This document shows positions 1 through 64,000 of a stretch of 64,000 nucleotides of DNA, in pieces. The stretch comes from Octopus sinensis (lineage: Eukaryota): NCBI RefSeq assembly GCF_006345805.1, contig NC_043020.1, positions 4,650,001-4,714,000 of the forward strand, written 5' to 3'. The position numbers and the translations under genes are program-made. Below the pieces are notes generated by a model. It was given only the letters and a program-made list of their open reading frames with translations. It searched no databases and was not told the DNA's origin. Numbering within the stretch: position 1 is the stretch's first letter; every line of letters starts with the position of its first letter.

Positions 1-60
<60 letters not shown>

Positions 61-82
61 TTAAAATAATAAAAATAATAAA

Positions 83-118
<36 letters not shown>
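1..118. repeat. (TAA)n microsatellite
   Basis: Direct reading of the TAA/AAT tandem run. Confidence 0.95.
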
Positions 119-119
<1 letters not shown>

Positions 120-270
120 TACCTACCTTTTCAGTAATTTCCCGTCGTTTTTCTATCGTTAGTTTGTTTTCCGGATCTGTATATTCCTTCTTGTAAGTTT
201 CGTTGAAGTACAGGTCCACATTCATCGTCCTTTTCACTGGATCAACTATAATACAGAAAACAAGAAATTC

Positions 271-305
<35 letters not shown>

Positions 306-492
306 CAGCAGCAGCAGAAGTAGTAAGTTTCCGGCTTTTTGCGCTCTGACTTCAAAAGCTGCTGTCAGAAGTTAACGTTGCCTTTCGTCCTCTCGAAGTC
401 GATAAATTACCAGTCAAGTACTGAAGCCAAGGATATCGACTAAACCCCTCCATGCAAACACTACTGACCTTCTAACAAAATTAGAAACCATT

Positions 493-501
493 CTTCTTCT
501 T

Positions 502-532
<31 letters not shown>

Positions 533-547
533 GTATTATTATTATTA

Positions 548-590
<43 letters not shown>

Positions 591-603
591 TACTACTATT
601 ATT

Positions 604-639
<36 letters not shown>

Positions 640-640
640 C
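493..640. repeat. Compound microsatellite (TTC)n-(TAT)n-(TGT)n
   Basis: Direct reading. Confidence 0.9.
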
Positions 641-713
641 TTGCAGTTGTTGTCTTTGCACAGCTTCTAACGCTGGAGATGTACTGCGGTGTCAGCTGTT
701 CACCACCAATGAA

Positions 714-1061
714 TTAAGGTAACACCACAAATTTTTCGAGCACCACCCGGAGTATTCGAACAGTTCCATGTGTTTTCTGCAAGTTCTCCACCCTTATTGC
801 AGCCCCTATTTGTTCCGTGTACTTCTCAACATTTTTACTCACTGTTCCCAGGGCTCCGACAATTATTGGTACTACTACCTCTTTTTTCCAGCAACACAAC
901 CGCTTAACCTTCCAAGCTAACCTGCCATATCTATCGACTTTTCTTTCTTCCTTATCGCATAGTTTGTTGTCAGCTGGGCATGCTATGTCTATGATCCAGC
1001 ATAGTTTGCTTTCTTTCTCAATTAAGACTATGCATGGTCGTACTGAATTGTAAAATCCCAT
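714..1061 (-). pseudogene. 3' fragment of an RLE-type (R4/Dong/NeSL-like) LINE, restriction-like endonuclease domain
   Basis: Translation CWIIDIACPAD...KVDRYGRL...VPIIVGALG matches the RLE C-terminus of the other R4-like elements in this window. Confidence 0.75.
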
Positions 1062-1311
1062 AGGATTTTTGCATTATCTTTTTCGATGATGCTTTCGGGT
1101 TTATGTCCGTACCACTTTTTTGCTCAGTCAAAGTGTCCAATGGACAATCCTTGTTATATTGTCATGACATTATTATTATTGCAGCGTGGGAGGTGTTTAT
1201 AAGCCATTTAAGAAACACACAAAACCGTTAGATTCACTTCAACATTTAAATTTAATTTGTCAAAACATTTTCGTCGATTTGAAACCGCGACCTGTTCACT
1301 GACAAAGCTTC

Positions 1312-1527
1312 GTGCTTTATTGATCATTAGTTGATCTTTACAGCCATATGAGCCTTTGCGGCACCCTTTCTGCTCTTCTGGAAACAGGTCGTTTTAATCC
1401 AGGTGCCTGTTCAATCTTTGTGATATTACTACAGTGAATGCTTTGTACATTGTAGGGAGACAGGTTATAGGTCTGTAGTTTTCTGGTTTTGCTGCCTCAT
1501 TGGATTTGGGAATTAAGATGGTTTTCC
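1312..1527 (-). pseudogene. Short RT fragment of the Dong/R4-like family
   Basis: GKTILIPKSNEAAKPENYRPITCLPTMYKAF is near-identical to the element at 52800-53050; 5' side abuts (ATT)n. Confidence 0.75.
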
Positions 1528-1587
<60 letters not shown>

Positions 1588-1589
1588 CA

Positions 1590-4500
1590 TTGTCATTTAC
1601 TTTTAATCTGCATGTTTGATGCAATCACCTGCCGGGGCACACCCAGCGCCCTAGGGCAAGTGAAGGTTAAGAGTTGTTGAAATATAGCTGAAAGCTTGGG
1701 GAGGGGAAGTAGAGATATATCTCCATGTAATGCAAACACAAACATTTACATTGATAGGGTTTTTCTAAGGATGTGGGCAGTACTTGTTAGCACAATCTTT
1801 TGGATTTCCTTGAGACATGGTTTTCCAGGGATGTTGTCTAGGTGTTTCTGACATCCCTTTTTTATCATACCTAGGGCACCTACAATAACAGGAACAGTTT
1901 TTGTTTTAAGATTCCACATCCTCTGTATTTCGATTTCCAGGTCCTTATATTTACTAAGTTTGTCAAATTCCTTGACAGATACATTTTTATCAGTGGGGAC
2001 GCTTACTTCTATTAGTCTGCAGGTATTTTCTTCCCAGTCTTTAACAATTATGTCTGGTCGATTAGCTTTGATCGTTCTGTCAGTGTTGACTGGAAAACCC
2101 AGAGGATGGTGACATCTTTACCTTCAACAACTGGCTGAGGATGGTGTTCATACCAGTTAGCAGGAGTGTCGGATTTGTAGTGTTTACATATCTTCCAATG
2201 TATATACTGTCCTACCCTATCGTGGCGATTTTTGTATTCGTTTGGTGTCAGCACAGGACATCCCGAAACGAGATGGTCTATCGTTTCGTCAAATGTGTCG
2301 CAGAATCTGCATTTAGGGTCAGTACCGTTTCGGAGAACGTTAGCCTGGTAATTTCTGGTAAACAAGTTTTGATCTTGTGCTGCCATTATGAAACCTTCAG
2401 TCTCTGCTTTCAATCCAGAGCTCTTCAGCCACTGATGGGTTGTTGCTTGGTCTACATCAGCATTTTGGCTTCGGAGAATATATTGTCCATGCAGGGGCTT
2501 CTGGCTCCACCGCCTCTCAATTTGATTCTGCCCGTTCTTTTTTGCAGTCTGCTTGATTCGCTTTGCTTGCTTGGTAGCAGTGGTTTCCGGCTCTTCATCT
2601 GATTCAAGGTTAATGTCTAGTTCCCTTTCGAACTTATAAGCTTCCTTGACAATAGAATGCAGCTTTTTGCTGCTTTCGTGTTCGCACACAAGTCGCAGCA
2701 TCCAGTCCTTTGTACTAGATAGGTACCTGTTCATTCCTACAGTAGAGGTCTTATAGCACAGCTCTAATTGCATCATTCCTCTCCCCCCGCTGCTTCTAGG
2801 TAGGTACAAGCGGTCTACATCTGCCTTAGGGTGGTGCATGCTCTTGGATGTCAGTAACTTTCTTGTCTTCCTGTCCAAGCGTTGGAGTTCCGTAAGGTTC
2901 CAGTTAATGATATTAAAACTGTACTGGACTACTGGAAGTGCCAGGGTGTTAATGGCCTCAATGCAATTTTTGGAGTTGAGTTCAGTCTTCAGTACAAGCC
3001 TTATTCTCCTATAGTATTCCTTTCTTATTTTTTCCTTCATAGTAGCATGATGTATACCATCTCCTTCGTTGATTCCTAGGTATTTGTAACTTTCCTGTGG
3101 GTCAAGTTCCTTGATGGTAGTGTCAATATCTAATTTAACAGAAGCTGTTTGCCTCAGCTTGCCTCTTACAAAAGTTGCTTTAGCACACTTATCAAGGCCA
3201 AAATCCATTCCGATATCATTGCTAAACTCTTTAACAGTTGTTAGCAGCCCTTCTAGCTCTTGGTCATTCCTGGCAAACAGCTTTAGGTCGTCCATATAGA
3301 AAAAGTGGTTTATTAACTTACTAAAAACTTTGTACCCATATCTGGTACTATCCAATTCGTTTGAGAGTGGGATCAGTGCCATGCAAAAAAGTAATGGAGA
3401 GAGGGAGTCACCTTGAAAGATGCCTCGTTTGATGTTGATGCTGTTGGACTGGCTCATCCCATTACTATGGCTTAGAAAGAGACGTGTGTTCCACATGGTC
3501 ATGCTATTCTCTAAGAATTTTGAGACGACAGGAGAGATCTTGTATATCTCAAGGGCCTTGAGTATCCATTTATGTGGGACACTGTCATACGCTTTCCTGT
3601 AGTCTATCCATGCCATACTCAGGTTTTTGTTTTTGCTCCGGCAATTCTCTACAATCATTCTGTTTATGAGCAATTGGTCTTTGCACCCATAAGAGTTTCT
3701 TTTACAACCTTTTTGAGCTTGTGGAAGGATAGAATTTTGTTCAAGGAAAGCGTACATTCTCTCCGTTATTATGGATGTGAGGATTTTGTAGGTGGTGTTG
3801 AGACATGTTATTTGCCGGTAATTCTTTGGGTTGTTTGTGTCTTCGGTTTTAGGTAATAGGTAGGTGGTTCCTTCAGTCAGCCAAGCAGGTATTTGCTCTG
3901 GGTTCTGAATGACATCAGAGAGAGATGCAGCGAGATGTTCGTGTACCTCTGTCAAACAATTCAGCCAGAAGTTAGGGATCCGATCCAGTCCTGGGGTTTT
4001 CCATTTATGAGCCTTCCTAAGGACACACCTTAGCTCCTCTATTCCTATTGCTTCCCATTTCTGTTCTTCAAGTTCATCCAGTCTCTCTTTCTCGCGTTCT
4101 ATCCAGTCAGCCTCAGCATTAAACTCTTTTTCGTTGCTCCATACCTTCTTCCAGAACTCCTCCACTTCCTCAATCTTAGGTGGATCTTCTATGTGTATTT
4201 TATTTTTGCCAATTTCCCTATAAAATTTCTTTGCATCTGTCTTAAAAAATTCATTTTGTCGATAAAATTTGTTTCTTTTGTCATACCTTCTAAGCCGTTG
4301 AGCTTTCAACTGTATCCGTTGTTTCAACAGTTCCTTAGTTGCAGGGAGGTTTATGAGATCTTTGATTTTATATTTTTGCTTGATTTTTCTAGCTTTTCTC
4401 GGCTTAATATTCACTCCTCTAGCAAGCTCATCGAGAACTGAAACATCCGCCCGCAGAGATTCAATCTCTTTTTGTATCGCTACTTTCCACTTAGGAGGTT

Positions 4501-5220
4501 CATTGACATACCTGGCCTTTTTCTTTGTCATCTTAATACCTAGTTGGGTAGTTACTACTTTAGCAGTGGAATAAATGAGATTATTTAAGGTTGTCAAATC
4601 ATTCCCCTTATTTCTTAAGATCTGTCCTAGGGCAACGTTATATGTCATGATTGTGTTGTTATTTCTTGTGCCATTTGAAAACTTTGGTAGTGATTCTCTA
4701 TTAACCATGTCAGTGAGCTCAATCTTGCCGAGTTCTCTCATAATGTCCACTTTTGCTTCCATAATCTTTTCTCTATTATTCACCTCAAATTCTATGTCAT
4801 ATCTATTTTGGTTTTCTTGAGGAAGGTCTACGTTCTCCTCTTTTTTCAAATCTCTCGTCTTCGCTATTCTTTGTTTAACTTCCCCATTGGGAAGTTGATT
4901 TGCCGCTTGTACACTGGCTTCTGTGCTACTGTTACCTATTTCGTCTACATTGTTGCTGTTTTCTTTTGGTCTACCATGAGCTATTAGTGTCCTAATTTTG
5001 TCAATTTCAGCGTCAGTTAGTCTTTTGTTTTTAATTATATCTCTGCGTACATTACTTAATTTATTTGCGTCTATATATCTACGTACGTCATTGCCTACTG
5101 AATTTCTCCATGAGATGTATGTTTGTACACTGAGGTTATTGTTTGGGTTTAGTTGGGCTGTATCAAAAGCTTTCAACACATCTCTATAGTCCTCTCTGGT
5201 CCATTTTATACGTTTATACG

Positions 5221-5222
<2 letters not shown>
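1590..5222 (-). mobile_element. R4/Dong-like non-LTR retrotransposon, near full-length, in a (TAA)n tract
   Basis: Single ORF with N-terminal WTREDY...WR Myb-like segment, RT (YMDDLKLF), CRFC...HLVSGC zinc finger, RHD and RLE; (ATT)n on both sides (1528-1590, 5222-5301). Confidence 0.85.
1746..5179 (-). CDS. RT-RLE polyprotein of the R4/Dong-like LINE (one frameshift near 2090)
   Basis: 1043-aa ORF 2048..5179, continuing in another frame as ANRPDIIVKDW...VPVIVGALG...LSM* to 1746. Confidence 0.8.
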
Positions 5223-5301
<79 letters not shown>

Positions 5302-5399
5302 GGAGACGTAGAGCAGTATACAATACCGTGGGGTTGTTGATTGAAAGTATTTTGTCTACTATGTCTACCAGGGATTTCTATTGTTTGTCAAGTGACAAC

Positions 5400-5690
5400 A
5401 AGGAACTCAGACAGACAGTACTTTGCGCAGTATGCGTGCAGTTCTAAGTCATGCCGACTTTTGCAATACATCTAGATTGTAGGGCATTTCTAAGGTTTTC
5501 AGATGTTTTTTTGTTTTTTTTTCAGATTTGGTTTATATTGAACCTAATGCTCCGATGACAATAGAGTTAATCTTTATGTTTGACTCTCGTAGCTGCCATA
5601 TCTTAGCGATCTCAATTCTCAGGTCCTATTCCATTATGCCGACCACGGTTTAATGATGCTGACTGGTGAACCAGTTTTGGGGGTTGCCTT
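5400..5690 (-). pseudogene. Decayed RLE-LINE 3' end
   Basis: Minus-strand translation DLRIEIAKIWQLRESNIKINSIVIGALGSI...LQKSA...LRKVLSV. Confidence 0.6.
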
Positions 5691-5772
5691 AAGCTGTACC
5701 GATATAATTTAGGATAAATATAACAACAACAACAACAACAACAACAATAATAATAATAACAACAACAACAAC

Positions 5773-6202
5773 AATCCTTGGAAGGAAATTATAAACATTT
5801 AATGCATAGCTGCGCACGTCTCCACAAATCACGTCTCTTAAGATCACGGTCCGTGTTCCTGAGGTGATTCCAGAGCAATCCGTGGCCATGGGGTTGGTCA
5901 TCTTCATAGATTCATTTCTTCAGGCGAAATAACATTAATGTTACATTTAACATTATGTTATTTTTAACATGTACATGTGTTGGGCATACATATAACAAGT
6001 ATATACATGTTGTATTTATAACATGTATGTTATCTAGCCCGAAAAAATGAATCCATGAAGATGATCAACCTGATACCCACGGATGCAATGGACTGCGCTG
6101 TAATCATGCGAGAAATAGGGACTGTGATCCTAAGAGACATGTGATTCGTGGAAACGCGCGTAGCGATGCATTAAATGTTTATAAATTCCATCCAAGGGGA
6201 TT
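5773..6202. mobile_element. Foldback/MITE-like element with long imperfect inverted repeats
   Basis: Left arm CCTTGGAAGGAAATTATAAACATTTAATGCAT...CATCTTCATAGATTCATT mirrors right arm AATGAATCCATGAAGATG...ATGCATTAAATGTTTATAAATTCCATCCAAGG. Confidence 0.7.
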
Positions 6203-6340
6203 ATTGTTATTATATATATATATACATACATACGTAGTCATACATATACACACACATATATGCATAAACAGTCATATATATATATATATAAATATATATA
6301 TACACATACACATATAAATATATAAACACACATATGTGTG

Positions 6341-6394
<54 letters not shown>

Positions 6395-6395
<1 letters not shown>

Positions 6396-7128
6396 GAGGT
6401 AGTATCAAAAAGTTCCTGGTATGATTCTGTAGCGGGCCAACAAATGGCATCGCATGTTTGCGTGCGCAGTGGGAGCCAGCAGTAACCTTCCTGGGGAAGT
6501 GTGCTGAGTGACATCGTTGTGATTACTTCTCAAGTTAGGAAATTTGTGTTTTTGTGATCACATGTGTCTGCTGTAGTCTGAGATTTTGTCATGGACAGGA
6601 ATAAAGGGGCAGCGTGAAATTTTGCGTTAAACCTAGAAAGTATGTTACAGACGAGGCAATGGGTTGTACGCAATCCGTCAATTGAGAGTTCTACAGCGAT
6701 GGTTCGAATCGTTTGAGGGAGGACATTCGACGAAAGCGACCGGTTCTGTGGAGTGCGAAGAACTGGATTCTTCGCCGAGCTCTTCTCACTCGTGAGTTTC
6801 TCACCAAAACCAAAATGATATCGCTTCCACACCTGTCTTATTCGCTAGATTTAGCACCTGCAGACTTCAATCTCTTCCCCAAGATGAAAATGCAGCTCAA
6901 AGATCGCCGTTTTAACACCGTTGTCGAAATCAAGAGCGAATCGCAGAAGGCTCACGATTCGCTTCCGGAGAACGACTTCCAAGCCGGCTGCCAAAAGTGG
7001 CAGGGACGCTGGGAATGGTGTATTGCTGCGCAAGATGACTATTTCGAAGGAGACGCAATTAACACTTCGGTAAATAAGTTAATTTTTATTAGACATAAGC
7101 AATCCGGGAACTTTTTGATACCACCTCG
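6395..7128 (+). mobile_element. Internally deleted mariner (Tc1/mariner) transposon
   Basis: TIRs CGAGGTAGTATCAAAAAGTTCC / GGAACTTTTTGATACCACCTCG, TA on both sides, transposase remnant LPHLSYSLDLAPADF (YSPDL motif). Confidence 0.9.
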
Positions 7129-7255
7129 TATATACGTATGTACACATCAATACTTCTTCTGGTTAATGCTGAAATAGGGGGAGTGCTAGATGGAAAATGT
7201 GATGGCTGTACGTGTACAAGCTGACAATTTCTATCATAAGTATGTGTCCCTATAC

Positions 7256-7314
<59 letters not shown>

Positions 7315-7403
7315 GTTGAAATTTACAGTAAAACAAAAGACGAAGACGGGTGTATAAACAACAAGCAGGTGTATTAGTTTGTCGCTCGGGGAAGTGAGAA
7401 AGT

Positions 7404-7439
7404 CTTTTACGTTTCGAGCCTACGCTCTTCAACAGAAAG
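7404..7439 (-). other. Minimal hammerhead-ribozyme-like motif (Penelope-type), variant core
   Basis: Minus strand CTTT-CTGTTGA-A-GAGC-gtag-GCTC-GAA-ACGT-A-AAAG: stem I, stem II, palindromic stem III; A6 replaced by U. Confidence 0.5.
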
Positions 7440-7599
7440 GAACACAAGGAAACAAACAAAAGAGAGAATAAAAATACTTGTGCATTTACCGATCAGTCAT
7501 GATATAAACAAGGTTCAGTTGAATAAAGTGCTTGAAGGTGAGGCACCTAGTTAGGTAGGAATAAAATGCACAGACAATAATTTTTATATGAATACCAAC

Positions 7600-7754
7600 C
7601 TTGGTTCAGAAGTACTGGCAGAATGATATTCGAGTAATGTATGCAGTCAGTTTCACCTAACTGAGTATAGAATCCACTCTTGAAATCTTCAGACATGCAC
7701 ATTCCATTAAATATACAGTCCATAATATACTTCAGAACACGCGAGGTGCATGTT
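7600..7754 (-). CDS. Possible host exon (Cys-containing, TCTSRVLK...GFYTQLGETDCIHYS...)
   Basis: CAG acceptor, GTTGGT donor, 51 open codons; phase does not join directly to the 9774 exon. Confidence 0.3.
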
Positions 7755-7895
7755 CTGGGATAAATTAATTACAAATAAATAAGTAACAATTGAAGGACTG
7801 GTGTCAATGCATTACGGCTGTTTCTACTAAATTTTCTAATCGATAAATGAATACATTATATACTTATAAAAAAACTGTTTTCTTCAGGGGAATAC

Positions 7896-9383
7896 AGGAA
7901 TCTTACAATGAAGCACATTTAAAATAATTTTTAAAAACAATTTAAAATCCATGGCAACATACGCATTCAATGATTCAGTCACGGAAGGAGCTTACCAAAA
8001 CGATGTACATTTAATCAGTTCAGTGGGAGGGAGTTTTTCAGAATCATATAGGGGTTAGTTGGCTTGTTATCGAGGGGGAAGGGGAAAGTGATCTCCAATG
8101 ACCTAATTGTCCCCGCTACCAACAACACAGGAAGAACTGGCTCCATTTCTCGAAGACACACTTCAATAAGACGTTTATTGTCCATTTGGCAATGGGGTAG
8201 GAATCAATGATTTGTGATACTATCAACCTTCTTAATTATTAAACTCATTTGTGATGGAACCAAAATACCAGGCTTCTTTACTTACTACTAAGCATGGAAG
8301 AGGGAAGGAAAGGGAAGCGAGGGAGGGAGGGAGAGAGAAAAAAGGGCGAGTATAAATGAAAACGAGGAAGTCAGTCCCAACGGTTTACTAATAAGCATTA
8401 TACTAAGAAATTATAAAGATTAGGGAAGATAGGGTTTTGGTAGCGGATGAGGTAGAGGGACCCTGAAGCAGGATTTTGGAAATCGTTAGATGGGAATAAG
8501 ACAATCTATAAAGTAGCAAAACAATAATACTATAACGATAAGAAATATTATATATTAATTATACAAGTAAATAAGGGGTAATTAGAAAGCATTTAAAACC
8601 ATATAAAAAATGTGTAAAGATATAAGAATTATAAAAATTTGTAAATATATAACGAAATATAAAAATATAAAAAATATACGGAACAATATAAAAAATGTAA
8701 AATAAAAAAATTAGAAATCATACGGGTAAAAATAGTGCGAAGAATAATCTTTTCTACTCTAAGAACAAGGACTGAACATTTGGGGTAGGGAGGGAGGGCC
8801 AGTCGATGAGATCGACCACAGACGCAGGTGGCAATTCGACGCCAAAAAGATAGAATCGAACTCGGCGGAATTTGAACTCCGAATGTAAAGACAGACGAAA
8901 CACTGCTAAGCATTTCGCCCGGAATGCTATCGTTTCTGCCAGCTAACCGCCTAAGAGAAAACACAGAAAATATCGTAGAACGGTGTGAAGAATGAAAACC
9001 ATCCAACCACTGGATAGAAAAGTACTGGGTGAGTTAAGTGTCAAAAAATGCTTGTCTTCTTCTCGATAATAAACAATTCGATACCGAGAGAGAATTATAT
9101 GCATAAAAGTATATAAAGCTTTTGATCATAAATATATAGACAGATCTACTTCGAGATAACAGAAAGTAAGTCATCTTCCAGTGATATTAGACATGTGATA
9201 TCTTGGTACAGGTTATAAAGGCGCAGAGAATATATTATTCTGAAATCCCCTCCTACTGAACTGATTAAAGGTACACTGCTTTGGTAAGCTCATTCTGCGA
9301 CCGAAATAGTGAGAGAATCATGGAATATGTATGTTGCCGTGGATTTTAAAATTATTTCAAATGTCCTTGGTTGTAAGATTCCT
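7896..9383. repeat. Inverted repeat pair (arms 7896-8049 and 9231-9383)
   Basis: AGGAATCTTACAA...GGCAACATAC...GAGCTTACCAAA...TTTAATCAGTTCAGT on + at 7896 and on - from 9383. Confidence 0.75.
8790..8955 (-). mobile_element. tRNA-derived SINE copy
   Basis: Minus strand AGGCGGTTAGCTGGCAGAAACG...GAGTTCAAATTCCGCCGAG (B-box-like); recognised as an octopus-type SINE. Confidence 0.6.
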
Positions 9384-9773
9384 AAAGTCATTTGAAAAAA
9401 AAAATCAGTCTTTTATAATGATATGATGGACTCATTTATCAATTAAGCAATTCGTTAGAAACGACTGTAATGAATTGATACCCATCTTTCAATTGTTACT
9501 TATATATATACATACATACATACATACATACATACACACACACACATATATATATATGGGTGGGTGTATGTGTATATGAATGTGTATATATACTTAAGTG
9601 CATGTATTTGTATGTATGTATGTATGTATGAATGTATGTATACACGCGTGCACACATACGTGTCTGTGTGTATATATGTGTGTGTATATATGCACACATG
9701 TACAAGTACAGATGTCGAATTGTTTATACACATTGCTGTGGAGACATGCTCACACATTTTGCGTCCTACTCAC

Positions 9774-10053
9774 CTGTATCGGATTTTGTTAAAAGAATAA
9801 TGGTTGTGATTAATCCTGCAGCAAGAGCCAAGAGAAGCAGAATAATGCCGGCAAGGACCAATCGCCTTTTCTTTGACCATTTCTTCTTCTGAGGTTCGAA
9901 CTCCAAACTTTCACGCAGGCTGATATCATCTTCTCCAATCCAGTTGACTGTTGGATCATGAAATAAAAACGGCCAAAATGGTGTTATTTTGGGTCGAAAC
10001 GTTCTGAAAAGTGTGCCCCTTCTTGCAGTATCTTCAAAATTTATTTCGTCTTC
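9774..10053 (-). CDS. Host gene exon: basic juxtamembrane cluster plus transmembrane helix (type II membrane protein-like)
   Basis: TTTTTGTAG acceptor, CAG|GTGAGT donor, 280 nt open: EDEINF...KKKWSKKRRLVLAGIILLLLALAAGLITTIILLTKSDT. Confidence 0.8.
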
Positions 10054-10128
10054 CTACAAAAAGATATAAAAGAAACATATAATCAAATACAGACGCAGGA
10101 GTGGCTGTGTGGTAAGAAGCTCGCTTCC

Positions 10129-12173
10129 GGCTCCAGTCGTTTAGTGTTCTTTACTCACCAGTAGAAGTTGTCACGCTGGTGTGCAGCGGCCGAAAATTGT
10201 AATAGAAAGAGGCTCTACTGTAAGGTAAGACGTTTTGCTTTTTGGGTCCAGTGGGTTCCGTTGTTTGTGAGATTTATTTTTTGTACAAGCAAGGAGTCCC
10301 CACTGGATTCTGGGCTTTAGGTCTGCCTGCGGTAAAGCAGTTTGTTTTTCTCACTTAATTGTGAGAACTGCTTTGTGGAGGCGTGTCCCGCTTCCAATTT
10401 AATCTGTTCCTGTTTAACTTCGTGGAAGTTTTTTTGGAAAAACAAACAATTTCAAGGAATTGGACAAGAAATTAAGAAAAATTGTGAAGGCCGGGAGTAC
10501 CGTGTGGCCGAAAATTATTTGTTTTTGCTGTTTTGAACTGTCGTTCTCTTCTTCTGTCTTTTATTTTTGAAACACTATATTGAACTGTTTATTTTAATTT
10601 TTTCTTCCTTTTTGTTAAGACTTTCTTTTTGTTTTCTTTATTATTTGAATTTTTTGTGGACTGTCTTTAAAACTTTTAATTTTTCACATGGCGAAAACCA
10701 AACTTACAAAACGGAAAATAACACCTCCCCCAAAATGGTTAGAATAATTTTAAAGGAAGACAATGGTGTTGAGGACTTACTCCAAGTCCCTCGACACTAT
10801 AGCCGTCTTCCAGAATAAAATGATTGAAAGGGATTATATGCCAGCTATTAAATATATTTCTCGGGGAGTCAAATATACAACGGTGTGGTTGCTGTTTGGC
10901 TCTCCCGGAGAAGCTTGCGAATTCGCGAGCCAGCCCCTGGAGTGCAAGGAAATTTTGTTCCTTCCCACTTATTGTGGGAAGAAGTTGACGAGGGCTTGGG
11001 TTTGCCACCCGGAATTGAGCCCGAGTGGATAGAAGATACTAACCGCCGGGGTCTGGGTGGCAGCAGTACCAAGCTCCTCAATGTGAATATTCTGCCTGCG
11101 GCTGATTGGGAGGGGTCAAAAACTGTTTTGACCCTATGGACCCAATGAGCCGAAAATCTGGTATTTCCAGATTTTTTGAGAATGGCTGGGTCTAGGTATC
11201 CGGTGATGCTTGAAGGACACCACCCCCAAGTGCCACCTGTGCCTGGAACCGGGTCAAATCAGAAAGGACTGCCCTAAGGACTAAAATAAGGTCCCGGAGC
11301 AGTTGATAAAAATACCGCTCCCTTCTCACTCATTGGAGGGAGAGGAGAAAGTCGAGGAGGTGGAAACCTCAAAAAAGGAAAAAGACCAAAGGTGGGCAAC
11401 AATGGTTGCCCACCGAAGGATCCGAGGACTGCTGGAGAGAGGGAGGATCTGCTGGACAAGGCTGATGAACTTTACCCTCTTGTGGCTAAAAGGAAGAAAA
11501 AAAAGGAAAAATGGGACATCGCCGGCGGTTTGTAATACACTGCCAGTGTGTCCCGAATCAACTTTGGTGGGAGTTGTGTCACCAAAGATGGAAATTTTAC
11601 ATCCTCACCCCCGTGATATGGAGAAGGAATTTGTGGACGTCTTTCATAAGGGAGGGACAGTAGAGCGCTGTGTCAAGATGCTTAAAACGAAGGGCCGAAG
11701 GGAGGGGATTCAGTCCTGCAGGGAGGACTCTGACTGGCCTTCGCAGGTGGCTGCGAAGGTCATGAGGGAGAACGGATAATGGACTCCTACCTCGAGGATA
11801 CCTTCAGATTTATGCTAAATTGGCCCGACTTGGCGTCGTCCAGGTGTTTGGCTGAGGCGAGTAGTCTTGTCGGGTAGGAAGATTATTTCACCGATTCATA
11901 AATGGACTTGTGTAAGAGGTTTGTTGCCTCACAATGGCTTTGTATGACGTAAATGTAAGAGGTCAGTTGCCTCCTTAATGTGTTATTATGTAAGAAGTTT
12001 GTTGCTTCAATATGTTTTATAAAGAACAATGTGCTCCTCGGTAAACAGCTATCGGCGGACGTTGCTGTTGTCCTCATTATTATCATATCGTTAATCATTC
12101 CATCTCATTGTGTCCTTGTCCAGCCCGCAGCTTCCTTTCTTTGTAAGGCCCTTGTGGCCAATTGACTGAATAA
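10129..12173 (+). mobile_element. ORF1-only Tx1-like element E1 (decayed ORF1 10688-11877)
   Basis: ORF1 remnants SRGVKYTTVWL, LPTYCGKKL, CHLCLEPGQIRKDCP knuckle; no EN/RT; flanked by 14-bp TSD. Confidence 0.75.
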
Positions 12174-12188
12174 AAGAAGCTTGCTTCC

Positions 12189-14161
12189 GCACATGCATTG
12201 TCAGTGTTTATCTTTACACTGAAAGAAGTGGCTACGCTGGTTTGCAGCGTGGCGAGTTAGGTGAAGCTCAACTGTAAGGTAGGACGTTTGTTTTGGGGGA
12301 TTCAGTGGGGGTTTGTTGTTTGGTGTATATTTTTTTCAAGCAAGAAATCCTCACTGGATCCCGAGAATTTTTCTGTCTGCTGTTGGGTATTTTAATTTCC
12401 TTTAACACGAATTATTTTGGGGGCATACCCCGCCTCCAAATATTTGTAAAATTTGATTTTTTTAACTGTTCCTGTTGCTACCTGTTGATAGTTGTCGGAA
12501 GACTTGTGGATTGTTTTGGGAGGTATCCAGCCGCCAAAAACTTATGAATTTGTTCCTGTTGTGGTGTGGCGACCAGTTAGGGCTGGAGTACATTCATGGT
12601 CGGAAGATTTTGTGTCTGCTGTGTTCAATCTGTTTCTGAACTGTTTCCTCTCATCCTGCCTTTGAACTTTCCTTGAACTCTTTTTTCAGGAATATGGCAG
12701 AAAAAAAGACACTGTTCTGGAGTGGGAGATTGTCCCGCCCAAAGAGTGGTTAAAAGACTTAGAGGAAAGGACGGTTATGTTGAGGATATATTCAAAGTCA
12801 CTCGACACCATCGCCGTCTTTCCCAAAATCGAGATAGAAAAAGAGTTGGCAGAGCATCTAGGGGTGTCAAGTATTCAACGGTATGGCTGCTATCTGATAC
12901 CCCTGTGGTGGCTCGTAGGTTTGCGAGCCAGCCCTTAGAGGGCAAGGAAATTTTGTTTCTTCCCACTTATTGTGGGAAAAAGTTGGCGAGAGCTTGGGTC
13001 GCAGATTGCCACCCGGGATGGAACCCAAATGGATAGAGGACACTATCCGCCGGGGTCTGGGTGGCAGCGGACCCAAGCTACTTAATGTCAAAATGTTACC
13101 AGCAGCTGATTGAGTTGGGTCAAAAGCTGTTTTGATCCTGTAGACCCAATCATCTAAAAATCTGTTGTTTCCAGATTTGCTAAGAATGGCTGGGAACAGG
13201 TATCCGGTAATGTTTGAGGGACGCCTCCCCAAGTGCCACCTGTGCCTAGCCACATTATAAAGAACTGTCCCCAGGACCAGAGCAAGGTCCTAGAACAGTT
13301 AGTGGCAAAAGAGTCGACCCCTCCCCAGTTGGAGGGAGAGATGGAAATGGTCGAGAAGGTGAAAACCTCCCCAAAAAGGCTGTAAAAGGAAGAAGGTTGG
13401 CAACCACTGTTGCCCACCGAAGGATCCTGAGGCTACGGGAGGGAAGGAAGACCTTCCGGATAAGGTGGAGGAACTCCACCCTCCAGTGGTACAAGGAAAG
13501 AAAAAAGAAGAAAACCGGGACATTGCCGGCGGTTAGTAATATACTACCAGCGTGTCCCGAAACCCCGTCGGTGGAAATTGTGCCACCGACGGAAGAAAAT
13601 GTGGCCCCTTCCTATTCGATGGACGAGAAATTTATAATCCTCTACACAAGGGAGGGGCTTTAGAGAACTGTTAACAAAAAAAAGGCCGGGGGGAAGGGGT
13701 TCTATCCTGCACTGAGAACCCTGATTAGCCTCCGCAAGTAGCTGCAGAGGTTAAAAGGGAAACCGACTTGTGCAGGATAATGAACTCCTTCCCCGAGGAT
13801 ATATTTAAATTCATACTAAAGTGTCCCGACTTAGCACCATCGAGGTGCTTGAATAAGGCAGTGTGCCTTGTCGGGCATAGATGTAAGAGGCTTTAAGGCC
13901 TCGAGTTGTGACTTTTGGGGGAAAAAAGTTTAGAGGCTTAGTGCCTCATTTTGTAAGGACGTTGAGCACATTTTGGAATTAATATAAAAGGTTCATCACC
14001 TCATTTGTGATGAACAATGTTTTCGGGAGGCAGCGATCGGCGGGCGTCCTTTGTCTTCCCCCATTAATATCATCTATTTGTTTTCATTGATCTCATTTTT
14101 GTATATTGTCCAGCCAGCAATTGCTTCTGTATAAAGCCCTTGTGGCTAATTTTATGAAATA
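12189..14161 (+). mobile_element. ORF1-only Tx1-like element E2 (decayed ORF1 from 12694), paralog of E1
   Basis: Same motifs (SRGVKYSTVWL, LPTYCGKKL, GRLPKCHLC); homologous 5' and 3' UTRs; flanked by 14-bp TSD. Confidence 0.75.
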
Positions 14162-14399
14162 AAGAAGCTTGCTTCAGAACCACATGTTTCCGGGTTCAAT
14201 CTCGCTGCGTGGCATCTTGGGCAAGGGTCTTCTACTATAGCCTCGGTCCGATTAAAGCCTTGTGAGTGGATTTGGTAGACTGAAACTGAAAGAAGCCCAT
14301 TGTATATGTATGTGTGTGAGTTTGTGTCTGTGTTTGTCGCTTGACACCAATGTTGGTATGTTCACGTCCCCATAATTTCGTGGGTCGGCTAAAGAGCTC

Positions 14400-14990
14400 G
14401 ATAGTATAATTTGTAGGCTTACGAAGATAAAAGTCCGGGAGTCGATTTACATACATGTCTTGAGGCACGATATAGCTGCAAAGACTATTCGAGATATTAT
14501 CCACAGGAAGGATGACTCTGGCATATTCATCAAACGCCTGTCAAAAACAAACAGGTATCCACACCTATAAAAATAATACTGGTGGAACGTCCCAAATCAA
14601 TTCGATGAAAACATAACACACTTGATATTGTTCTGTGGGACAGGGAACAACAGTTATGCACTGTTGCGGAGGTCAGCTGCCCAGCGGTTGTCAACGTACA
14701 ATCAAAAGTCCGGGAAAAAGAAAACATTTATGGCGAATCAATGCGGGACTTACAGCTCTTGTAGCCTGACTATAAATTCTCATGTGTACCTATCATCATA
14801 GGTGCATTAGATTATGTACCCACAAATTGGCACAAAACATAGGGACACTCGTTTCATGGAAAAAGAGCAAAACAAACTGATGCGGGTTCTCCAAATCCAA
14901 TCTATTAGTGACACAGTGGAGATCTGTACGACATTCCAGAAATTCCCCATGTGAGATTCTTATGTGAATAGATGCACACACTTAGGTGTA
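14400..14990 (+). pseudogene. Decayed RLE-LINE C-terminal fragment
   Basis: Translation HLDIVLWDREQQLCTVAEVSCPA...KEN.Y...VPIIIGALD. Confidence 0.6.
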
Positions 14991-15617
14991 TGCATGGACA
15001 GTTCAAACAACACACTGACACAAACATATTTTCAAACACCGAGAAATTTTTTTAACTCAAAAAGTATTGTCGCTTCATTAGATGCCAGCTTCAACTCAGC
15101 GCTTCCCTACGTTTTTAGTAATCATCATAATTCAAAATGTATTAACTAAACTCAACTCAACTGTTAGTCAATACATTTTCAAATCTGAGGAGGATTACTA
15201 CGAATGTATGAAAGTGCTACTTGAACTTTATGAACATTACTAATATTTTTTTAATGATTAATACACTTTCTAAAGAAATATTTGTTTTAAATACAATAAC
15301 AAAAAAAAACGTGAAAACCAGACCACGTTGTTAATTTATTCAACAGATATATTATACTATACATATTTATACAAATTCGGAAAAAAAAAATATATATATA
15401 TATAAGATACAATATAGTTTGAAACAGCCATTTAATGTAGTTATAAGAGCGGATAAATTGCTCTTTGCTAATCGTTCCGGTTCTCTAGGAATGTGGTTCA
15501 TATAGGCATCAAGTTTGCTCTAATTTTCTGCCCTTTGTTAATAAATAAAACGCTCATGCTACATTTAGTTGTATTTATTTCGAGCTTCATTTTTATCCTT
15601 CATTTTCAGCAACAAAC

Positions 15618-15688
15618 AGGTTGTGATTCGTCCTGGAGTGAAGGAAGTTTATTAGAGCCGCCTACAACTCCACCAATATATGAGCCAC
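15618..15688 (-). CDS. Possible upstream host exon (GSYIGGVVGGSNKLPSLQDESQP)
   Basis: TGTAG acceptor, weak GTTTGT donor; ends in phase 0, compatible with the 10053 acceptor. Confidence 0.3.
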
Positions 15689-15775
15689 CTACAATTACAT
15701 AAATGTGTTGAGTGGGAAGTTATATATCTTTATATATATAAAACTGAGAATGTGTGTCTGTCTGTCTGTGTGTTT

Positions 15776-16066
15776 CCCTAAAACTTGAGAACTACTCAAC
15801 CAATTTCATTCAAATTTTAGACATGCCTTACTTAGGGTCCGGGGAGTGTCATCGGCAAAAAACATTTTGAACTTTTTGTCTAGGGCGAGCCCACAGCAAT
15901 ATCATATCTTCTCCACTACGATTCCCTAAAACTTGAGAACTACACAACCAATTCCATTCAAATTTTATACATGCTTTACTTAGGGTCCATGTAGTTTCAT
16001 GGGTAAAAAAAATTTTCAACTTCTTGCCTAGAGCGAGCCCATAGCAATATCATATCTTCTCCACTA
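15776..16066 (+). repeat. Two-copy ~148-bp direct repeat inside the Helitron-like 5' part
   Basis: CCCTAAAACTTGAGAACTAC...CATATCTTCTCCACTA at 15776 and 15924. Confidence 0.9.
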
Positions 16067-16299
16067 TTTCAGTATTACGTGTTAAAAGTGAAACAAAAAC
16101 GTTTCTCTATTTTATGTCAGATACTTTCACTTTAACAATAAAAATAATAATAACAATTGAATTATATGTAGTAAGTAATAATTAAAATCAAACTAAATTA
16201 TAATATAATCGTAACATAACAAAAGTAAAAATAGCAATTGGTATAAAATTGCATCAATGATTTGAACTTGAATAAGTGGTTTCACATGAATGGGAATAA

Positions 16300-16419
16300 A
16301 TTAAAAATAAAATTAGCGTGCAGAAATGGGATAGTCCAGATAGATAATAAAAAATTAAATCAAAGAAAAGACTATTGTCTATAAAGTATACAATGTAGAG
16401 AAAAAAGGAGATTCGAACA
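16300..16419 (+). pseudogene. Left half of the interrupted Tx1-type ORF1 relic
   Basis: KEKTIVYKVYNVEKKGDSN aligns with KENKTVTYRTQDKSTKKLAR (type A) and KKRIIYKTYD (element C). Confidence 0.6.
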
Positions 16420-16558
16420 GCGTGTCGGAAATTTACCCACGTGTGTTGTTATCTGTGATTAGACGTTGAAATTTTGTTGTGTAAAGTGATTAATATCGCG
16501 CAAGGCATTTGCCTCCACGTTTGGAAACCTTCTGAAGAGGTGAATTGACCCTCTAGTC

Positions 16559-17946
16559 ATGGCGACTTACGCGGGGGTCACGGAAAAATAATAATGATTC
16601 GGCAATAATCGTGAAGGATGTTTTCTTTGAGAAAAGTAAAATCAAAGAATATGAAAAGCTATTCAAAGGGAGGGTGATAGCGTGAAGCTAATCCCCCCCG
16701 CGAAAGCAAAGGAGGACAAGGAAAACAAAACTGTAACGTATAGAACCCAGGACAAAAGTACAAAGAAACTGGCAAGAGTGGAGATAGCAGAGATCGAAAA
16801 ATGTCTGGGAGACATAATGGATAAATCGACCTACGTGAGTAGAGGAAAAAATTTGGTACGGTGGAGGTGAGATGTGCAACGGAAGAAATTGCAGCCTCAC
16901 TGGCTACCACTGTTCTAAGAGCGGAAACATTTATAATGTGGCCCTCATACAAGGGAAGAAGAGGGGTCCGGGTTAAAATCCCGAATATACCCCCAGAAGT
17001 AAAAACAGAATGGCTGGCAACAGCTATTCTAGGAGCAGCAGAAGAGGAAGTGGAGGTGGAATCCTTTAAGGAGTCCAACGCAGTAAATTGGAGAGGATAT
17101 GGGGTAGAACTGTGTTTGATGGCACAAAAGAGGACATTGAAAGGTTCCCCTATAGAATAGAAATCGAAGACGAGAAAACCCTCAGTGTAATTGTAGAGGG
17201 AAGAAAGCCAAACTGCTACTTGTGCGGGACAAGGGGGCACATTAAAAAAGAGTGCCCGTTATATGAATTCATGGCGGAGTATGAGAAGGAAAATGAGAAA
17301 AGAAGAATACGGGAAATGAAAAAGAAAACATAGAAAAGGAGACAAACAACAAGAGAAAGGAAATAATAAGTCAACGAAGGAAAAAGAAATAAAAGAAAAG
17401 AAAGAAATAGAACCAAAACAGAGTCAGGAAAAGAAAAGAAAAAGAAACAAAACAGGAAAAAACAAGAGAGAGAACAGAACCAAACGAAAAGAAAAGACGG
17501 CACACAAAAAGAAAAAGAAAAGAACATAAACACGAGAGAAAGAGAGAACAGACAAAGAACCAAAAGACAAGAGAAGGAAGAAGAAAGAAAAGAAGGCAAA
17601 AAGAGAGAAGAGAGAAACAAAGAGAGGAGAACAAGGAAGAAATAAGCCCGAAAAGAAAACGAGAGAAAACGTAGGACGGAAACAAGATTACTACAAGTTA
17701 ATAACCTTCCATTTCAGCCCCGAAATGAAGGAATTGACATGTAGTATGGAGGGACATGTGTGGGTCAACAGGATGACTGATCAGTGGCAGGAGACTGCTC
17801 TGATCCCCGAAGAAAGAGTCGCTGAGTTCCTCAGAGCAGCTGGAGAGAGTGTAATTTTTTACACGGGTGTTCGAGTGAAAGAGCGGCTGCCTGAGGGCTC
17901 AGTGATTGACTTTAGAGACTTGAAAAGTATTATGGAATACGTGTGA
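16559..17946 (+). CDS. Type A ORF1, copy A1 (frameshifted as assembled)
   Basis: MATY start, CYLCGTRGHIKKEC knuckle, C-terminal ...DLKSIMEYV*. Confidence 0.7.
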
Positions 17947-18329
17947 GATTGTGAGAGGAGAGAGAAGAAAGAAGAGAAAAAGAAAAAAAAAAATGTGAAC
18001 TATAGGTGACGAAAATGTAACCTCTCGATTCCGGGGATCGAGTGGGCATTTGCATCTCATTGTAAATATTCTTTCATTTGTCATTTTTATTTTTATTTTT
18101 TCCCTTCTTGTCATTTCGCTTTCTTATTTTAAGTTCCCCGATTGTATTGTCCCCTCTATGTTCGCCCCTTGTGGGTAGTAATAAAATCAGCGTGTCGGAA
18201 ATTTACCCACGTGTGTTGTTATCTGTGATTAGACGTTGAAATTTTGTTGTGTAAAGTGATTAATATCGCGCAAGGCATTTGCCTCCACGTTTGGAAACCT
18301 TCTGAAGAAGGTGAATTGACCCTCTAGTC

Positions 18330-19720
18330 ATGGCGACTTACGGGGGTCACGGGAAAGAATAATAATGATTCGGCAATAATCGTGAAGGATGTTTTCTTTG
18401 AGAAAAGTAAAATCAAAGAATATGAAAAGCTATTCAAAAGGGAGGGTGATAGCGTGAAGCTAATCCCCCCCGCGAAAGCAAAGGAGGACAAGGAAAACAA
18501 AACTGTAACGTATAGAACCCAGGACAAAAGTACAAAGAAACTGGCAAGAGTGGAGATAGCAGAGATCGAAAAATGTCTGGGAGACATAATGGATAAATCG
18601 ACCTACGTGAGTAGAGGAAAAAATTTGGTACGGTGGAGGTGAGATGTGCAACGGAAGAAATTGCAGCCTCACTGGCTACCACTGTTCTAAGAGCGGAAAC
18701 ATTTATAATGTGGCCCTCATACAAGGGAAGAAGAGGGGTCCGGGTTAAAATCCCGAATATACCCCCAGAAGTAAAAACAGAATGGCTGGCAACAGCTATT
18801 CTAGAGCAGCAGAAGAGGAAGTGGAGGTGGAATCCTTTAAGGAGTCCAACGCAGTAAATTGGAGAGGATATGGGGTAGAACTGTGTTTGATGGCCACAAA
18901 AGAGACATTGAAAGGTTCCCCTATAGAATAGAAATCGAAGACGAGAAAACCCTCAGTGTAATTGTAGAGGGAAGAAAGCCAAACTGCTACTTGTGCGGGA
19001 CAAGGGGGCACATTAAAAAGAGTGCCCGTTATATGAATTCATGGCGGAGTATGAGAAGGAAAATGAAGAAAGAAGAATACGGGAAATGAAAAAGAAAACA
19101 TAGAAAAGGAGACAAAACAACAAGAGAAAGGAAATAATAAGTCAACGAAGGAAAAAGAAATAAAAGAAAAGAAAGAAATAGAACCAAACAGAGTCAGGAA
19201 AAGAAAAAGGAAAAGAAACAACAGGAAAAAAACAAGAGAGAGAACAGAACCAAACGAAAAGAAAAGACGGCACACAAAAAGAAAAAGAAAAGGAACATAA
19301 AACACGAGAGAAAGAGAGAACAGACAAAGAACCAAAAGACAAGAGAAGGAAGAAGAAAGAAAAGAAGGCAAAAAGAGAGAAAGAGAGAAACAAAGAGAGG
19401 AGAACAAGGAAGAAATAAGCCCGAAAAGAAAAACGAGAGAAAACGTAGGACGGAAACAAGATTACTACAAGTTAATAACCTTCCATTCCAGCCCCGAAAT
19501 GAAGGAATTGACATGTAGTATGGAGGGACATGTGTGGGTCAACAGGATGACTGATCAGTGGCAGGAGACTGCTCTGATCCCCGAAGAAAGAGTCGCTGAG
19601 TTCCTCAGAGCAGCTGGAGAGAGTGTAATTTTTTACACGGGTGTTCGAGTGAAAGAGCGGCTGCCTGAGGGCTCAGTGATTGACTTTAGAGACTTGAAAA
19701 GTATTATGGAATACGTGTGA
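18330..19720 (+). CDS. Type A ORF1, copy A2 (frameshifted as assembled)
   Basis: Same protein in pieces across frames. Confidence 0.7.
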
Positions 19721-20104
19721 GATTGTGAGAGGAGAGAGAAGAAAGAAGAGAAAAAAGAAAAAAAAAATTGTGAACTATAGGTGACGAAAATGTAACCTCT
19801 CGATTCCGGGGATCGAGTGGGCATTTGCATCTCATTGTAAATATTCTTTCATTTGTCATTTTTATTTTTATTTTTTCCCTTCTTGTCATTTCGCTTTCTT
19901 ATTTTAAGTTCCCCGATTGTATTGTCCCCTCTATGTTCGCCCCTTGTGGGTAGTAATAAAATCAGCGTGTCGGAAATTTACCCACGTGTGTTGTTATCTG
20001 TGATTAGACGTTGAAATTTTGTTGTGTAAAGTGATTAATATCGCGCAAGGCATTTGCCTCCACGTTTGGAAACCTTCTGAAGAAGGTGAATTGACCCTCT
20101 AGTC

Positions 20105-21489
20105 ATGGCGACTTACGCGGGGGTCACGGGAAAGAATAATAATGATTCGGCAATAATCGTGAAGGATGTTTTCTTTGAGAAAAGTAAAATCAAAGAATAT
20201 GAAAAGCTATTCAAAAGGGAGGGTGATAGCGTGAAGCTAATCCCCCCCGCGAAAGCAAAGGAGGACAAGGAAAACAAAACTGTAACGTATAGAACCCAGG
20301 ACAAAAGTACAAAGAAACTGGCAAGAGTGGAGATAGCAGAGATCGAAAAATGTCTGGGAGACATAATGGATAAATCGACCTACGTGAGTAGAGGAAAAAA
20401 TTTGGTACGGTGGAGGTGAGATGTGCAACGGAAGAAATTGCAGCCTCACTGGCTACCACTGTTCTAAGAGCGGAAACATTTATAATGTGGCCCTCATACA
20501 AGGGAAGAAGAGGGGTCCGGGTTAAAATCCCGAATATACCCCCAGAAGTAAAAACAGAATGGCTGGCAACAGCTATTCTAGGAGCAGCAGAAGAGGAAGT
20601 GGAGGTGGAATCCTTTAAGGAGTCCAACGCAGTAAATTGGAGAGGATATGGGGTAGAACTGTGTTTGATGGCCACAAAAGAGGACATTGAAAGGTTCCCC
20701 TATAGAATAGAAATCGAAGACGAGAAAACCCTCAGTGTAATTGTAGAGGGAAGAAAGCCAAACTGCTACTTGTGCGGGACAAGGGGGCACATTAAAAAGA
20801 GTGCCCGTTATATGAATTCATGGCGGAGTATGAGAAGGAAAATGAAGAAAAGAAGAATACGGAAATGAAAAAGAAAACATAGAAAAGGAGACAAAACAAC
20901 AAGAGAAGGAAAATAAGTCAACGAAGGAAAAAGAAATAAAAGAAAAGAAAGAATAGAACCAAAACAGAGTCAGGAAAAGAAAAAGGAAAAAGAAACAACA
21001 GGAAAAAAACAAGAGAGAAAGAACCAAACGAAAAGAAAAGACGGCACACAAAAAGAAAAAGAAAAGGAACATAAAACACGAGAGAAAGAGAGAACAGACA
21101 AAGAACCAAAAAGACAAGAGAAGGAAGAAGAAAGAAAAGAAGGCAAAAAGAGAGAAAGAGAGAAACAAAGAGAGAAACAAGGAAGAAATAAGCCCGAAAA
21201 GAAAACGAGAGAAAACGTAGGACGGAAACAAGATTACTACAAGTTAATAACCTTCCATTCCAGCCCCGAAATGAAGGAATTGACATGTAGTATGGAGGGA
21301 CATGTGTGGGTCAACAGGATGACTGATCAGTGGCAGGAGACTGCTCTGATCCCCGAAGAAGAGTCGCTGAGTTCCTCAGAGCAGCTGGAGAGAGTGTAAT
21401 TTTTTACACGGGTGTTCGAGTGAAAGAGCGGCTGCCTGAGGGCTCAGTGATTGACTTTAGAGACTTGAAAGTATTATGGAATACTGTGA
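20105..21489 (+). CDS. Type A ORF1, copy A3 (frameshifted as assembled)
   Basis: Same protein in pieces across frames. Confidence 0.7.
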
Positions 21490-21871
21490 GATTGTGAGAG
21501 GAGAGAGAAGAAAGAAGAGAAAAAAGAAAAAAAAATTGTGAACTATAGGTGACGAAAATGTAACCTCTCGATTCCGGGATCGAGTGGGCATTTGCATCTC
21601 ATTGTAAATATTCTTTCATTTGTCATTTTTATTTTTATTTTTTCCCTTCTTGTCATTTCGCTTTCTTATTTTAAGTTCCCCGATTGTATTGTCCCCTCTA
21701 TGTTCGCCCCTTGTGGGTAGTAATAAAATCAGCGTGTCGGAAATTTACCCACGTGTGTTGTTATCTGTGATTAGACGTTGAAATTTTGTTGTGTAAAGTG
21801 ATTAATATCGCGCAAGGCATTTGCCTCCACGTTTGGAAACCTTCTGAAGAAGGTGAATTGACCCTCTAGTC

Positions 21872-23262
21872 ATGGCGACTTACGCGGGGGTCACGGGAAA
21901 GAATAATAATGATTCGGCAATAATCGTGAAGGATGTTTTCTTTGAGAAAAGTAAAATCAAAGAATATGAAAAGCTATTCAAAAGGGAGGGTGATAGCGTG
22001 AAGCTAATCCCCCCCGCGAAAGCAAAGGAGGACAAGGAAAACAAAACTGTAACGTATAGAACCCAGGACAAAAGTACAAAGAAACTGGCAAGAGTGGAGA
22101 TAGCAGAGATCGAAAAATGTCTGGGAGACATAATGGATAAATCGACCTACGTGAGTAGAGGAAAAAAATTTGGTACGGTGGAGGTGAGATGTGCAACGGA
22201 AGAAATTGCAGCCTCACTGGCTACCACTGTTCTAAGAGCGGAAACATTTATAATGTGGCCCTCATACAAGGGAAGAAGAGGGGTCCGGGTTAAAATCCCG
22301 AATATACCCCCAGAAGTAAAAACAGAATGGCTGGCAACAGCTATTCTAGGAGCAGCAGAAGAGGAAGTGGAGGTGGAATCCTTTAAGGAGTCCAACGCAG
22401 TAAATTGGAGAGGATATGGGGTAGAACTGTGTTTGATGGCCACAAAAGAGGACATTGAAAGGTTCCCCTATAGAATAGAAATCGAAGACGAGAAAACCCT
22501 CAGTGTAATTGTAGAGGGAAGAAAGCCAAACTGCTACTTGTGCGGGACAAGGGGGCACATTAAAAAAGAGTGCCCGTTATATGAATTCATGGCGGAGTAT
22601 GAGAAGGAAATGAAGAAAAGAAGAATACGGGAAATGAAAAAGAAAACATAGAAAAGGAGACAAAACAACAAGAGAAAGGAAATAATAAGTCAACGAAGGA
22701 AAAAGAAATAAAAAAAGAAAGAAATAGAACCAAAACAGAGTCAGGAAAAGAAAAAGGAAAAAGAAACAACAGAAAAAAACAAGAGAGAGAACAGAACCAA
22801 ACGAAAAGAAAAGACGGGCACAAAAAGAAAAAGAAAAGGAACATAAAACACGAGAGAAAGAGAGAACAGACAAAGAACCAAAAAGACAAGAGAAGGAAGA
22901 AGAAAGAAAAGAAGGCAAAAAGAGAAAGAGAGAAACAAAGAGAGGAGAACAAGGAAGAAATAAGCCCGAAAAGAAAAACGAGAAACGTAGGACGGAAACA
23001 AGATTACTACAAGTTAATAACCTTCCATTCCAGCCCCGAAATGAAGGAATTGACATGTAGTATGGAGGGACATGTGTGGGTCAACAGGATGACTGATCAG
23101 TGGCAGGAGACTGCTCTGATCCCCGAAGAAAGAGTCGCTGAGTTCCTCAGAGCAGCTGGAGAGAGTGTAATTTTTTACACGGGTGTTCGAGTGAAAGAGC
23201 GGCTGCCTGAGGGCTCAGTGATTGACTTTAGAGACTTGAAAAGTATTATGGAATACGTGTGA
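21872..23262 (+). CDS. Type A ORF1, copy A4 (frameshifted as assembled)
   Basis: 259-aa N-terminal part intact through the CCHC knuckle. Confidence 0.7.
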
Positions 23263-23643
23263 GATTGTGAGAGAGAGAGAAGAAAGAAGAGAAAAAGAAA
23301 AAAAAATTGTGAACTATAGGTGACGAAAATGTAACCTCTCGATTCCGGGGATCGAGTGGGCATTTGCATCTCATTGTAAATATTCTTTCATTTGTCATTT
23401 TTATTTTTATTTTTTCCCTTCTTGTCATTTCGCTTTCTTATTTTAAGTTCCCCGATTGTATTGTCCCCTCTATGTTCGCCCCTTGTGGGTAGTAATAAAA
23501 TCAGCGTGTCGGAAATTTACCCACGTGTGTTGTTATCTGTGATTAGACGTTGAAATTTTGTTGTGTAAAGTGATTAATATCGCGCAAGGCATTTGCCTCC
23601 ACGTTTGGAAACCTTCTGAAGAAGGTGAATTGACCCTCTAGTC

Positions 23644-25041
23644 ATGGCGACTTACGCGGGGGTCACGGGAAAGAATAATAATGATTCGGCAATAATCGTG
23701 AAGGATGTTTTCTTTGAGAAAAGTAAATCAAAATATGAAAAGCTATTCAAAAGGGAGGGTGATAGCGTGAAGCTAATCCCCCCCGCGAAAGCAAAGGAGG
23801 ACAAGGAAAACAAAACTGTAACGTATAGAACCCAGGACAAAAGTACAAAGAAACTGGCAAGAGTGGAGATAGCAGAGATCGAAAAATGTCTGGGAGACAT
23901 AATGGATAAATCGACCTACGTGAGTAGAGGAAAAAAATTGGTACGGTGGAGGTGAGATGTGCAACGGAAGAAATTGCAGCCTCACTGGCTACCACTGTTC
24001 TAAGAGCGGAAACATTTATAATGTGGCCCTCATACAAGGGAAGAAGAGGGGTCCGGGTTAAAATCCCGAATATACCCCCAGAAGTAAAACAGAATGGCTG
24101 GCAACAGCTATTCTAGGAGCAGCAGAAGAGGAAGTGGAGGTGGAATCCTTTAAGGAGTCCAACGCAGTAAATTGGAGAGGATATGGGGTAGAACTGTGTT
24201 TGATGGCCACAAAAGAGGACATTGAAAGGTTCCCCTATAGAATAGAAATCGAAGACGAGAAAACCCTCAGTGTAATTGTAGAGGGAAGAAAGCCAAACTG
24301 CTACTTGTGCGGGACAAGGGGGCACATTAAAAAAAGTGCCCGTTATATGAATTCATGGCGGAGTATGAGAGGAAAATGAAGAAAAGAAGAATAGGGAATG
24401 AAAAAAAAAAAAAAGAAAACATAGAAAAGAGACAAAACAACAAGAGAAAGGAAATAATAAGTCAACGAAGGAAAAAGAAATAAAAGAAAAGAAAGAAATA
24501 GAACCAAAACAGAGTCAGGAAAAGAAAAAGGAAAAAGAAACAACAGGAAAAAAACAAGAGAGAGAACAGAACCAAACGAAAAGAAAAGACGGCACACAAA
24601 AAGAAAAAGAAAAGGAACATAAAACACGAGAGAAAGAGAGAACAGACAAAGAACCAAAAAGACAAGAGAAGGAAGAAGAAAGAAAAGAAGGCAAAAAGAG
24701 AGAAAGAGAGAAACAAAGAGAGGAGAACAAGGAAGAAATAAGCCCGAAAAGAAAAACGAGAGAAAACGTAGGACGGAAACAAGATTACTACAAGTTAATA
24801 ACCTTCCATTCCAGCCCCGAAATGAAGGAATTGACATGTAGTATGGAGGGACATGTGTGGGTCAACAGGATGACTGATCAGTGGCAGGAGACTGCTCTGA
24901 TCCCCGAAGAAAGAGTCGCTGAGTTCCTCAGAGCAGCTGGAGAGAGTAATTTTTTACACGGGTGTTCGAGTGAAAGAGCGGCTGCCTGAGGGCTCAGTGA
25001 TTGACTTTAGAGACTTGAAAAGTATTATGGAATACGTGTGA
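23644..25041 (+). CDS. Type A ORF1, copy A5 (frameshifted as assembled)
   Basis: Same protein in pieces across frames. Confidence 0.7.
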
Positions 25042-25425
25042 GATTGTGAGAGGAGAGAGAAGAAAGAAGAGAAAAAAGAAAAAAAAAATTGTGAACTATA
25101 GGTGACGAAAATGTAACCTCTCGATTCCGGGGATCGAGTGGGCATTTGCATCTCATTGTAAATATTCTTTCATTTGTCATTTTTATTTTTATTTTTTCCC
25201 TTCTTGTCATTTCGCTTTCTTATTTTAAGTTCCCCGATTGTATTGTCCCCTCTATGTTCGCCCCTTGTGGGTAGTAATAAAATCAGCGTGTCGGAAATTT
25301 ACCCACGTGTGTTGTTATCTGTGATTAGACGTTGAAATTTTGTTGTGTAAAGTGATTAATATCGCGCAAGGCATTTGCCTCCACGTTTGGAAACCTTCTG
25401 AAGAAGGTGAATTGACCCTCTAGTC

Positions 25426-26821
25426 ATGGCGACTTACGCGGGGGTCACGGGAAAGAATAATAATGATTCGGCAATAATCGTGAAGGATGTTTTCTTTGAG
25501 AAAAGTAAAATCAAAGAATATGAAAAGCTATTCAAAAGGGAGGGTGATAGCGTGAAGCTAATCCCCCCCGCGAAAGCAAAGGAGGACAAGAAAACAAAAC
25601 TGTAACGTATAGAACCCAGGACAAAAGTACAAAGAAACTGGCAAGAGTGGAGATAGCAGAGATCGAAAAATGTCTGGGAGACATAATGGATAAATCGACC
25701 TACGTGAGTAGAGGAAAAAAATTTGGTACGGTGGAGGTGAGATGTGCAACGGAAGAAATTGCAGCCTCACTGGCTACCACTGTTCTAAGAGCGGAAACAT
25801 TTATAATGTGGCCCTCATACAAGGGAAGAAGAGGGGTCCGGGTTAAAATCCCGAATATACCCCCAGAAGTAAAAACAGAATGGCTGGCAACAGCTATTCT
25901 AGGAGCAGCAGAAGAGGAAGTGGAGGTGGAATCCTTTAAGGAGTCCAACGCAGTAAATTGGAGAGGATATGGGGTAGAACTGTGTTTGATGGCCACAAAA
26001 GAGGACATTGAAAGGTTCCCCTATAGAATAGAAATCGAAGACGAGAAAACCCTCAGTGTAATTGTAGAGGGAAGAAAGCCAAACTGCTACTTGTGCGGGA
26101 CAAGGGGGCACATTAAAAAAGAGTGCCCGTTATATGAATTCATGGCGGAGTATGAGAAGGAAAATGAAGAAAAGAAGAATACGGGAAATGAAAAAGAAAA
26201 CATAGAAAAGGAGACAAAACAACAAGAGAAAGGAAATAATAAGTCAACGAAGGAAAAAGAAATAAAAGAAAAGAAAGAAATAGAACCAAAACAGAGTCAG
26301 GAAAAGAAAAAGGAAAAAGAAACAACAGGAAAAAAACAAGAGAGAGAACAGAACCAAACGAAAAGAAAAGACGGCACACAAAAAGAAAAAGAAAAGGAAC
26401 ATAAAACACGAGAGAAAGAGAGAACAGACAAAGAACCAAAAGACAAGAGAAGGAAGAAAAGAAAAGAAGGCAAAAAGAGAGAAAGAGAGAAACAAAGAGA
26501 GGAGAACAAGGAAGAAATAAGCCCGAAAAGAAAAACGAGAGAAAACGTAGGACGGAAACAAGATTACTACAAGTTAATAACCTTCCATTCCACCCCGAAA
26601 TGAAGGAATTGACATGTAGTATGGAGGGACATGTGTGGGTCAACAGGATGACTGATCAGTGGCAGGAGACTGCTCTGATCCCCGAAGAAAGAGTCGCTGA
26701 GTTCCTCAGAGCAGCTGGAGAGAGTGTAATTTTTTACACGGGTGTTCGAGTGAAAGAGCGGCTGCCTGAGGGCTCAGTGATTGACTTTAGAGACTTGAAA
26801 AGTATTATGGAATACGTGTGA
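25426..26821 (+). CDS. Type A ORF1, copy A6 (frameshifted as assembled)
   Basis: 318-aa central part intact. Confidence 0.7.
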
Positions 26822-27204
26822 GATTGTGAGAGGAGAGAGAAGAAAGAAGAGAAAAAAGAAAAAAAAAATTGTGAACTATAGGTGACGAAAATGTAACCTC
26901 TCGATTCCGGGGATCGAGTGGGCATTTGCATCTCATTGTAAATATTCTTTCATTGTCATTTTTATTTTTATTTTTTCCCTTCTTGTCATTTCGCTTTCTT
27001 ATTTTAAGTTCCCCGATTGTATTGTCCCCTCTATGTTCGCCCCTTGTGGGTAGTAATAAAATCAGCGTGTCGGAAATTTACCCACGTGTGTTGTTATCTG
27101 TGATTAGACGTTGAAATTTTGTTGTGTAAAGTGATTAATATCGCGCAAGGCATTTGCCTCCACGTTTGGAAACCTTCTGAAGAAGGTGAATTGACCCTCT
27201 AGTC

Positions 27205-28603
27205 ATGGCGACTTACGCGGGGGTCACGGGAAAGAATAATAATGATTCGGCAATAATCGTGAAGGATGTTTTCTTTGAGAAAAGTAAAATCAAAGAATAT
27301 GAAAAGCTATTCAAAAGGGAGGGTGATAGCGTGAAGCTAATCCCCCCCGCGAAAGCAAAGGAGGACAAGGAAAACAAAACTGTAACGTATAGAACCCAGG
27401 ACAAAAGTACAAAGAAACTGGCAAGAGTGGAGATAGCAGAGATCGAAAAATGTCTGGGAGACATAATGGATAAATCGACCTACGTGAGTAGAGGAAAAAA
27501 TTTGGTACGGTGGAGGTGAGATGTGCAACGGAAGAAATTGCAGCCTCACTGGCTACCACTGTTCTAAGAGCGGAAACATTTATAATGTGGCCCTCATACA
27601 AGGGAAGAAGAGGGGTCCGGGTTAAAATCCCGAATATACCCCCAGAAGTAAAACAGAATGGCTGGCAACAGCTATTCTAGGAGCAGCAGAAGAGGAAGTG
27701 GAGGTGGAATCCTTTAAGGAGTCCAACGCAGTAAATTGGAGAGGATATGGGGTAGAACTGTGTTTGATGGCCACAAAAGAGGACATTGAAAGGTTCCCCT
27801 ATAGAATAGAAATCGAAGACGAGAAAACCCTCAGTGTAATTGTAGAGGGAAGAAAGCCAAACTGCTACTTGTGCGGGACAAGGGGGCACATTAAAAAAGA
27901 GTGCCCGTTATATGAATTCATGGCGGAGTATGAGAAGGAAAATGAAGAAAAGAAGAATACGGGAAATGAAAAAGAAAACATAGAAAAGGAGACAAAACAA
28001 CAAGAGAAAGGAAATAATAAGTCAACGAAGGAAAAAGAAATAAAAGAAAAGAAAGAAATAGAACCAAAACAGAGTCAGGAAAAGAAAAAGGAAAAAGAAA
28101 CAACAGGAAAAAAACAAGAGAGAGAACAGAACCAAACGAAAAGAAAAGACGGCACACAAAAAGAAAAAGAAAAGGAACATAAAACACGAGAGAAAGAGAG
28201 AACAGACAAAGAACCAAAAAGACAAGAGAAGGAAGAAGAAAGAAAAGAAGGCAAAAAGAGAGAAAGAGAGAAACAAAGAGAGGAGAACAAGGAAGAAATA
28301 AGCCCGAAAAGAAAAACGAGAGAAAACGTAGGACGGAAACAAGATTACTACAAGTTAATAACCTTCCATTCCAGCCCCGAAATGAAGGAATTGACATGTA
28401 GTATGGAGGGACATGTGTGGGTCAACAGGATGACTGATCAGTGGCAGGAGACTGCTCTGATCCCCGAAGAAAGAGTCGCTGAGTTCCTCAGAGCAGCTGG
28501 AGAGAGTGTAATTTTTTACACGGGTGTTCGAGTGAAAGAGCGGCTGCCTGAGGGCTCAGTGATTGACTTTAGAGACTTGAAAAGTATTATGGAATACGTG
28601 TGA
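27205..28603 (+). CDS. Type A ORF1, copy A7 (two single-A deletions from a ~466-aa ORF)
   Basis: 104-aa start plus 301-aa end; breaks at A-runs near 27500 and 27650. Confidence 0.75.
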
Positions 28604-28988
28604 GATTGTGAGAGGAGAGAGAAGAAAGAAGAGAAAAAAGAAAAAAAAAAATTGTGAACTATAGGTGACGAAAATGTAACCTCTCGATTCCGGGGATCGA
28701 GTGGGCATTTGCATCTCATTGTAAATATTCTTTCATTTGTCATTTTTATTTTTATTTTTTCCCTTCTTGTCATTTCGCTTTCTTATTTTAAGTTCCCCGA
28801 TTGTATTGTCCCCTCTATGTTCGCCCCTTGTGGGTAGTAATAAAATCAGCGTGTCGGAAATTTACCCACGTGTGTTGTTATCTGTGATTAGACGTTGAAA
28901 TTTTGTTGTGTAAAGTGATTAATATCGCGCAAGGCATTTGCCTCCACGTTTGGAAACCTTCTGAAGAAGGTGAATTGACCCTCTAGTC

Positions 28989-30381
28989 ATGGCGACTTAC
29001 GCGGGGGTCACGGGAAAGAATAATAATGATTCGGCAATAATCGTGAAGGATGTTTTCTTTGAGAAAAGTAAAATCAAAGAATATGAAAAGCTATTCAAAA
29101 GGGAGGGTGATAGCGTGAAGCTAATCCCCCCCGCGAAAGCAAAGGAGGACAAGGAAAACAAAACTGTAACGTATAGAACCCAGGACAAAAGTACAAAGAA
29201 ACTGGCAAGAGTGGAGATAGCAGAGATCGAAAAATGTCTGGGAGACATAATGGATAAATCGACCTACGTGAGTAGAGGAAAAAAATTTGGTACGGTGGAG
29301 GTGAGATGTGCAACGGAAGAAATTGCAGCCTCACTGGCTACCACTGTTCTAAGAGCGGAACATTTATAATGTGGCCCTCATACAAGGGAAGAAGAGGGGT
29401 CCGGGTTAAAATCCCGAATATACCCCCAGAAGTAAAACAGAATGGCTGGCAACAGCTATTCTAGGAGCAGCAGAAGAGGAAGTGGAGGTGGAATCCTTTA
29501 AGGAGTCCAACGCAGTAAATTGGAGAGGATATGGGGTAGAACTGTGTTTGATGGCCACAAAAGAGGACATTGAAAGGTTCCCCTATAGAATAGAAATCGA
29601 AGACGAGAAAACCCTCAGTGTAATTGTAGAGGGAAGAAAGCCAAACTGCTACTTGTGCGGGACAAGGGGGCACATTAAAAAGAGTGCCCGTTATATGAAT
29701 TCATGGCGGAGTATGAGAAGGAAATGAAGAAAAGAAGAATACGGGAAATGAAAAAGAAAACATAGAAAAGGAGACAAAACAACAAGAGAAGGAAATAATA
29801 AGTCAACGAAGAAAAAGAAATAAAAGAAAAGAAGAAATAGAACCAAAACAGAGTCAGGAAAAGAAAAAGGAAAAAGAAACAACAGGAAAAAACAAGAGAG
29901 AGAACAGAACCAAACGAAAAGAAAAGACGGCACACAAAAAGAAAAAGAAAAGGAACATAAAACACGAGAGAAAAAGAGAGACAGACAAAGAACCAAAAAG
30001 ACAAGAGAAGGAAAAGAAAGAAAAGAAGGCAAAAAGAGAGAAAGAGAGAAACAAAGAGAGGAGAACAAGGAAGAAATAAGCCCGAAAAGAAAAACGAGAG
30101 AAAACGTAGGACGGAAACAAGATTACTACAAGTTAATAACCTTCCATTCCAGCCCCGAAATGAAGGAATTGACATGTAGTATGGAGGGACATGTGTGGGT
30201 CAACAGGATGACTGATCAGTGGCAGGAGACTGCTCTGATCCCCGAAGAAAGAGTCGCTGAGTTCCTCAGAGCAGCTGGAGAGAGTGTAATTTTTTACACG
30301 GGTGTTCGAGTGAAAGAGCGGCTGCCTGAGGGCTCAGTGATTGACTTTAGAGACTTGAAAAGTATTATGGAATACGTGTGA
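28989..30381 (+). CDS. Type A ORF1, copy A8 (frameshifted as assembled)
   Basis: Same protein in pieces across frames. Confidence 0.7.
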
Positions 30382-30624
30382 GATTGTGAGAGGAGAGAGA
30401 AGAAAGAAGAAAAAAAAAAAAAAAAATTGTGAACTATAGGTGACGAAAATGTAACCTCTCGATTCCGGGGATCGAGTGGGCATTTGCATCTCATTGTAAA
30501 TATTCTTTCATTTGTCATTTTTATTTTTATTTTTTCCCTTCTTGTCATTTCGCTTTCTTATTTTAAGTTCCCCGATTGTATTGTCCCCTCTATGTTCGCC
30601 CCTTGTGGGTAGTAATAAAATCAG

Positions 30625-32518
30625 CGTGTCGGAAATCTATCCACATGTGTTGTGAGTTATTTTGTATGTGAAAATTGAAAAAAGACTGTTAAAAATTGAA
30701 TCGCGCGAGGCGTTTTGCCGCTGCGTGTTTGAACCTTTTATAGAAGGTGTGTCGACCCTCAAGTCATGGAGACTTACGCGGGGGTCGCCACAACAAAAAG
30801 TGACGAGTCACTTAGAATAAAAGAAGTGTTCTTTAGAAAAGAACAATTGAAAGAATACGAGAAGTTCGTCAAAAGGGAGGGTGACAGCGTGAAGCTGGTC
30901 CCGCCTGTGGAAACAATAGAAGAGAAAAATAACATCACGATAACGTATAGAACGCAAGATAGAAACACGAGAAAACTGGTGAGAGTGACGATTGAAGAAT
31001 AGAGAAATGTCTGGGGGACATCATGAAAAAAGCGACTTTTGTAGACAGAGGAAAAAATATGGTACGGTGGAGGTGAGATGCGCAACAAAGGAAGTGGCGG
31101 CCTCATTGGCTTCCACTGTCCTGAAAGCGGAAAATTTCACCATGTGGCCGACGTATAAAGGAAGACGAGGGGTACGGGTAAGAGTCCCAAAGGTACCCCC
31201 AAATATTAAAACAGAATGCTGGTAACAGCCATTATTGGAGCAGCAAAAGAGGAAGTAGAAATAGGGTCAATTAAGGAGACGAACGTTGTAAATTGGAAGG
31301 GATTCGGAGTCGAGTTGTGGCTGATGGCCACAATGGAAGACATCGAAAGATTTCCCTTCCAAATAGAAATAGAAAACGAGAAGACAATTAGTGTAATAGT
31401 GGAAGGCAAAAACCGAACTGCTACCTGTGCGGTTCAAGAGGGCACATAAAAAAGGAATGTCCGCTGTATGAATTCACAGCGGAGCAAAAAGAGACACAAG
31501 TGGAGAGAAGGAAAACGAACACGAAGGAAAGAACAGCGAAACAAGGAAAAGGAAATAACGGAGAACAACAAGAGAAGGGAGTAACAGCGCACTGAAGGAA
31601 AATGAAAACAAAGGGAAGAAGATAGTAGAAGAGGAGCAAAATTCACAGGGTGCAGAAGTAGTGGAGAAGGAGCCAAGGCAGAAGCAAGAGAAAGAAAAGG
31701 AAAGTACATTAAAGGAAAGAGAAAAAGCAGGAAAAGAACAAGAGAAGGAACAAAACAAGAGAAGGAAAAGATGGTACAAAAAGGAAAAGAAACAACAGGA
31801 AAGGAACTTAAGGCACAGGGTAGAGAGACGGCAGACAAAGAGCCAAAAAGACAAGAGAAGGAAAAGAAAGAAGAAGCAAAAAGAGAGAAAGAGAGAAACG
31901 AGGGAGGAGAAAAAAGAGGAAGTAAGTCCTAAGAGAAAAACTAGAGAAAACGTAGGTACGAATAGAAAATCAAATACTATGGAACGTTGATCCATCACAA
32001 GCACTGTGAGGAGATGGAAGATTTAATAAGCGCAACAAACGGATATACGTGGGTCAGGATGGGCACCGAATGGAAAGAACAGGTGCACTCGTCCACGAGA
32101 ACGACGCCGAGGCGTTCATCGAGGCAGCTGGCGAGAACGTGTTAAAACATATGAATGCCGCTTAAAAGGTGGCCTCGAACGATGGAAGTTTACTCAGATT
32201 TGGTAGACATAATGGAGTGTATGATAAAAAGGTATTGTGAAAACTTAATTTGGAAATGATAAAAAAACTTTAAATTCTGAAAAAAAAAAAAAAGGAATGT
32301 TGAACTTTGTAAAACTTTTTGAAATGTATGTTGAAAATGTAAAAAATGTTTTATTTGAAAATATTGTTGACGAACAAAATTAATTGACGAAATGTAACCG
32401 CTCGATTTCGGGGATCGAGCGGGCATTACACCACATTGTACAAACTTCATAATTCATTATTCATTCCCGATTGTATTGTCCCATCTATGTAGCCCCTAGT
32501 GGGTAATAATAAAACAAG
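30625..32518 (+). mobile_element. Type B ORF1-only element B1 (ORF1 30766 to ~32227, frameshifted)
   Basis: METYAGV start, PNCYLCGSRGHIKKEC knuckle, shared 3' tail, no ORF2. Confidence 0.85.
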
Positions 32519-33905
32519 CGTGTCGGAAATCTATCCACATGTGTTGTGAGTTATTTTGTATGTGAAAATTGAAAAAAAAAACTGTTAAAAATTGTCAAAA
32601 AATTGAATCGCGCGAGGCGTTTGCCGCTACGTGTTTGAACCTTTTATAGAAGGTATGTCGACCCTCAAGTCATGGAGACTTACGCGGGGTCGCCACAACA
32701 AAAAGTGACGAGTCTCTTAGAATAAAAGAAGTGTTCTTTAGAAAAGAACAATTGAAGGAATACGAGAAGTTTGTCAAAAGGGATGGTGACAGCGTGAAGC
32801 TGGTCCCGCCTGTGGAAACAATAGAAGAGAAAAATAACAAGACGATAACGTATAGAACGCAAGATAGAAACACGAGAAAACTGGTGAGAGTGACGATTGA
32901 AGAAATAGAGAAATGTCTGGGGGACATCATGAAAAAAGCGACTTTTGTAGACAGAGGAAAGAAATATGGTACGGTGGAGGTGAGATGCGCAACAAAGGAA
33001 GTGGCGGCCTCATTGGCTTCCACTGTCCTGAAAGCGGAAAATTTCACCATGTGGCCGACGTATAAAGGAAGACGAGGGGTACGGGTAAGAGTCCCAAAAG
33101 AACAAGAGAAGGAACAGAACCAAGAGAAAGGAAAAGATGGTATGCAAAAAGGAAAAGAAACAACAGGAAAGGAACTTAAGGCACAGGGTAGGGAGAGAGA
33201 CGGGACAAGAGCAAAAAGACAAGAGAAGGAAAAAGAAAGAAGAGAAGCAAAAAAGAGAGAAAGAGAGAAACCGAGGGAGGAGAAAAAAGAGGAAGTAAGT
33301 CCTAAGAGAAAAACTAGAGAAAACGTAAGTACGAATAGAAAATTCAAATACTATGGAACGTTGATCCATCACAGGCACTGTGAGGAGATGGAAGATTTAA
33401 TAAGCGTAACAAACGGATATACGTGGGTCAGGATGGGCACCGAATGGAAAGAAACAGGTGCACTCGTCCACGAGAACGACGCCGAGGCGTTCATCGAGGC
33501 AGCTGGCAAGAACGTGTCAAAACATATGAAATGCCGACTTACAAGGTGGCCTCGAACGATGGAAGTTTACTCAGATTTGGTAGACATAATGGAGTATATA
33601 TAAAAGAAAAGGTATTGTGAAAACTTTTAATTTGGAAATGATAAAAAGAACTTTAAATTCGGAAAAAAAAAAAAAAAGAAATGTTGAACTTTGTAAAACT
33701 TTTGAAATGTATGTTGAAAATGTATAAAATGTTTTATTTGGAAAATATTGTTGACGAATAAAAAATAAATGACGAAATGTAACCGCTCGATTTCGGGGAT
33801 CGAGTGGGCATTGCACCACATTGTACAAACTTCATAATTCATTATTCATTTTCCCGATTGTATTGTCCCATCTATGTAGCCCCTAGTGGGTAATAATAAA
33901 ACAAG
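32519..33905 (+). mobile_element. Type B ORF1-only element B2 with an in-frame internal deletion (ORF 32672-33603)
   Basis: RVRVPK is fused to EQEKEQ at ~33098, so the knuckle region is absent; C-terminal domain ...DLVDIMEYI* is retained. Confidence 0.85.
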
Positions 33906-34128
33906 CGTGTCGGAAATCATTTTTTTTGCGTTATTAGTAAGTTGATATATTTTTGCTCTCGTACTGTTGTCTCTGTTATTATATACTGTTGGTCTACCTT
34001 TTGTCTATTGTTGTCTAACTGACGAAGTCAGCCTTCGCGCGAGGACTTCGCGTTGGTGTTCCCCCTCAGTGGGGGAAAACTAAAATTAATTTGGATTTAC
34101 CAAAGGCTTGTTAAGCCATTTGTTCAAG

Positions 34129-35519
34129 ATGGAGTCCCCCATCTCTTATTCGCCCGTGACGAGCGAGGATGAATACCCGGCGTTGTCGCCAAGTAAAAAA
34201 GAGGCGTTGTCGCCAAGAAAAAAAGAGGCGTTGTCGCCGAAGAAAAAAGAGGCGGCGGCGTCGCCCAAGAAAATGGAAAAAACCAGTACCAGCATCAACT
34301 CCAGCAAAAAAATTCGCTGAAGTGGCTGGGAAAAAGATCAAAAAAATAAATATAGACAATTTTAAAAAATTTGCAGACTGTGTAAAAAAAGAAGGCACAG
34401 AAGTGACTGTGGCCACAAACATACAAATACATGACGATATAGAAAAAAAAAGAATAATATATAAAACTTACGACACAACGAAAAAAATGATCCAAAAAAT
34501 CGAAGAAAAAAAATAGAGTTTTGTCTAAAACATTTTATAGATAAAAATAACGTATATAAACAGAGGAAAAAGATACGGCACAGTGGAGGTGCGTTTTACT
34601 ACGGAGGAGATAGCGAAGAAACTATCGATGGAGCCAATCAAAGCGGAAAACATTGTCTTACTACCATTGTATAAAGGAAAAAGGACGTCGAAAATTTCAA
34701 TGAACAACATACCGCCAGAGGCAGATGCTGAATGTCTGGTGGCAGCAGTGATGGTAGGTCTGGAGGAAAAAATAAACATCCTCCAGGCCACAGTGGAGGA
34801 AGAGGAGTTTTGGAAAGGGCAAAAAATAGTGATAGCCATTCAGCGGAGGTGCAAACACTGGAAGAAATTCCAGAAACGGTAAAGATTAGTGAAGACGAGA
34901 AAATAACAGTTTTCGTGGAGGGCAGGAAGCCGAGGTGCTTCGGCTGCGGCAAGAAGGGTCATGTAAGGGCGGAATGCCAACCCCAACCCAAACCGCAGGA
35001 AGCACCTAAGCCAAAAGAAAAAGAAGATAATGTGTCACCAGAAGCAGCTTCGGACGGCCCAGAAGGGAAGACTGAAGGTGTGGAGGTGACGGTGACAGCA
35101 GAACCAGCGGCGGAGGAGGAAAAAAAAGAGCGAGAGCGAGGAAAAGATAAATGAGGAGGGGTGGGCAAAAATTACCGGAAAAAAAAAAAGAAAAACGGAA
35201 ACCCCCCTCCCAGAGTAATTTTAAAAAAGAAAAAAGAGTCAATGAACTCGTATATGGCCGTAAAGGCAGCAAATAGCAGACTCGGAAACGTGTTGGCAGC
35301 CATGGCCAAAGTGGAGAAAGTAGTGAAAAAAAACGACTTTGTAATTTACAGAATAGGCCGGAAGGATTACGGGCGGATAAAGTCAGAATTCTTCCATGAC
35401 GTAGGCCCACTTAGATTGGATGTGACATCTCCACATATATTCGAGGGCCTACGTCAGACTCCCCCACGAGACCCAGAAAAGAGTTAGAAGAACAAGAGAA
35501 AACCGAACCACTGATATAA
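34129..35519 (+). CDS. ORF1 of element C (SPxK repeats, CFGCGKKGHVRAEC knuckle; frameshifted as assembled)
   Basis: Pieces in several frames, collinear with the ORF1 of D. Confidence 0.75.
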
Positions 35520-35527
35520 GGTAAGTA

Positions 35528-38500
35528 ATGGATTACATTTATGTTGGTTGTTTGAATGTGCGCGGCCTGGGAGCAGGCTGGAAGCAAGGTCGCTTCCTGC
35601 ATGATATCAGGTCGCGTAATTTAGATGTTATTGTTGCTACAGAAACCCGGTTAGAGGGGCCAAGAGGTCTACTCCCGCTGTTTGACGGCTACGAGAGTTT
35701 TTTCTCTCCTGGCAGTCCTACAGGCGGGGTGGGGTGTTGGTCCTATTAAAAAGAAACCGGGTTTCTGAGAAAAAGTTAATTTTTGCAGATCCAGAAGGTA
35801 GGCTGGTCGTTATGGATTTGACGTTCAGTAATGGTAAAGTTATCAGACTGGTTGCAATTTACGCACCCAACCATACAGGGCAAAGTGATTATTTTCGTGA
35901 ACTAGAAAACTTTCTTGGTACTTCGCATTCATTAGTGGTGCTAGGAGACTTTAACACAATTTGCAAAGCGGATGTAGATTGTGTTGGCTCGCGTCCAGAT
36001 AGAAAAGGCAACAGTGGCTTCATGGAACTGCTAAGCCGCTTTGAGCTAGCAGATCCTTATAGGCTGGAATTTCCGAACGCTCCATTGTGGACATGGTCAA
36101 ACAGCGACGGATCTTCCAGGTCATATTTAGATAGAATACTAATTAGAAAAGTAGACAGTAAAATAGCTAAGTGTCCACAGTTTTACCCGATCAGCTACAG
36201 TGATCATAAAATGGTCACTTGTAAGCTTGACATAGATAAGGTTAAAAATAGAGGATCCGGTTACTGGAAACTTAATACGTCCCTTTTGGCGATTAAGGAG
36301 TACAAAGACCGGATTAGGAATATAATTCAGAGGGCACTATCTGGTACCATCATTAATAACAAATGGTGGTACGCCCTCAAACGAGCCATCAAGTTTGAGT
36401 CTATTAGATATAACATAGGAGTAGTGGCTAGAGAGGCTAGAAGGGAAACTACTCTAGTTAAGGAATTAGAGGAAGCCATGAAAACTGGCTCTGCGGCTCA
36501 GGTGACGTCCAAGAGACTGGTGTTAAACCAGCACCTCGAGGCCAAACACATGGGCTGCATTGTCAGGGCTAGGATCCGCGCAATGGGTTGTGAAGGAATC
36601 AACGCCGTGAGATGGGCCCGAGTGGTGGAAGCTCGGCATGGTAACGATGCCACGATTCGATCTTTGACGAACCAACAAGGTGAGTTGATAAACGAACCCG
36701 AGGAGATGTGTGAGGCCTTTCAGGAGCACTTCGCTCAGCTTTTCGGTGAGTGCGGCGGACTGGATAGGAGGAGGGCCTTTACGGACCTACTCGACGGGCT
36801 GCCGCGCTTATCGGGGCGAGATGCGGAGGGCTGTGAAGGGCCAATCACGCCTGAGGAGGTGGTTGAGGCAATGGCGGACTGCGGCGCGGGCAAGGCGCCG
36901 GGTTTGGATGGTCTACCCTATGAGTTATATAAGAGTATGCCAGACTTGTTCGGGCACCTACTGGCGGAGGTCTATGCGAACTGGCAGCAGAACGGGCTTA
37001 TACCCAGATCTGTGCGCCGGGGAGTAGTGACTCGCGTCAGAAAGGACCCGAGCAAGGGGGAGTGCATTGATAATTTCAGGCCCATCACTCTGCTAAACAC
37101 AGAGTTGAAGATTTTGGCCAAAGTGTTATCGAAAAGATTGGCGCGTGTCGCGGATGGTCTGATCGGAGAGGCACAGACATGTGCCGTTCCGGGCAGATCC
37201 ATTCAGGATAATCTCCATCTAATGCGGTACACTATAGAGGGGTTTAATAGTGATTCTGGCAAGGGTGGGGCACTGGTCCATTTAGACCAATCTAAAGCTT
37301 TTGATAGGGTCGACCATCGTTACCTGGTATCTGCCCTGGCACGGTTCGGGCTGAGCCTTGGCTTCCTCAGGTGGATTATCCAAATTTATGATAACATCGA
37401 CTCGGTAGTTCGGGTGAACGGCTACTTGTCGAAGCCGTTCAAAATCAAACGCTCGGTTCGTCAAGGGTGTCCGCTCTCCCCGCTTTTGTACGTGATGGCT
37501 CTTGAGCCATTACTGCGAAAACCGAGCGGCATCCCGAGACAGCCAGGTAATGGAAAATCAGTGTCAGCGTACGCGGATGACATCACCATCATCGTAACCG
37601 AAATGGACCACCTATGTAAAGTAGGCAAGGCCATAGAGGTTTACGAGACGGTGACAGGAGCAAAAGTTAATCGCGAAAAGTCAGTCGGCTTGCAACTCGG
37701 CACCTGGAGAGGCAAGTCGATGCCTCCTGACAGCGTCGTGGGACGTTGGACGGAGGGTCCGATTAAACTGCTAGGGGTTTGGTTCGGTCCAGACTTCCAA
37801 ATAGAGAAGAATTTGGGCGAGGTATCGAGCAGGGTGGCTGCAGTAGCCAAGACCTGGTCTTGGCGGTGGCTATCCCTGAAAGGGAGGGCGGAGGTGGCGA
37901 ATGTGTTTATCGCATCGGTTATCACCTACCGCCTCTCCGTCGTTCCTTGCCCTGATTCGTGGTCGATCAAGTTGGAAAGACAGCTCTTCTACTTCTTGTG
38001 GAAGGGCGGGAAACCACTTGTGAAACGCTCTACTTGCTGTCAACAACCGTTAAAGGGTGGGCTAGGGATGCCTTGGCTGATGATGCGCAGACATGCGCTG
38101 AGGTTAAGACATCTGTGGCTCTACCTGGATGGTGAACGGGTGTGGTCTTCGCTAGCAAAACTGATGTTTCCCAAGTTCACTAATTTCGGTGGATGGGAAA
38201 CCTGGCTGAATCGTAGATCGAAACTTGGTACTTGGTACACGGAGTGTCGCAAGGCTCTCCTGCTATTCCGTCGCTCGGGCAACGCCTGCGGTGGGGGTTC
38301 CACCACATTCTTCTATAGAGGGTTGGTAGAGGCGGAATGTGAAGATACCTTGGGGGAAACCCTAGGTCTCTACGATAATCAGCTGGCCAGTCTGTTCCGA
38401 CGTACGTTCGAGCCGAGGACACTGGACAACTTCCAGAAGTCTCTGGCATGGCAATGCTACAGAGGAGCTCTACCTGTTCGGGATAAACTCGCAAGGCACG

Positions 38501-38920
38501 GTGGCCAAGACAGTCCGATATGTCCAAGATGCGGGCGGGATAGGGAAACCGTCCCGCACGCTATTGTTCATTGTCCGGACGTGTCTGAGGTGTGGGTTTA
38601 TGCCGAACACCTGTTGTCAGGTACACGAAGAGTACAGCTGTCGACTGAGTCGATTACAAAAATTGACCCACCGGATTTCCTCGTGAATGAAGGTAAGTTT
38701 CGTTTTCTCGTTGTAGTAGCAATTGCGAAAGAGGTGATATGGAAGACGAGAATGAAAGGTTTACAGTCAGGCAAGTTCATCTCCGGCTCTGGTTTGATGA
38801 ATATTTCATCTTTCACCTGAAAAGGAAGATAGGTTGGAGAGAATATGCCTGACTAGGAGAGTGTATGAAGAACGATGGAAGGATGTAGCACGAAAGTTGC
38901 GAGTGAAAGATACAACATAA
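35528..38920 (+). CDS. ORF2 of element C: APE endonuclease, reverse transcriptase, C-terminal CCHC
   Basis: CLNVRGL, GDFN, YLDRI, SDH; KAFDRVDH, RQGCPLSP, YADD; CPRC...HAIVHC; single-base shifts near 35730 and 38800. Confidence 0.9.
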
Positions 38921-39167
38921 ATGTAATACCAAGCGCAACCAAAAGTATCAGTGGGGAGGCGGGGCTCGTGGGGTCCGAGCTAAACCCGCACCCACTCCAC
39001 CCGTAATGTCTTCCGGTCTGTCCCATCATTCGATTTCTGTCCATTTATTGTAATTCATGAAAATTTTTAAATTCGATTTATTGTAAAAACCCATTCGTGT
39101 GTCTGACCCCATCATCAGATTGTATTGTCCCATCTTTGTTCGCCCCTTGTGGGTAATAATAAAACAA

Positions 39168-40950
39168 CGTGTCGGAAATCTACGTGTGTTGTTATCTGTG
39201 ACTAGACGGTGAAATTTTTTCTGTGTAAATTGATTTAATATCGCGCGAGGCGTTTGCCTCCACGTGTGGAAACCTTCCGAAGAAGGTGAATTGACCCTCT
39301 AGTCATGGCGACTTACGCGGGGGTCACCGGGAAAAATAATGATTCGTCGATAATCATAAAGGATGTTTTCTTTGAGAAGGATAAACTCAAAGAATATGAA
39401 AAGCTCTTCAAAAGGGAGGGTGATAGCGTGAAGCTAATCGCCCCCGCGAAAGCAAAAGAGGACAAAGAAAGCAAGACAGTGACATACAGAACCCAAGACA
39501 AAAATACAAAGAAACTGGCAAGAGTGGAGATAGTCGAAATTGAAAAATGTCTGGGAGACATAATGGGGAAAACAACCTACGTGAGTAGAGGCAAGAAATT
39601 TGGTACGGTGGAGGTGAGATGTGCAACGGAAGAAATTGCAGCCTCACTGGCTACCACTGTACTAAGAGCCGAAAAATTTACAATGTGGCCCTCATACAAG
39701 GGAAGAAGAGGGGTCCGGGTTAAAATCCCGAATATACCCCCAGAAGTGAAAACAGAATGGCTGGCAACAGCTATTCTAGGAGCAGCAGAAGAGGAAGTGG
39801 AGGTGGAATCCTTTAAGGAGTCCAACGCGGTAAACTGGAGAGGATATGGGGTAGAACTGTGTTTGATGGCCACAAAAGAGGACATTGAAAGGTTCCCCTA
39901 CAGAATTGAAATTGAAGATGAAAAAACCCTCAGTGTAATTGTAGAGGGAAGAAAACCAAACTGTTACTTGTGTGGGACAAGGGGGCACATTAAAAAAGAG
40001 TGCCCGTTATACGAATTCGTAGCGGAGTGCGAGCAGGAACTTGAAGAAAAGAAGAATACGGTAAATGAAAAAGAAAACATAGAAAAGGAAACAAAACAAC
40101 AAGAGAAAGGAAATAATAAGTCAATGAAGGAAAAAGAAATAAAAGAAAAGAAAGAAATAGAACCAAAACAGAGTCAGGAAAAAAAAAAGGAAAAAGAAAC
40201 AATAGGAAAAAAACAAGAGAGAGATCAGAATCAAACGAAAAGAAAAGACGGCACACAAAAGGAAAAAGAAAAGGAACATAAAACACGAGAGAAAGAGAGA
40301 ACAGAGAAACAACCAAAAAGACAAGAGAAGGAAGGAGAAAGAAAAGAAGGCAAAAAGAGAGAAAGAGAGAAACAAAGAGAGGAGAACAAGGAAGAAATAA
40401 GCCTGAAAAGAAAAATGAAGGAAAACGTAGGACGGAAACAAGATTACTACTACTACAAGTTAATAACCTTCCATTTCTGCCCTGAAATGAAAGACTTGAC
40501 ATGGAATACGGAGGGACATATATGGGTCGACAGGAATACCGATCAGTGGCAGGAGACTGCTCTAATCCCCGAAGAAAGAGTCGCTGAGTTCCTCAGAGCT
40601 GCCGGAGAGAGTGTAATATTTCACACGAAGGTTCGAGTGAGAGAGCGGCCGCCTGAGGGCTCAGTGATTGACTTTAGAGAATTGAAAGCTATTATGGAAT
40701 ATGTATAGAATTGTGAGAAGAAGGAGAAGAAAGAAGAGAAAAAAGAAAATTTTGTGAAATATATGTGACGAAAATGTAACCTCTTGATTCCGGGGATCGA
40801 GTGGACATTTACATCTCATTGTAAATATTCTTTCATATGTCATTTTTTTACTTTTATTTTTTCCTTTTCTTGTCATTCGCTTCCTTATTTTAAGTTCCCC
40901 GATTGTATTGTCCCATCTATGTTCGCCCCTTGTGGGTAGTAATAAAATCA
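39168..40950 (+). mobile_element. ORF1-only element A' (diverged type A)
   Basis: Same layout as the A units; shared 3' tail. Confidence 0.92.
39305..40708 (+). CDS. Intact 467-aa ORF1 (N-terminal domain, CCHC zinc knuckle, K/E/R-rich linker, C-terminal domain)
   Basis: Uninterrupted ORF; CX2CX4HX4C knuckle CYLCGTRGHIKKEC. Confidence 0.9.
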   Translation: MATYAGVTGKNNDSSIIIKDVFFEKDKLKEYEKLFKREGDSVKLIAPAKAKEDKESKTVTYRTQDKNTKKLARVEIVEIEKCLGDIMGKTTYVSRGKKFGTVEVRCATEEIAASLATTVLRAEKFTMWPSYKGRRGVRVKIPNIPPEVKTEWLATAILGAAEEEVEVESFKESNAVNWRGYGVELCLMATKEDIERFPYRIEIEDEKTLSVIVEGRKPNCYLCGTRGHIKKECPLYEFVAECEQELEEKKNTVNEKENIEKETKQQEKGNNKSMKEKEIKEKKEIEPKQSQEKKKEKETIGKKQERDQNQTKRKDGTQKEKEKEHKTREKERTEKQPKRQEKEGERKEGKKREREKQREENKEEISLKRKMKENVGRKQDYYYYKLITFHFCPEMKDLTWNTEGHIWVDRNTDQWQETALIPEERVAEFLRAAGESVIFHTKVRVRERPPEGSVIDFRELKAIMEYV

Positions 40951-41175
40951 CATGGCGGAAAGCAAATCGCGTGTGTAGTGAGTTATTATATTTTGCCGTC
41001 GTATATATTTTCTCCGTTATATTCTACTGTGTGTCTAACTGTCTTTGTTTATTGTTGTACAACTGTTGAAGTCAGCCTTCGTGCGAGGGATTCGTGTTGG
41101 TGTTCAGCCCTCCGTGGGGGAAAAACTATCATTATTGCGGCTTGTGCCAAGGGCTTGTTAAGCCAGTTGTCGGAG

Positions 41176-42466
41176 ATGGACTCCCCCATCTCATATCCAC
41201 CTGTGTCTAGTGATGCAGGATCACCGGCGGTGTCGCCAAAGAAAAAAGATATTCCAGCACCAGCGAAAAAATTTTCAGAAGTAGCTGGTAAGAAAATTAA
41301 AAAATTTAACGTTGAAGACCTAAAGAAATATGCGGACTGTGTGACAAAAAGGGCACGGAAGTAACAGTGGTTACAAACGCCCAAAAACAGGAAGAAATTG
41401 CAAAAAGAAGAATAATTTATAAGACCTTCAATATAACAAGCAAATCGATACAAAAAATAGAGGAAAAAAAATCGAAAATTGCTTAAAGCCGATAATGGAT
41501 AAGATCACATACATCAATAGAGGAAAGAAATACGGCACAGTGGAGGTGAGATTCACAACAGAGGAGGTAGCCAAAAAGCTATCTATGGAACCAATAAAAG
41601 TGGAGAATATTGTTCTCCTCCCCCTGTATAGAGGAAAAAGAACATCAAAGATCACTATGAATAATATTCCGCCAGAAGCGGATGCCGAATGTCTGGTGGC
41701 AGCAGTTATGGTACGCCTGGAGGAAAAAATAAACATCCTCCAGGCCACAGTAGAGGAGGAAGAATTCTGGAAGGGGCAGCGGATAATAATAGCCATCTAG
41801 GCAGAAATACAAACCCTGGAAGAAATTCCAGAGACTCTAAAAATAAGCGAAGAAGATAGAGTCACAGTCTTCGTAGAGGGCAGAAAGCCGAGGTGCTTCG
41901 GCTGCGGTAAGAAAGGGCATGTAAGGGCAGAATGCCAACCCAAACCGCAGGAAGCAGCTCAGCCAGGTGGAAAAGCAGAAGAGGTGTCACCAGAAGCAGC
42001 GCCGGGTGGCCCAGAAGGGACGGCTGAAGGTGTGGAGGTGACAGAGGCAGCAGAACCAGTGGCGGAGGAAAAAAGAGCGAGGAAACGAAAAATGAGGAGG
42101 GGTGGTCAAAAATCACTAAAAAAAAAAAGAAAAACTGAAACCACCCCTCCCAAAGTGAACCAAAAGAAGAAAAGAGAGTCGTTGAACTCATTTATGGCCG
42201 TTAAGGCCTCGAACAATAGACTCGGTAATGTGTTGGCAGCTATGGCCAAAGTGGAAAAAATAGGGAAAAAAAATGACTATATATTGTACAGAATAGGCCG
42301 GAAGGATTACGGACGGATAAAGTCCGAATTTTTTCATGACGTGATTCCTCTCAGAATGGATATAACATCTCCATATATATTCGAGGGCCTGCGTCAGACT
42401 CCCCCACGAGGCCCAGAAAAAGAGACAAACAAAGAAGAAAAAGAAAAAACCGAACCACTGATATAA
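41176..42466 (+). CDS. ORF1 of element D (disrupted as assembled)
   Basis: MDSPISY start, RGKKYGTVEVRF, CFGCGKKGHVRAEC, ends ...KTEPLI*. Confidence 0.75.
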
Positions 42467-42474
42467 GATAAGTA

Positions 42475-45400
42475 ATGGATTACATTTATGTTGGTTGTTT
42501 AAATGTGCGCGGCCTGGGAGCAGGCTGGAAGCAAGGTCGCTTCCTTAATGATATCAGGTCGCGTAATTTAGATGTTATTGTTGCTACAGAAACCCGGTTA
42601 GAGGGGCCAAGAGGTCTACTCCCGCTGTTTGACGGCTACGAGAGTTTTTTCTCTCCTGGCAGTCCTACAGGCGGGGGTGGGGTGTTGGTCCTATTAAAAA
42701 GAAACCGGGTTTCTGAGAAAAAGTTAATTTTTGCAGATCCAGAAGGTAGGCTGGTCGTCATGGATTTGACGTTCAGTAATGGTAAAGTTATCAGACTGGT
42801 TGCAATTTACGCACCCAACCATAAAGGGCAAAGTGATTATTTTCGAGAACTGGAAAACTTTCTTGGTACTTCGCATTCATTAGTTGTGCTAGGAGACTTT
42901 AACACAATTTGCAAAGCGGATGTAGATTGTGTTGGCTCGCGTCCAGATAGAAAAGGTAACAGTAGCTTCATGGAACTGCTAAGCCGCTTTGAGCTAGCAG
43001 ATCCTTATAGGTTGGAATTTCCGAACGCTCCATTGTGGACATGGTCAAACAGCGACGGATCTTCCAGGTCATATTTAGATAGGATACTAATTAGAAAAGT
43101 AGACAGAAAAATAGCTAAGTGTCCACAGTTTTACCTGGTCAGCTACAGTGATCATAAAATGGTCACCTGTAAGCTTGACATAGATAAGGTTAAAAATAGA
43201 GGATCCGGTTACTGGAAACTTAATACGTCCCTTTTGGCGATTAAGGAGTACAAAGACCGGATTAGGACTATAAGTCAGAGGGCACTATCTGGTACCATCA
43301 TCAATAACAAATGGTGGTACGCCCTCAAACGAGCCATCAAATTCGAGTCAATTAGATATAGCATAGGAGTTGTGGCTAGAGAGGCTAGGAGGGAATCTAC
43401 TCTAGTTAAGGAATTAGAGGAAGCCTTGAAAACTGGCTCTGCGGCTCAGGTGACGTCCAAGAGACTGGTGTTAAACCAGCACCTCGAGGCCAAACACATG
43501 GGCTGCATTGTCAGGGCTAGGATCCGCGCAATGGGTTGTGAAGGAATCAACGCCGTGAGATGGGCCCGAGTGGTGGAAGCACAGCATGGTAACGATGCCA
43601 CGATTCGATCTTTGACGAACCAACAAGGTGAGTTGATAAACGAGCCCGAGGAGATGTGTGAGGCCTTTCACGAGCACTTCGCTCAGCTTTTCGGTGAGTG
43701 CGGCGGACTGGATAGGAGGAGGGCCTTTACGGACCTCCTCGACGGGCTGCCGCGCTTATCGGGGCAAGATGCGGAGGACTGTGAAGGGCCAATCACGCCT
43801 GGGGAGGTGGTTGAGGCGATGGCGGACTGCGGCGCGGGCAAGGCGCCGGGTTTGGATGGTCTACCCTATGAGTTATATAAGAGTATGCCAGACTTGTTCG
43901 GGCACCTACTGGCGGAGGTCTATGCGAACTGGCAGCAGAACGGGCTCATACCCAGATCTGTGCGCCGGGGAGTAGTGACACTCGTCAGAAAGGACCCGAG
44001 CAAGGGGGAGTGCATTGATAATTTCAGGCCCATCACTCTGCTAAACACAGAATTGAAGATTTTGGCCAAAGTGTTATCGAAAAGATTGGCGCGTGTCGCG
44101 GATGGTCTGATCGGAGAGGCACAGACATGTGCCGTTCCTGGCAGAACCATTCAGCATAATCTCCATCTTATGCGGTACACTATAGAGGGGTTTAATAGCG
44201 ATTCTGGCAGGGGTGGGGCACTGGTCCATTTAGACCAATCTAAAGCATTCGATAGGGTCGACCATCGATACCTGGTATCTGCCCTGGCACAGTTCGGGCT
44301 GAGCCTTGGCTTCCTCAGGTGGATTATCCAAATTTATGACAACATCGACTCGGTAGTTCGGGTGAACGGCTTCTTATCGAAGCCGTTCAACATCAAGCGC
44401 TCGGTTCGTCAAGTGTGTCCGCTCTCCCCGCTTTTGTACGTGATGGCTCTTGAGCCATTACTGCGAAAACTGAGCGGCATCCCGAGACAGCCAGGTAGTG
44501 GAAAATCGGTGTCAGCGTACGCGGATGACATCACCATCATCGTAACCGAAATGGACCACCTACGTAAAGTAGGCAAGGCCATAGAGGTTTACGAGACGGT
44601 GACAGGAGCAAAAGTTAATCGCGAAAAGTCAGTCGGCTTGCAACTCGGCACCTGGAGAGGCAAGTCGATGCCTCCTGACAGCGTCGTGGGACGTTGGACG
44701 GAGGGTCCGATTAAGTTGCTAGGGGTTTGGTTCGGTCCAGACTCCAAATAGAGAAGAATTGGGGCGAGGTATCGAGCAGGGTGGCTGCAGTAACCAAGAC
44801 CTGGTCTTGGCGGTGGCTATCCTGAAAGGGAGGGCGGAGGTAGCCAATGTGTTTATCGCATCGGTTATCACCTACCGCCTTTCCGTCGTTCCTTGCCCTG
44901 ATTCGTGGTTGATCAAGTTGGAAAGACAGCGCTTCTACTTCTTGTGGAAGGGCGGGAAACCACTTGTGAAACGCTCTACTTGCTGTCAACAACCGTTAAA
45001 GGGTGGGCTAGGGATGCCTTGGCTGATGATGCGCAGACATGCGCTAAGGTTAAGACATCTGTGGCTCTACCTGGATGGTGAACGGGTGTGGTCCCCGCTA
45101 GCAAAACTGATGTTTCCCAAGTTCACTAGTTTCGGTGGATGGGAAACCTGGCTGAATCGTAGATCGAAACTAGGCACATGGTACACGGAGTGTCGCAAGG
45201 CTCTCCTGCTATTCCGTCGCTCGGGCAACGCCTGCGGTGGGGGTTCCACCACATTCTTCTATAGAGGGTTGGTAGAGGTGGAATGTGAAGATATCTTGGG
45301 GGAAGCCCTAGGTCTATACGATAATCAGCTGGCCAGTCTGTTCCGACGTACGTTTGAGCCGAAGACACTGGACAACTTCCAGAAGTCTCTGGCATGGCAA

Positions 45401-45868
45401 TGCTACAGAGGAGCTCTACCTGTTCGGGATAAACTCGCAAGGCACGGTGGCCAAGACAGTCCGATATGTCCAAGATGCGAGCGGGATAGGGAAACCGTCC
45501 CGCACGCTATTGTTCATTGTTCGGACGTGTCTGAGGTGTGGGTTTATGCCGAACAGCTGTTGTCAAGCACACGAAGAGTACAGCTGTCGACTGAGTCGAT
45601 TACAAAAATTGACCCACCGGATTTCCTCGCGAAAGAAGGTAAGTTTTGTTTTCTCGTTGTAGTAGCAATTGCGAAAGAGGTGATATGGAAGACGAGAATG
45701 AAAGGTTTACAGTCAGGCAAGTTCATCTCCGGCCCTGGTTTGATGAATTATTTCATCTTTCACCTGAAAAGGAAGATAGGGCTGGAGAGAATATGCCTGG
45801 CTAAGAGAGTGTATGAAGAACGATGGAAAGATGTAGCACGAAAGTTGCGAGTGAATGATACCACATAA
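42475..45868 (+). CDS. ORF2 of element D: APE endonuclease, RT, CCHC (frameshift near 44750)
   Basis: 758-aa and 369-aa ORFs; YADD; RQVCPLSP variant of the conserved QG motif. Confidence 0.88.
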
Positions 45869-46085
45869 ATGTAAAACTAAACGAAACTAAAAGTATCAGT
45901 GGGGAGGCGGGGCTCGTGGGGTCCGAGCTAAACCCGCTCCCACTCTATCCGTAATGTCTTCCGGTCTGTTCTCCATTCGATTTTTTCTATTTTGTAATTT
46001 TCTGTAAAACCCATTCGTGTATCTGACCCCACATCAGATTGTATTGTCCCATCTATGTTCGCCCCTTGTGGGTAATAATAAAACA

Positions 46086-46400
46086 ACATGGAGGAAAGCA
46101 CCTTCGAAAAGTGTCTTGTTGCGACTATGAAAGGTATCTAATCAGAGGCGGTAAATTCGCCACAATAGAAGCAAGGTTCGAGTCAACGGAGCGTGCAAGG
46201 GAGTACTCGACTCGAACTTGCAAAGTGGAAATATTTTATTTTTACCTTTATATCTGGGACGTAGGACGTCCCGGATAAAAATTTAAAATGCCCCCCCCGA
46301 AGTAGTGGTAGGCTGGATTGTAGCCACACTTCTATACAAGAGGGAGGACAAGTTACAATTGATCGAAATTGCAAGAGAGGGCTTACAATTCCAGTCTGTT
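46086..46400 (+). pseudogene. Right half of the interrupted Tx1-type ORF1 relic
   Basis: MEESTFEKCL / IRGGKFATIEARF / LPLYLGRRTSRIKI*NAPPEVVVGWIVATLL align with EIEKCL / RGKKFGTVEVRC / LPLYKGKRTSKISMNNIPPE. Confidence 0.75.
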
Positions 46401-46623
46401 ATATATTTTGAGTATTGTTATCACTAGCGATATCAAGATATAACTTTGTATTTTGTATTTTATGTGTAGATGTATATATATAGATGTACATGTAATATGT
46501 ACACATATATACATGCACTAGCACTATGACCCGGCAACGACGGGTCTTTAATGCTAGTATATATATATATATATATATATTTTTTCCTCCGTCTTCCCTT
46601 TTCTGGATCTTTCCTTTTCCTAT

Positions 46624-46658
46624 GTTTCCGACGAAGAGCTCCGCTCGAAACGTTAAAC
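46624..46658 (+). other. Minimal hammerhead-ribozyme-like motif (Penelope-type), U4C variant
   Basis: GTTT-CCGACGA-A-GAGC-tcc-GCTC-GAA-ACGT-T-AAAC. Confidence 0.5.
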
Positions 46659-46754
46659 CCTCCTTCTTCCCATCCTTCCTGAGTGTCCAATAATACTATA
46701 TTTGTTCCACGTCCTCGCGTTGTTGTGTTTTCTCTTTGTGTTTTCATGTTTATA

Positions 46755-46825
<71 letters not shown>

Positions 46826-46852
46826 CATATACATATTACACACACACACACA

Positions 46853-46907
<55 letters not shown>

Positions 46908-48815
46908 GAATGTATGTATGTATAACCACATACACACACACACATATAGTCGTCTAAGAATACATTGGTCAGTAAATAGAGTGAGTGTATTATTCAAAGT
47001 GCACAGTAGAAACTGGTACCAAGCTATATTGGCTTTTGCTTTTACTTCAGATAACATCAGTGGTGTTAGAATACGACCGCACGAGAGGGAGTTTCGGTGA
47101 CATATTTTCTCCTCTTGCTCAACAGCGTCCGGCCGCATCCCAACATAACATAACTTAATGTTATATAAGCCATAATACATATTTGATAAGTAAATGTATA
47201 AAGGAACGCCAAAAACCGTTCTACTTTTATAAAGAGAAGATAGATTTTATTCACAGAGTACAAAGTGATTTGTCGTTATTAGCGTAGTGTTGTGTCATGG
47301 ATGCATGCTTAATATATTTGTGTCTGTGTGTTCGTGTGTGCGACAAAAGTACAGAAATAAGGTTTATGCAAATACAACAGAGCATAAAAGAAGTCTCAAC
47401 ATTTTGAGTTTAAATGAAGTTACTTTAGAGTTATTTTACCAGTTCATGTAGTACACGATAATGAGTTCTATACAAGATTTGAGTCTCGGAGCTGAGATTA
47501 GTTGAGTCACTTGTTGTGCATATTTTTTTCTTGATATAGATATTCTTTCAGATATATATACTGCAACTGTCTTTCCGTGGTGAGATTTTCTCACTAACAG
47601 CATGAGTTGAATCTGTAGTTATCTTGTGTACAAGTTGAATCCTTGTAGATGGAGACGATGTTGGTGATGGCGTTATGTCTGTCGCTTGGTTTACAATAGC
47701 GTCTTCATATTATGTTTTGCTTGGTTGTCGTCTGCCTTTCGAACCGGAACATGGTTGAGTAAGCTCTGTGTGGTCTCTGACTACGACCTTAAAAGGTCTT
47801 AAGCCAAAAGACAGTGAATCGTGATATGATCAGCCTATTTAAAGAGTTAAGATGGCTCAAATGAAAAGTCCTATCCAAAAGCCGTGATTTGTCAGTTTAC
47901 ACACTGGCGCGAAGTAAGTAGAGAGACAGACCGCGCTTAGATGCTGACCAATCAAAATAGTGGACACAACAAGGTTAAACTAGCCAAAGATGTTTGTAAT
48001 CTCAAACGAGATCATTCTTAATATTTTTCTCAAACAGTGAAGATAGCAATGAAGAAAACAATATTGCTACAGTGGTATGGAGAGAGGAGGCTGGTATTCA
48101 TGGGCCATTGCTAGTCTCCAAATACAATCATGCCTGGACTTGTGCCTCGGACGGGAACTTTCTTGGAGGAATCCCATGGTCATTCATGACCGAAGGGGTT
48201 CTTTTCCCTTTTTACAGTATTATAGATCAAATACAGCCGATCTTAGCCGGTTTTGCTTGGGTATTAGCTAACAGAATATTAGCTGACAGCCTGTTAAATG
48301 ACATTCGGTTTTCAATATCCTGAACGAAACTGATTGGTAAGTTAGTTTGGGATAGATTTATAATATTGTTTATTTAATTAATATATACGTTTGCGTGTGC
48401 CTGTTTAACATATATGAATATATACATAAATAAATATATATATATATGCATGCATGTATGTATGTATGTATGTATGTATGTATGTATGCATGTGTGTATG
48501 CATGTGTGTATGCATGTATGTATTTATGTATTATACCAGTTCAGTTTAGGTATATGCCTTCAAGTATGCTTGAAAAAGCTCGTCTACAGGTATCGGCTAA
48601 CAAATAATATACTGTGAGACCGATCTTGTCACTGAATACACATCTGGAAATCCGTGATTATCCGTAGGGTGTATACAAACATATGAATGAGAGAAAATGG
48701 GTTTGGGAAATACGCTTCATGGCCTGATACGACAATTGTGTCATCGCCACTTTACCAGAACTTCATTGCCACAACATTAATATGTAGAATATCAAATAAC
48801 ACATCGTGTTGTTGG

Positions 48816-48923
<108 letters not shown>

Positions 48924-48924
48924 G

Positions 48925-50796
48925 TTTTTTCCTTCTTTCTTCAAATTTTCTTCCGTTTCTCGCCGAGTGTTTTCCATACACCTAGGGCAGAGAAGCTCAT
49001 TGCATGCATTCCCAGATTACACACGCAAATTCACAGATAAATATGTATTTAAAAATTAATAAATAAATAAATTCATGGATGGATGTTGTTTTCACAGCCA
49101 TAATGCTCTTCTCAGTACATGAGCCGTTCCAGAAATACGATTTTTTGCACTTCCTGTAGGGATGGTAAGCTTGGAATCATTTTCAAATAGGTTTCAGTAC
49201 CTTTTTTTATCATTCCTAGAGATCCTACAATCACTGGTACTGTAGTCGCCTTGAGATGCCACATTTTTTCAATTTCTATTAGCAGGTCTTTATATTTACT
49301 AATCTTGTCAAATTCTTTCGCTGTTATATTGTGATCGCAAGGGATACTCATGTCAATTAATAAACACATCTTTTTTGTCTGATCTTTTATAATAATATCC
49401 GGTTTATTAGCTTTTATAATCTTGTCGGTCTGTACGGGGAAGACCCATAGAATCGACACATTTTCTCCCTCAGTCACAGCTTCAGGATGGTGTTTATACC
49501 ATTTGTCAGCGGTTTTGATTTTATAATACCAACATATTCTCTAATGTAAATACTGGCCGACTCCGTCATGTCTTGCTTTATATTCTGCAGGTTTTAAGAC
49601 TCTAAACCCTGAGATTAGGTGGTCTATTGTTTCAATCTCATCGTTACAGAATCGGCATTTTGGGTCAGCTCCATTTTTTATCACATTGATTTGGTAGTTC
49701 CGGGTTAATAAGCTTTGGTCTTGAGCAGCTAATATGAAACATTCACTCTCTGTTTTTAGCCCTGAGCTTCGTAACCATTGGTGCGTGTGTTTCTGGTGGA
49801 CATCAGTTTGTTTGCTACGGGCCACATACTTGCCACGGAGAGGTTTCTGTTCCCATCTGCTAGCTAAATTTTCATGTGCTTTTGTCTTTGCAATTAATTT
49901 TATTTTCTTTACAGCTGCAGTTGGCGCATTTCCTTCAACCTGATCAATTTGGTGGGTATCTAAGAGATCAGCAGCGAATTTTGTGCTCTCTTTGAGAATA
50001 GAATGAAGTCTTTTCAGTCTTTCATGTTTTTCAACAAGTTTTAGCATCCAATCGTTGGTTGCTTCAATGTATTTGGCCAGTCCGATTGTGGTGGTTTTGT
50101 ATGTAAGTTCAAGCTGGATCAAACCTCGACCTCCCTGACCTCTGGGAAGGTAAAGGCGATCCACGTCTTCCTTTGGATGGTGCATCTTATTACAAGTCAG
50201 TAGCTGCGGATTTTTCTGTCAATTTTCATTATTTCACTGGTATTCCAGTTAAGCACATTGAAACTATAAAGAACAACTGGTACTGCTAAGGAATTTATGG
50301 CTAACACCTTATTATATGCATTCAGCTCAGACTCCAGGACTGCCCGAACTCTTCTATAACATTCCTTCCTACCCTTCTCTTTCATGTTTGCATGCTGGAT
50401 ACCAGAGCCTTCATTTATTCCTAGGTATTTATAGGTTTGTTCCTGCTCAAGTTCCTTTATTACTGTTTCGACATCTAATTCCATTGAACTAGACTTTACC
50501 AATTTCCCTTTCTTAAAAGTGGCTTTGGCACACTTTTCAAGGCCAAACTCCATCCCGATATCATCACCGAATCTTTTCACGGTATGTAATAATCCTTTAA
50601 GCTCTTCATCATTTTTGCCATATAGCTTTAAATCATCCATATAAAATAGATGGCTTATTTTCCTGTTGTCAATTTTGTAGCCATATCCTGTTCTATTCAG
50701 TTCACTTGCGTGTCAATTTTGTAGCCATATCTTGTTCTATTCAGTTCACTTGCGTGTCAATTTTGTAGCCATAACCTGTTCTATTCAGTTCACTTG
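48925..50796 (-). mobile_element. 5'-truncated R4/Dong-like LINE
   Basis: MDDLKLY RT end, CRFC...HLIS zinc finger, NKPDII...IDMSIP RLE; flanked by (AGT/ATT)n and (ATT)n. Confidence 0.85.
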
Positions 50797-50819
50797 AATT
50801 ATTATTATTATCATTATTC

Positions 50820-53800
50820 AGTAGTTTTATTTTTATAGCGTGCTTTCACTTCACTACCGAGCGCAGCTCTGTTTGCCTTTGGTATGTGCTGTGATTTGTT
50901 GTGATGCTCTGATGGTTATTGTATGGAAAGTGTTATGCGTAGGATGTGTGCAGTGCCTAGTAGTGCAATTTTCTGTATGTTATATGTGTTTGTAAGTCCT
51001 GGTGTTTTTGTTATGCATTTGTCTGAATATTTTTTTATCATGCCTAATGCACCTACTATTATAGGAATTGTTTCTGTTTTCAGATTCCACATCCTAGTTA
51101 CCTCTATTTCCAGGTCTTTGTATTTTGAGAGTTTCTCCATTTCTTTTAGAGACACGTTGTCATCAGCCGGTATTGATACATCAATTAGAAAGCATTTTTT
51201 TTCTTCATGGTCTCTGACAACTATATCTGGTCTGTTGGCCTCAATTTCTCTATCTGTGTGTATCGGCATATCCCAGAGTATGGTTGCTTTCTCGTTTTCT
51301 GTAACCTTTTCTGGTGTGTGCCTATACCATCTTTTTTCTGTTGTTATTCTATAATGTTGGCATAGCTTCCAATGTATGTTGGTTCCAACTCTGTCATGTC
51401 TGTGAATATATTCCTTCTTAGCCAGGACTGGGCAGCTAGAGATAATATGATTTATTGTTTCTTGTCCATCTCCACATATTCTGCAGCTACTTGTAATATT
51501 TCTTTTCATTACATGTTTTTGGTAATTTCTGGTGGGGAGGCTTTGGTCTTGTGCTGCAATTAAAAATCCCTCTGTTCCTGCTTTGAGTCCTGAGCTTCTG
51601 AACCATTGCTGGGATTTTTCTTTGTCTATTTCTTTTGCGTTTAGTTTAGTCCAGTATTTACCATGAAGGGGCTTTTCTTGCCATCGTTTTATCATGGTTC
51701 GTTGCTGTTCTATTTTTAGTTTGGATTTCATTTGTTTTATAGCTTTTGTTGTTTCTTCATCTTCTTCTTCTTCTTCATGTTTATTAGGTGGTATGATTTC
51801 TTGTTTGTATTTGTCAGCTTCCTTAAATGCTGAGAACAGTTTTTTGTTTTGCTCGTGTTTTGCCGCTATCTGGATCAGTTTTCCTTCCTTCTGAAGTAGA
51901 TATTTTTGCAGTCCTATGGTGGTTATTTTATAGTAGTTTTCCAGCTGTATAAGGCCTCTACCACCTTCTATACGTTGTATATATAGTCTTTCTATGTCAG
52001 ATTTTGGGTGATGCATCCTAGATCCTGTCATTATTTTTCTTGTTTTCCTATCTATTTTGGTCAGTTCATTTCGTGTACAGTTAAGGATATTGTAGCTGTA
52101 ACTTATAACTGGGACAGCTAAAGTGTTGATACCTATTATCTTGTTTTTAGCATTGAGCTCTGTGTTTAGTATTGATCTAACTCGTCTATAATATTCTTTT
52201 TTTATTTTCTCTTTCATTTGTGTGTGTTGTGTCTTATCTAGTTCATGGATTCCTAAGTATTTGTAAGTTTGGCTTTGGTCTAATTCTTTTATTTCATTGG
52301 TTTTATCTAGTGTGATGTTGTTACTCTTAACTAGTTTTCCTCTTTTCATGGTTACTTTGGCGCATTTTTCTAATCCAAATTTCATATCTATTTCTTTGGT
52401 AAATCCATGAACTGTCTTTAATAGTGTTTCCAGCTGTTTGTCATTTGCAGCGTATAGTTTTAGGTCATCCATATATAAAAGGTGGCTGATCGTTTTGCCG
52501 TAACATTTATATCCGCATCCAGTTCTATTTAGCATATCAGATAGAGGTGACAGTGCCAAGCAGAAAAGGAGTGGAGAGAGCGTGTCTCCCTGGAATATTC
52601 CTCTTCTAATGGGGATGTCTTTGGTTTTCATGAGTCCCTCTTTTGTTTGGGGGTGTAGGACTGTTTGCCATTTATTCATAGAGTGCTCTATGAATTTTGT
52701 GATTGTTGGTGCTACTTTGTTAATGGCTAGTGTTTCGAGGATCCATGTGTGGGGGATGCTATCAAACGCCTTTTTGTAGTCAATCCAGGCCATACTGAGG
52801 CCTTTCTTCTTTCTGTGGCTGTCTTCAGTTATGGCTTTATTAATCATTAGTTGATCTTTACAGCCATATGAGCCTTTGCGGCATCCTTTCTGCTCTTCTG
52901 GGAACAGTTTGTTTTCGTCCAGGTGCTTGTTCAGCCTTTGTGATATCACTGCAGTAAATGCCTTGAACATAGTAGGGAGGCAGGTTATTGGTCTGTAGTT
53001 TTCTGGTTTTTTCTGTTTCATTTGATTTGGGAATTAAGATGGTTTTCCCCTTCGTGAGCCATTCAGGCATTGTCTCTGGCTATGCTAGTACGTTGTTAAA
53101 GTTTTCAGCCAGCTTTTTGTGCATTCCTGTTAGATATTTCAACCAGAAGTTGGGGGATCTTGTCATGCCCAGGTGCCTTCCAGTTGCTTAGTCTTTGCAG
53201 TGCCTGGGTGACCTCTTCAGTTGTTATGGGGTCCAAAGTTGTTCAGATGCCGAGTTTGTTATTTTGATACTCCTTTTTTTTTGGTGGTTCGTTCGCCAAC
53301 CATATTTCTCCCCAGAATTCTTCCAATTCTTCTGCCGTTGGTGCTGCAGTGACTTCTATTTTATTTTTGCCCAGTTCTTGGTAGAACTTTTTGGGGTTGG
53401 AGTTGAACTTTTTGTTTCCTTCAAAGAAGCGTTGGCGTTTCTTGTACCGGCGGATCCTTTGTGCTTTGGCAAGGATATCTTGCTTCAGCTTTTCTTTCAT
53501 TTCAGGCAAATCTTTCTCTGTGATGTTATATTTGCGGAGTATTTTTGTTCTCTTTTTGTTGCTCAGTAGCGTTGATTGTTTGCTGATTTCATTAAGAATC
53601 GACAGGTCTTTTCTACTTTTTTTTATTTTACTTTGGATGTTATTTATCCACAGGGTTTGTTTGGGTGGTGGTACTCCTGTTTGGGCGGGTTTGGGTGAGT
53701 ATCCAGCTTCTTATGTGGCTGCAGTGGCTGCTGCGTATATTAGGTTATTTAGCTCAGTGATATCACTTTTTTTTTATTCAGTGGCTATCAGTTCAGTGAC

Positions 53801-54049
53801 GGCTAGGTTTATGCTGTTTATAATAGGTGTTGTTATTTCGTTTATTTTGATTCTTGGGAGGTATGGTTGGTGGTCCATTTTGAGCTCTGTGGTTTTCAGT
53901 TCTTTGATTATTTTATTTTTTATATTATCATAATCATTAGGCTCCCCTTCGTTGTTTACATCGTGTTTGTTGGGAATGTTGCGTTTGTCTTCGTGTTTTA
54001 CAATTTCAGTGTTTATATTATTGGGCATTGTTGTGTGGCTGCTATCTAC

Positions 54050-54050
<1 letters not shown>
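50820..54050 (-). mobile_element. 5'-truncated, partly decayed R4/Dong-like LINE (701-aa RT-RLE ORF 50916-53021)
   Basis: YMDDLKLY, CRIC...HIISSC, RHD, NRPDIVV...IDVSIP; (ATT)n on both sides. Confidence 0.85.
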
Positions 54051-54140
<90 letters not shown>

Positions 54141-54672
54141 TATTATTATTATTGAGTGAGAGAGCAGTTCATGCCATCAAAGTGACACTGGGGTAAAATA
54201 TACGAAGCCCAGTATACCCATCATGACTACCCATCTGATAAGGGTAAACCAGGCACATGCATCACAACCATATGTGCGCGACATGGTGATCTCATATCAA
54301 GGTAAACAGCGCATGACCTTGCAGGTGGGGCCCAGTTAGAATTTTCTTCAGGTCGAGTAGCCCATCCCGCTCAAAAGGTCCCTGAATAAGGGTTGTTTAA
54401 GGATGTTGAAAGAACCACCCATGTTTCCATAGGTGAATTATTCAAACCCCAAAGAATCCCTCTCAACACATGGCTATGATGCTCCCCCACTACTTCTGCT
54501 CGTGATCAGAGATGCACATATCGTCAGCCACTAAGGGACATGCTCAACTGGTTAAGGTCAAGCAACTGACAAGCAAATCTGTGGTATTGAGCAGAATATT
54601 TGCTGTAGCCCATCTTTTATACCAAGACAAAACAATGTACATGATAACACTTCCAATCAGTTAAGATCAGAA

Positions 54673-54727
<55 letters not shown>

Positions 54728-55219
54728 CCTGCCAGGGTGAAAAGTTTCGATTCTTCAGACATGAACACAAAAAGTGGGGAAGTCAGAAGGGAAAGCGAAT
54801 AAAAATTGCTTTAATTTCTGACTCACCCCCGTATATACAACGGGCTTCAATACAGTTTCCACCAACCAAGCTCATTTCAAAAGTATAGAAGGTATTTGCT
54901 CAGGGTGTCGCCTAGTAGAACCCGATATAAAACAGTGCGTTTGTAGAATTTATAATGCTGTGATGTACGTTAAATAAATCTGTAGATTTAAGCCGGCATT
55001 GCGTGTGCGAATTAATTTCATATACAACATCATTGTAGATATTGTCGTTACACAGTTTCATCTGGACGCAGAAAGAGGGCACGGCTGGACTGGTTTCAGT
55101 CCTCGTGTTCTCTTCAGCAAACCATTATTGTTCTTTAACTGCGCATGAATAAAGAAGTTATTTATCGCTGCTATTGTTGGTGACAAAATTAAATTGAAGA
55201 TCTTGATTGATTCACTGAC

Positions 55220-55227
55220 AGACAGAT

Positions 55228-55310
<83 letters not shown>

Positions 55311-55398
55311 CAGATACATACATACATACATACATACCTACATACATACATACATACATATATACATACATACATACATACATACATGTATACATACA

Positions 55399-55432
<34 letters not shown>

Positions 55433-55494
55433 CATACATACATATATACATACATACATACATACATACATACATACATACCTACATACCTACA

Positions 55495-55528
<34 letters not shown>

Positions 55529-55610
55529 CATACATACATACATACATGCATATATACATACATACATGCATACATACATACAGACAGACAGACAGACAGA
55601 CAGACATACA
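55220..55610. repeat. (ATAG)n-(ATAC)n tetranucleotide microsatellite
   Basis: Direct reading. Confidence 0.95.
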
Positions 55611-56199
55611 TGCATATATACATTATTTAATAACTGTATGATTCGGTTCCCGAGAGCTAGATTCGTTTTTTCGAACCAATGAAATTTTGAGTTGCGTGCA
55701 GCTGAATCGAAGTGTCTTAAGTAATGTTATATCCAACTCCTAGCAAATGTCTTGAGTGCCCCCTTCTCGTTTACTCACTTACTCGTATATACATGCACAC
55801 ACACACACACTCTCACACACACATATATATATGTATGTATGTATATATATATGTATATATGTATGTGTATATATATATGAAAAAAAGTCAAGATAAAAAA
55901 TGCTAAAATAATTTTATAAAAAGCATTTCAGTACCGGTTTCAGTCATTGCGACTTTTTCAACTGCAACAATTAAATAATTAAATTTAGAAAAATTAAAAG
56001 AAATGATTTTTTAAAAGAATATTTGTATAATGTTCAAATACAAGTGGCATTTTCTTGGTTTCTGCCTGTCTCTGTCTCTCTTGTTTACTCTTGTGGGTTC
56101 GAGGTCGTTGTTTTTTTATAAAATTATTTTAGCATTTTCTATCTTGAGTTTTTTTCCATATATATCAACACGTGTGTTCCTTTTCATCCTTATACATAC

Positions 56200-56246
<47 letters not shown>

Positions 56247-56399
56247 AACACACATGCAAGCGTATTTACGTGCGTATATAATCATTCATACACACATACA
56301 TACATTGCAATCCAAGAATCGGAGATTGCTACAAATTACCTAATAAAGAAGAGACATCGAAATCATTGGAGCTCCAAGAAGCAACCGAAAACGACGATT

Positions 56400-56880
56400 G
56401 CGTCACATTTCTGTGGAAGCCATCAGCCACGTAATCAGCGTCCCACTGTGACATGGTGCTTTTGCTAAAGCAATATACAATGACATCGGGAAACACGATT
56501 GTCACTGAGTAGAAACACTAACACAAGGATTATTTGTGGAGCATTCCAATGAAAACTTCTGTCAAGGGCAAATAACAGACCGTGAAACGTTGTGGACGAC
56601 AAGAGGATGGATGTACCATCAAAGAGATCAGCCGTTCTGCTGATGCGAATATCTCTTTGGAAAGCGAGAAGACAGAGGATAGGTGTACAGGTAACAATTT
56701 CGAAGCCTCCAGCTTCTATATGCAGATTATAAATTCATAATTATTCCAATAATAACTGGCGCCCTTGGTTCTGTGAGTAAATACTTCAGTGATAATATGG
56801 AAGAGGTGAGCTTTTCAGAAAAAACAAGTCAACCAGCTGACACGAATATCGCGAATCCAATCTACAAGACTTTACTCAAG
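56400..56880 (+). pseudogene. Highly decayed RLE-LINE C-terminal fragment
   Basis: PIITGALGSVSKYF motif near 56745. Confidence 0.4.
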
Positions 56881-57175
56881 ATTATCGAGTTACATTGTTT
56901 TTATTTAGATTCCAACGACAGAGCTTCGTAGCTTTGTTAGAAACCAGCTCCTTCTTTACAGTAAATAACCTCAAATAACTAGAAATACATACATACATAC
57001 ATACACACATACATATATAGAAACTTCCATACATATATATATAACTGCAATTTTCTTTCAAAACACATAGAGAGCGTAGAAGTTGAACCTTATGCGTTAG
57101 CTAATTATAATGGATACAATAGAAAATGTTCAAATCGGGCAAACTACGCTTAACACACACACACACACACACACA

Positions 57176-57216
<41 letters not shown>

Positions 57217-57311
57217 CAAAATTCTTTAATCTTCGGATTTTTTAAATATGTTAATTTAATTGATTAATATCTCTGGTTTTAAGTGATTAATATCAATCTC
57301 TACCCTTATTA

Positions 57312-57387
<76 letters not shown>

Positions 57388-57472
57388 TATAAAATACAAA
57401 ATGGGACAAGAACGCAAAATATCCAGAAGACGATACAAAAACCACGGACGGGTCATTGGAAGCCATTAATCT

Positions 57473-57687
57473 TCAGTCAAGAACCGGATCATCCTCATAA
57501 TTTCGGCTGATTAATCTTGAGATTGCCCCAATCTGGCCAGCCCATCGTCCGTTTTTCCGTATACATTCGAAGCTTTTTTCCAAGGAATCTAATGCTCTTA
57601 GCTTAGTTTTTCCTTGGGGCTGGCCAGATTGGAGCAATCTGAAGATTAATCAGCCGAAATTGCGAGGATGATCCTGTTCTTGACTGA
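57473..57687. repeat. ~72-bp inverted repeat with a ~70-bp spacer
   Basis: TCAGTCAAGAAC...TCTGGCCAGCCC versus GGGGCTGGCCAGA...GTTCTTGACTGA. Confidence 0.9.
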
Positions 57688-58198
57688 CCCTGAACTGAAC
57701 GCATATCTAACGTAAACATCCTTTTTTCCCTGATGAAGGAGACGTTCTTTGAAAATGAATCTTCGGATTAATTTGTTATTTGGATTTGCCTGATTTGAAC
57801 TGTTTCTATCGTGTATATATATATACACATCCAAACATGCACATACAGATAACGTGATGGATAAAATAAATTGATTTTATTTACCTGTCGGTATGCCATC
57901 TTCACAGCCTGTATATAAATCCTTCACTCTTATGATAAACTTTTTTTATCAGTAAATATTACTCCACAGAAATTACTGGTTACTGTCGTAGGAAACCTGG
58001 GAGTATCCGTGTGTACACTCACACACATACACAGATAAACATGTGTGTGTGTGTGTGTGTGTGTGTGTAGGGACAGAGAGAGAAAAATGCGTCTGTATTT
58101 AGCTGTTGGTGTCTAACAGTAATAAATAACACTCACACACTCACACACACCACACACACACACATACACCACACACACACACACCACACACACACTCA

Positions 58199-58237
<39 letters not shown>

Positions 58238-58859
58238 ACACACACACCACACACACACACATATATATATATATTATGAAGCGTATAGAAAGCAATTATC
58301 TGCTTTAATATTTTTGGGTGCGGTGAGCTTTTTAACCCACTCCCTGCTTTTGTCCACCCAACTTTTCGGTCTGGTAAACCCAAATACATGTCAAACAATT
58401 GTATCGATATTCTTGACTAAGAACACCCCCCAAAACTGGTTTCTGGCTAAGTAAGAAACCTTCCTTGGTAAAATCCTGTCGACAGTGCAGTATTTGTTGG
58501 GTGAATAAGCAGTGAAATACTCGGCTTCATCGAACGGATTAACCCTTCTTGCCAAATGTCTGGTGTTCTACTTGAATCAGAAACAATATTTATTATTGAC
58601 GTCGTTGTTGTTATTTGTTTTTGTTTTTGCTTTTTCCTGTTGTTTTACTTATTCTTATTGTCGCGATTATCTGTCTGTATTGAAAGGTTTTAAATTCGAT
58701 AATGAAAATCGTGCATGGGTACACCGGTTGTGTCACAACTACTGCAACTATTGTCGTTATTGTTCTTTCCCTTATTTGTAGTAGCAGCAGCAGTAGTAGC
58801 AGTAGCAGTAGCAGTAGCTGCAGCAGTAGTAGTAGTAGTAGTAGTAGTAGTAATTTAAT

Positions 58860-61790
58860 TTTTTGGCTCAAAAAGCAAAAAGCAAGGCCGTGTAGGGAGA
58901 CATTGAGTAATGTACAGGGTGGTGTTCATGCAAAGAGTTCAGGCCATTTCTGGTCAAGGGAGACTTTGAACTGAGCGGTCGTCGGCATCTTCACCATCTC
59001 GTCCGGCAGCTTATTCCACGGATCCGCAACCCGGACGGAAAAAGCCCCTCTCCTTCGATTGAGATGAAATCGTCGCAGATAGACCTTTTCGGAATGACCC
59101 CGCAGCCGACGCTCTCGAGCAGGAGTGAAGAACAGCTCCTTCGAGAGGTTACACTTTCCGCTTATGATGTTGTGAGCAAGAATGAGATCACAAAGGCGTC
59201 GTCGTTTTTCTAGAGAATAAAGGTCGAGCGTCTTCAGCCTTTCTTCATAAGACAAATTCTTGAGACCAAGAACCATGCGGGTAGCCAGCTTCTGGACTCT
59301 TTCGAGATGCTATATGTCTTTGAGGAGATAAGGAGATGAGGCTTGAATCCCGTACTCCAATATGGGTCTCACCAGTGTGACATAGAGCGGTAGGAATATG
59401 GCTGCTGTGAGCATTCCGAATGACCGTCGAATCAAGAACAGAACTCCGCGTGCTTTGTTGGCAGCATGGACGCACTGGGCCGAAGGCGAAAAGGAGGAAT
59501 CCACTAAGATACCCAGGTCCTTTACCTGGTCGGTCCTCTCCAGCTGCAGACGACCCGGCTCGAAATCAAGTTGAGTTGCAGGAGGAGAGCCAACAAGCAG
59601 ATGACAGCACTTTGACACGTTCAGACACAGGTCCCAATCGTTAGACCATCTCCAAATTTGGTGGAGGCATCGATGAAGATCCTCTATGTCACCGCGAGGA
59701 GCAACCAGTTTGACATCGTCGGCAAATAGAAGGGTGTGTTGCGTGAGGTCGTCGGGCAAGTCATTTATGAAGACTAAGAACAATAAGGGCCCAAGCACTG
59801 AACCTTGAGGCACTCCACTGCTCGCACTGGAGACGTCGGACAGCGAACCATGAACTTGGACTTGGAAGGAGCGATCTGAGAGGAAGGCACCAACCCATCG
59901 TACAATATCCGGATGGAAACTATATGCTTGACGCTTGACAAGTAATAGGCGGTGGTTTACCGAGTCAAAAGCTTTGGCAAAGTCCAATAAAACGATGTCA
60001 ACAGCATCACTATCATCGAGGATGCGCGTCACCGATTCTTCCATTACCAGTAAGTTGGTCAAGCATGATCTCTTCGGCACGGAGTCGTGTTGTGAATCAG
60101 AGATAGAGGCTGTGTTTTGGAGGTGGAGCATCATACTTTTCTTAAGGATGGTTTCGAACATCTTGCTGATTATTGAAGTAAGGGAAACCGGTCGGTAGTT
60201 AAGCGGGTCTTCGCGGCTCCCTTTCTTGAAAATTGGGCAGATTATCGCTGTTCTCCAGTCCGCAGGTATAACACCCGTCGCCAATGACATATTGAATAGA
60301 CGTGTTAAGGGCTCGCAGATGACCGGAGCCAACGCTTTGATAACCCGTGGGTGTATGCCGTCAGGGCCGTGACCCTTGTTGACATCGAGGCCTTGAATAA
60401 AGCGTTCAACTTCGTCCCGCGTGATGACCAATCGAAGCATTGGAGGTACCGATCTATCAAATGGAGGGGGTTCACAACTATCATATTGTTTGAAAATAGT
60501 TGAAAAAGCCTCGGCAAATAATTGACTCTGTTGATAAGGGTCCTCAATCGATACGCCTGTTGAGTCTACCAACGTTGTAACTTGGTTGTTCAAGCGGGAA
60601 TTCCGTTGGACATGGGCAAAGAAGGTTTTTGGATTGCGACTGGCGTTTGCCCCGATTCTGTATTCATATCTGAAGCGTTCTTCCTTTTCAATTTTCACGG
60701 CTCGGTCTCGTTGAGTTTTGTACACCTCAAAAGCTGCAGTCAGTCAACCAGATTACATATACTTTGAGTGACGACCATAGTTCGTCAATTGAGGACAACG
60801 TCATCAGGGATCGCCAGTCCAGAAGCGCGGTTAGAATTTCAAGATTAATTGCAGAGAAGACTCTACGTGGCAGCGAAGTAGTCGTGGGCGTTGAAAAAGT
60901 TGTGTGCATGTCGAACTTCAGGACCGCGTGATCACTCTTGGCAAGAGGGGCGCACACAGATAAGCCTGACACTAATCTTGGATAGCTGGAGAATACCAGA
61001 TCCAGCATAGATGACTACTGCCCAGACCGATGCCTTGTCGGATATTCAACATGTTGCGATAGAAAACAATCTTCAGTTACGTCAAGAAGGGCCTGGCCGA
61101 ACCGGGAAGATGACGTACAAATTGATGCGGGCCAATCGATCGTGGGAGCGTTGAAGTCTCCTAATATCAAACAGTCATGAGAAGCTGAAACGAATCTTAT
61201 CGCTTCGAGTAAATGAGCATCGTCCTGGGGGTCGGCAAGAGGCGGCCTGTAGACAGCTAACACGGGCAGGCAACACCCGGATAGGCTCAGCTTGCAATAG
61301 ATGGCATCGAATTTTGTTGTAGGTTGAGGTTGAGCATTAGTGGGTAGAATACCGCTGGACGGTTTGAGATCAGATTTAACATACACAGAAACACCTCCAC
61401 CTCGCCTTTTTTCTCTGTCACATCTGAAGAGGGCGTAGCCCTGTAGGTGGATTTCCGAGTCCTTTACTGCTGGAGTCAGCCAAGTCTCGGTGATAGCTAT
61501 CACATCAGGGGAATCACGCATGGCCAGTGTAAATAGTTCGCTGAACTTTGGAAATAAGGAGCACGAGTTGGTATAGACGATGCTGAGCTGTGAAGTTTGA
61601 GGGGCGGGAATTGGGGAACAAGCAGAATAAGGGGTATCAGAGATAGCATCGTTGACAGGGGTATCTACTTTACTTCGATTCGCCCTCGATTCACTTTCCC
61701 TGTCAGCACTACAGCATGCGACCAGAGGTAGGACTTGATTATTTGTCCATCTTGGATGCGTAAACCCTTCTCTCCCATCTGCAGCAGCAG
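58860..61790 (-). mobile_element. CR1/L2-like LINE (APE plus RT), fragmented
   Basis: DVIAITETWL, GGGVSVYVK, GDFN; GVPQGSVLGPLLF, FADD; C-terminal FSVRVADPWNKLP; 3' end at (ACT/GCT)n. Confidence 0.85.
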
Positions 61791-61919
61791 CAGCAGCATT
61801 TAAAATGATTTAAAACAATTTAAACCTACAAACCAGTAAAGAAGTGTCGCCTTAGTCTGCTGGCTGGGGACAGTTGACACTTTCCATCATACCCAGTAAA
61901 ATAAGAAGAGAATTGTTAT

Positions 61920-61964
61920 CAAATGATGATGATGGTGATGATGATGGTGATGATGATGGTGATT

Positions 61965-62015
<51 letters not shown>
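61920..62015. repeat. (GAT)n microsatellite
   Basis: Direct reading. Confidence 0.9.
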
Positions 62016-62017
<2 letters not shown>

Positions 62018-62109
62018 GGGTTCTTCTCTCGAAGACGACGTACGAGCTTTCAGCTTTTCATCGAACGACTCTGCACTAATGATTTGTCTATAGTGATCAA
62101 ATGTATGTG

Positions 62110-62305
62110 ATGCACATTAGCTCCCTCTCCCTTCCATCAAATCGATGTTACCTGAACAGGTGCACGCGTGTCACGCGTCAGGTGTCGAGATGAGCGCAGA
62201 ACAAAGTGTAGTACTCAAGAACGCAACACACCACCCGGTCTAGGAATTGAAACGGCGATCACCAGGTCGTGACTGCAATACCTTAAACACTTGGCTATGT
62301 GTGCC
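62110..62305 (-). mobile_element. Degenerate tRNA-derived SINE
   Basis: Minus strand TAGCCAAGTG (A-box-like) and GTTTCAATTCC (B-box-like). Confidence 0.5.
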
Positions 62306-62324
62306 CTCATCATCATCATCATCA

Positions 62325-62546
62325 TTAGAGAAGAAGGAGGAGGAGGAGGGGAGGAAGAGGAGAAAAGGTAGACGACGAAGGAGGAGGAGAAGAAGAAGAA
62401 GAAGAAAAGAAGAAGAAGAGAAGAAGAAGGAGAGAGAGAAGAAGAAGAAGAAGAAGAAGAAGAAGACGAAGAAGAAGAAGAAGAAGAAGAAGAAGAAGAA
62501 GAAGAAAGAAGAAGAAGAAGAAGAGAAGAAGAAGAAGAAGAAGAAG
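62325..62546. repeat. (GAA)/(GGA)-rich polypurine microsatellite
   Basis: Direct reading. Confidence 0.9.
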
Positions 62547-63425
62547 CACATCTCGTTCAGAGATTTATTATTGCTTGTAGACAGTTTTTCGAAATCAGTG
62601 ACAGTGGTTACTGGGAAAAACATTAAATAGATATTCGCAAACAGGTCTCCCTTTATCAAAAACCGGTGATTATCGTACGTTGACAAGAGGCAAATACCTC
62701 GAAACTGCAGTCCGTAAATATCACTTAGGTTTATGAGAGAGGGATGACCTCGCTTTGCAAATACCATAAGGGCACAGAAAGTGTGCCTAAAGCCAGCTGG
62801 AGACGATGATCTCCCGGGGCTAAAAGCTACAGTAACACACACCCTTAGTGGTTAGCCATATTTAGATGGCTAGTATACTAGTCTACATCACTAGATGCAA
62901 ATGATGTTTCATCAGACTTCTCTCTTCGAGACAGATGTTTAAAGAGAGACTGTGTTCGGCCAGCGGCTGGATGGCAATTGACCCTTCACCCACCCTTTGA
63001 TAGGTTTCGTTTTATATTCTGCAGGGTATCCAATGAAAACTCTCTTTATCAGGCAGGCTTAGTAGGGTTTCCAGCTTCAGTGCCGACAGCCCGACGATGC
63101 GACAGATCGAACTGGGTTCTATGATACCAGTAACACTAAGAGTAACATAAATGCATAGATCACTCAGAGTTACATTTTACATTTTCCACTTTCGCTAATT
63201 TGAAGAGCTTTTCAGACACACAATATTTTGAACCTGTAAATGTAGTGATTTCAGAGGATTTCTTTGTAATCTAGATGTTTAGAACCAGTTTCATTCATAA
63301 CAGTTCAAATATTTTTTCACAGAATATAATGTAATTTGGTATCGTTACGAAATTATCTACATTCATTTATGTAAGTATGGATGGAAATGTGTAGTTATGT
63401 ATATATATATATATATATAATATAT

Positions 63426-63468
<43 letters not shown>

Positions 63469-64000
63469 GTACAAATATGTATATACACACACATTTCTGT
63501 GTATGCGCGCACAGATGGCTACATATACAGATGCATGCATATGCATATGTATGCCACACACACACATAGTTACAAGCTTACGTATACAAGGTATTCGGGA
63601 TACATATTTTATGCCTATTTTTTTTCAGGAAGGGCTTCAGGTATTGTTGAACAATCAACGGCGATGGAGAGCATAAAGATTAAAGTTTAAGTTGATCAAA
63701 CGTTTGCTGACTTGAAACACTGAAAGCCATTGGAAGACAAATACCTATATCAGGACGATTTTCGCCGGATGTCACATTGCTGGCATTATGACTGCTGCTC
63801 GATACACTGTGAACACTACAAAGGTTGTAAGACATGGATATCATGAAAACCAAGTTGCCCTAAACTGTGATGGTCAGTGGGTGTGTCTCCTGTGTGGGTG
63901 AAGCCATGCCGTTCCACACTTTTGGAAAGGGTCTAAGGCTTACTTCAGATGGTTATGTGACGATACTGGAGACTGTATTGAAACCCTGGCTGGGGATTGT

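What the first reader, a model, noticed from the sequence alone, without database searches (positions are those of the whole stretch)
12147..46073. Conserved 3'-terminal hairpin with a CTTGT loop and compensatory stem changes across two separate Tx1 systems
Seen: GCCC-CTTGT-GGGT in A, A', C and D (e.g. 18164-18176, 46061-46073), GCCC-CTAGT-GGGT in B (32492-32504), GGCC-CTTGT-GGCC in E1 (12147-12159) and AGCC-CTTGT-GGCT in E2 (14135-14147), each shortly upstream of AATAAA at the 3' end. Within the big array a ~50-bp tail (GATTGTATTGTCCC...AATAAAA) is the only extended sequence clearly shared by ORF1-only and autonomous elements. Known: stringent LINEs such as eel UnaL2 recognise a 3' stem-loop. 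Inference: this is the RT recognition signal that licenses the non-autonomous partners.
Basis: partly seen in the sequence, partly recalled or inferred. Interest (0 to 1): 0.8.

Follow-up and report, generated by a model that had tools for sequence, protein, structure and literature searches.

The report
Conserved 3'-end hairpin of octopus LINEs
A tiny RNA hairpin (4 base pairs, loop CUUGU) sits just before the last AAUAAA of 15 tandemly inserted jumping-gene copies in this octopus window and of distant relatives elsewhere, keeps its pairing while its letters change, and is probably the tag by which the elements' reverse transcriptase picks its template, a known kind of signal seen here in a new lineage.

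Summary
All 15 plus-strand elements end with a 4-bp stem and 5-nt loop (CTTGT, or CTAGT in B) 3-10 nt before a terminal AATAAA. There are 13 units in a head-to-tail array at 16420-46086 and two in a SINE at 10129-14163.

I extended it beyond the window. ORF2 relatives at about 40% identity from other assemblies carry the hairpin at the same place with other stems (AGGC/GCCT, TGGC/GCCA, TGAC/GTCA, CGGC/GCCG). Across 11 tails, 44 of 44 cells pair and 3 of 4 pairs show two-sided changes. Slid controls pair 27-48%. ORF2 relatives at 25-32% identity lack it.

ORF1-only (A, A', B) and ORF2-bearing (C, D) units share only the 47-48-nt tail (92-98% identical), although their ORF1 proteins are 31-39% identical.

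Weak points: the stem is marginal (-1.3 to -5.1 kcal/mol) and is not the predicted minimum-energy fold in the octopus tails. The motif is too small for blind detection. Function is untested.

Best reading: a "stringent" LINE 3'-tail recognition hairpin, most likely bound by ORF2p. This is a new member of a known kind. Tx1-clade membership is consistent with the data but not tested phylogenetically. Moderate interest.

The parts
10129..12175 (+). E1, an ORF1-only element inserted in a tRNA-derived SINE. Conserved E-type tail 12016-12175, hairpin GGCC-CTTGT-GGCC at 12147-12159, AATAAA at 12169-12174.
12189..14163 (+). E2, an ORF1-only element about 72% identical to E1. Tail 14004-14163, hairpin AGCC-CTTGT-GGCT at 14135-14147, AATAAA at 14158-14163.
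10116..10128 (+). Target-site duplication copy 1 (GAAGCTCGCTTCC) inside the SINE head. Copies 2 and 3 lie at 12176-12188 and 14164-14175.
16420..18189 (+). A1, an ORF1-only unit. Tail 18140-18189, hairpin GCCC-CTTGT-GGGT at 18164-18176.
18190..19964 (+). A2. Tail 19915-19964, hairpin 19939-19951.
19965..21731 (+). A3. Tail 21682-21731, hairpin 21706-21718.
21732..23503 (+). A4. Tail 23454-23503, hairpin 23478-23490.
23504..25285 (+). A5. Tail 25236-25285, hairpin 25260-25272.
25286..27064 (+). A6. Tail 27015-27064, hairpin 27039-27051.
27065..28848 (+). A7. Tail 28799-28848, hairpin 28823-28835.
28849..30623 (+). A8. Tail 30574-30623, hairpin 30598-30610.
30624..32517 (+). B1, a diverged ORF1-only unit (~71% nt identity to A). 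Tail 32469-32517, hairpin GCCC-CTAGT-GGGT at 32492-32504.
32518..33904 (+). B2, a B-type unit with an internal deletion. Tail 33856-33904, hairpin 33879-33891.
33905..39167 (+). C, with ORF1 fragments plus an APE/RT/zf-RVT ORF2 (35734-38820; the N-terminal 69 aa are in another frame at 35528-35734). Tail 39118-39167, hairpin 39142-39154.
39168..40950 (+). A', 91% identical to A, with an intact 467-aa ORF1 carrying a CCHC knuckle (39305-40708). Tail 40901-40950, hairpin 40925-40937.
40951..46086 (+). D, with ORF1 fragments plus ORF2 split by a frameshift (42475-44751 and 44759-45868). Tail 46037-46086, hairpin 46061-46073.

Best explanation
The hairpin is a selected secondary-structure element of the sense-strand RNA of one lineage of L1/Tx1-group non-LTR retrotransposons. 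It has a 4-bp stem, an invariant C-G closing pair and a pentaloop C-N-N-G-U (usually CUUGU). It lies a few to about 50 nt upstream of an AAUAAA that is at or within about 20 nt of the end of the DNA copy. The copies have no poly(A) tail.

The most likely mechanism is that of 'stringent' LINEs. The element's ORF2 protein recognises the shape of the stem and the conserved loop bases. This selects the RNA and positions its 3' end for target-primed reverse transcription. ORF1-only families (A, A', B) have kept or captured the same 47-nt tail, so they can use the ORF2p of C/D-type elements in trans. E1/E2 carry their own stem versions and presumably use a different partner.

Shown: the position, the conservation, the compensatory changes, the tail sharing and the absence of poly(A).
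For: (1) All 15 elements in the window carry the hairpin at the same place.

(2) Seven lineages have six different stems that all pair: A-D GCCC/GGGU, E1 GGCC/GGCC, E2 AGCC/GGCU, L002/6/7 AGGC/GCCU, L004 UGGC/GCCA, L086 UGAC/GUCA and L087 CGGC/GCCG. ORF2 identity between window and outside families is about 40%, and 46-66% among the outside families. In the 11-tail alignment 44 of 44 cells pair and 3 of 4 pairs have two-sided changes. The outer pair shows 5 pair types. The covariation score is 0.877 against 0.19 in shuffles (0 of 500 reach it). Slid controls pair 27-48%. RNAalifold predicts the same helix.

(3) In about 813 kb of background, 3 of 3 extra pairs around a C-N5-G core occur with probability 0.063. 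Perfect 4-bp + CTTGT hairpins are rare and unplaced in 25-32% identity relatives.

(4) The G.U pair in all 13 A-D copies would be an A.C mismatch on the other strand, which points to the sense RNA.

(5) The tail is 92-98% identical between ORF1-only and ORF2-bearing units, yet their ORF1 proteins are only 31-39% identical and the rest of their UTRs do not align. A tail that does not co-diverge with ORF1 argues for a shared reader, namely ORF2p.

(6) There is no poly(A) at any junction, so initiation must be positioned by something other than an A-tail.

(7) In the outside group the hairpin is in the MFE fold. It is followed at once by a second hairpin of 7 pairs, of which 6 show two-sided changes, that ends at AAUAAA.

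(8) Precedent exists: UnaL2 (PMC1636434), ZfL2 ORF2p binding its stem-loop (PMC4176376) and an L1-clade plant LINE (PMC3472496).
Against: The isolated hairpin is weak (-1.3 to -5.1 kcal/mol). Its pair probabilities are 0.01-0.32 in the octopus tails, where other pairings win. No tail folds better than its shuffles, with z-scores from -1.3 to +0.8.

Only about 7 semi-independent lineages were available. Four of the outside examples were found with a search that required a perfect stem, which inflates the 100% pairing figure.

Within families the stem never varies, so there is no within-family covariation.

The L087 loop (UUGAC) departs from C-N-N-G-U.

A model built only from outside tails ranks the E2 and E1 hairpins 2nd and 5th in the window, but at E = 0.05-0.4, and it misses the A-D type.

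No binding, probing or mobility data exist. Both ORF2 copies in the window are frameshifted.
Confidence: 0.55

Rival explanations
1. The hairpin is an auxiliary element for 3'-end formation or RNA stability. It would present or space the terminal AAUAAA for the host cleavage/polyadenylation machinery, or protect the 3' end, rather than being read by the element's RT.
For: It always lies just upstream of AAUAAA. The sequence 20-50 nt downstream of AAUAAA, in the head of the next unit or in the target, is often G+U-rich (0.43-0.70), like a downstream element of a poly(A) site. In the outside group a second hairpin ends exactly at AAUAAA.
Against: The spacing from hairpin to AAUAAA ranges from 3 to about 50 nt. 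Host factors would not require a 47-nt tail kept at 92-98% identity between partner families whose other UTR sequence does not align. The DNA copies carry no poly(A).
Confidence: 0.15
2. The hairpin is an ORF1p (RRM/CCHC nucleic-acid chaperone) binding or packaging site. The unpaired UUGU-type loop and the upstream UUGU repeats would be read by the zinc knuckle.
For: Every element encodes an ORF1 with a CCHC knuckle. TTGT occurs 3-6 times in the 200 nt upstream of the hairpin, against about 1.6 expected, including GATTGTATTGT directly upstream. The E1/E2 3' UTRs carry further hairpins with U/G-rich loops.
Against: The ORF1 proteins of A/B and C/D are only 31-39% identical, yet their tails are 92-98% identical. 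A cognate ORF1p site would be expected to co-diverge with ORF1.
Confidence: 0.12
3. The tail acts at the DNA level as part of the insertion target. The endonuclease would recognise the resident tail or junction, so new copies land next to old ones and build the arrays. The dyad symmetry would then belong to a protein-DNA site.
For: Head-to-tail arrays occur here and in three outside families. Twelve of 13 units are flanked by like 13-mers.
Against: The first E insertion had no resident tail; it went into a SINE. Copies L006 and L007 of the outside family stand alone, not beside another copy, and still keep the hairpin. A duplex protein site would conserve its letters rather than covary. The G.U pair works on one strand only.
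Confidence: 0.08
4. The pairing is a chance palindrome around a conserved primary-sequence motif (CCTTGTG) and has no structural role.
For: The stem is only 4 bp and thermodynamically marginal. Minimum-energy folds of the octopus tails do not contain it.
Against: All seven lineages pair at 3 of 3 variable positions, where chance gives 0.063 per lineage. At least six two-sided changes are seen and no broken cell.
Confidence: 0.04

Closest known systems
3'-tail stem-loop of stringent L2-clade LINEs (eel UnaL2, zebrafish ZfL2-1/2) and their partner SINEs
   Same: A short stem-loop lies in the last tens of nucleotides of the 3' UTR. The stem letters are free while the loop bases are conserved. The tail is shared with a non-autonomous partner. 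In those systems the stem-loop is required for mobility and is bound by the ORF2p region between endonuclease and RT (PMC1636434, PMC4176376).
   Different: There is no sequence or covariance-model similarity (Rfam scans empty). The clade differs (L1/Tx1-type ORF2 with zf-RVT). The stem here is only 4 bp with a CNNGU pentaloop. The element ends around AAUAAA instead of in short tandem repeats. The partner is an ORF1-coding element, not a SINE. Function here is untested.
Stringent L1-clade LINEs of plants and green algae (LINE1-1_ZM, L1-1_CR; Ohshima 2012, PMC3472496)
   Same: These are L1-group elements whose conserved 3' end forms a hairpin with compensatory stem mutations and conserved loop bases, and which share their 3' end with non-autonomous partners.
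   Different: The hosts differ (monocots and Chlamydomonas versus octopus and unidentified marine organisms). The loop differs (UCU with a flanking CGAG there). L1-1_CR/SINEX-3_CR end in poly(A) and so do most plant L1-clade LINEs (PMC3472496), whereas no poly(A) is seen here.
Tx1-clade target-specific LINEs (Tx1L, Keno, Kibi, Koshi, Tx1-Mar)
   Same: They have an APE + RT ORF2, show target-specific insertion including into other transposons, and make repeated insertions at one target (PMC4494074). E1/E2 sit in one site of a SINE with a 13-bp duplication. O. vulgaris has 13 recently active L1-Tx1 families (PMC13282606).
   Different: No RT phylogeny was done here. I found no report of a conserved 3' hairpin, of poly(A)-less ends or of ORF1-only partners for Tx1 elements in the papers searched.
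ORF1-only LINE derivatives: mammalian HAL1 and Drosophila HeT-A with TART
   Same: A gag/ORF1-only element depends on an RT-encoding relative (HAL1: PMC5753468). HeT-A/TART also form mixed head-to-tail arrays (own knowledge; titles).
   Different: A/B are not recent deletion derivatives of C/D, since ORF1 is 31-39% identical. No telomeric repeats occur in the window. HAL1 relies on poly(A), not on a specific tail.

Membership tests
Stringent-type LINE 3'-tail recognition stem-loop (functional class) | The stem-loop lies within the terminal part of the 3' UTR of the element. | tested here: met
   The hairpin ends 13-16 nt from the element end in all 15 window copies. It is 18-50 nt before the terminal AAUAAA in outside relatives.
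Stringent-type LINE 3'-tail recognition stem-loop (functional class) | The structure is kept by compensatory changes while loop bases are conserved. | tested here: met
   44 of 44 cells pair, 3 of 4 pairs show two-sided changes, and loop C1, G4 and U5 are kept in 10 of 11 tails.
Stringent-type LINE 3'-tail recognition stem-loop (functional class) | The tail is shared between the autonomous element and its non-autonomous partner. | tested here: met
   The 47-48-nt tail is 92-98% identical between A/A'/B and C/D, with nothing else comparable shared.
Stringent-type LINE 3'-tail recognition stem-loop (functional class) | The stem-loop is required for retrotransposition and bound by the cognate ORF2p. 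| not testable with these tools
   This needs binding and mobility assays.
UnaL2/ZfL2 tail family (homology) | Sequence or structure similarity to the described tail RNA, and terminal short tandem repeats after the stem-loop. | tested here: not met
   No Rfam family matched at gathering score or at E <= 10 in the 3' UTRs. The elements end AATAAAA+TCA/CAA with no repeats.
Tx1 clade of non-LTR retrotransposons | ORF2 has an APE endonuclease, an RT and a C-terminal zinc-binding domain; ORF1 has a CCHC knuckle. | tested here: met
   Pfam finds Exo_endo_phos, RVT_1 and zf-RVT in C/D ORF2, and zf-CCHC in A' ORF1. These features are shared with L1, so they are not diagnostic.
Tx1 clade of non-LTR retrotransposons | Target-specific insertion. 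| tested here: inconclusive
   It is met for E1/E2: two insertions in one site of a SINE, each with a GAAGCTYGCTTC(C) duplication. For the A-D array the original target is not visible, and only the like 13-mers flanking 12 of 13 units point that way.
Tx1 clade of non-LTR retrotransposons | The RT domain clusters with reference Tx1 elements in a phylogeny (RTclass1). | not tested
   No reference Tx1 sequences could be obtained; the supplement of PMC4494074 is not held. The named homologues are only 'hypothetical protein'.
HAL1-like ORF1-only derivative | The element encodes ORF1 only and arose by loss of ORF2 from its partner. | tested here: inconclusive
   ORF1-only is confirmed: A' has a 467-aa ORF and no RT. 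A/B ORF1 is only 31-39% identical to C/D ORF1, so they are not recent deletion derivatives.

The most novel reading that the evidence does not exclude
The CNNGU pentaloop hairpin plus terminal AAUAAA is the defining cis-module of a so far undescribed, deeply diverged lineage. The ORF2 proteins are about 40% identical between the octopus and outside families. The lineage would comprise poly(A)-less, tandem-array-building L1/Tx1-group retrotransposons of marine animals. In it the RT reads a minimal 13-nt hairpin, and unrelated gag-only families have captured the tail. That would give an animal example for the idea that L1-group elements were ancestrally 'stringent'. It would also provide one of the smallest LINE recognition RNAs for structural work.
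Probability: 0.35. Interest if true: 0.65.

Novelty: new member of a known kind. Interest (0 to 1): 0.5.

Why it matters
How a LINE reverse transcriptase chooses its template is understood for only a few elements, mostly L2-clade fish LINEs, R2 and SART1. Mammalian L1 is 'relaxed' and uses poly(A). A 13-nt hairpin with clean covariation in an animal L1/Tx1-group lineage, shared with ORF1-only partners, offers a compact and easily mutated substrate for ORF2p binding and retrotransposition assays. It also bears on whether stringent recognition is ancestral in the L1 group (PMC3472496). In practice the motif plus the terminal AAUAAA marks the true 3' ends of these octopus elements and their non-autonomous partners. 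That helps annotate the L1-Tx1 families reported as recently active in Octopus vulgaris (PMC13282606).

Tried and rejected
1. Single-sequence folding. The hairpin is in the MFE for the outside tails L002, L004, L006 and L007, but not for L086 or L087 and not for any octopus tail. Z-scores are not significant. The support is therefore comparative only.

2. Alternative long-range pairing of the conserved UUGUCC box with GGGUAAU (A-D) or GGCCAA/GGCUAA (E). No compensating change supports it, and E1 acquires a mismatch, so I rejected it as the conserved fold.

3. Alternative register in A-D (CCC/GGG with a UUGU tetraloop, -4.1 versus -3.7 kcal/mol). It cannot be formed by the other lineages.

4. 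Covariance model R1 from all tails. In the window, all hits with E < 1e-3 are the 15 element ends, and one extra hairpin inside the E2 3' UTR follows at E = 0.002. In the loci, the hits are the known ends. These sequences were in the training set.

5. Model R2, built only from outside tails. E2 and E1 rank 2nd and 5th, but with E = 0.05-0.4, and the A-D type is missed. The motif is too small for blind discovery.

6. ORF2 relatives at 25-32% identity (L008-L012, plus 73 JGI metagenome loci). They have no positional hairpin.

7. Rfam at gathering and E-value thresholds gave nothing.

8. The viral-contig scan gave nothing.

9. L001, the closest relative at 57% identity, and L088 end before the 3' tail.

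10. Tx1 phylogeny was not possible.

11. Telomere idea for the array: there are no TTAGGG runs in the window.

12. A hit at 1302-1320 (AAGC-TTCGT-GCTT) has no element context and no AATAAA, so I treated it as background.


Full report
**What is in the window**

The sequence is eukaryotic, with microsatellites and several LINE reverse transcriptases. The intact ORF1 at 39305-40708 has 85-94% identical hits only in Octopus vulgaris, on at least five chromosome-scale contigs. The window therefore comes from that species or a close relative, and the A family is dispersed rather than only locally duplicated.

On the + strand there is a head-to-tail array of 13 units at 16420-46086:
- Eight A units, 98.4-99.4% identical to A2 and ORF1-only.
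- Two B units, about 71% identical to A and ORF1-only.
- C, with ORF1 fragments plus an APE/RT/zf-RVT ORF2.
- A', 91% identical to A, with an intact 467-aa ORF1 carrying a CCHC knuckle.
- D, built like C.

Both ORF2 copies are broken by one frameshift.

A second, unrelated pair of ORF1-only units sits in tandem inside a tRNA-derived SINE. These are E1 (10129-12175) and E2 (12189-14163), about 72% identical to each other and 23-28% identical to A' in ORF1. Each is flanked by a 12-13-bp duplication, GAAGCTYGCTTC(C).

**The observation**

All 15 units end with a perfect 4-bp stem and a 5-nt loop, followed after 3-10 nt by AATAAA and then at most 4 more bases. None has a poly(A) tail. The exact core CCCTTGTGG occurs 13 times, only on the + strand and only at these ends.

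The tail claim also holds. Between ORF1-only and ORF2-bearing units the only well-conserved shared sequence is the 47-48-nt tail GATTGTATTGTCCC...AATAAAA, at 92-98% identity. Their ORF1 proteins share only 31-39% identity, and the rest of the 3' UTRs do not align.

**Beyond the window**

ORF2 of C has one 57% relative, whose contig stops before the tail. It also has a large group of about 40% relatives in ENA, JGI and TARA assemblies. I fetched the DNA for six of those lineages. Each contig that reaches the 3' end carries a 4-bp/5-nt hairpin at the homologous place, after a C-rich tract and before AAUAAA, with a different stem:

| Source | 5' stem | Loop | 3' stem |
|---|---|---|---|
| L002, L006 | AGGC | CTTGT | GCCT |
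| L007 | AGGC | CTCGT | GCCT |
| L004 | TGGC | CATGT | GCCA |
| L086 | TGAC | CTTGT | GTCA |
| L087 | CGGC | TTGAC | GCCG |

A genome bin labelled Arenicella turned out to consist of tandem arrays of the same eukaryotic family. It adds eight more tail subtypes, all with AGGC-C(T)(T/C/A)GT-GCCT. ORF2 relatives at 25-32% identity (L008-L012 and 73 metagenome loci) have no such element.

**Is it more than chance?**

- In a gap-free alignment of 11 tails, 44 of 44 cells form standard pairs.
- Three of the four pairs show changes on both sides.
- The outer pair has five pair types.
- The covariation score is 0.877 against 0.19 +/- 0.08 in shuffles, and 0 of 500 shuffles reach it.
- Sliding the 3' partner by 1-3 columns drops pairing to 27-48%.
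- RNAalifold predicts the same helix.
- In about 813 kb of background, three extra pairs around a C-N5-G core occur with probability 0.063. Seven lineages all doing so is very unlikely by chance.

I count at least six two-sided substitutions and no broken cell.

One caveat applies. Four of the outside examples were found with a search that demanded a perfect stem, so the 100% figure is partly built in. Against that, each of these hits fell exactly at the element's 3' end. The one case found by position alone (L087) also pairs.

The G.U outer pair in all 13 A-D copies would be an A.C mismatch on the opposite strand. This points to the sense RNA.

**What does not support it**

- The isolated hairpin is weak, at -1.3 to -5.1 kcal/mol.
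- In the octopus tails other pairings win, and the hairpin's pair probabilities are 0.01-0.32.
- No tail folds better than its shuffles.
- The competing pairings (the UUGUCC box with the 3' half-stem, or a shifted register in A-D) have no compensatory support, and one acquires a mismatch in E1.
- A covariance model built only from outside tails ranks the E2 and E1 hairpins 2nd and 5th in the window. Its E-values are 0.05-0.4, and it misses the A-D type.

The motif is too small to be discovered blind. Its reality rests on position plus covariation.

**Extra anatomy**

In the outside group a second hairpin of 7 pairs follows the first directly and ends at AAUAAA. Six of its seven pairs show two-sided changes. 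The octopus elements lack it. They instead have UUGU repeats (GAUUGUAUUGU) just upstream, and the same decamer ATTGTATTGT lies about 95 nt upstream in L002 and L007.

**Mechanism**

The best-supported reading is the 'stringent' LINE model: the element's ORF2p reads a 3' stem-loop to choose and position its template. This is established for UnaL2 and ZfL2 (PMC1636434, PMC4176376). A hairpin with compensatory changes has been described in an L1-clade plant LINE (PMC3472496).

The tail does not co-diverge with ORF1. It is kept nearly identical between partner families whose other UTR sequence does not align. The copies lack poly(A), so initiation needs another positioning cue.

None of this is a functional test. 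I put about 0.85 on 'selected RNA hairpin' and about 0.55 on 'ORF2p recognition signal that licenses the ORF1-only partners'. The rivals are a 3'-end processing aid, an ORF1p site, a DNA-level target for array building, and chance. They are listed with their evidence in the report sections.

**Comparison and novelty**

The element works like the known stringent-LINE tail hairpins, but it is not homologous to them. Rfam finds nothing, and there are no terminal repeats.

Tx1 membership fits the domain set and the site-specific insertion of E1/E2 into a SINE. It was not tested by phylogeny.

I found no paper describing this hairpin, poly(A)-less ends or ORF1-only partners in Tx1/L1 elements of molluscs. 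I therefore file it as a new member of a known kind, of moderate interest.

The surrounding biology may be the more interesting lead. It comprises mixed arrays of gag-only and RT-bearing elements, the same array habit in distant relatives, and insertion into a SINE.

Noticed in passing
window 10085-14520: E1 and E2 are inserted one after the other at a single site in the tRNA-like head of a SINE. From memory I recognise it as the abundant octopus SINE. Each insertion has a 12-13-bp target duplication, GAAGCTYGCTTC(C), at 10116, 12176 and 14164. This indicates site-specific insertion into another retroposon. ARAGORN does not call the rejoined head a tRNA, and no other copy of the SINE is in the window.
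   Followed up: partly
window 16420-46099: Twelve of the 13 array units are flanked on both sides by like 13-mers: GCGTGTCGGAAAT, or CATGG(C/A)GGAAAGC for D. A' is the exception, with type 1 on its left and type 2 on its right. The 13-mer could be a target-site duplication, the elements' own 5' end, or evidence that two arrays fused. This is unresolved.
   Followed up: partly
window 46087-46400: The sequence after D starts like D's own 5' end and has weak ORF1 similarity (46218-46361, 35% over 48 aa, E 3e-5). It is probably a decayed, 3'-truncated further element that marks the old edge of the array.
   Followed up: partly
L002/L003, L004/L005, L086; L089-L131: Relatives with about 40% ORF2 identity also form head-to-tail arrays in other assemblies, with periods of about 6.8 and 6.5 kb. 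One TARA contig is circularly permuted. A GTDB genome bin labelled 'uncultured Arenicella sp.' (CAXXMW01) consists largely of such eukaryotic LINE arrays, so it is mis-binned contamination.
   Followed up: partly
L002 10159-10176 and homologous sites in L004, L006, L007, L089-L131: A second hairpin of 7 pairs directly follows hairpin 1 and ends at AAUAAA. Six of its 7 pairs show two-sided changes across 12 tail subtypes. It is absent from the octopus elements.
   Followed up: yes
window 11910-12010 (E1) and 13860-14012 (E2): The E-family 3' UTRs contain a series of further small hairpins, often after GUAAG, with U/G-rich loops. Examples are GAGG-UUUGUUG-CCUC, GAGGC-UUAGU-GCCUC at 13934-13948, and UGCC-UUGUCG-GGCA. 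They may be repeated binding sites.
   Followed up: no
window 18024-18042 and 8 further copies (A and B units): A conserved 6-bp hairpin, CTCGAT-T(T/C)CGGGG-ATCGAG, lies about 120 nt upstream of the terminal hairpin. It is shared by the A and B families but not by C or D.
   Followed up: no
window 18180-18230 and every other unit junction: The AATAAA at the end of one unit is followed 20-50 nt later by a G+U-rich stretch in the head of the next unit. The poly(A) signal therefore appears to be split across the junction. Transcripts would be expected to read 15-30 nt into the neighbour or target.
   Followed up: partly
window 16420-30623: The eight A units are 98.4-99.4% identical to A2, but each has its ORF1 broken at different places, mostly in the A-rich Lys/Glu-coding part. 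These breaks may be real decay or homopolymer indel errors of the assembly.
   Followed up: no
window 2048-5179 (-), 50916-53021 (-), 59310-60725 (-): Three other RT-coding LINE fragments lie on the minus strand. They are 24-29% identical to C/D ORF2 and so belong to other families. None carries the hairpin.
   Followed up: partly

What the first reader, a model, noticed from the sequence alone, without database searches (positions are those of the whole stretch)
16420..46085. 30-kb head-to-tail array of ORF1-only and autonomous Tx1-like retroelements (HeT-A/TART-like partnership at an internal locus)
Seen: 13 same-strand elements joined with no spacer DNA, in the order A x8, B1, B2, C, A', D. 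Eleven encode only a CCHC-knuckle ORF1; C and D also encode APE-RT ORF2. All end in the same tail. Known: ORF1-only non-autonomous LINEs exist (mammalian HAL1, Drosophila telomeric HeT-A served by TART/TAHRE), and the Tx1 clade includes sequence-specific inserters. Inference: this is a bipartite, self-extending system in which several distinct ORF1-only lineages use the C/D-type RT and repeatedly land at one site. I do not know of a described cephalopod example.
Basis: partly seen in the sequence, partly recalled or inferred. Interest (0 to 1): 0.95.

Follow-up and report, generated by a model that had tools for sequence, protein, structure and literature searches.

The report
Octopus LINE arrays inside a Helitron
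A 30-kb run of 13 head-to-tail retrotransposons in an octopus genome is real. It was most likely built by repeated insertion of one L1-type element and its "ORF1-only" passenger elements into the same site of a Helitron transposon, a known kind of process in an unusually rich and orderly form.

Summary
Window 16417-46083 holds 13 same-strand units (A x8, B1, B2, C, A', D) that share a conserved 3' tail. C and D encode APE-RT-zinc-finger ORF2. The other units carry only a CCHC ORF1 or its remains.

New findings:
- The units are not spacer-free. A 12-18 nt target-derived duplication (TSD) separates every pair.
- The array sits at one position of a ~1.2-kb non-autonomous Helitron (5' A|TC, 3' hairpin + CTAG|T).
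- Eight further arrays at the same Helitron position were found on six chromosome records of an O. vulgaris assembly.
- A subfamilies lie in the same left-to-right order in every array. Several units have their closest relative in another array.
- A-type ORF1 is under purifying selection (dN/dS 0.15-0.35) and is only 31-39% identical to C/D ORF1.

Best explanation: site-specific target-primed reverse transcription, in which each insertion regenerates the target next to the Helitron left arm. Arrays therefore grow at their 5' end. ORF1-only families borrow the RT through the shared tail.

This works like the Drosophila R1 double-insertion array combined with a HAL1/HeT-A-type partner, so it is a new variant of a known kind. 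Tx1-clade membership and trans-mobilisation were not tested. One regularity is unexplained: the unit next to the right arm is always autonomous.

The parts
15727..16416 (+). Left arm of the host, a non-autonomous Helitron-like repeat. It starts A|TCTTTATATATATAAAACTGAG and contains a 148-bp x2 tandem repeat at 15774-16066. It ends ...GAGAAAAAAGGAGATTCGA(A), immediately before the first unit.
   Evidence: Conserved at 92-97% in L001, L002, L004, L006-L009. The 5' terminus is identical in 7 loci. TRF result.
16417..30620 (+). A1-A8: eight ORF1-only units of subfamily A-I (tail ends 18186, 19961, 21728, 23500, 25282, 27061, 28845, 30620). Each begins with the head (T)CAGCGTGTCGGAAAT. All ORF1s are interrupted.
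   Evidence: A2-A8 are identical at all 148 informative sites.
30621..32514 (+). B1: ORF1-only unit of family B, ~71% identical in DNA to A. Its ORF1 has a CCHC knuckle but is frameshifted.
32515..33901 (+). B2: internally deleted B unit, 94% identical to B1. It has a 290-aa ORF (32731-33603) that lacks the CCHC region.
33902..39164 (+). C: autonomous element. ORF1 remnants lie at about 34355-35154. ORF2 (35734-38820, 1028 aa) carries APE + RT + zf-RVT, with the N-terminus lost to a frameshift.
   Evidence: It is 98.2-98.4% identical to the L002 and L007 copies.
39165..40947 (+). A': ORF1-only unit of an older A subfamily, with an intact 467-aa ORF1 (39305-40708). ORF1 consists of an N-terminal domain, a CCHC knuckle at aa 219-234, a K/E-rich stretch and a C-terminal domain.
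40948..46083 (+). D: autonomous element, 91-92% identical to C. Its head CACATGGCGGAAAGCA is a 16-nt TSD copy. ORF2 is split by one frameshift (42475-44751 and 44759-45868). ORF1 has a stop.
46084..46100 (+). The rightmost, unaltered copy of the duplicated target: CAACATGGAGGAAAGCA.
   Evidence: Identical in window, L002, L003, L004 and L007.
46084..46557 (+). Right arm of the host Helitron-like repeat. It ends with the hairpin GACCCGGCAACGACGGGTC, then TTTAATGCTAG|T.

Best explanation
The array is the product of many separate insertions of one group of site-specific non-LTR retrotransposons into one site.

Components:
- The autonomous members (C/D type) encode an L1-type ORF2 (apurinic-like endonuclease, reverse transcriptase, C-terminal zinc finger) and a CCHC ORF1.
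- Families A and B encode only an ORF1 of their own.
- All members end in the same ~45-nt 3' box: a conserved sequence, a 4-bp GCCC/GGGT hairpin and AATAAA. This box is the likely handle by which the C/D reverse transcriptase copies them in trans (inferred).

Target and insertion:
- The target is one position in a ~1.2-kb non-autonomous Helitron, 5-6 nt after the end of its left arm (...AAGAAGA N5-6 | CA...).
- Staggered cuts duplicate 12-18 nt of target at every insertion (shown).
- Recognition depends on the left arm (inferred from a deletion variant of the host). The left copy of the duplication therefore stays a valid target and the inner copies do not.
- As a result every new element lands at the 5' (left) end. 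The array grows leftwards as a stack with the oldest unit at the right.

Order in this window, oldest to youngest: D, A', C, B2, B1, then eight nearly identical A-I units. Runs of identical units may be bursts from one master, or may be enlarged by unequal exchange.

Polyadenylation geometry (speculative): the poly(A) signal at the very end of the tail and the GU-rich start of the next unit suggest that transcripts end inside the duplicated target. This would let the RNA 3' end pair with the nicked target, and would explain the absence of poly(A) tails.
For: Shown:
- Domain content. ORF2 aligns to human L1 ORF2p over APE+RT with E=9e-65.
- One site, many loci: nine arrays have hostL on the left and hostR on the right, on six chromosome records of GCA_951406725.2 plus the window.
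- Helitron termini: conserved in 7 loci at each end.
- Target duplication: there are n+1 copies for n units. In the deletion variant of the host (L006, L009) the heads switch to CAATTCCAGTCT(GTTATA), which equals the local right flank. In a sister family, an empty target with a single copy lies next to a filled one with three copies for two units.
- Independent insertions: LINE and host divergences are incongruent (L002/L007 LINE 99.0% against host 94%; window D/L004 LINE 90.9% against host 96.7%). Several units have their closest relative in another array (L1.3-L8.1 99.83%, L1.8-L2.1 99.37%).
- Ordered growth: the A-I to A-II index is monotonic in every array (permutation p about 5e-5). The older A' subfamily (inter-array identity 97.1% against 98.9% for A-I) lies to the right.
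- Functional ORF1-only lineage: dN/dS is 0.20-0.35 overall and 0.15 in the N-terminal + CCHC part. Intact 467-aa ORFs occur in window A' and L001 unit 5.
- Shared tail: also found in a SINE family.
- Poly(A) geometry: AATAAA lies in the last 12 nt of 47 of 49 tails, and G+T is 0.66 in +15..+44 against a background of 0.47.
- Precedent for the mechanism: R1 arrays with rDNA TSDs between units, and the double-insertion model (PMC5932611).
Against: - Trans-mobilisation is inferred only from the shared tail. No assay was possible.
- The direction of growth rests on indirect arguments. Outgroup polarisation of A subfamilies was ambiguous. Both directions fit several individual junctions.
- No empty copy of the Helitron host was available, so the canonical TSD is reconstructed and not observed.
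- A2-A8 in the window are identical at all informative sites with identical heads, which unequal exchange explains equally well.
- The 6-nt core of the heads is far more variable than a plain TSD should be.
- The model does not explain why the unit next to the right arm is autonomous in all 7 arrays whose right end is seen (chance about 8e-5).
- The tail hairpin shows no covariation.
Confidence: 0.72

Rival explanations
1. Satellite-type amplification. One or a few insertions occurred, and the arrays were then built mainly by DNA-level unequal crossing-over or tandem duplication of unit + TSD.
For: - Window A2-A8 are identical at all 148 informative sites and have identical heads.
- Neighbours are often each other's closest relatives (L1.5-7, L3.5-7, L8.2-3).
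- Unequal exchange is known to expand TE dimers (PMC5932611).
Against: - Arrays contain up to four families in a fixed order, with a monotonic subfamily gradient repeated in five arrays.
- Heads differ between neighbours in L003 and L007.
- Several units are closest to units in other arrays.
- Units have private differences.
Unequal exchange may still have enlarged the A x8 block (perhaps 0.4 for that block alone).
Confidence: 0.1
2. Single-event concatemers. The ORF2p of a C/D RNA starts reverse transcription on its own RNA. It then either jumps template to the 3' ends of A/B RNAs, or copies a long read-through transcript of a donor array. A whole [A...A-C] block is laid down at once.
For: - It would explain why the autonomous unit is always at the 3' (right) end.
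- It would explain the precise, poly(A)-free junctions and the nearly complete lack of 5' truncation.
Against: - A target-derived duplication lies between all units, including in the variant host where it has a different sequence.
- Arrays with near-identical C-type elements have different A neighbours (L001 vs L003 99.5%; L002 vs L007 99.0%), so arrays are not block copies.
- The subfamily gradient implies insertions spread over time.
Confidence: 0.08
3. Composite transposon. A Helitron captured a LINE once, and the Helitron+LINE composite spread by Helitron transposition. The common site would then reflect common descent and not site specificity.
For: - The host has Helitron termini.
- All arrays share the same site and an autonomous element next to the right arm.
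Against: - Divergence of the rightmost LINEs does not track divergence of the hosts, in either direction.
- The variant host carries insertions with a different TSD at the equivalent position.
- Sister families show the same habit at unrelated targets.
Confidence: 0.04
4. Assembly artefact. The tandem run is produced by mis-assembly of dispersed copies.
For: The window's units carry many private indels (5-13 per unit, against 0-3 in the other assembly). This suggests a noisier assembly, so the exact copy number of A is not secure.
Against: - The same architecture, with the same flanks, occurs eight more times in an independent chromosome-level assembly.
- Junctions to unique flanks exist on both sides.
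- Units differ by private substitutions.
Confidence: 0.02

Closest known systems
Drosophila melanogaster R1 tandem array and the 'double insertion' model (Roiha et al. 1981; McGurk & Barbash 2018, PMC5932611)
   Same: An APE-type, site-specific non-LTR element re-inserts into the target regenerated by its own target-site duplication. The result is head-to-tail units separated by identical short copies of the target. Later expansion by unequal exchange is possible.
   Different: - The target here is a Helitron and not rDNA, and it is used at many dispersed loci.
- The arrays are mixed (at least four families, autonomous and ORF1-only) and ordered by age.
- The TSD is 12-18 nt rather than 33 nt.
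- The elements belong to the L1 superfamily and not to R1.
ORF1-only non-autonomous LINEs: HAL1 (L1 clade), HeT-A (Jockey clade), Ag-Sponge (CR1 clade), as listed in PMC5786205
   Same: A and B encode an ORF1 homologue but no RT. They share the 3' end with an autonomous partner. Their ORF1 is kept under purifying selection.
   Different: A/B ORF1 is only 31-39% identical to the partner's ORF1, so these are long-lived separate lineages. They are site-specific and occur in arrays with the partner. Several such families coexist.
HeT-A/TART/TAHRE telomeric arrays of Drosophila
   Same: Mixed head-to-tail arrays of a Gag-only element and RT-encoding partners, all in one orientation.
   Different: - The loci are internal, with flanking DNA on both sides.
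- An endonuclease domain and TSDs are present.
- There are no poly(A) junctions and almost no 5' truncation.
- Growth is at the 5' end of the array next to a recognised DNA sequence, not onto a chromosome end.
Tx1L in Tx1D of Xenopus laevis, and other target-specific Tx1-clade LINEs (own knowledge; Tx1 clade named as target-specific in PMC4640811)
   Same: An APE-encoding LINE with a CCHC ORF1 is found at one specific site inside another repeated transposon, so that composite elements are seen.
   Different: Clade membership was not tested. The host here is a Helitron. Multi-unit mixed arrays and ORF1-only partners are not a described Tx1 feature, to my knowledge.
LINE/SINE pairs with a shared 3' tail (stringent-type recognition)
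   Same: The same ~45-nt tail box ends the autonomous elements, the ORF1-only families and a ~270-bp tRNA-like SINE.
   Different: The partners here include protein-coding elements. Sister families even target the head of that SINE.

Membership tests
L1 superfamily (L1/Tx1 group) non-LTR retrotransposon | ORF2 with an N-terminal apurinic-like endonuclease followed by a reverse transcriptase | tested here: met
   Pfam Exo_endo_phos + RVT_1 in C, D and the L002 copy. Alignment to human L1 ORF2p over residues 4-866, E=9e-65, far better than to R2.
L1 superfamily (L1/Tx1 group) non-LTR retrotransposon | C-terminal cysteine-rich / zinc-binding domain in ORF2 and a nucleic-acid-binding ORF1 | tested here: met
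   zf-RVT in C, D and L002 ORF2. zf-CCHC in A' ORF1. The CCHC motif is aligned in C/D ORF1.
Tx1 clade | RT phylogeny that places the element with Tx1L/Keno/Kibi etc. rather than with L1 proper | not testable with these tools
   No reference LINE library was available. Database hits carry no clade names. A 2026 repeat annotation lists 13 'L1-Tx1' families in O. vulgaris (PMC13282606), but it cannot be linked to this family.
Tx1 clade | Sequence-specific insertion | tested here: met
   Nine arrays at the same position of the host repeat.
ORF1-only non-autonomous LINE (HAL1 / HeT-A / Ag-Sponge type) | Encodes an ORF1 homologue, has no RT, and shares its 3' end with an autonomous LINE | tested here: met
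   A' has an intact 467-aa ORF with 31-39% identity to C/D ORF1. A and B units of 1.4-1.9 kb have no room for an RT. The tail is shared.
ORF1-only non-autonomous LINE (HAL1 / HeT-A / Ag-Sponge type) | ORF1 maintained by selection in the propagating lineage | tested here: met
   dN/dS is 0.20-0.35 between A subfamilies and 0.15 in the N-terminal + CCHC part. Two of 30 copies are fully intact.
ORF1-only non-autonomous LINE (HAL1 / HeT-A / Ag-Sponge type) | Mobilised in trans by the partner's RT | not testable with these tools
   Needs a retrotransposition assay. Here it is only inferred, from the shared tail and the shared target.
HeT-A/TART-type telomeric array | Located at chromosome ends; attachment to an end without endonuclease or TSD; poly(A)-to-5' junctions; variable 5' truncation | tested here: not met
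   The arrays are flanked on both sides by host and unique DNA at internal coordinates of 80-226-Mb chromosome records. TSDs are present. There is no poly(A). Nearly all units are full length.
TSD-mediated double-insertion array (R1-array type) | A copy of the target-site duplication between every two units and at both ends (n+1 copies), with all units in one orientation | tested here: met
   Junction table. The variant host has a different TSD. An empty and a filled site are seen in the sister family.
TSD-mediated double-insertion array (R1-array type) | Secondary expansion by unequal exchange | tested here: inconclusive
   There are identical runs (window A2-A8), but no higher-order repeats were seen.
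Helitron (the host repeat) | 5'-TC, 3'-CTRR, a GC-rich hairpin ~10 nt before the 3' end, insertion between A and T, no TIR and no TSD | tested here: met
   A|TCTTTATA... and ...GACCCGGCAACGACGGGTCTTTAATGCTAG|T in 7 loci each. Non-TA flanks in L003 and L008 fix the ends. No TIR and no ORF. No Rep/helicase is present, so it is non-autonomous. An autonomous partner was not sought.

The most novel reading that the evidence does not exclude
Target choice may be partly RNA-guided.
- Each unit's transcript would end inside the duplicated target that follows its tail. The AATAAA lies at the tail end and a GU-rich element starts the next unit.
- That 3' extension would pair with the nicked target.
- Only the rightmost unit reads into the unaltered target plus Helitron right arm, so only its RNA can seed naive Helitron copies. 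This would explain why every array is founded by an autonomous element.
- Inner units read into array-specific variant heads and would home back to existing arrays.

The arrays would then be self-extending 'nurseries'. ORF1-only lineages would evolve inside them, and the arrays would keep a readable, dated record of that evolution.
Probability: 0.2. Interest if true: 0.75.

Novelty: new variant of a known kind. Interest (0 to 1): 0.55.

Why it matters
It gives a non-telomeric, non-rDNA example of a mixed retrotransposon community: one RT-encoding element, several protein-coding 'half' elements and a SINE, all tied together by a shared 3' tail and, for the LINE families, a shared target.

Each array grows at one end, and many arrays grow in parallel. 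They therefore form replicated, ordered records of subfamily succession and recombination. Such records are rarely available for LINEs.

It also offers a natural case of a programmable-looking, sequence-specific L1-type integration site (a Helitron safe harbour). An apparently intact autonomous copy is available to test (L002 11082-16297).

For octopus genomics, these arrays explain runs of 'uncharacterised' annotated genes spaced at 1.78 kb.

Tried and rejected
- Ribozyme or structured RNA at the unit heads: Rfam found nothing at gathering threshold in the whole window and nothing meaningful at E<=1 in 39000-46400. No tRNA genes were found.
- Tail hairpin covariation: only a 4-bp stem with essentially no compensatory changes. 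A structural role is not shown.
- Host as a TIR transposon: no terminal inverted repeats and no ORF. It was re-read as a Helitron.
- Composite Helitron+LINE co-amplification: rejected by incongruent divergences.
- Block copying of whole arrays by read-through RNA: rejected, because near-identical C-type elements have different A neighbours.
- Polarising A subfamilies with family B as outgroup: ambiguous (12 changes private to A', and 4 against 3 for the root position).
- AlphaFold2 of the A' ORF1 N-terminal 240 aa with a 9-row alignment: mean pLDDT 44.7. This is unusable, so no fold search was run.
- PDB sequence search with ORF1: only weak CCHC matches.
- Naming the ORF2 clade from database hits: no O. 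vulgaris ORF2 is annotated. The best named hit is Argonauta hians at 49%, and no clade names were returned.
- Literature: no paper in the held library describes these arrays or cephalopod ORF1-only LINEs. The library is incomplete.
- Empty Helitron copy: none was present in about 260 kb of fetched loci.

Full report
1. WHAT IS IN THE WINDOW

Between 16 and 46 kb the + strand is strongly purine-rich (GC skew about +0.27, AT skew +0.3 to +0.4). Self-comparison shows a ~1775-bp period from 16418 to about 31956, then more diverged units. It also shows two ~5.2-kb elements that are 91% identical to each other.

Mapping the conserved ends gives 13 same-strand units:
- A1-A8, with tail ends at 18186, 19961, 21728, 23500, 25282, 27061, 28845 and 30620
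- B1, to 32514
- B2, to 33901
- C, to 39164
- A', to 40947
- D, to 46083

Every unit ends in ...TTGTATTGTCCC(A/C)TCTATGTTCGCCCCTTGTGGGTA(A/G)TAATAAAA and has no poly(A).

Coding content:
- C has a 1028-aa ORF2 and D has a 758 + 369-aa ORF2. Both contain Exo_endo_phos, RVT_1 and zf-RVT.
- A' has an intact 467-aa ORF with one CCHC knuckle.
- A1-A8, B1, C and D carry homologous ORF1 sequence broken by frameshifts or stops.
- B2 has lost the knuckle through an internal deletion.

The units are not joined without spacer. A 13-16-nt sequence sits between each tail and the next body, in variants of CA(A)CATGGAGGAAA. The same sequence, unaltered (CAACATGGAGGAAAGCA), follows the last tail at 46084.

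2. WHERE IT COMES FROM, AND RELATED LOCI

A' ORF1 finds only Octopus vulgaris-labelled proteins. They lie on several chromosome-sized records. Fetching those genes with 10-kb flanks gave ten loci of assembly GCA_951406725.2.

Eight of the ten (L001-L004, L006-L009) show the same architecture on six chromosome records. A conserved left sequence of ~700 bp is followed by one to eight or more ORF1-only units and then a C/D-type element. A conserved right sequence of ~500 bp follows wherever the right end lies within the fetched locus; it was not seen in L001 or L008.

The array in the window is therefore one of many, and its general form does not depend on one assembly. The window's own units carry many private indels, so the source assembly looks noisier. 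The exact count of A units should be checked on long reads.

3. THE HOST IS A HELITRON-LIKE REPEAT

The conserved flanks are the two arms of a ~1.2-kb non-coding repeat.
- In seven loci the left arm starts A|TCTTTATATATATAAAACTGAG.
- In seven loci the right arm ends ...GACCCGGCAACGACGGGTCTTTAATGCTAG|T.
- This gives 5'-TC, a 6-bp GC-rich hairpin about 10 nt before a 3'-CTAG, and insertion between A and T.
- Most copies sit in (TA)n, but non-TA flanks in L003 and L008 fix the ends.
- There are no terminal inverted repeats and no ORF.

These are the defining terminal features of Helitrons (own knowledge). I call the host a non-autonomous Helitron.

4. THE SHORT 'HEADS' ARE TARGET-SITE DUPLICATIONS

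Three lines of evidence support this.
- Copy number. There are n+1 copies for n units. The copy next to the right arm is identical in five arrays.
- The variant host. L006 and L009 are a deletion variant of the host that lacks ~300 bp, including the usual target. There the elements sit at the equivalent place, 5-6 nt after the end of the left arm. Their heads are CAATTCCAGTCT(GTTATA), which is exactly the local right flank. The head sequence therefore follows the target and not the element.
- The sister family. In L005, a sister family with the same tail is inserted in another repeat. The 19-nt CAGAAACGTyAGCACGCCG occurs three times around two units. It occurs once in an empty copy of the same repeat 8 kb away.

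The length varies from 12 to 19 nt, as expected for staggered cuts by an L1-type endonuclease (own knowledge).

5. INDEPENDENT INSERTIONS, NOT COMMON DESCENT OR PURE DNA AMPLIFICATION

The rightmost LINEs and their hosts diverge incongruently:
- L002 vs L007: LINE 99.0%, host 94%.
- Window D vs L004: LINE 90.9%, host 96.7%.
- L006 vs the others: LINE 87-89%, host 95-99%.

The autonomous elements therefore entered pre-existing Helitron copies separately.

Among 33 A units, several have their closest relative in a different array:
- L1.3-L8.1: 99.83%, against 98.4% within the array.
- L1.8-L2.1: 99.37%, against 98.5%.
- L1.4-L7.4: 98.4%, against 97.5%.

Heads differ between neighbours in L003 and L007. 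On the other hand, runs of near-identical neighbours exist (window A2-A8, L1.5-7, L3.5-7, L8.2-3). These are either bursts from one master or local unequal exchange. The data cannot separate the two.

6. ORDERED GROWTH

At 48 sites that separate subfamilies A-I and A-II, every array runs from A-I on the left, through block-wise mosaics, to A-II or A' on the right. The arrays with the full series are L001, L003 and L007. The window and L008 fit the same order. The permutation p is about 5e-5; it is approximate because class definitions used some of the same units.

A' copies are more diverged between arrays (97.1%) than A-I copies (98.9%). In the window, the older-looking D lies to the right of C, and C is 98.2-98.4% identical to copies elsewhere.

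Together with the variant-host result, which places the recognition determinant in the left arm, this supports growth at the left (5') end. After each insertion only the left TSD copy remains next to the left arm.

In the window the inferred order of arrival is D, A', C, B2, B1, then A8 to A1. An outgroup test of polarity was ambiguous, so I rate the direction of growth at about 0.7.

7. THE ORF1-ONLY PARTNERS

- A' ORF1 is 31-39% identical to C/D ORF1 over the N-terminal domain and the knuckle. It is 48-68% identical to B ORF1. No DNA similarity to C/D exists outside the first ~30 nt and the last ~50 nt.
- Between A subfamilies, dN/dS is 0.20-0.35. It is 0.15 in the N-terminal + CCHC part.
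- Two of 30 copies keep the full 467-aa ORF, and most others have one or two frameshifts.

A is thus a long-lived lineage whose propagating copies need their own ORF1 protein. The known classes of this kind are HAL1, HeT-A and Ag-Sponge (PMC5786205).

That A and B use the C/D reverse transcriptase is an inference from the shared tail and the shared target. An apparently intact autonomous copy exists at L002 11082-16297, with ORF1 of 340 codons and ORF2 of 1130 codons.

8. CLADE

The L002 ORF2 aligns with human L1 ORF2p across endonuclease and RT (E=9e-65). It aligns much more weakly with R2 proteins. L1-superfamily membership is secure.

Placement in the Tx1 clade could not be tested, because no reference library was available and database hits are unnamed. 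A 2026 annotation lists 13 L1-Tx1 families in O. vulgaris but describes neither arrays nor ORF1-only elements (PMC13282606).

9. MECHANISM AND COMPARISON

The closest known mechanism is the 'double insertion' route to tandem TEs. Its classic case is the D. melanogaster R1 array, whose units are separated by 33-nt rDNA duplications (PMC5932611).

The octopus case differs in four ways:
- The target is a dispersed Helitron.
- Many arrays grow in parallel.
- The arrays are mixed and ordered by age.
- Protein-coding non-autonomous partners are included.

It resembles HeT-A/TART in composition only. The loci are internal, an endonuclease domain and TSDs are present, and the junctions lack poly(A).

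One sequence feature deserves testing. AATAAA lies in the last 12 nt of 47 of 49 tails. The 30 nt that start 15 nt downstream are GU-rich (0.66 against 0.47). The polyadenylation site would then fall inside the duplicated target. The RNA 3' end could pair with the nicked target, as reported for R1Bm (own knowledge). This is speculative.

10. UNEXPLAINED

- In all seven arrays whose right end is seen, the unit next to the right arm is autonomous, although ORF1-only units outnumber autonomous ones 40:10. The chance product is about 8e-5.
- The 6-nt core of the heads is hypervariable. Variants are shared by neighbouring units of different families.

The RNA-guided homing idea in the section on the most novel reading would explain both, but nothing here tests it.

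11. VERDICT

The mechanism is R1-type re-use of a regenerated target, not telomere-like attachment. The finding is a new variant of known kinds rather than a new kind. Interest is moderate to fairly high for transposon biology.

Noticed in passing
L002 minus strand ~19925-20152 and ~20187-20371; L006 minus ~2260-2490; L007 5436-5590: A ~270-bp tRNA-like SINE (GGCGGCGAGCTGGCAGAAACGTTAGCACGCCGGGCGAAATGCTTAGCGG...) ends in the same 3' tail box as the LINEs, so it is probably a third kind of client of the same RT. In L002 two copies (one 5'-truncated) sit in tandem, with three copies of a 22-31-nt TSD. This is the same double-insertion habit at a non-specific site.
   Followed up: partly
L005 8600-12285 and 20606: Two ORF1-type units of sister families are inserted head-to-tail into the head of that SINE, with a 19-nt TSD (CAGAAACGTyAGCACGCCG). 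An empty copy of the target lies at 20606. No autonomous unit is present in this small array.
   Followed up: partly
L010 ~750-14800 (between two hemocyanin genes, OX597818.1): A third related family with the same tail box forms an array at another target (TSD-like CATCGATACTC). An APE-RT element ~80% identical to C/D lies in the middle of the array rather than at the right end.
   Followed up: no
L006 and L009: A variant of the host Helitron lacks ~300 bp, so the left arm is joined to right-arm position ~290. The LINEs still insert 5-6 nt after the left arm, with a different TSD. The two autonomous copies are 97% identical in the 3' half but 81.5% in the 5' half, so they are modular or recombinant elements.
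   Followed up: partly
L004 8590-10265 and 12041-13679: The leftmost unit is a further family (E) whose 5' end abuts the left arm with no TSD copy; this would end array growth. A unit with an A-type 5' end (~140 bp) and a B-type body looks like a template-switch chimera.
   Followed up: no
L002 11082-16297: A C-type element with uninterrupted ORF1 (340 codons) and ORF2 (1130 codons). It is a candidate active master. No ORF2 protein close to this family (above 58% identity) was returned for O. vulgaris by the protein search, so it appears unannotated.
   Followed up: partly
window 16417-30620: The window's A units have 5-13 private indel columns each, against 0-3 in GCA_951406725.2 units. They also share 3-4 substitutions not seen in the other arrays. 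The window probably comes from a different, noisier assembly or individual.
   Followed up: partly
window 2048-5179 (-), 49541-53021 (-), 59310-61521 (-), 6713-7177 (+): Unrelated transposon remains surround the array. There is a 1043-aa RT ORF and related RT ORFs on the minus strand (1855-3358 is ~66% identical to 49200-50703). There is another APE+RT LINE at 59-61.5 kb and a transposase-like fragment at 6.7-7.2 kb.
   Followed up: no
window 10767-11874 vs 12778-13875: A ~1.1-kb direct repeat at 72% identity lies upstream of the host Helitron. Its nature was not examined.
   Followed up: no

What the first reader, a model, noticed from the sequence alone, without database searches (positions are those of the whole stretch)
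16420..46100. Every 3' end abuts the same target-like motif, which is regenerated at each element's 5' end
Seen: CGTGTCGGAAAT occurs 12 times (left flank plus 11 junctions: 16421, 18191, 19966, 21733, 23505, 25287, 27066, 28850, 30625, 32519, 33906, 39168), although the A, B and C 5' UTRs diverge soon after it. The last two junctions read CATGGCGGAAAGCA (40951) and CATGGAGGAAAGCA (46087). The consensus is CRTGKMGGAAAK. Inference: a sequence-specific endonuclease target is duplicated as a TSD or carried in the 5' end, so each insertion recreates a landing site. The 15-bp ACATGG(C/A)GGAAAGCA pair around D looks like the founding TSD.
Basis: partly seen in the sequence, partly recalled or inferred. 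Interest (0 to 1): 0.82.

Follow-up and report, generated by a model that had tools for sequence, protein, structure and literature searches.

The report
LINEs stacked at a self-renewing site
In an octopus genome, thirteen L1-like retrotransposons sit head to tail at one spot inside an older repeat, and each carries a copy of the 12-15-base target at its 5' end, so the landing site persists; this is a clear new example of a known habit of target-specific LINEs.

Summary
CGTGTCGGAAAT occurs 12 times, exactly at the stated coordinates (0.01 expected by chance). The two CATGG[C/A]GGAAAGCA copies flank element D.

The window is octopus DNA. The array (16420-46086) holds 13 L1/Tx1-like non-LTR retrotransposons: two autonomous (C, D) and eleven ORF1-only (A1-A9, B1-B2).

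The LINE copies differ by 0.5-2.5% between loci and the H arms by 3-11%, so the insertions were independent.

Close relatives use two other sites. There, uninterrupted paralogous copies show that the sandwiched motif is a true 15-16-bp target-site duplication. B and D-like elements carry a different 5' motif at the second site, so the motif comes from the target and is not intrinsic to the element.

Age order and an inherited extra G suggest that stacks grow at the junction with the H left arm.

This is sequential insertion by a target-specific LINE. It matches the R1 arrays, the tandem SINEU-3 copies and the Tx1L/Tx1D composite. It is a new member of a known kind.

The parts
15727..16419 (+). 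Left arm of host repeat H, a Helitron-like element. It starts with TC after an A, ends ...GATTCGAACA, and contains a 148-bp tandem duplication at 15774-16066.
   Evidence: It is 84-96% identical to the sequence immediately left of the stacks in L001, L002, L004, L005, L007, L008 and L010. The terminus was read.
16420..30623 (+). A1-A8: eight ORF1-only elements of about 1.77 kb, head to tail. Starts are 16420, 18190, 19965, 21732, 23504, 25286, 27065 and 28849. Each begins G+CGTGTCGGAAAT and ends ...GTAGTAATAAAATCA.
   Evidence: Mutual substitution distance is 0-1.4%. The nearest relatives, L003 copies 1-4, are 0.6% away. All ORF1 frames are broken in this assembly.
30624..33904 (+). B1 (30624-32517) and B2 (32518-33904, with an internal deletion of about 500 bp). 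This is a second ORF1-only family with the same 5' motif and the tail ...AATAATAAAACAA.
   Evidence: The same family (88-91% identical) carries TTCCAGTCT instead at site 2 in L007 and L008.
33905..39167 (+). C: an autonomous element. ORF1 starts at 34129 and is fragmented. ORF2 (APE+RT+CCHC) runs from 35528 to about 38920 with frameshifts. The 5' end is G+CGTGTCGGAAAT.
   Evidence: ORFs. (human L1 ORF2p, E 1.4e-60, covering APE and RT). (1.0% from the L002 and L010 copies over the last 2.5 kb).
39168..40950 (+). A9: an older A copy with an intact 467-aa ORF1 (39305-40708) holding one CCHC knuckle. The 5' end is CGTGTCGGAAAT without the extra G.
   Evidence: 85-94% identity to the closest predicted octopus proteins; 7.5% from A1-A8.
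40951..46086 (+). D: an autonomous element next to the host right arm. ORF1 starts at 41176. ORF2 is 42475-44751 plus 44759-45868. The 5' end is CATGGCGGAAAGCA.
   Evidence: 3.6-4.3% from all other sampled copies.
16421..16432 (+). Leftmost copy of the sandwiched motif (CGTGTCGGAAAT), directly after the host left arm plus G. Identical copies start at 18191, 19966, 21733, 23505, 25287, 27066, 28850, 30625, 32519, 33906 and 39168.
40951..40964 (+). Left copy of the founding duplication (CATGGCGGAAAGCA) at the 5' end of D.
46087..46100 (+). Host (right) copy of the site-1 target, CATGGAGGAAAGCA. It is the first bases of the H right arm.
   Evidence: It is identical in L002, L003, L005 and L010 directly after the last element.
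46087..46557 (+). Right arm of host repeat H. It ends with the hairpin GACCCGGCAACGACGGGTC (46528-46546), then TTTAATGCTAG, followed by T(AT)n.
46389..46403 (+). Unoccupied site 2 (GGGCTTACAA|TTCCAGTCTGTTATA) inside the H right arm. The sequence occurs once in the window.
   Evidence: It is occupied by stacks of B and D-like elements in L007 and L008, each element preceded by a copy of this motif.
46037..46086 (+). An example of the about 50-nt 3' tail (GATTGTATTGTCCCATCTATGTTCGCCCCTTGTGGGTAATAATAAAACAA) shared by A, B, C and D. Families F and G and a partner SINE carry variants of it.

Best explanation
The array is a stack made by repeated target-primed reverse transcription at one site.

The elements. 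A lineage of L1/Tx1-like, APE-type non-LTR retrotransposons is site-specific. It comprises autonomous C and D and ORF1-only passengers A and B, which share the about 50-nt 3' tail. The target is one position (site 1, ...GATTTGAACA|CATGGAGGAAAGCA...) inside an older about 1.2-kb Helitron-like repeat, H.

The proposed cycle (inferred).
- The bottom strand is nicked at or just 5' of AACA. These bases are identical to the last bases of the element RNA (...AAAACAA or ...AAATCA) and can pair with it to prime cDNA synthesis.
- The top strand is cut 11-16 nt downstream.
- The intervening host bases therefore end up on both sides of the new element as a TSD.
- The left TSD copy stays joined to the H left arm, so left arm plus motif, the landing site, is rebuilt.
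- The next element enters there and pushes earlier ones to the right. On that reading the order of arrival in the window was D, A9, C, B, then A.

Why variants travel. Transcripts seem to start at or before the left TSD copy, so the motif also travels in the RNA. It can then help the 5' end join by homology. This would explain why motif variants are sometimes copied from the neighbour and sometimes shared with relatives at other loci.

A1-A8. These eight near-identical copies are either a rapid burst of insertions or, more likely for some of them, unequal-crossover copies of one insertion.

Shown versus inferred. Shown: site specificity, the TSD nature of the motif at sites with empty paralogues, independence of the insertions, and the target-derived nature of the motif. 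Inferred: nick positions, the role of the APE domain and the left arm, the direction of growth, and transcription of the motif.
For: Identity of the elements.
- ORF2 matches human L1 ORF2p at E 1.4e-60 over endonuclease and RT.
- Homologues carry RVT_1, Exo_endo_phos and zf-RVT.
- ORF1 hits are octopus proteins.

Same site at independent loci.
- The left and right arms of H flank stacks in the window, L002, L005 and L010. One arm is visible in L001, L003 and L004.
- Flanks beyond H are unrelated between loci.

Insertions are independent and younger than the host.
- C-type copies differ by 0.5-2.5% over their last 2.5 kb.
- The H left arm differs by 3.4-8.3%, and right arm positions 1-300 by 5-10.7%, for the same loci.
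- A copies in one array belong to different subfamilies whose nearest relatives sit at other loci, for example L001_3 and L004_1 at 0.17%.

The motif is a true TSD.
- Site 2 is unoccupied in the window and in L002, L003, L005 and L010, where TTCCAGTCTGTTATA occurs once. In L007 and L008 a 9-16-nt copy of it precedes every element.
- The SINE-head site shows the same pattern.
- A fourth motif, TCATCGATACTC, is sandwiched in L009.

The motif is target-derived.
- B and D-like elements have different first 9-20 nt at site 1 and site 2.

Growth at the left.
- The nearest inter-locus distance of A copies rises from left to right within arrays (permutation p 0.02, or 0.09 after collapsing possible duplicates).
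- In the window the order is D 3.6%, A9 3.25%, C 1.0%, A1-8 0.6%.
- An extra G first seen left of C is present at every junction further left, including the left-arm junction. It is absent at C|A9, A9|D and D|host.

Precedent.
- Tandem SINEU-3 copies sandwich a 16-bp TSD in a mariner element, and Tx1 inserts into Tx1D (PMC4494074).
- The R1 array has a 33-nt rDNA TSD, explained by the double-insertion model (PMC5932611).
Against: - No unoccupied copy of site 1 was available, so the exact length of the site-1 TSD and the nick position are inferred by analogy.
- The motif copies are not faithful. Up to 4 of 12 positions and small indels differ between neighbours.
- The same non-host variants recur at different loci (CGTGTCGGAAAT in the window, L001 and L004_1; CATGTCTGAAAT in L004 and L005). 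A pure fill-in TSD does not predict this.
- Element F in L005 sits at the left-arm junction with no motif and one host base missing.
- The age gradient is statistically modest, and L001_8 is an exception.
- Sites 1 and 2 share only AACA(A) upstream, yet are used by ORF2s that are about 96% identical. A purely protein-encoded specificity is therefore not demonstrated.
- Sampling covers 10 loci reached through annotated ORF1 proteins. It is not a genome-wide census.
Confidence: 0.8

Rival explanations
1. The motif is simply the intrinsic 5' terminus of these elements. The array arose from one or a few insertions followed by unequal crossing-over or tandem duplication, and there is no site specificity.
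For: A1-A8 are 0-1.4% apart with identical junctions. An A/B chimera in L005 and the internally deleted B2 show that recombination and deletion occur inside arrays. The GGAAAT part of the motif plus the following bases is family-specific.
Against: Six heterologous junctions in the window (host|A1, A8|B1, B2|C, C|A9, A9|D, D|host) cannot come from unequal exchange between like units. The same host position is occupied at six other loci with different array compositions. The same families carry a different 5' terminus at site 2. Each of the 7 A copies in L003 has a different junction variant.
Confidence: 0.05
2. A single LINE insertion into H happened once. The composite of H plus its array was then spread by transposition of the Helitron-like host or by segmental duplication, so the repeated 'same site' is inherited and not re-targeted.
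For: Every sampled stack lies in H with an autonomous element next to the right arm. L007 and L008 share the same H deletion variant and a similar B plus D-like content.
Against: C copies are 0.5-2.5% apart, while the H arms at the same loci are 3-11% apart. The 5' halves of the base elements differ by up to 20-30% between loci, and the window has D where the others have C. A subfamilies are shared across loci in different orders. Other families show the same sandwich at unrelated targets.
Confidence: 0.05
3. Each stack was made in one event. Either the reverse transcriptase jumped from the 5' end of one RNA to the 3' tail of another (end-to-end template jumping), or a read-through multi-element transcript was copied, giving precise tail-to-head concatemers.
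For: The junctions are precise tail-to-head joins with occasional extra bases. The RT must recognise the shared 3' tail. Template jumping is documented for the R2 RT (cited in PMC4494074).
Against: Elements within a stack differ greatly in apparent age (0.2% to over 3%) and show a left-right gradient. Neighbour pairs are not co-inherited between loci: L001_8 and L002_1 are 0.68% apart, but their adjacent C elements differ by 13% in the 5' 1.6 kb. Jumping does not explain a host-derived motif at each junction.
Confidence: 0.05
4. This is a telomere-like array built by repeated healing of a chromosome end, as with HeT-A, TART and TAHRE in Drosophila. The mix of Gag-only and autonomous elements in one orientation fits that picture.
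For: The elements are head to tail in a single orientation, and ORF1-only and ORF1+ORF2 elements are mixed.
Against: The array is internal, with 16 kb and 18 kb of other sequence on either side and both halves of one host repeat as its flanks. The 5' ends are complete and not eroded. A target duplication sits at every junction.
Confidence: 0.01

Closest known systems
Tx1L inserted in Tx1D in Xenopus laevis, and the Tx1 clade of target-specific APE-type LINEs (Keno, Kibi, Koshi and others; PMC4494074, PMC4640811)
   Same: An L1-like ORF2 (APE + RT + C-terminal CCHC) and an ORF1 with a CCHC knuckle. Insertion is at one defined position inside another transposable element, giving composite elements. 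L1-Tx1 families are annotated as recently active in O. vulgaris (PMC13282606).
   Different: The host here is a Helitron-like repeat (and, for relatives, a SINE head), not a piggyBac-type element or an snRNA gene. Stacks reach 13 elements from several families. Placement of this RT inside the Tx1 clade was not tested by phylogeny.
Tandem SINEU-3 insertions sandwiching a 16-bp TSD in Mariner-N4_AMi in crocodilians (Kojima 2015, PMC4494074)
   Same: Retroposons with target preference land twice at the same site of a DNA transposon, with one TSD copy between the tandem copies. This is interpreted there as sequential insertion.
   Different: Those are SINE dimers with an unidentified LINE partner. 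Here, autonomous LINEs, ORF1-only elements and SINEs all take part, and the stacks are much longer.
R1 tandem array of Drosophila melanogaster and the double-insertion model (Roiha 1981, as cited in McGurk and Barbash 2018, PMC5932611)
   Same: A site-specific APE-type LINE with tandem elements separated by an identical duplication of the target (33 nt of rDNA). A dimer forms by double insertion and is then amplified by unequal exchange, which is the likely history of A1-A8.
   Different: R1 belongs to a different clade and targets 28S rDNA. The R1 array is one family moved out of its normal context. Here, several families stack in situ at many copies of the target.
HeT-A, TART and TAHRE telomeric arrays of Drosophila, and HAL1 (half-L1) elements of mammals
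   Same: ORF1(Gag)-only elements coexist with, and presumably depend on, autonomous relatives. The arrays are head to tail in one orientation.
   Different: The array is not at a chromosome end, insertion is site-specific with a TSD, and there is no poly(A) tail. HAL1 copies are dispersed, not stacked.

Membership tests
APE-type non-LTR retrotransposon of the L1/Tx1 group | ORF2 with an N-terminal apurinic-like endonuclease followed by a reverse transcriptase | tested here: met
   Human L1 ORF2p at E 1.4e-60 aligns query residues 16-799 to residues 89-892, covering EN and RT. L1 EN-only chains also hit. Homologues carry PF03372 plus PF00078.
APE-type non-LTR retrotransposon of the L1/Tx1 group | A C-terminal Cys-His motif (CX2CX8HX4C, zf-RVT) after the RT | tested here: met
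   CPRCGRDRETVPHAIVHC is present in the C and D ORF2 translations. PF13966 is present in homologues.
APE-type non-LTR retrotransposon of the L1/Tx1 group | ORF1 with CCHC zinc knuckle(s) | tested here: met
   CYLCGTRGHIKKEC in A9 and CFGCGKKGHVRAEC in C and D. Relatives show weak or faint PF00098 hits. PDB CCHC hits are only E 0.04.
APE-type non-LTR retrotransposon of the L1/Tx1 group | RT phylogeny places the element inside the Tx1 clade rather than L1 proper or another clade | not tested
   No reference set of LINE RTs was available. Only L1 and R2 structures could be compared.
Target-site-specific LINE | Independent copies occupy the same nucleotide position of a repeated target | tested here: met
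   Seven site-1 loci and two site-2 loci share identical host junctions and have unrelated outer flanks. The insertions are younger than the host copies.
Target-site-specific LINE | The element-encoded endonuclease cleaves that sequence specifically | not testable with these tools
   Only a correlation is available. Site-2 elements share 14 diagnostic nucleotide differences (about 10 amino-acid changes) in the APE domain, but they form a single lineage.
Tandem formed by sequential (double) insertion with a sandwiched TSD | One copy of the target duplication lies between consecutive elements, and the same sequence occurs once in unoccupied targets | tested here: met
   Met for site 2 and for the SINE-head site. 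For site 1 no unoccupied copy was found, so it is inferred there.
Tandem formed by sequential (double) insertion with a sandwiched TSD | Elements in a tandem are separate insertion events, differing in family, age or junction | tested here: met
   There are four families in the window stack. A subfamilies within arrays have their nearest relatives at other loci. L003 has a different junction variant per copy. A1-A8 remain unresolved.
Helitron (host repeat H) | A 5' TC and a 3' CTRR terminus, a hairpin 10-12 nt before the 3' end, and insertion between A and T without a TSD | tested here: met
   The termini are ...A|TCTTTATA... and ...GACCCGGCAACGACGGGTC TTTAATGCTAG|T..., with 11 nt between the hairpin and the end. 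The same ends are seen in the window, L001, L002, L003 and L004. This rests on sequence inspection only, and no autonomous Rep/Hel partner was sought.
Drosophila-type telomeric retrotransposon array | Located at a chromosome end, attached by the 3' end, with eroded 5' ends and no target duplication | tested here: not met
   The array is internal, lies between the two halves of one repeat, has full 5' ends, and has a TSD at each junction.

The most novel reading that the evidence does not exclude
Target choice may be programmed largely by the copy of the target that the element carries in its own RNA, and not by the endonuclease. That copy would be the transcribed left TSD at the 5' end and/or read-through into the right TSD at the 3' end. 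Wherever an element lands, its progeny would then inherit a preference for homologous sites. This would explain three things. ORF2s about 96% identical serve two unrelated sites that share only AACA(A). Several relatives each have a different repeated target. Non-host motif variants recur between loci.
Probability: 0.12. Interest if true: 0.85.

Novelty: new member of a known kind. Interest (0 to 1): 0.5.

Why it matters
- It adds a cephalopod example of TE-in-TE homing by an L1/Tx1-like LINE. It is unusually clean, with at least three, probably four, different repeated targets used by close relatives in one genome.
- It shows how a TSD can keep a landing site alive, so that one site accumulates a dozen elements. 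That is a direct route from a dispersed LINE to a satellite-like array.
- It supplies natural material for asking what sets LINE target specificity. Two endonuclease variants about 10 residues apart use two sites, which is of practical interest for RNA-templated site-specific insertion.
- It shows that ORF1-only elements follow an autonomous element into the same site.
- For octopus genomics, these loci will be mis-annotated as tandem repeats or as multi-copy hypothetical genes. The A ORF1 is currently annotated as uncharacterized protein-coding genes.

Tried and rejected
- Rfam (gathering thresholds) and ARAGORN on the whole window found no RNA gene that could be the target, and no ribozyme at the 5' ends.
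- I searched all 64 kb plus ten fetched loci for an unoccupied site 1 in H, using both strict and sensitive BLAST with a synthetic left-arm plus right-arm query. None was found. The only hits were low-complexity noise, H fragments, and an inverted 125-bp piece of the H 3' end in L004.
- The ORF2 protein search gave no close octopus gene models. The best hit was 57% identical, so it yielded no extra loci and no clade names.
- The PDB search with ORF1 gave only marginal CCHC hits.
- I tested whether the endonuclease domain separates by insertion site. Diagnostic differences exist, but the two site-2 elements form one lineage, so the test is inconclusive.
- I considered an HDV-like ribozyme or a structured 5' end as the reason for motif conservation. 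I rejected this because the motif is the most variable part of the 5' end, shows no covariation, and is replaced entirely at other sites.
- I considered co-mobilised A-C dimer transcripts. I rejected this because neighbouring pairs are not co-inherited between loci.
- Literature searches found no prior description of these octopus stacks.


Full report
**Observation**

The 12-mer CGTGTCGGAAAT occurs 12 times on the + strand, at exactly the coordinates given. Shuffles give 0.01 expected. The degenerate consensus adds 40951 and 46087.

Reading the junctions shows the same layout each time. Each motif copy follows a conserved 3' tail...GATTGTATTGTCCC.TCTATGT.CGCCCCTTGTGGGTA[AG]TAATAAAA(TCA|CAA). 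Each is followed, after 12-14 nt, by a family-specific 5' UTR.

The region 16420-46086 holds 13 head-to-tail elements:
- A1-A8, about 1.77 kb each
- B1 and B2
- C, 5.26 kb
- A9
- D, 5.14 kb

**What the elements are**

C and D encode ORF1 plus an ORF2. The ORF2 matches human LINE-1 ORF2p at E 1.4e-60 across the endonuclease and reverse transcriptase. It ends in a CX2CX8HX4C motif. Database homologues carry RVT_1, Exo_endo_phos and zf-RVT.

A and B encode only an ORF1 with one CCHC knuckle. This ORF1 is intact in A9 at 467 aa. Its best matches are predicted octopus proteins at 85-94% identity, so the window is octopus DNA.

All families share the 3' tail. That is the usual sign that passengers borrow the RT of the autonomous partner. 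L1-Tx1 families are listed as recently active in O. vulgaris (PMC13282606). I did not test Tx1-clade membership by phylogeny.

**The flanks are a repeat**

I fetched genomic loci around the homologous ORF1 genes of O. vulgaris. They show that the sequence left of the array (window 15727-16419) and the sequence right of it (46087-46557) recur together around similar stacks:
- L002, L005 and L010 show both arms.
- L001 and L004 show the left arm.
- L003 shows the right arm.

Similarity ends at the outer borders of these arms.

The about 1.2-kb unit, H, starts with TC after an A. It ends with a hairpin, 11 nt, and CTAG followed by T, and it lies in (TA)n. It therefore looks like a non-autonomous Helitron.

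In every case the host reads ...GATTTGAACA, then the stack, then CATGGAGGAAAGCACCTTCG.... The right-hand motif copy at 46087 is host sequence.

**Independent insertions, not a travelling composite**

Between loci, the last 2.5 kb of the C-type elements differ by 0.5-2.5%. The H left arm differs by 3.4-8.3%, and right-arm positions 1-300 differ by 5-10.7%.

The array contents differ between loci, and the window has D at the base where the others have C. A copies within one array belong to different subfamilies whose closest relatives sit at other loci. Examples are L001_3 and L004_1 at 0.17%, and window A1-8 and L003_1 at 0.6%.

The same host position has therefore been hit many times.

**The motif is target-derived and is a real TSD**

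L007 and L008 carry stacks of B and D-like elements at a second H position...CTAACAA|TTCCAGTCTGTTATA. Each element there begins with 9-16 nt of that sequence and not with the CGTG/CATGG motif.

The same position is unoccupied in the window (46389-46403, a single copy) and in four other H copies. This gives paralogous empty sites and shows a 15-nt duplication.

In L006, relatives F' and G sit in the head of a about 215-bp SINE at ...GGCAG|AAACGTTAGCACGCCG, with that 12-16-mer before each element. Intact SINE copies hold it once.

L009 shows a fourth sandwiched motif, TCATCGATACTC.

**Direction of growth and fidelity**

Within arrays, the nearest inter-locus distance of A copies increases from left to right. 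The permutation p is 0.02, or 0.09 after collapsing possible local duplicates.

In the window the order is D 3.6%, A9 3.25%, C 1.0% and A1-8 0.6%.

An extra G that first appears left of C is present at all junctions further left, including the host left-arm junction (GAACAG|CGTG). It is absent from the three junctions to the right.

Both observations fit entry at the junction between the left arm and the motif, with each new duplication copied from the previous leftmost one. I rate this direction as likely, not proven.

The copies are not faithful. Neighbours can differ at up to 4 of 12 positions. Non-host variants recur at different loci. L004_1 carries the variant of its close relative L001_3 and not that of its neighbour. 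By contrast, window A1-8 carry the local variant and not that of their relatives in L003.

The simplest reading is that the left duplication is transcribed. It then travels with the RNA, and the 5' junction is resolved by homology between the cDNA and the target.

**What remains inferred**

- No empty site 1 was found.
- The only sequence shared by sites 1 and 2 is AACA(A) just upstream of the motif. This equals the last bases of the element RNA and fits primer-template pairing.
- ORF2 is about 96-97% identical between site-1 and site-2 elements. There are 14 diagnostic nucleotide differences in the APE domain, but the site-2 elements form one lineage. Whether the endonuclease, the left arm or the RNA-borne target copy sets the specificity is therefore open.
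- A1-A8 are 0-1.4% apart with identical junctions. They may be a burst of insertions or unequal-crossover copies. Recombination inside arrays does occur, as the A/B chimera in L005 and the deleted B2 show.

**Comparison with known systems**

- The Tx1 clade is known for target specificity, and Tx1 inserts into the transposon Tx1D (PMC4494074, PMC4640811).
- Tandem SINEU-3 copies sandwiching a 16-bp TSD in a mariner element were interpreted as sequential insertion.
- The R1 tandem array, with its 33-nt rDNA duplication, is the classic double-insertion case later expanded by unequal exchange (PMC5932611).

The octopus stacks work in the same way. They differ in their targets (a Helitron-like repeat and a SINE head), in their depth (up to 13 elements from four families), and in the constant position of an autonomous element at the base.

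I found no prior description of them.

**Verdict**

This is a new member of a known kind and is of moderate interest.

Noticed in passing
window D 40951-46086; L002, L003, L005, L007, L008, L010 (right ends visible); L001, L004 (rightmost visible element): In all 7 stacks whose right end is visible, and in 2 more partly visible ones, the element touching the host right arm is an autonomous ORF1+ORF2 element. All ORF1-only elements lie to its left, although they outnumber autonomous ones about 4:1. No stack starts with a passenger.
   Followed up: partly
window 15727-16419 and 46087-46557: Host repeat H has Helitron hallmarks: 5' TC after an A, a hairpin GACCCG/CGGGTC 11 nt before a 3' CTAG, a following T, and a location in (TA)n. 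It also has an internal 148-bp tandem duplication at 15774-16066. An H variant in L007 and L008 lacks about 305 bp, and its two borders coincide with insertion sites 1 and 2.
   Followed up: partly
window 8744-8940 (-); L002 473-904 (-); L009 28254-28871 (-); L010 5463-5743: A about 215-bp SINE (head GGCGGCGAGCTGGCAGAAACGTTAGCACGCC, tail GCCCCTTGTGGGCAGTAAAGAAATAT) shares the LINE 3' tail. It is dispersed but often tandem. The upstream copy ends exactly at ...AG|AAACGTTAGC of the next, which is the same site used by LINE relatives in L006.
   Followed up: partly
window C 33905-39167 and D 40951-46086, compared with L001-L010: ORF2 and the 3' UTR are 94-99.5% identical among all H-site autonomous elements. 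The 5' UTR plus ORF1 of the same elements differ by up to 20-39%. This suggests repeated exchange of the 5' module.
   Followed up: partly
window 16420-30623: A1-A8 differ by almost no substitutions, yet each has a different set of frameshifts. The longest sense ORFs are 126-318 aa, against 467 aa in A9. Many of the differences noticed when reading the copies lie in A-rich homopolymer runs, so this looks like indel noise of a long-read assembly and not decay.
   Followed up: no
L005 8594-10269: A further ORF1-only family, F, sits at the left-arm junction with no motif copy and one host base missing (GATTGAAC|GGGTGTG). It is an imprecise 5' junction that removes the landing site, and it is the leftmost element of that stack.
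   Followed up: no
L005 12046-13682; window 32518-33904: There is a chimeric element (A for the first about 137 nt, then B from position about 412) and an internally deleted B2. These are evidence of recombination and deletion inside stacks.
   Followed up: no
L009 1-9345 and 30612-39929: One stack, with the motif TCATCGATACTC, lies between two large haemocyanin genes of O. vulgaris.
   Followed up: no
window 1-15700 and 46600-64000: The flanks are rich in tri- and tetranucleotide microsatellites ((TAA)n, (ATAC)n, (GAA)n, (AC)n). No further copies of the LINE tail occur outside the array.
   Followed up: no
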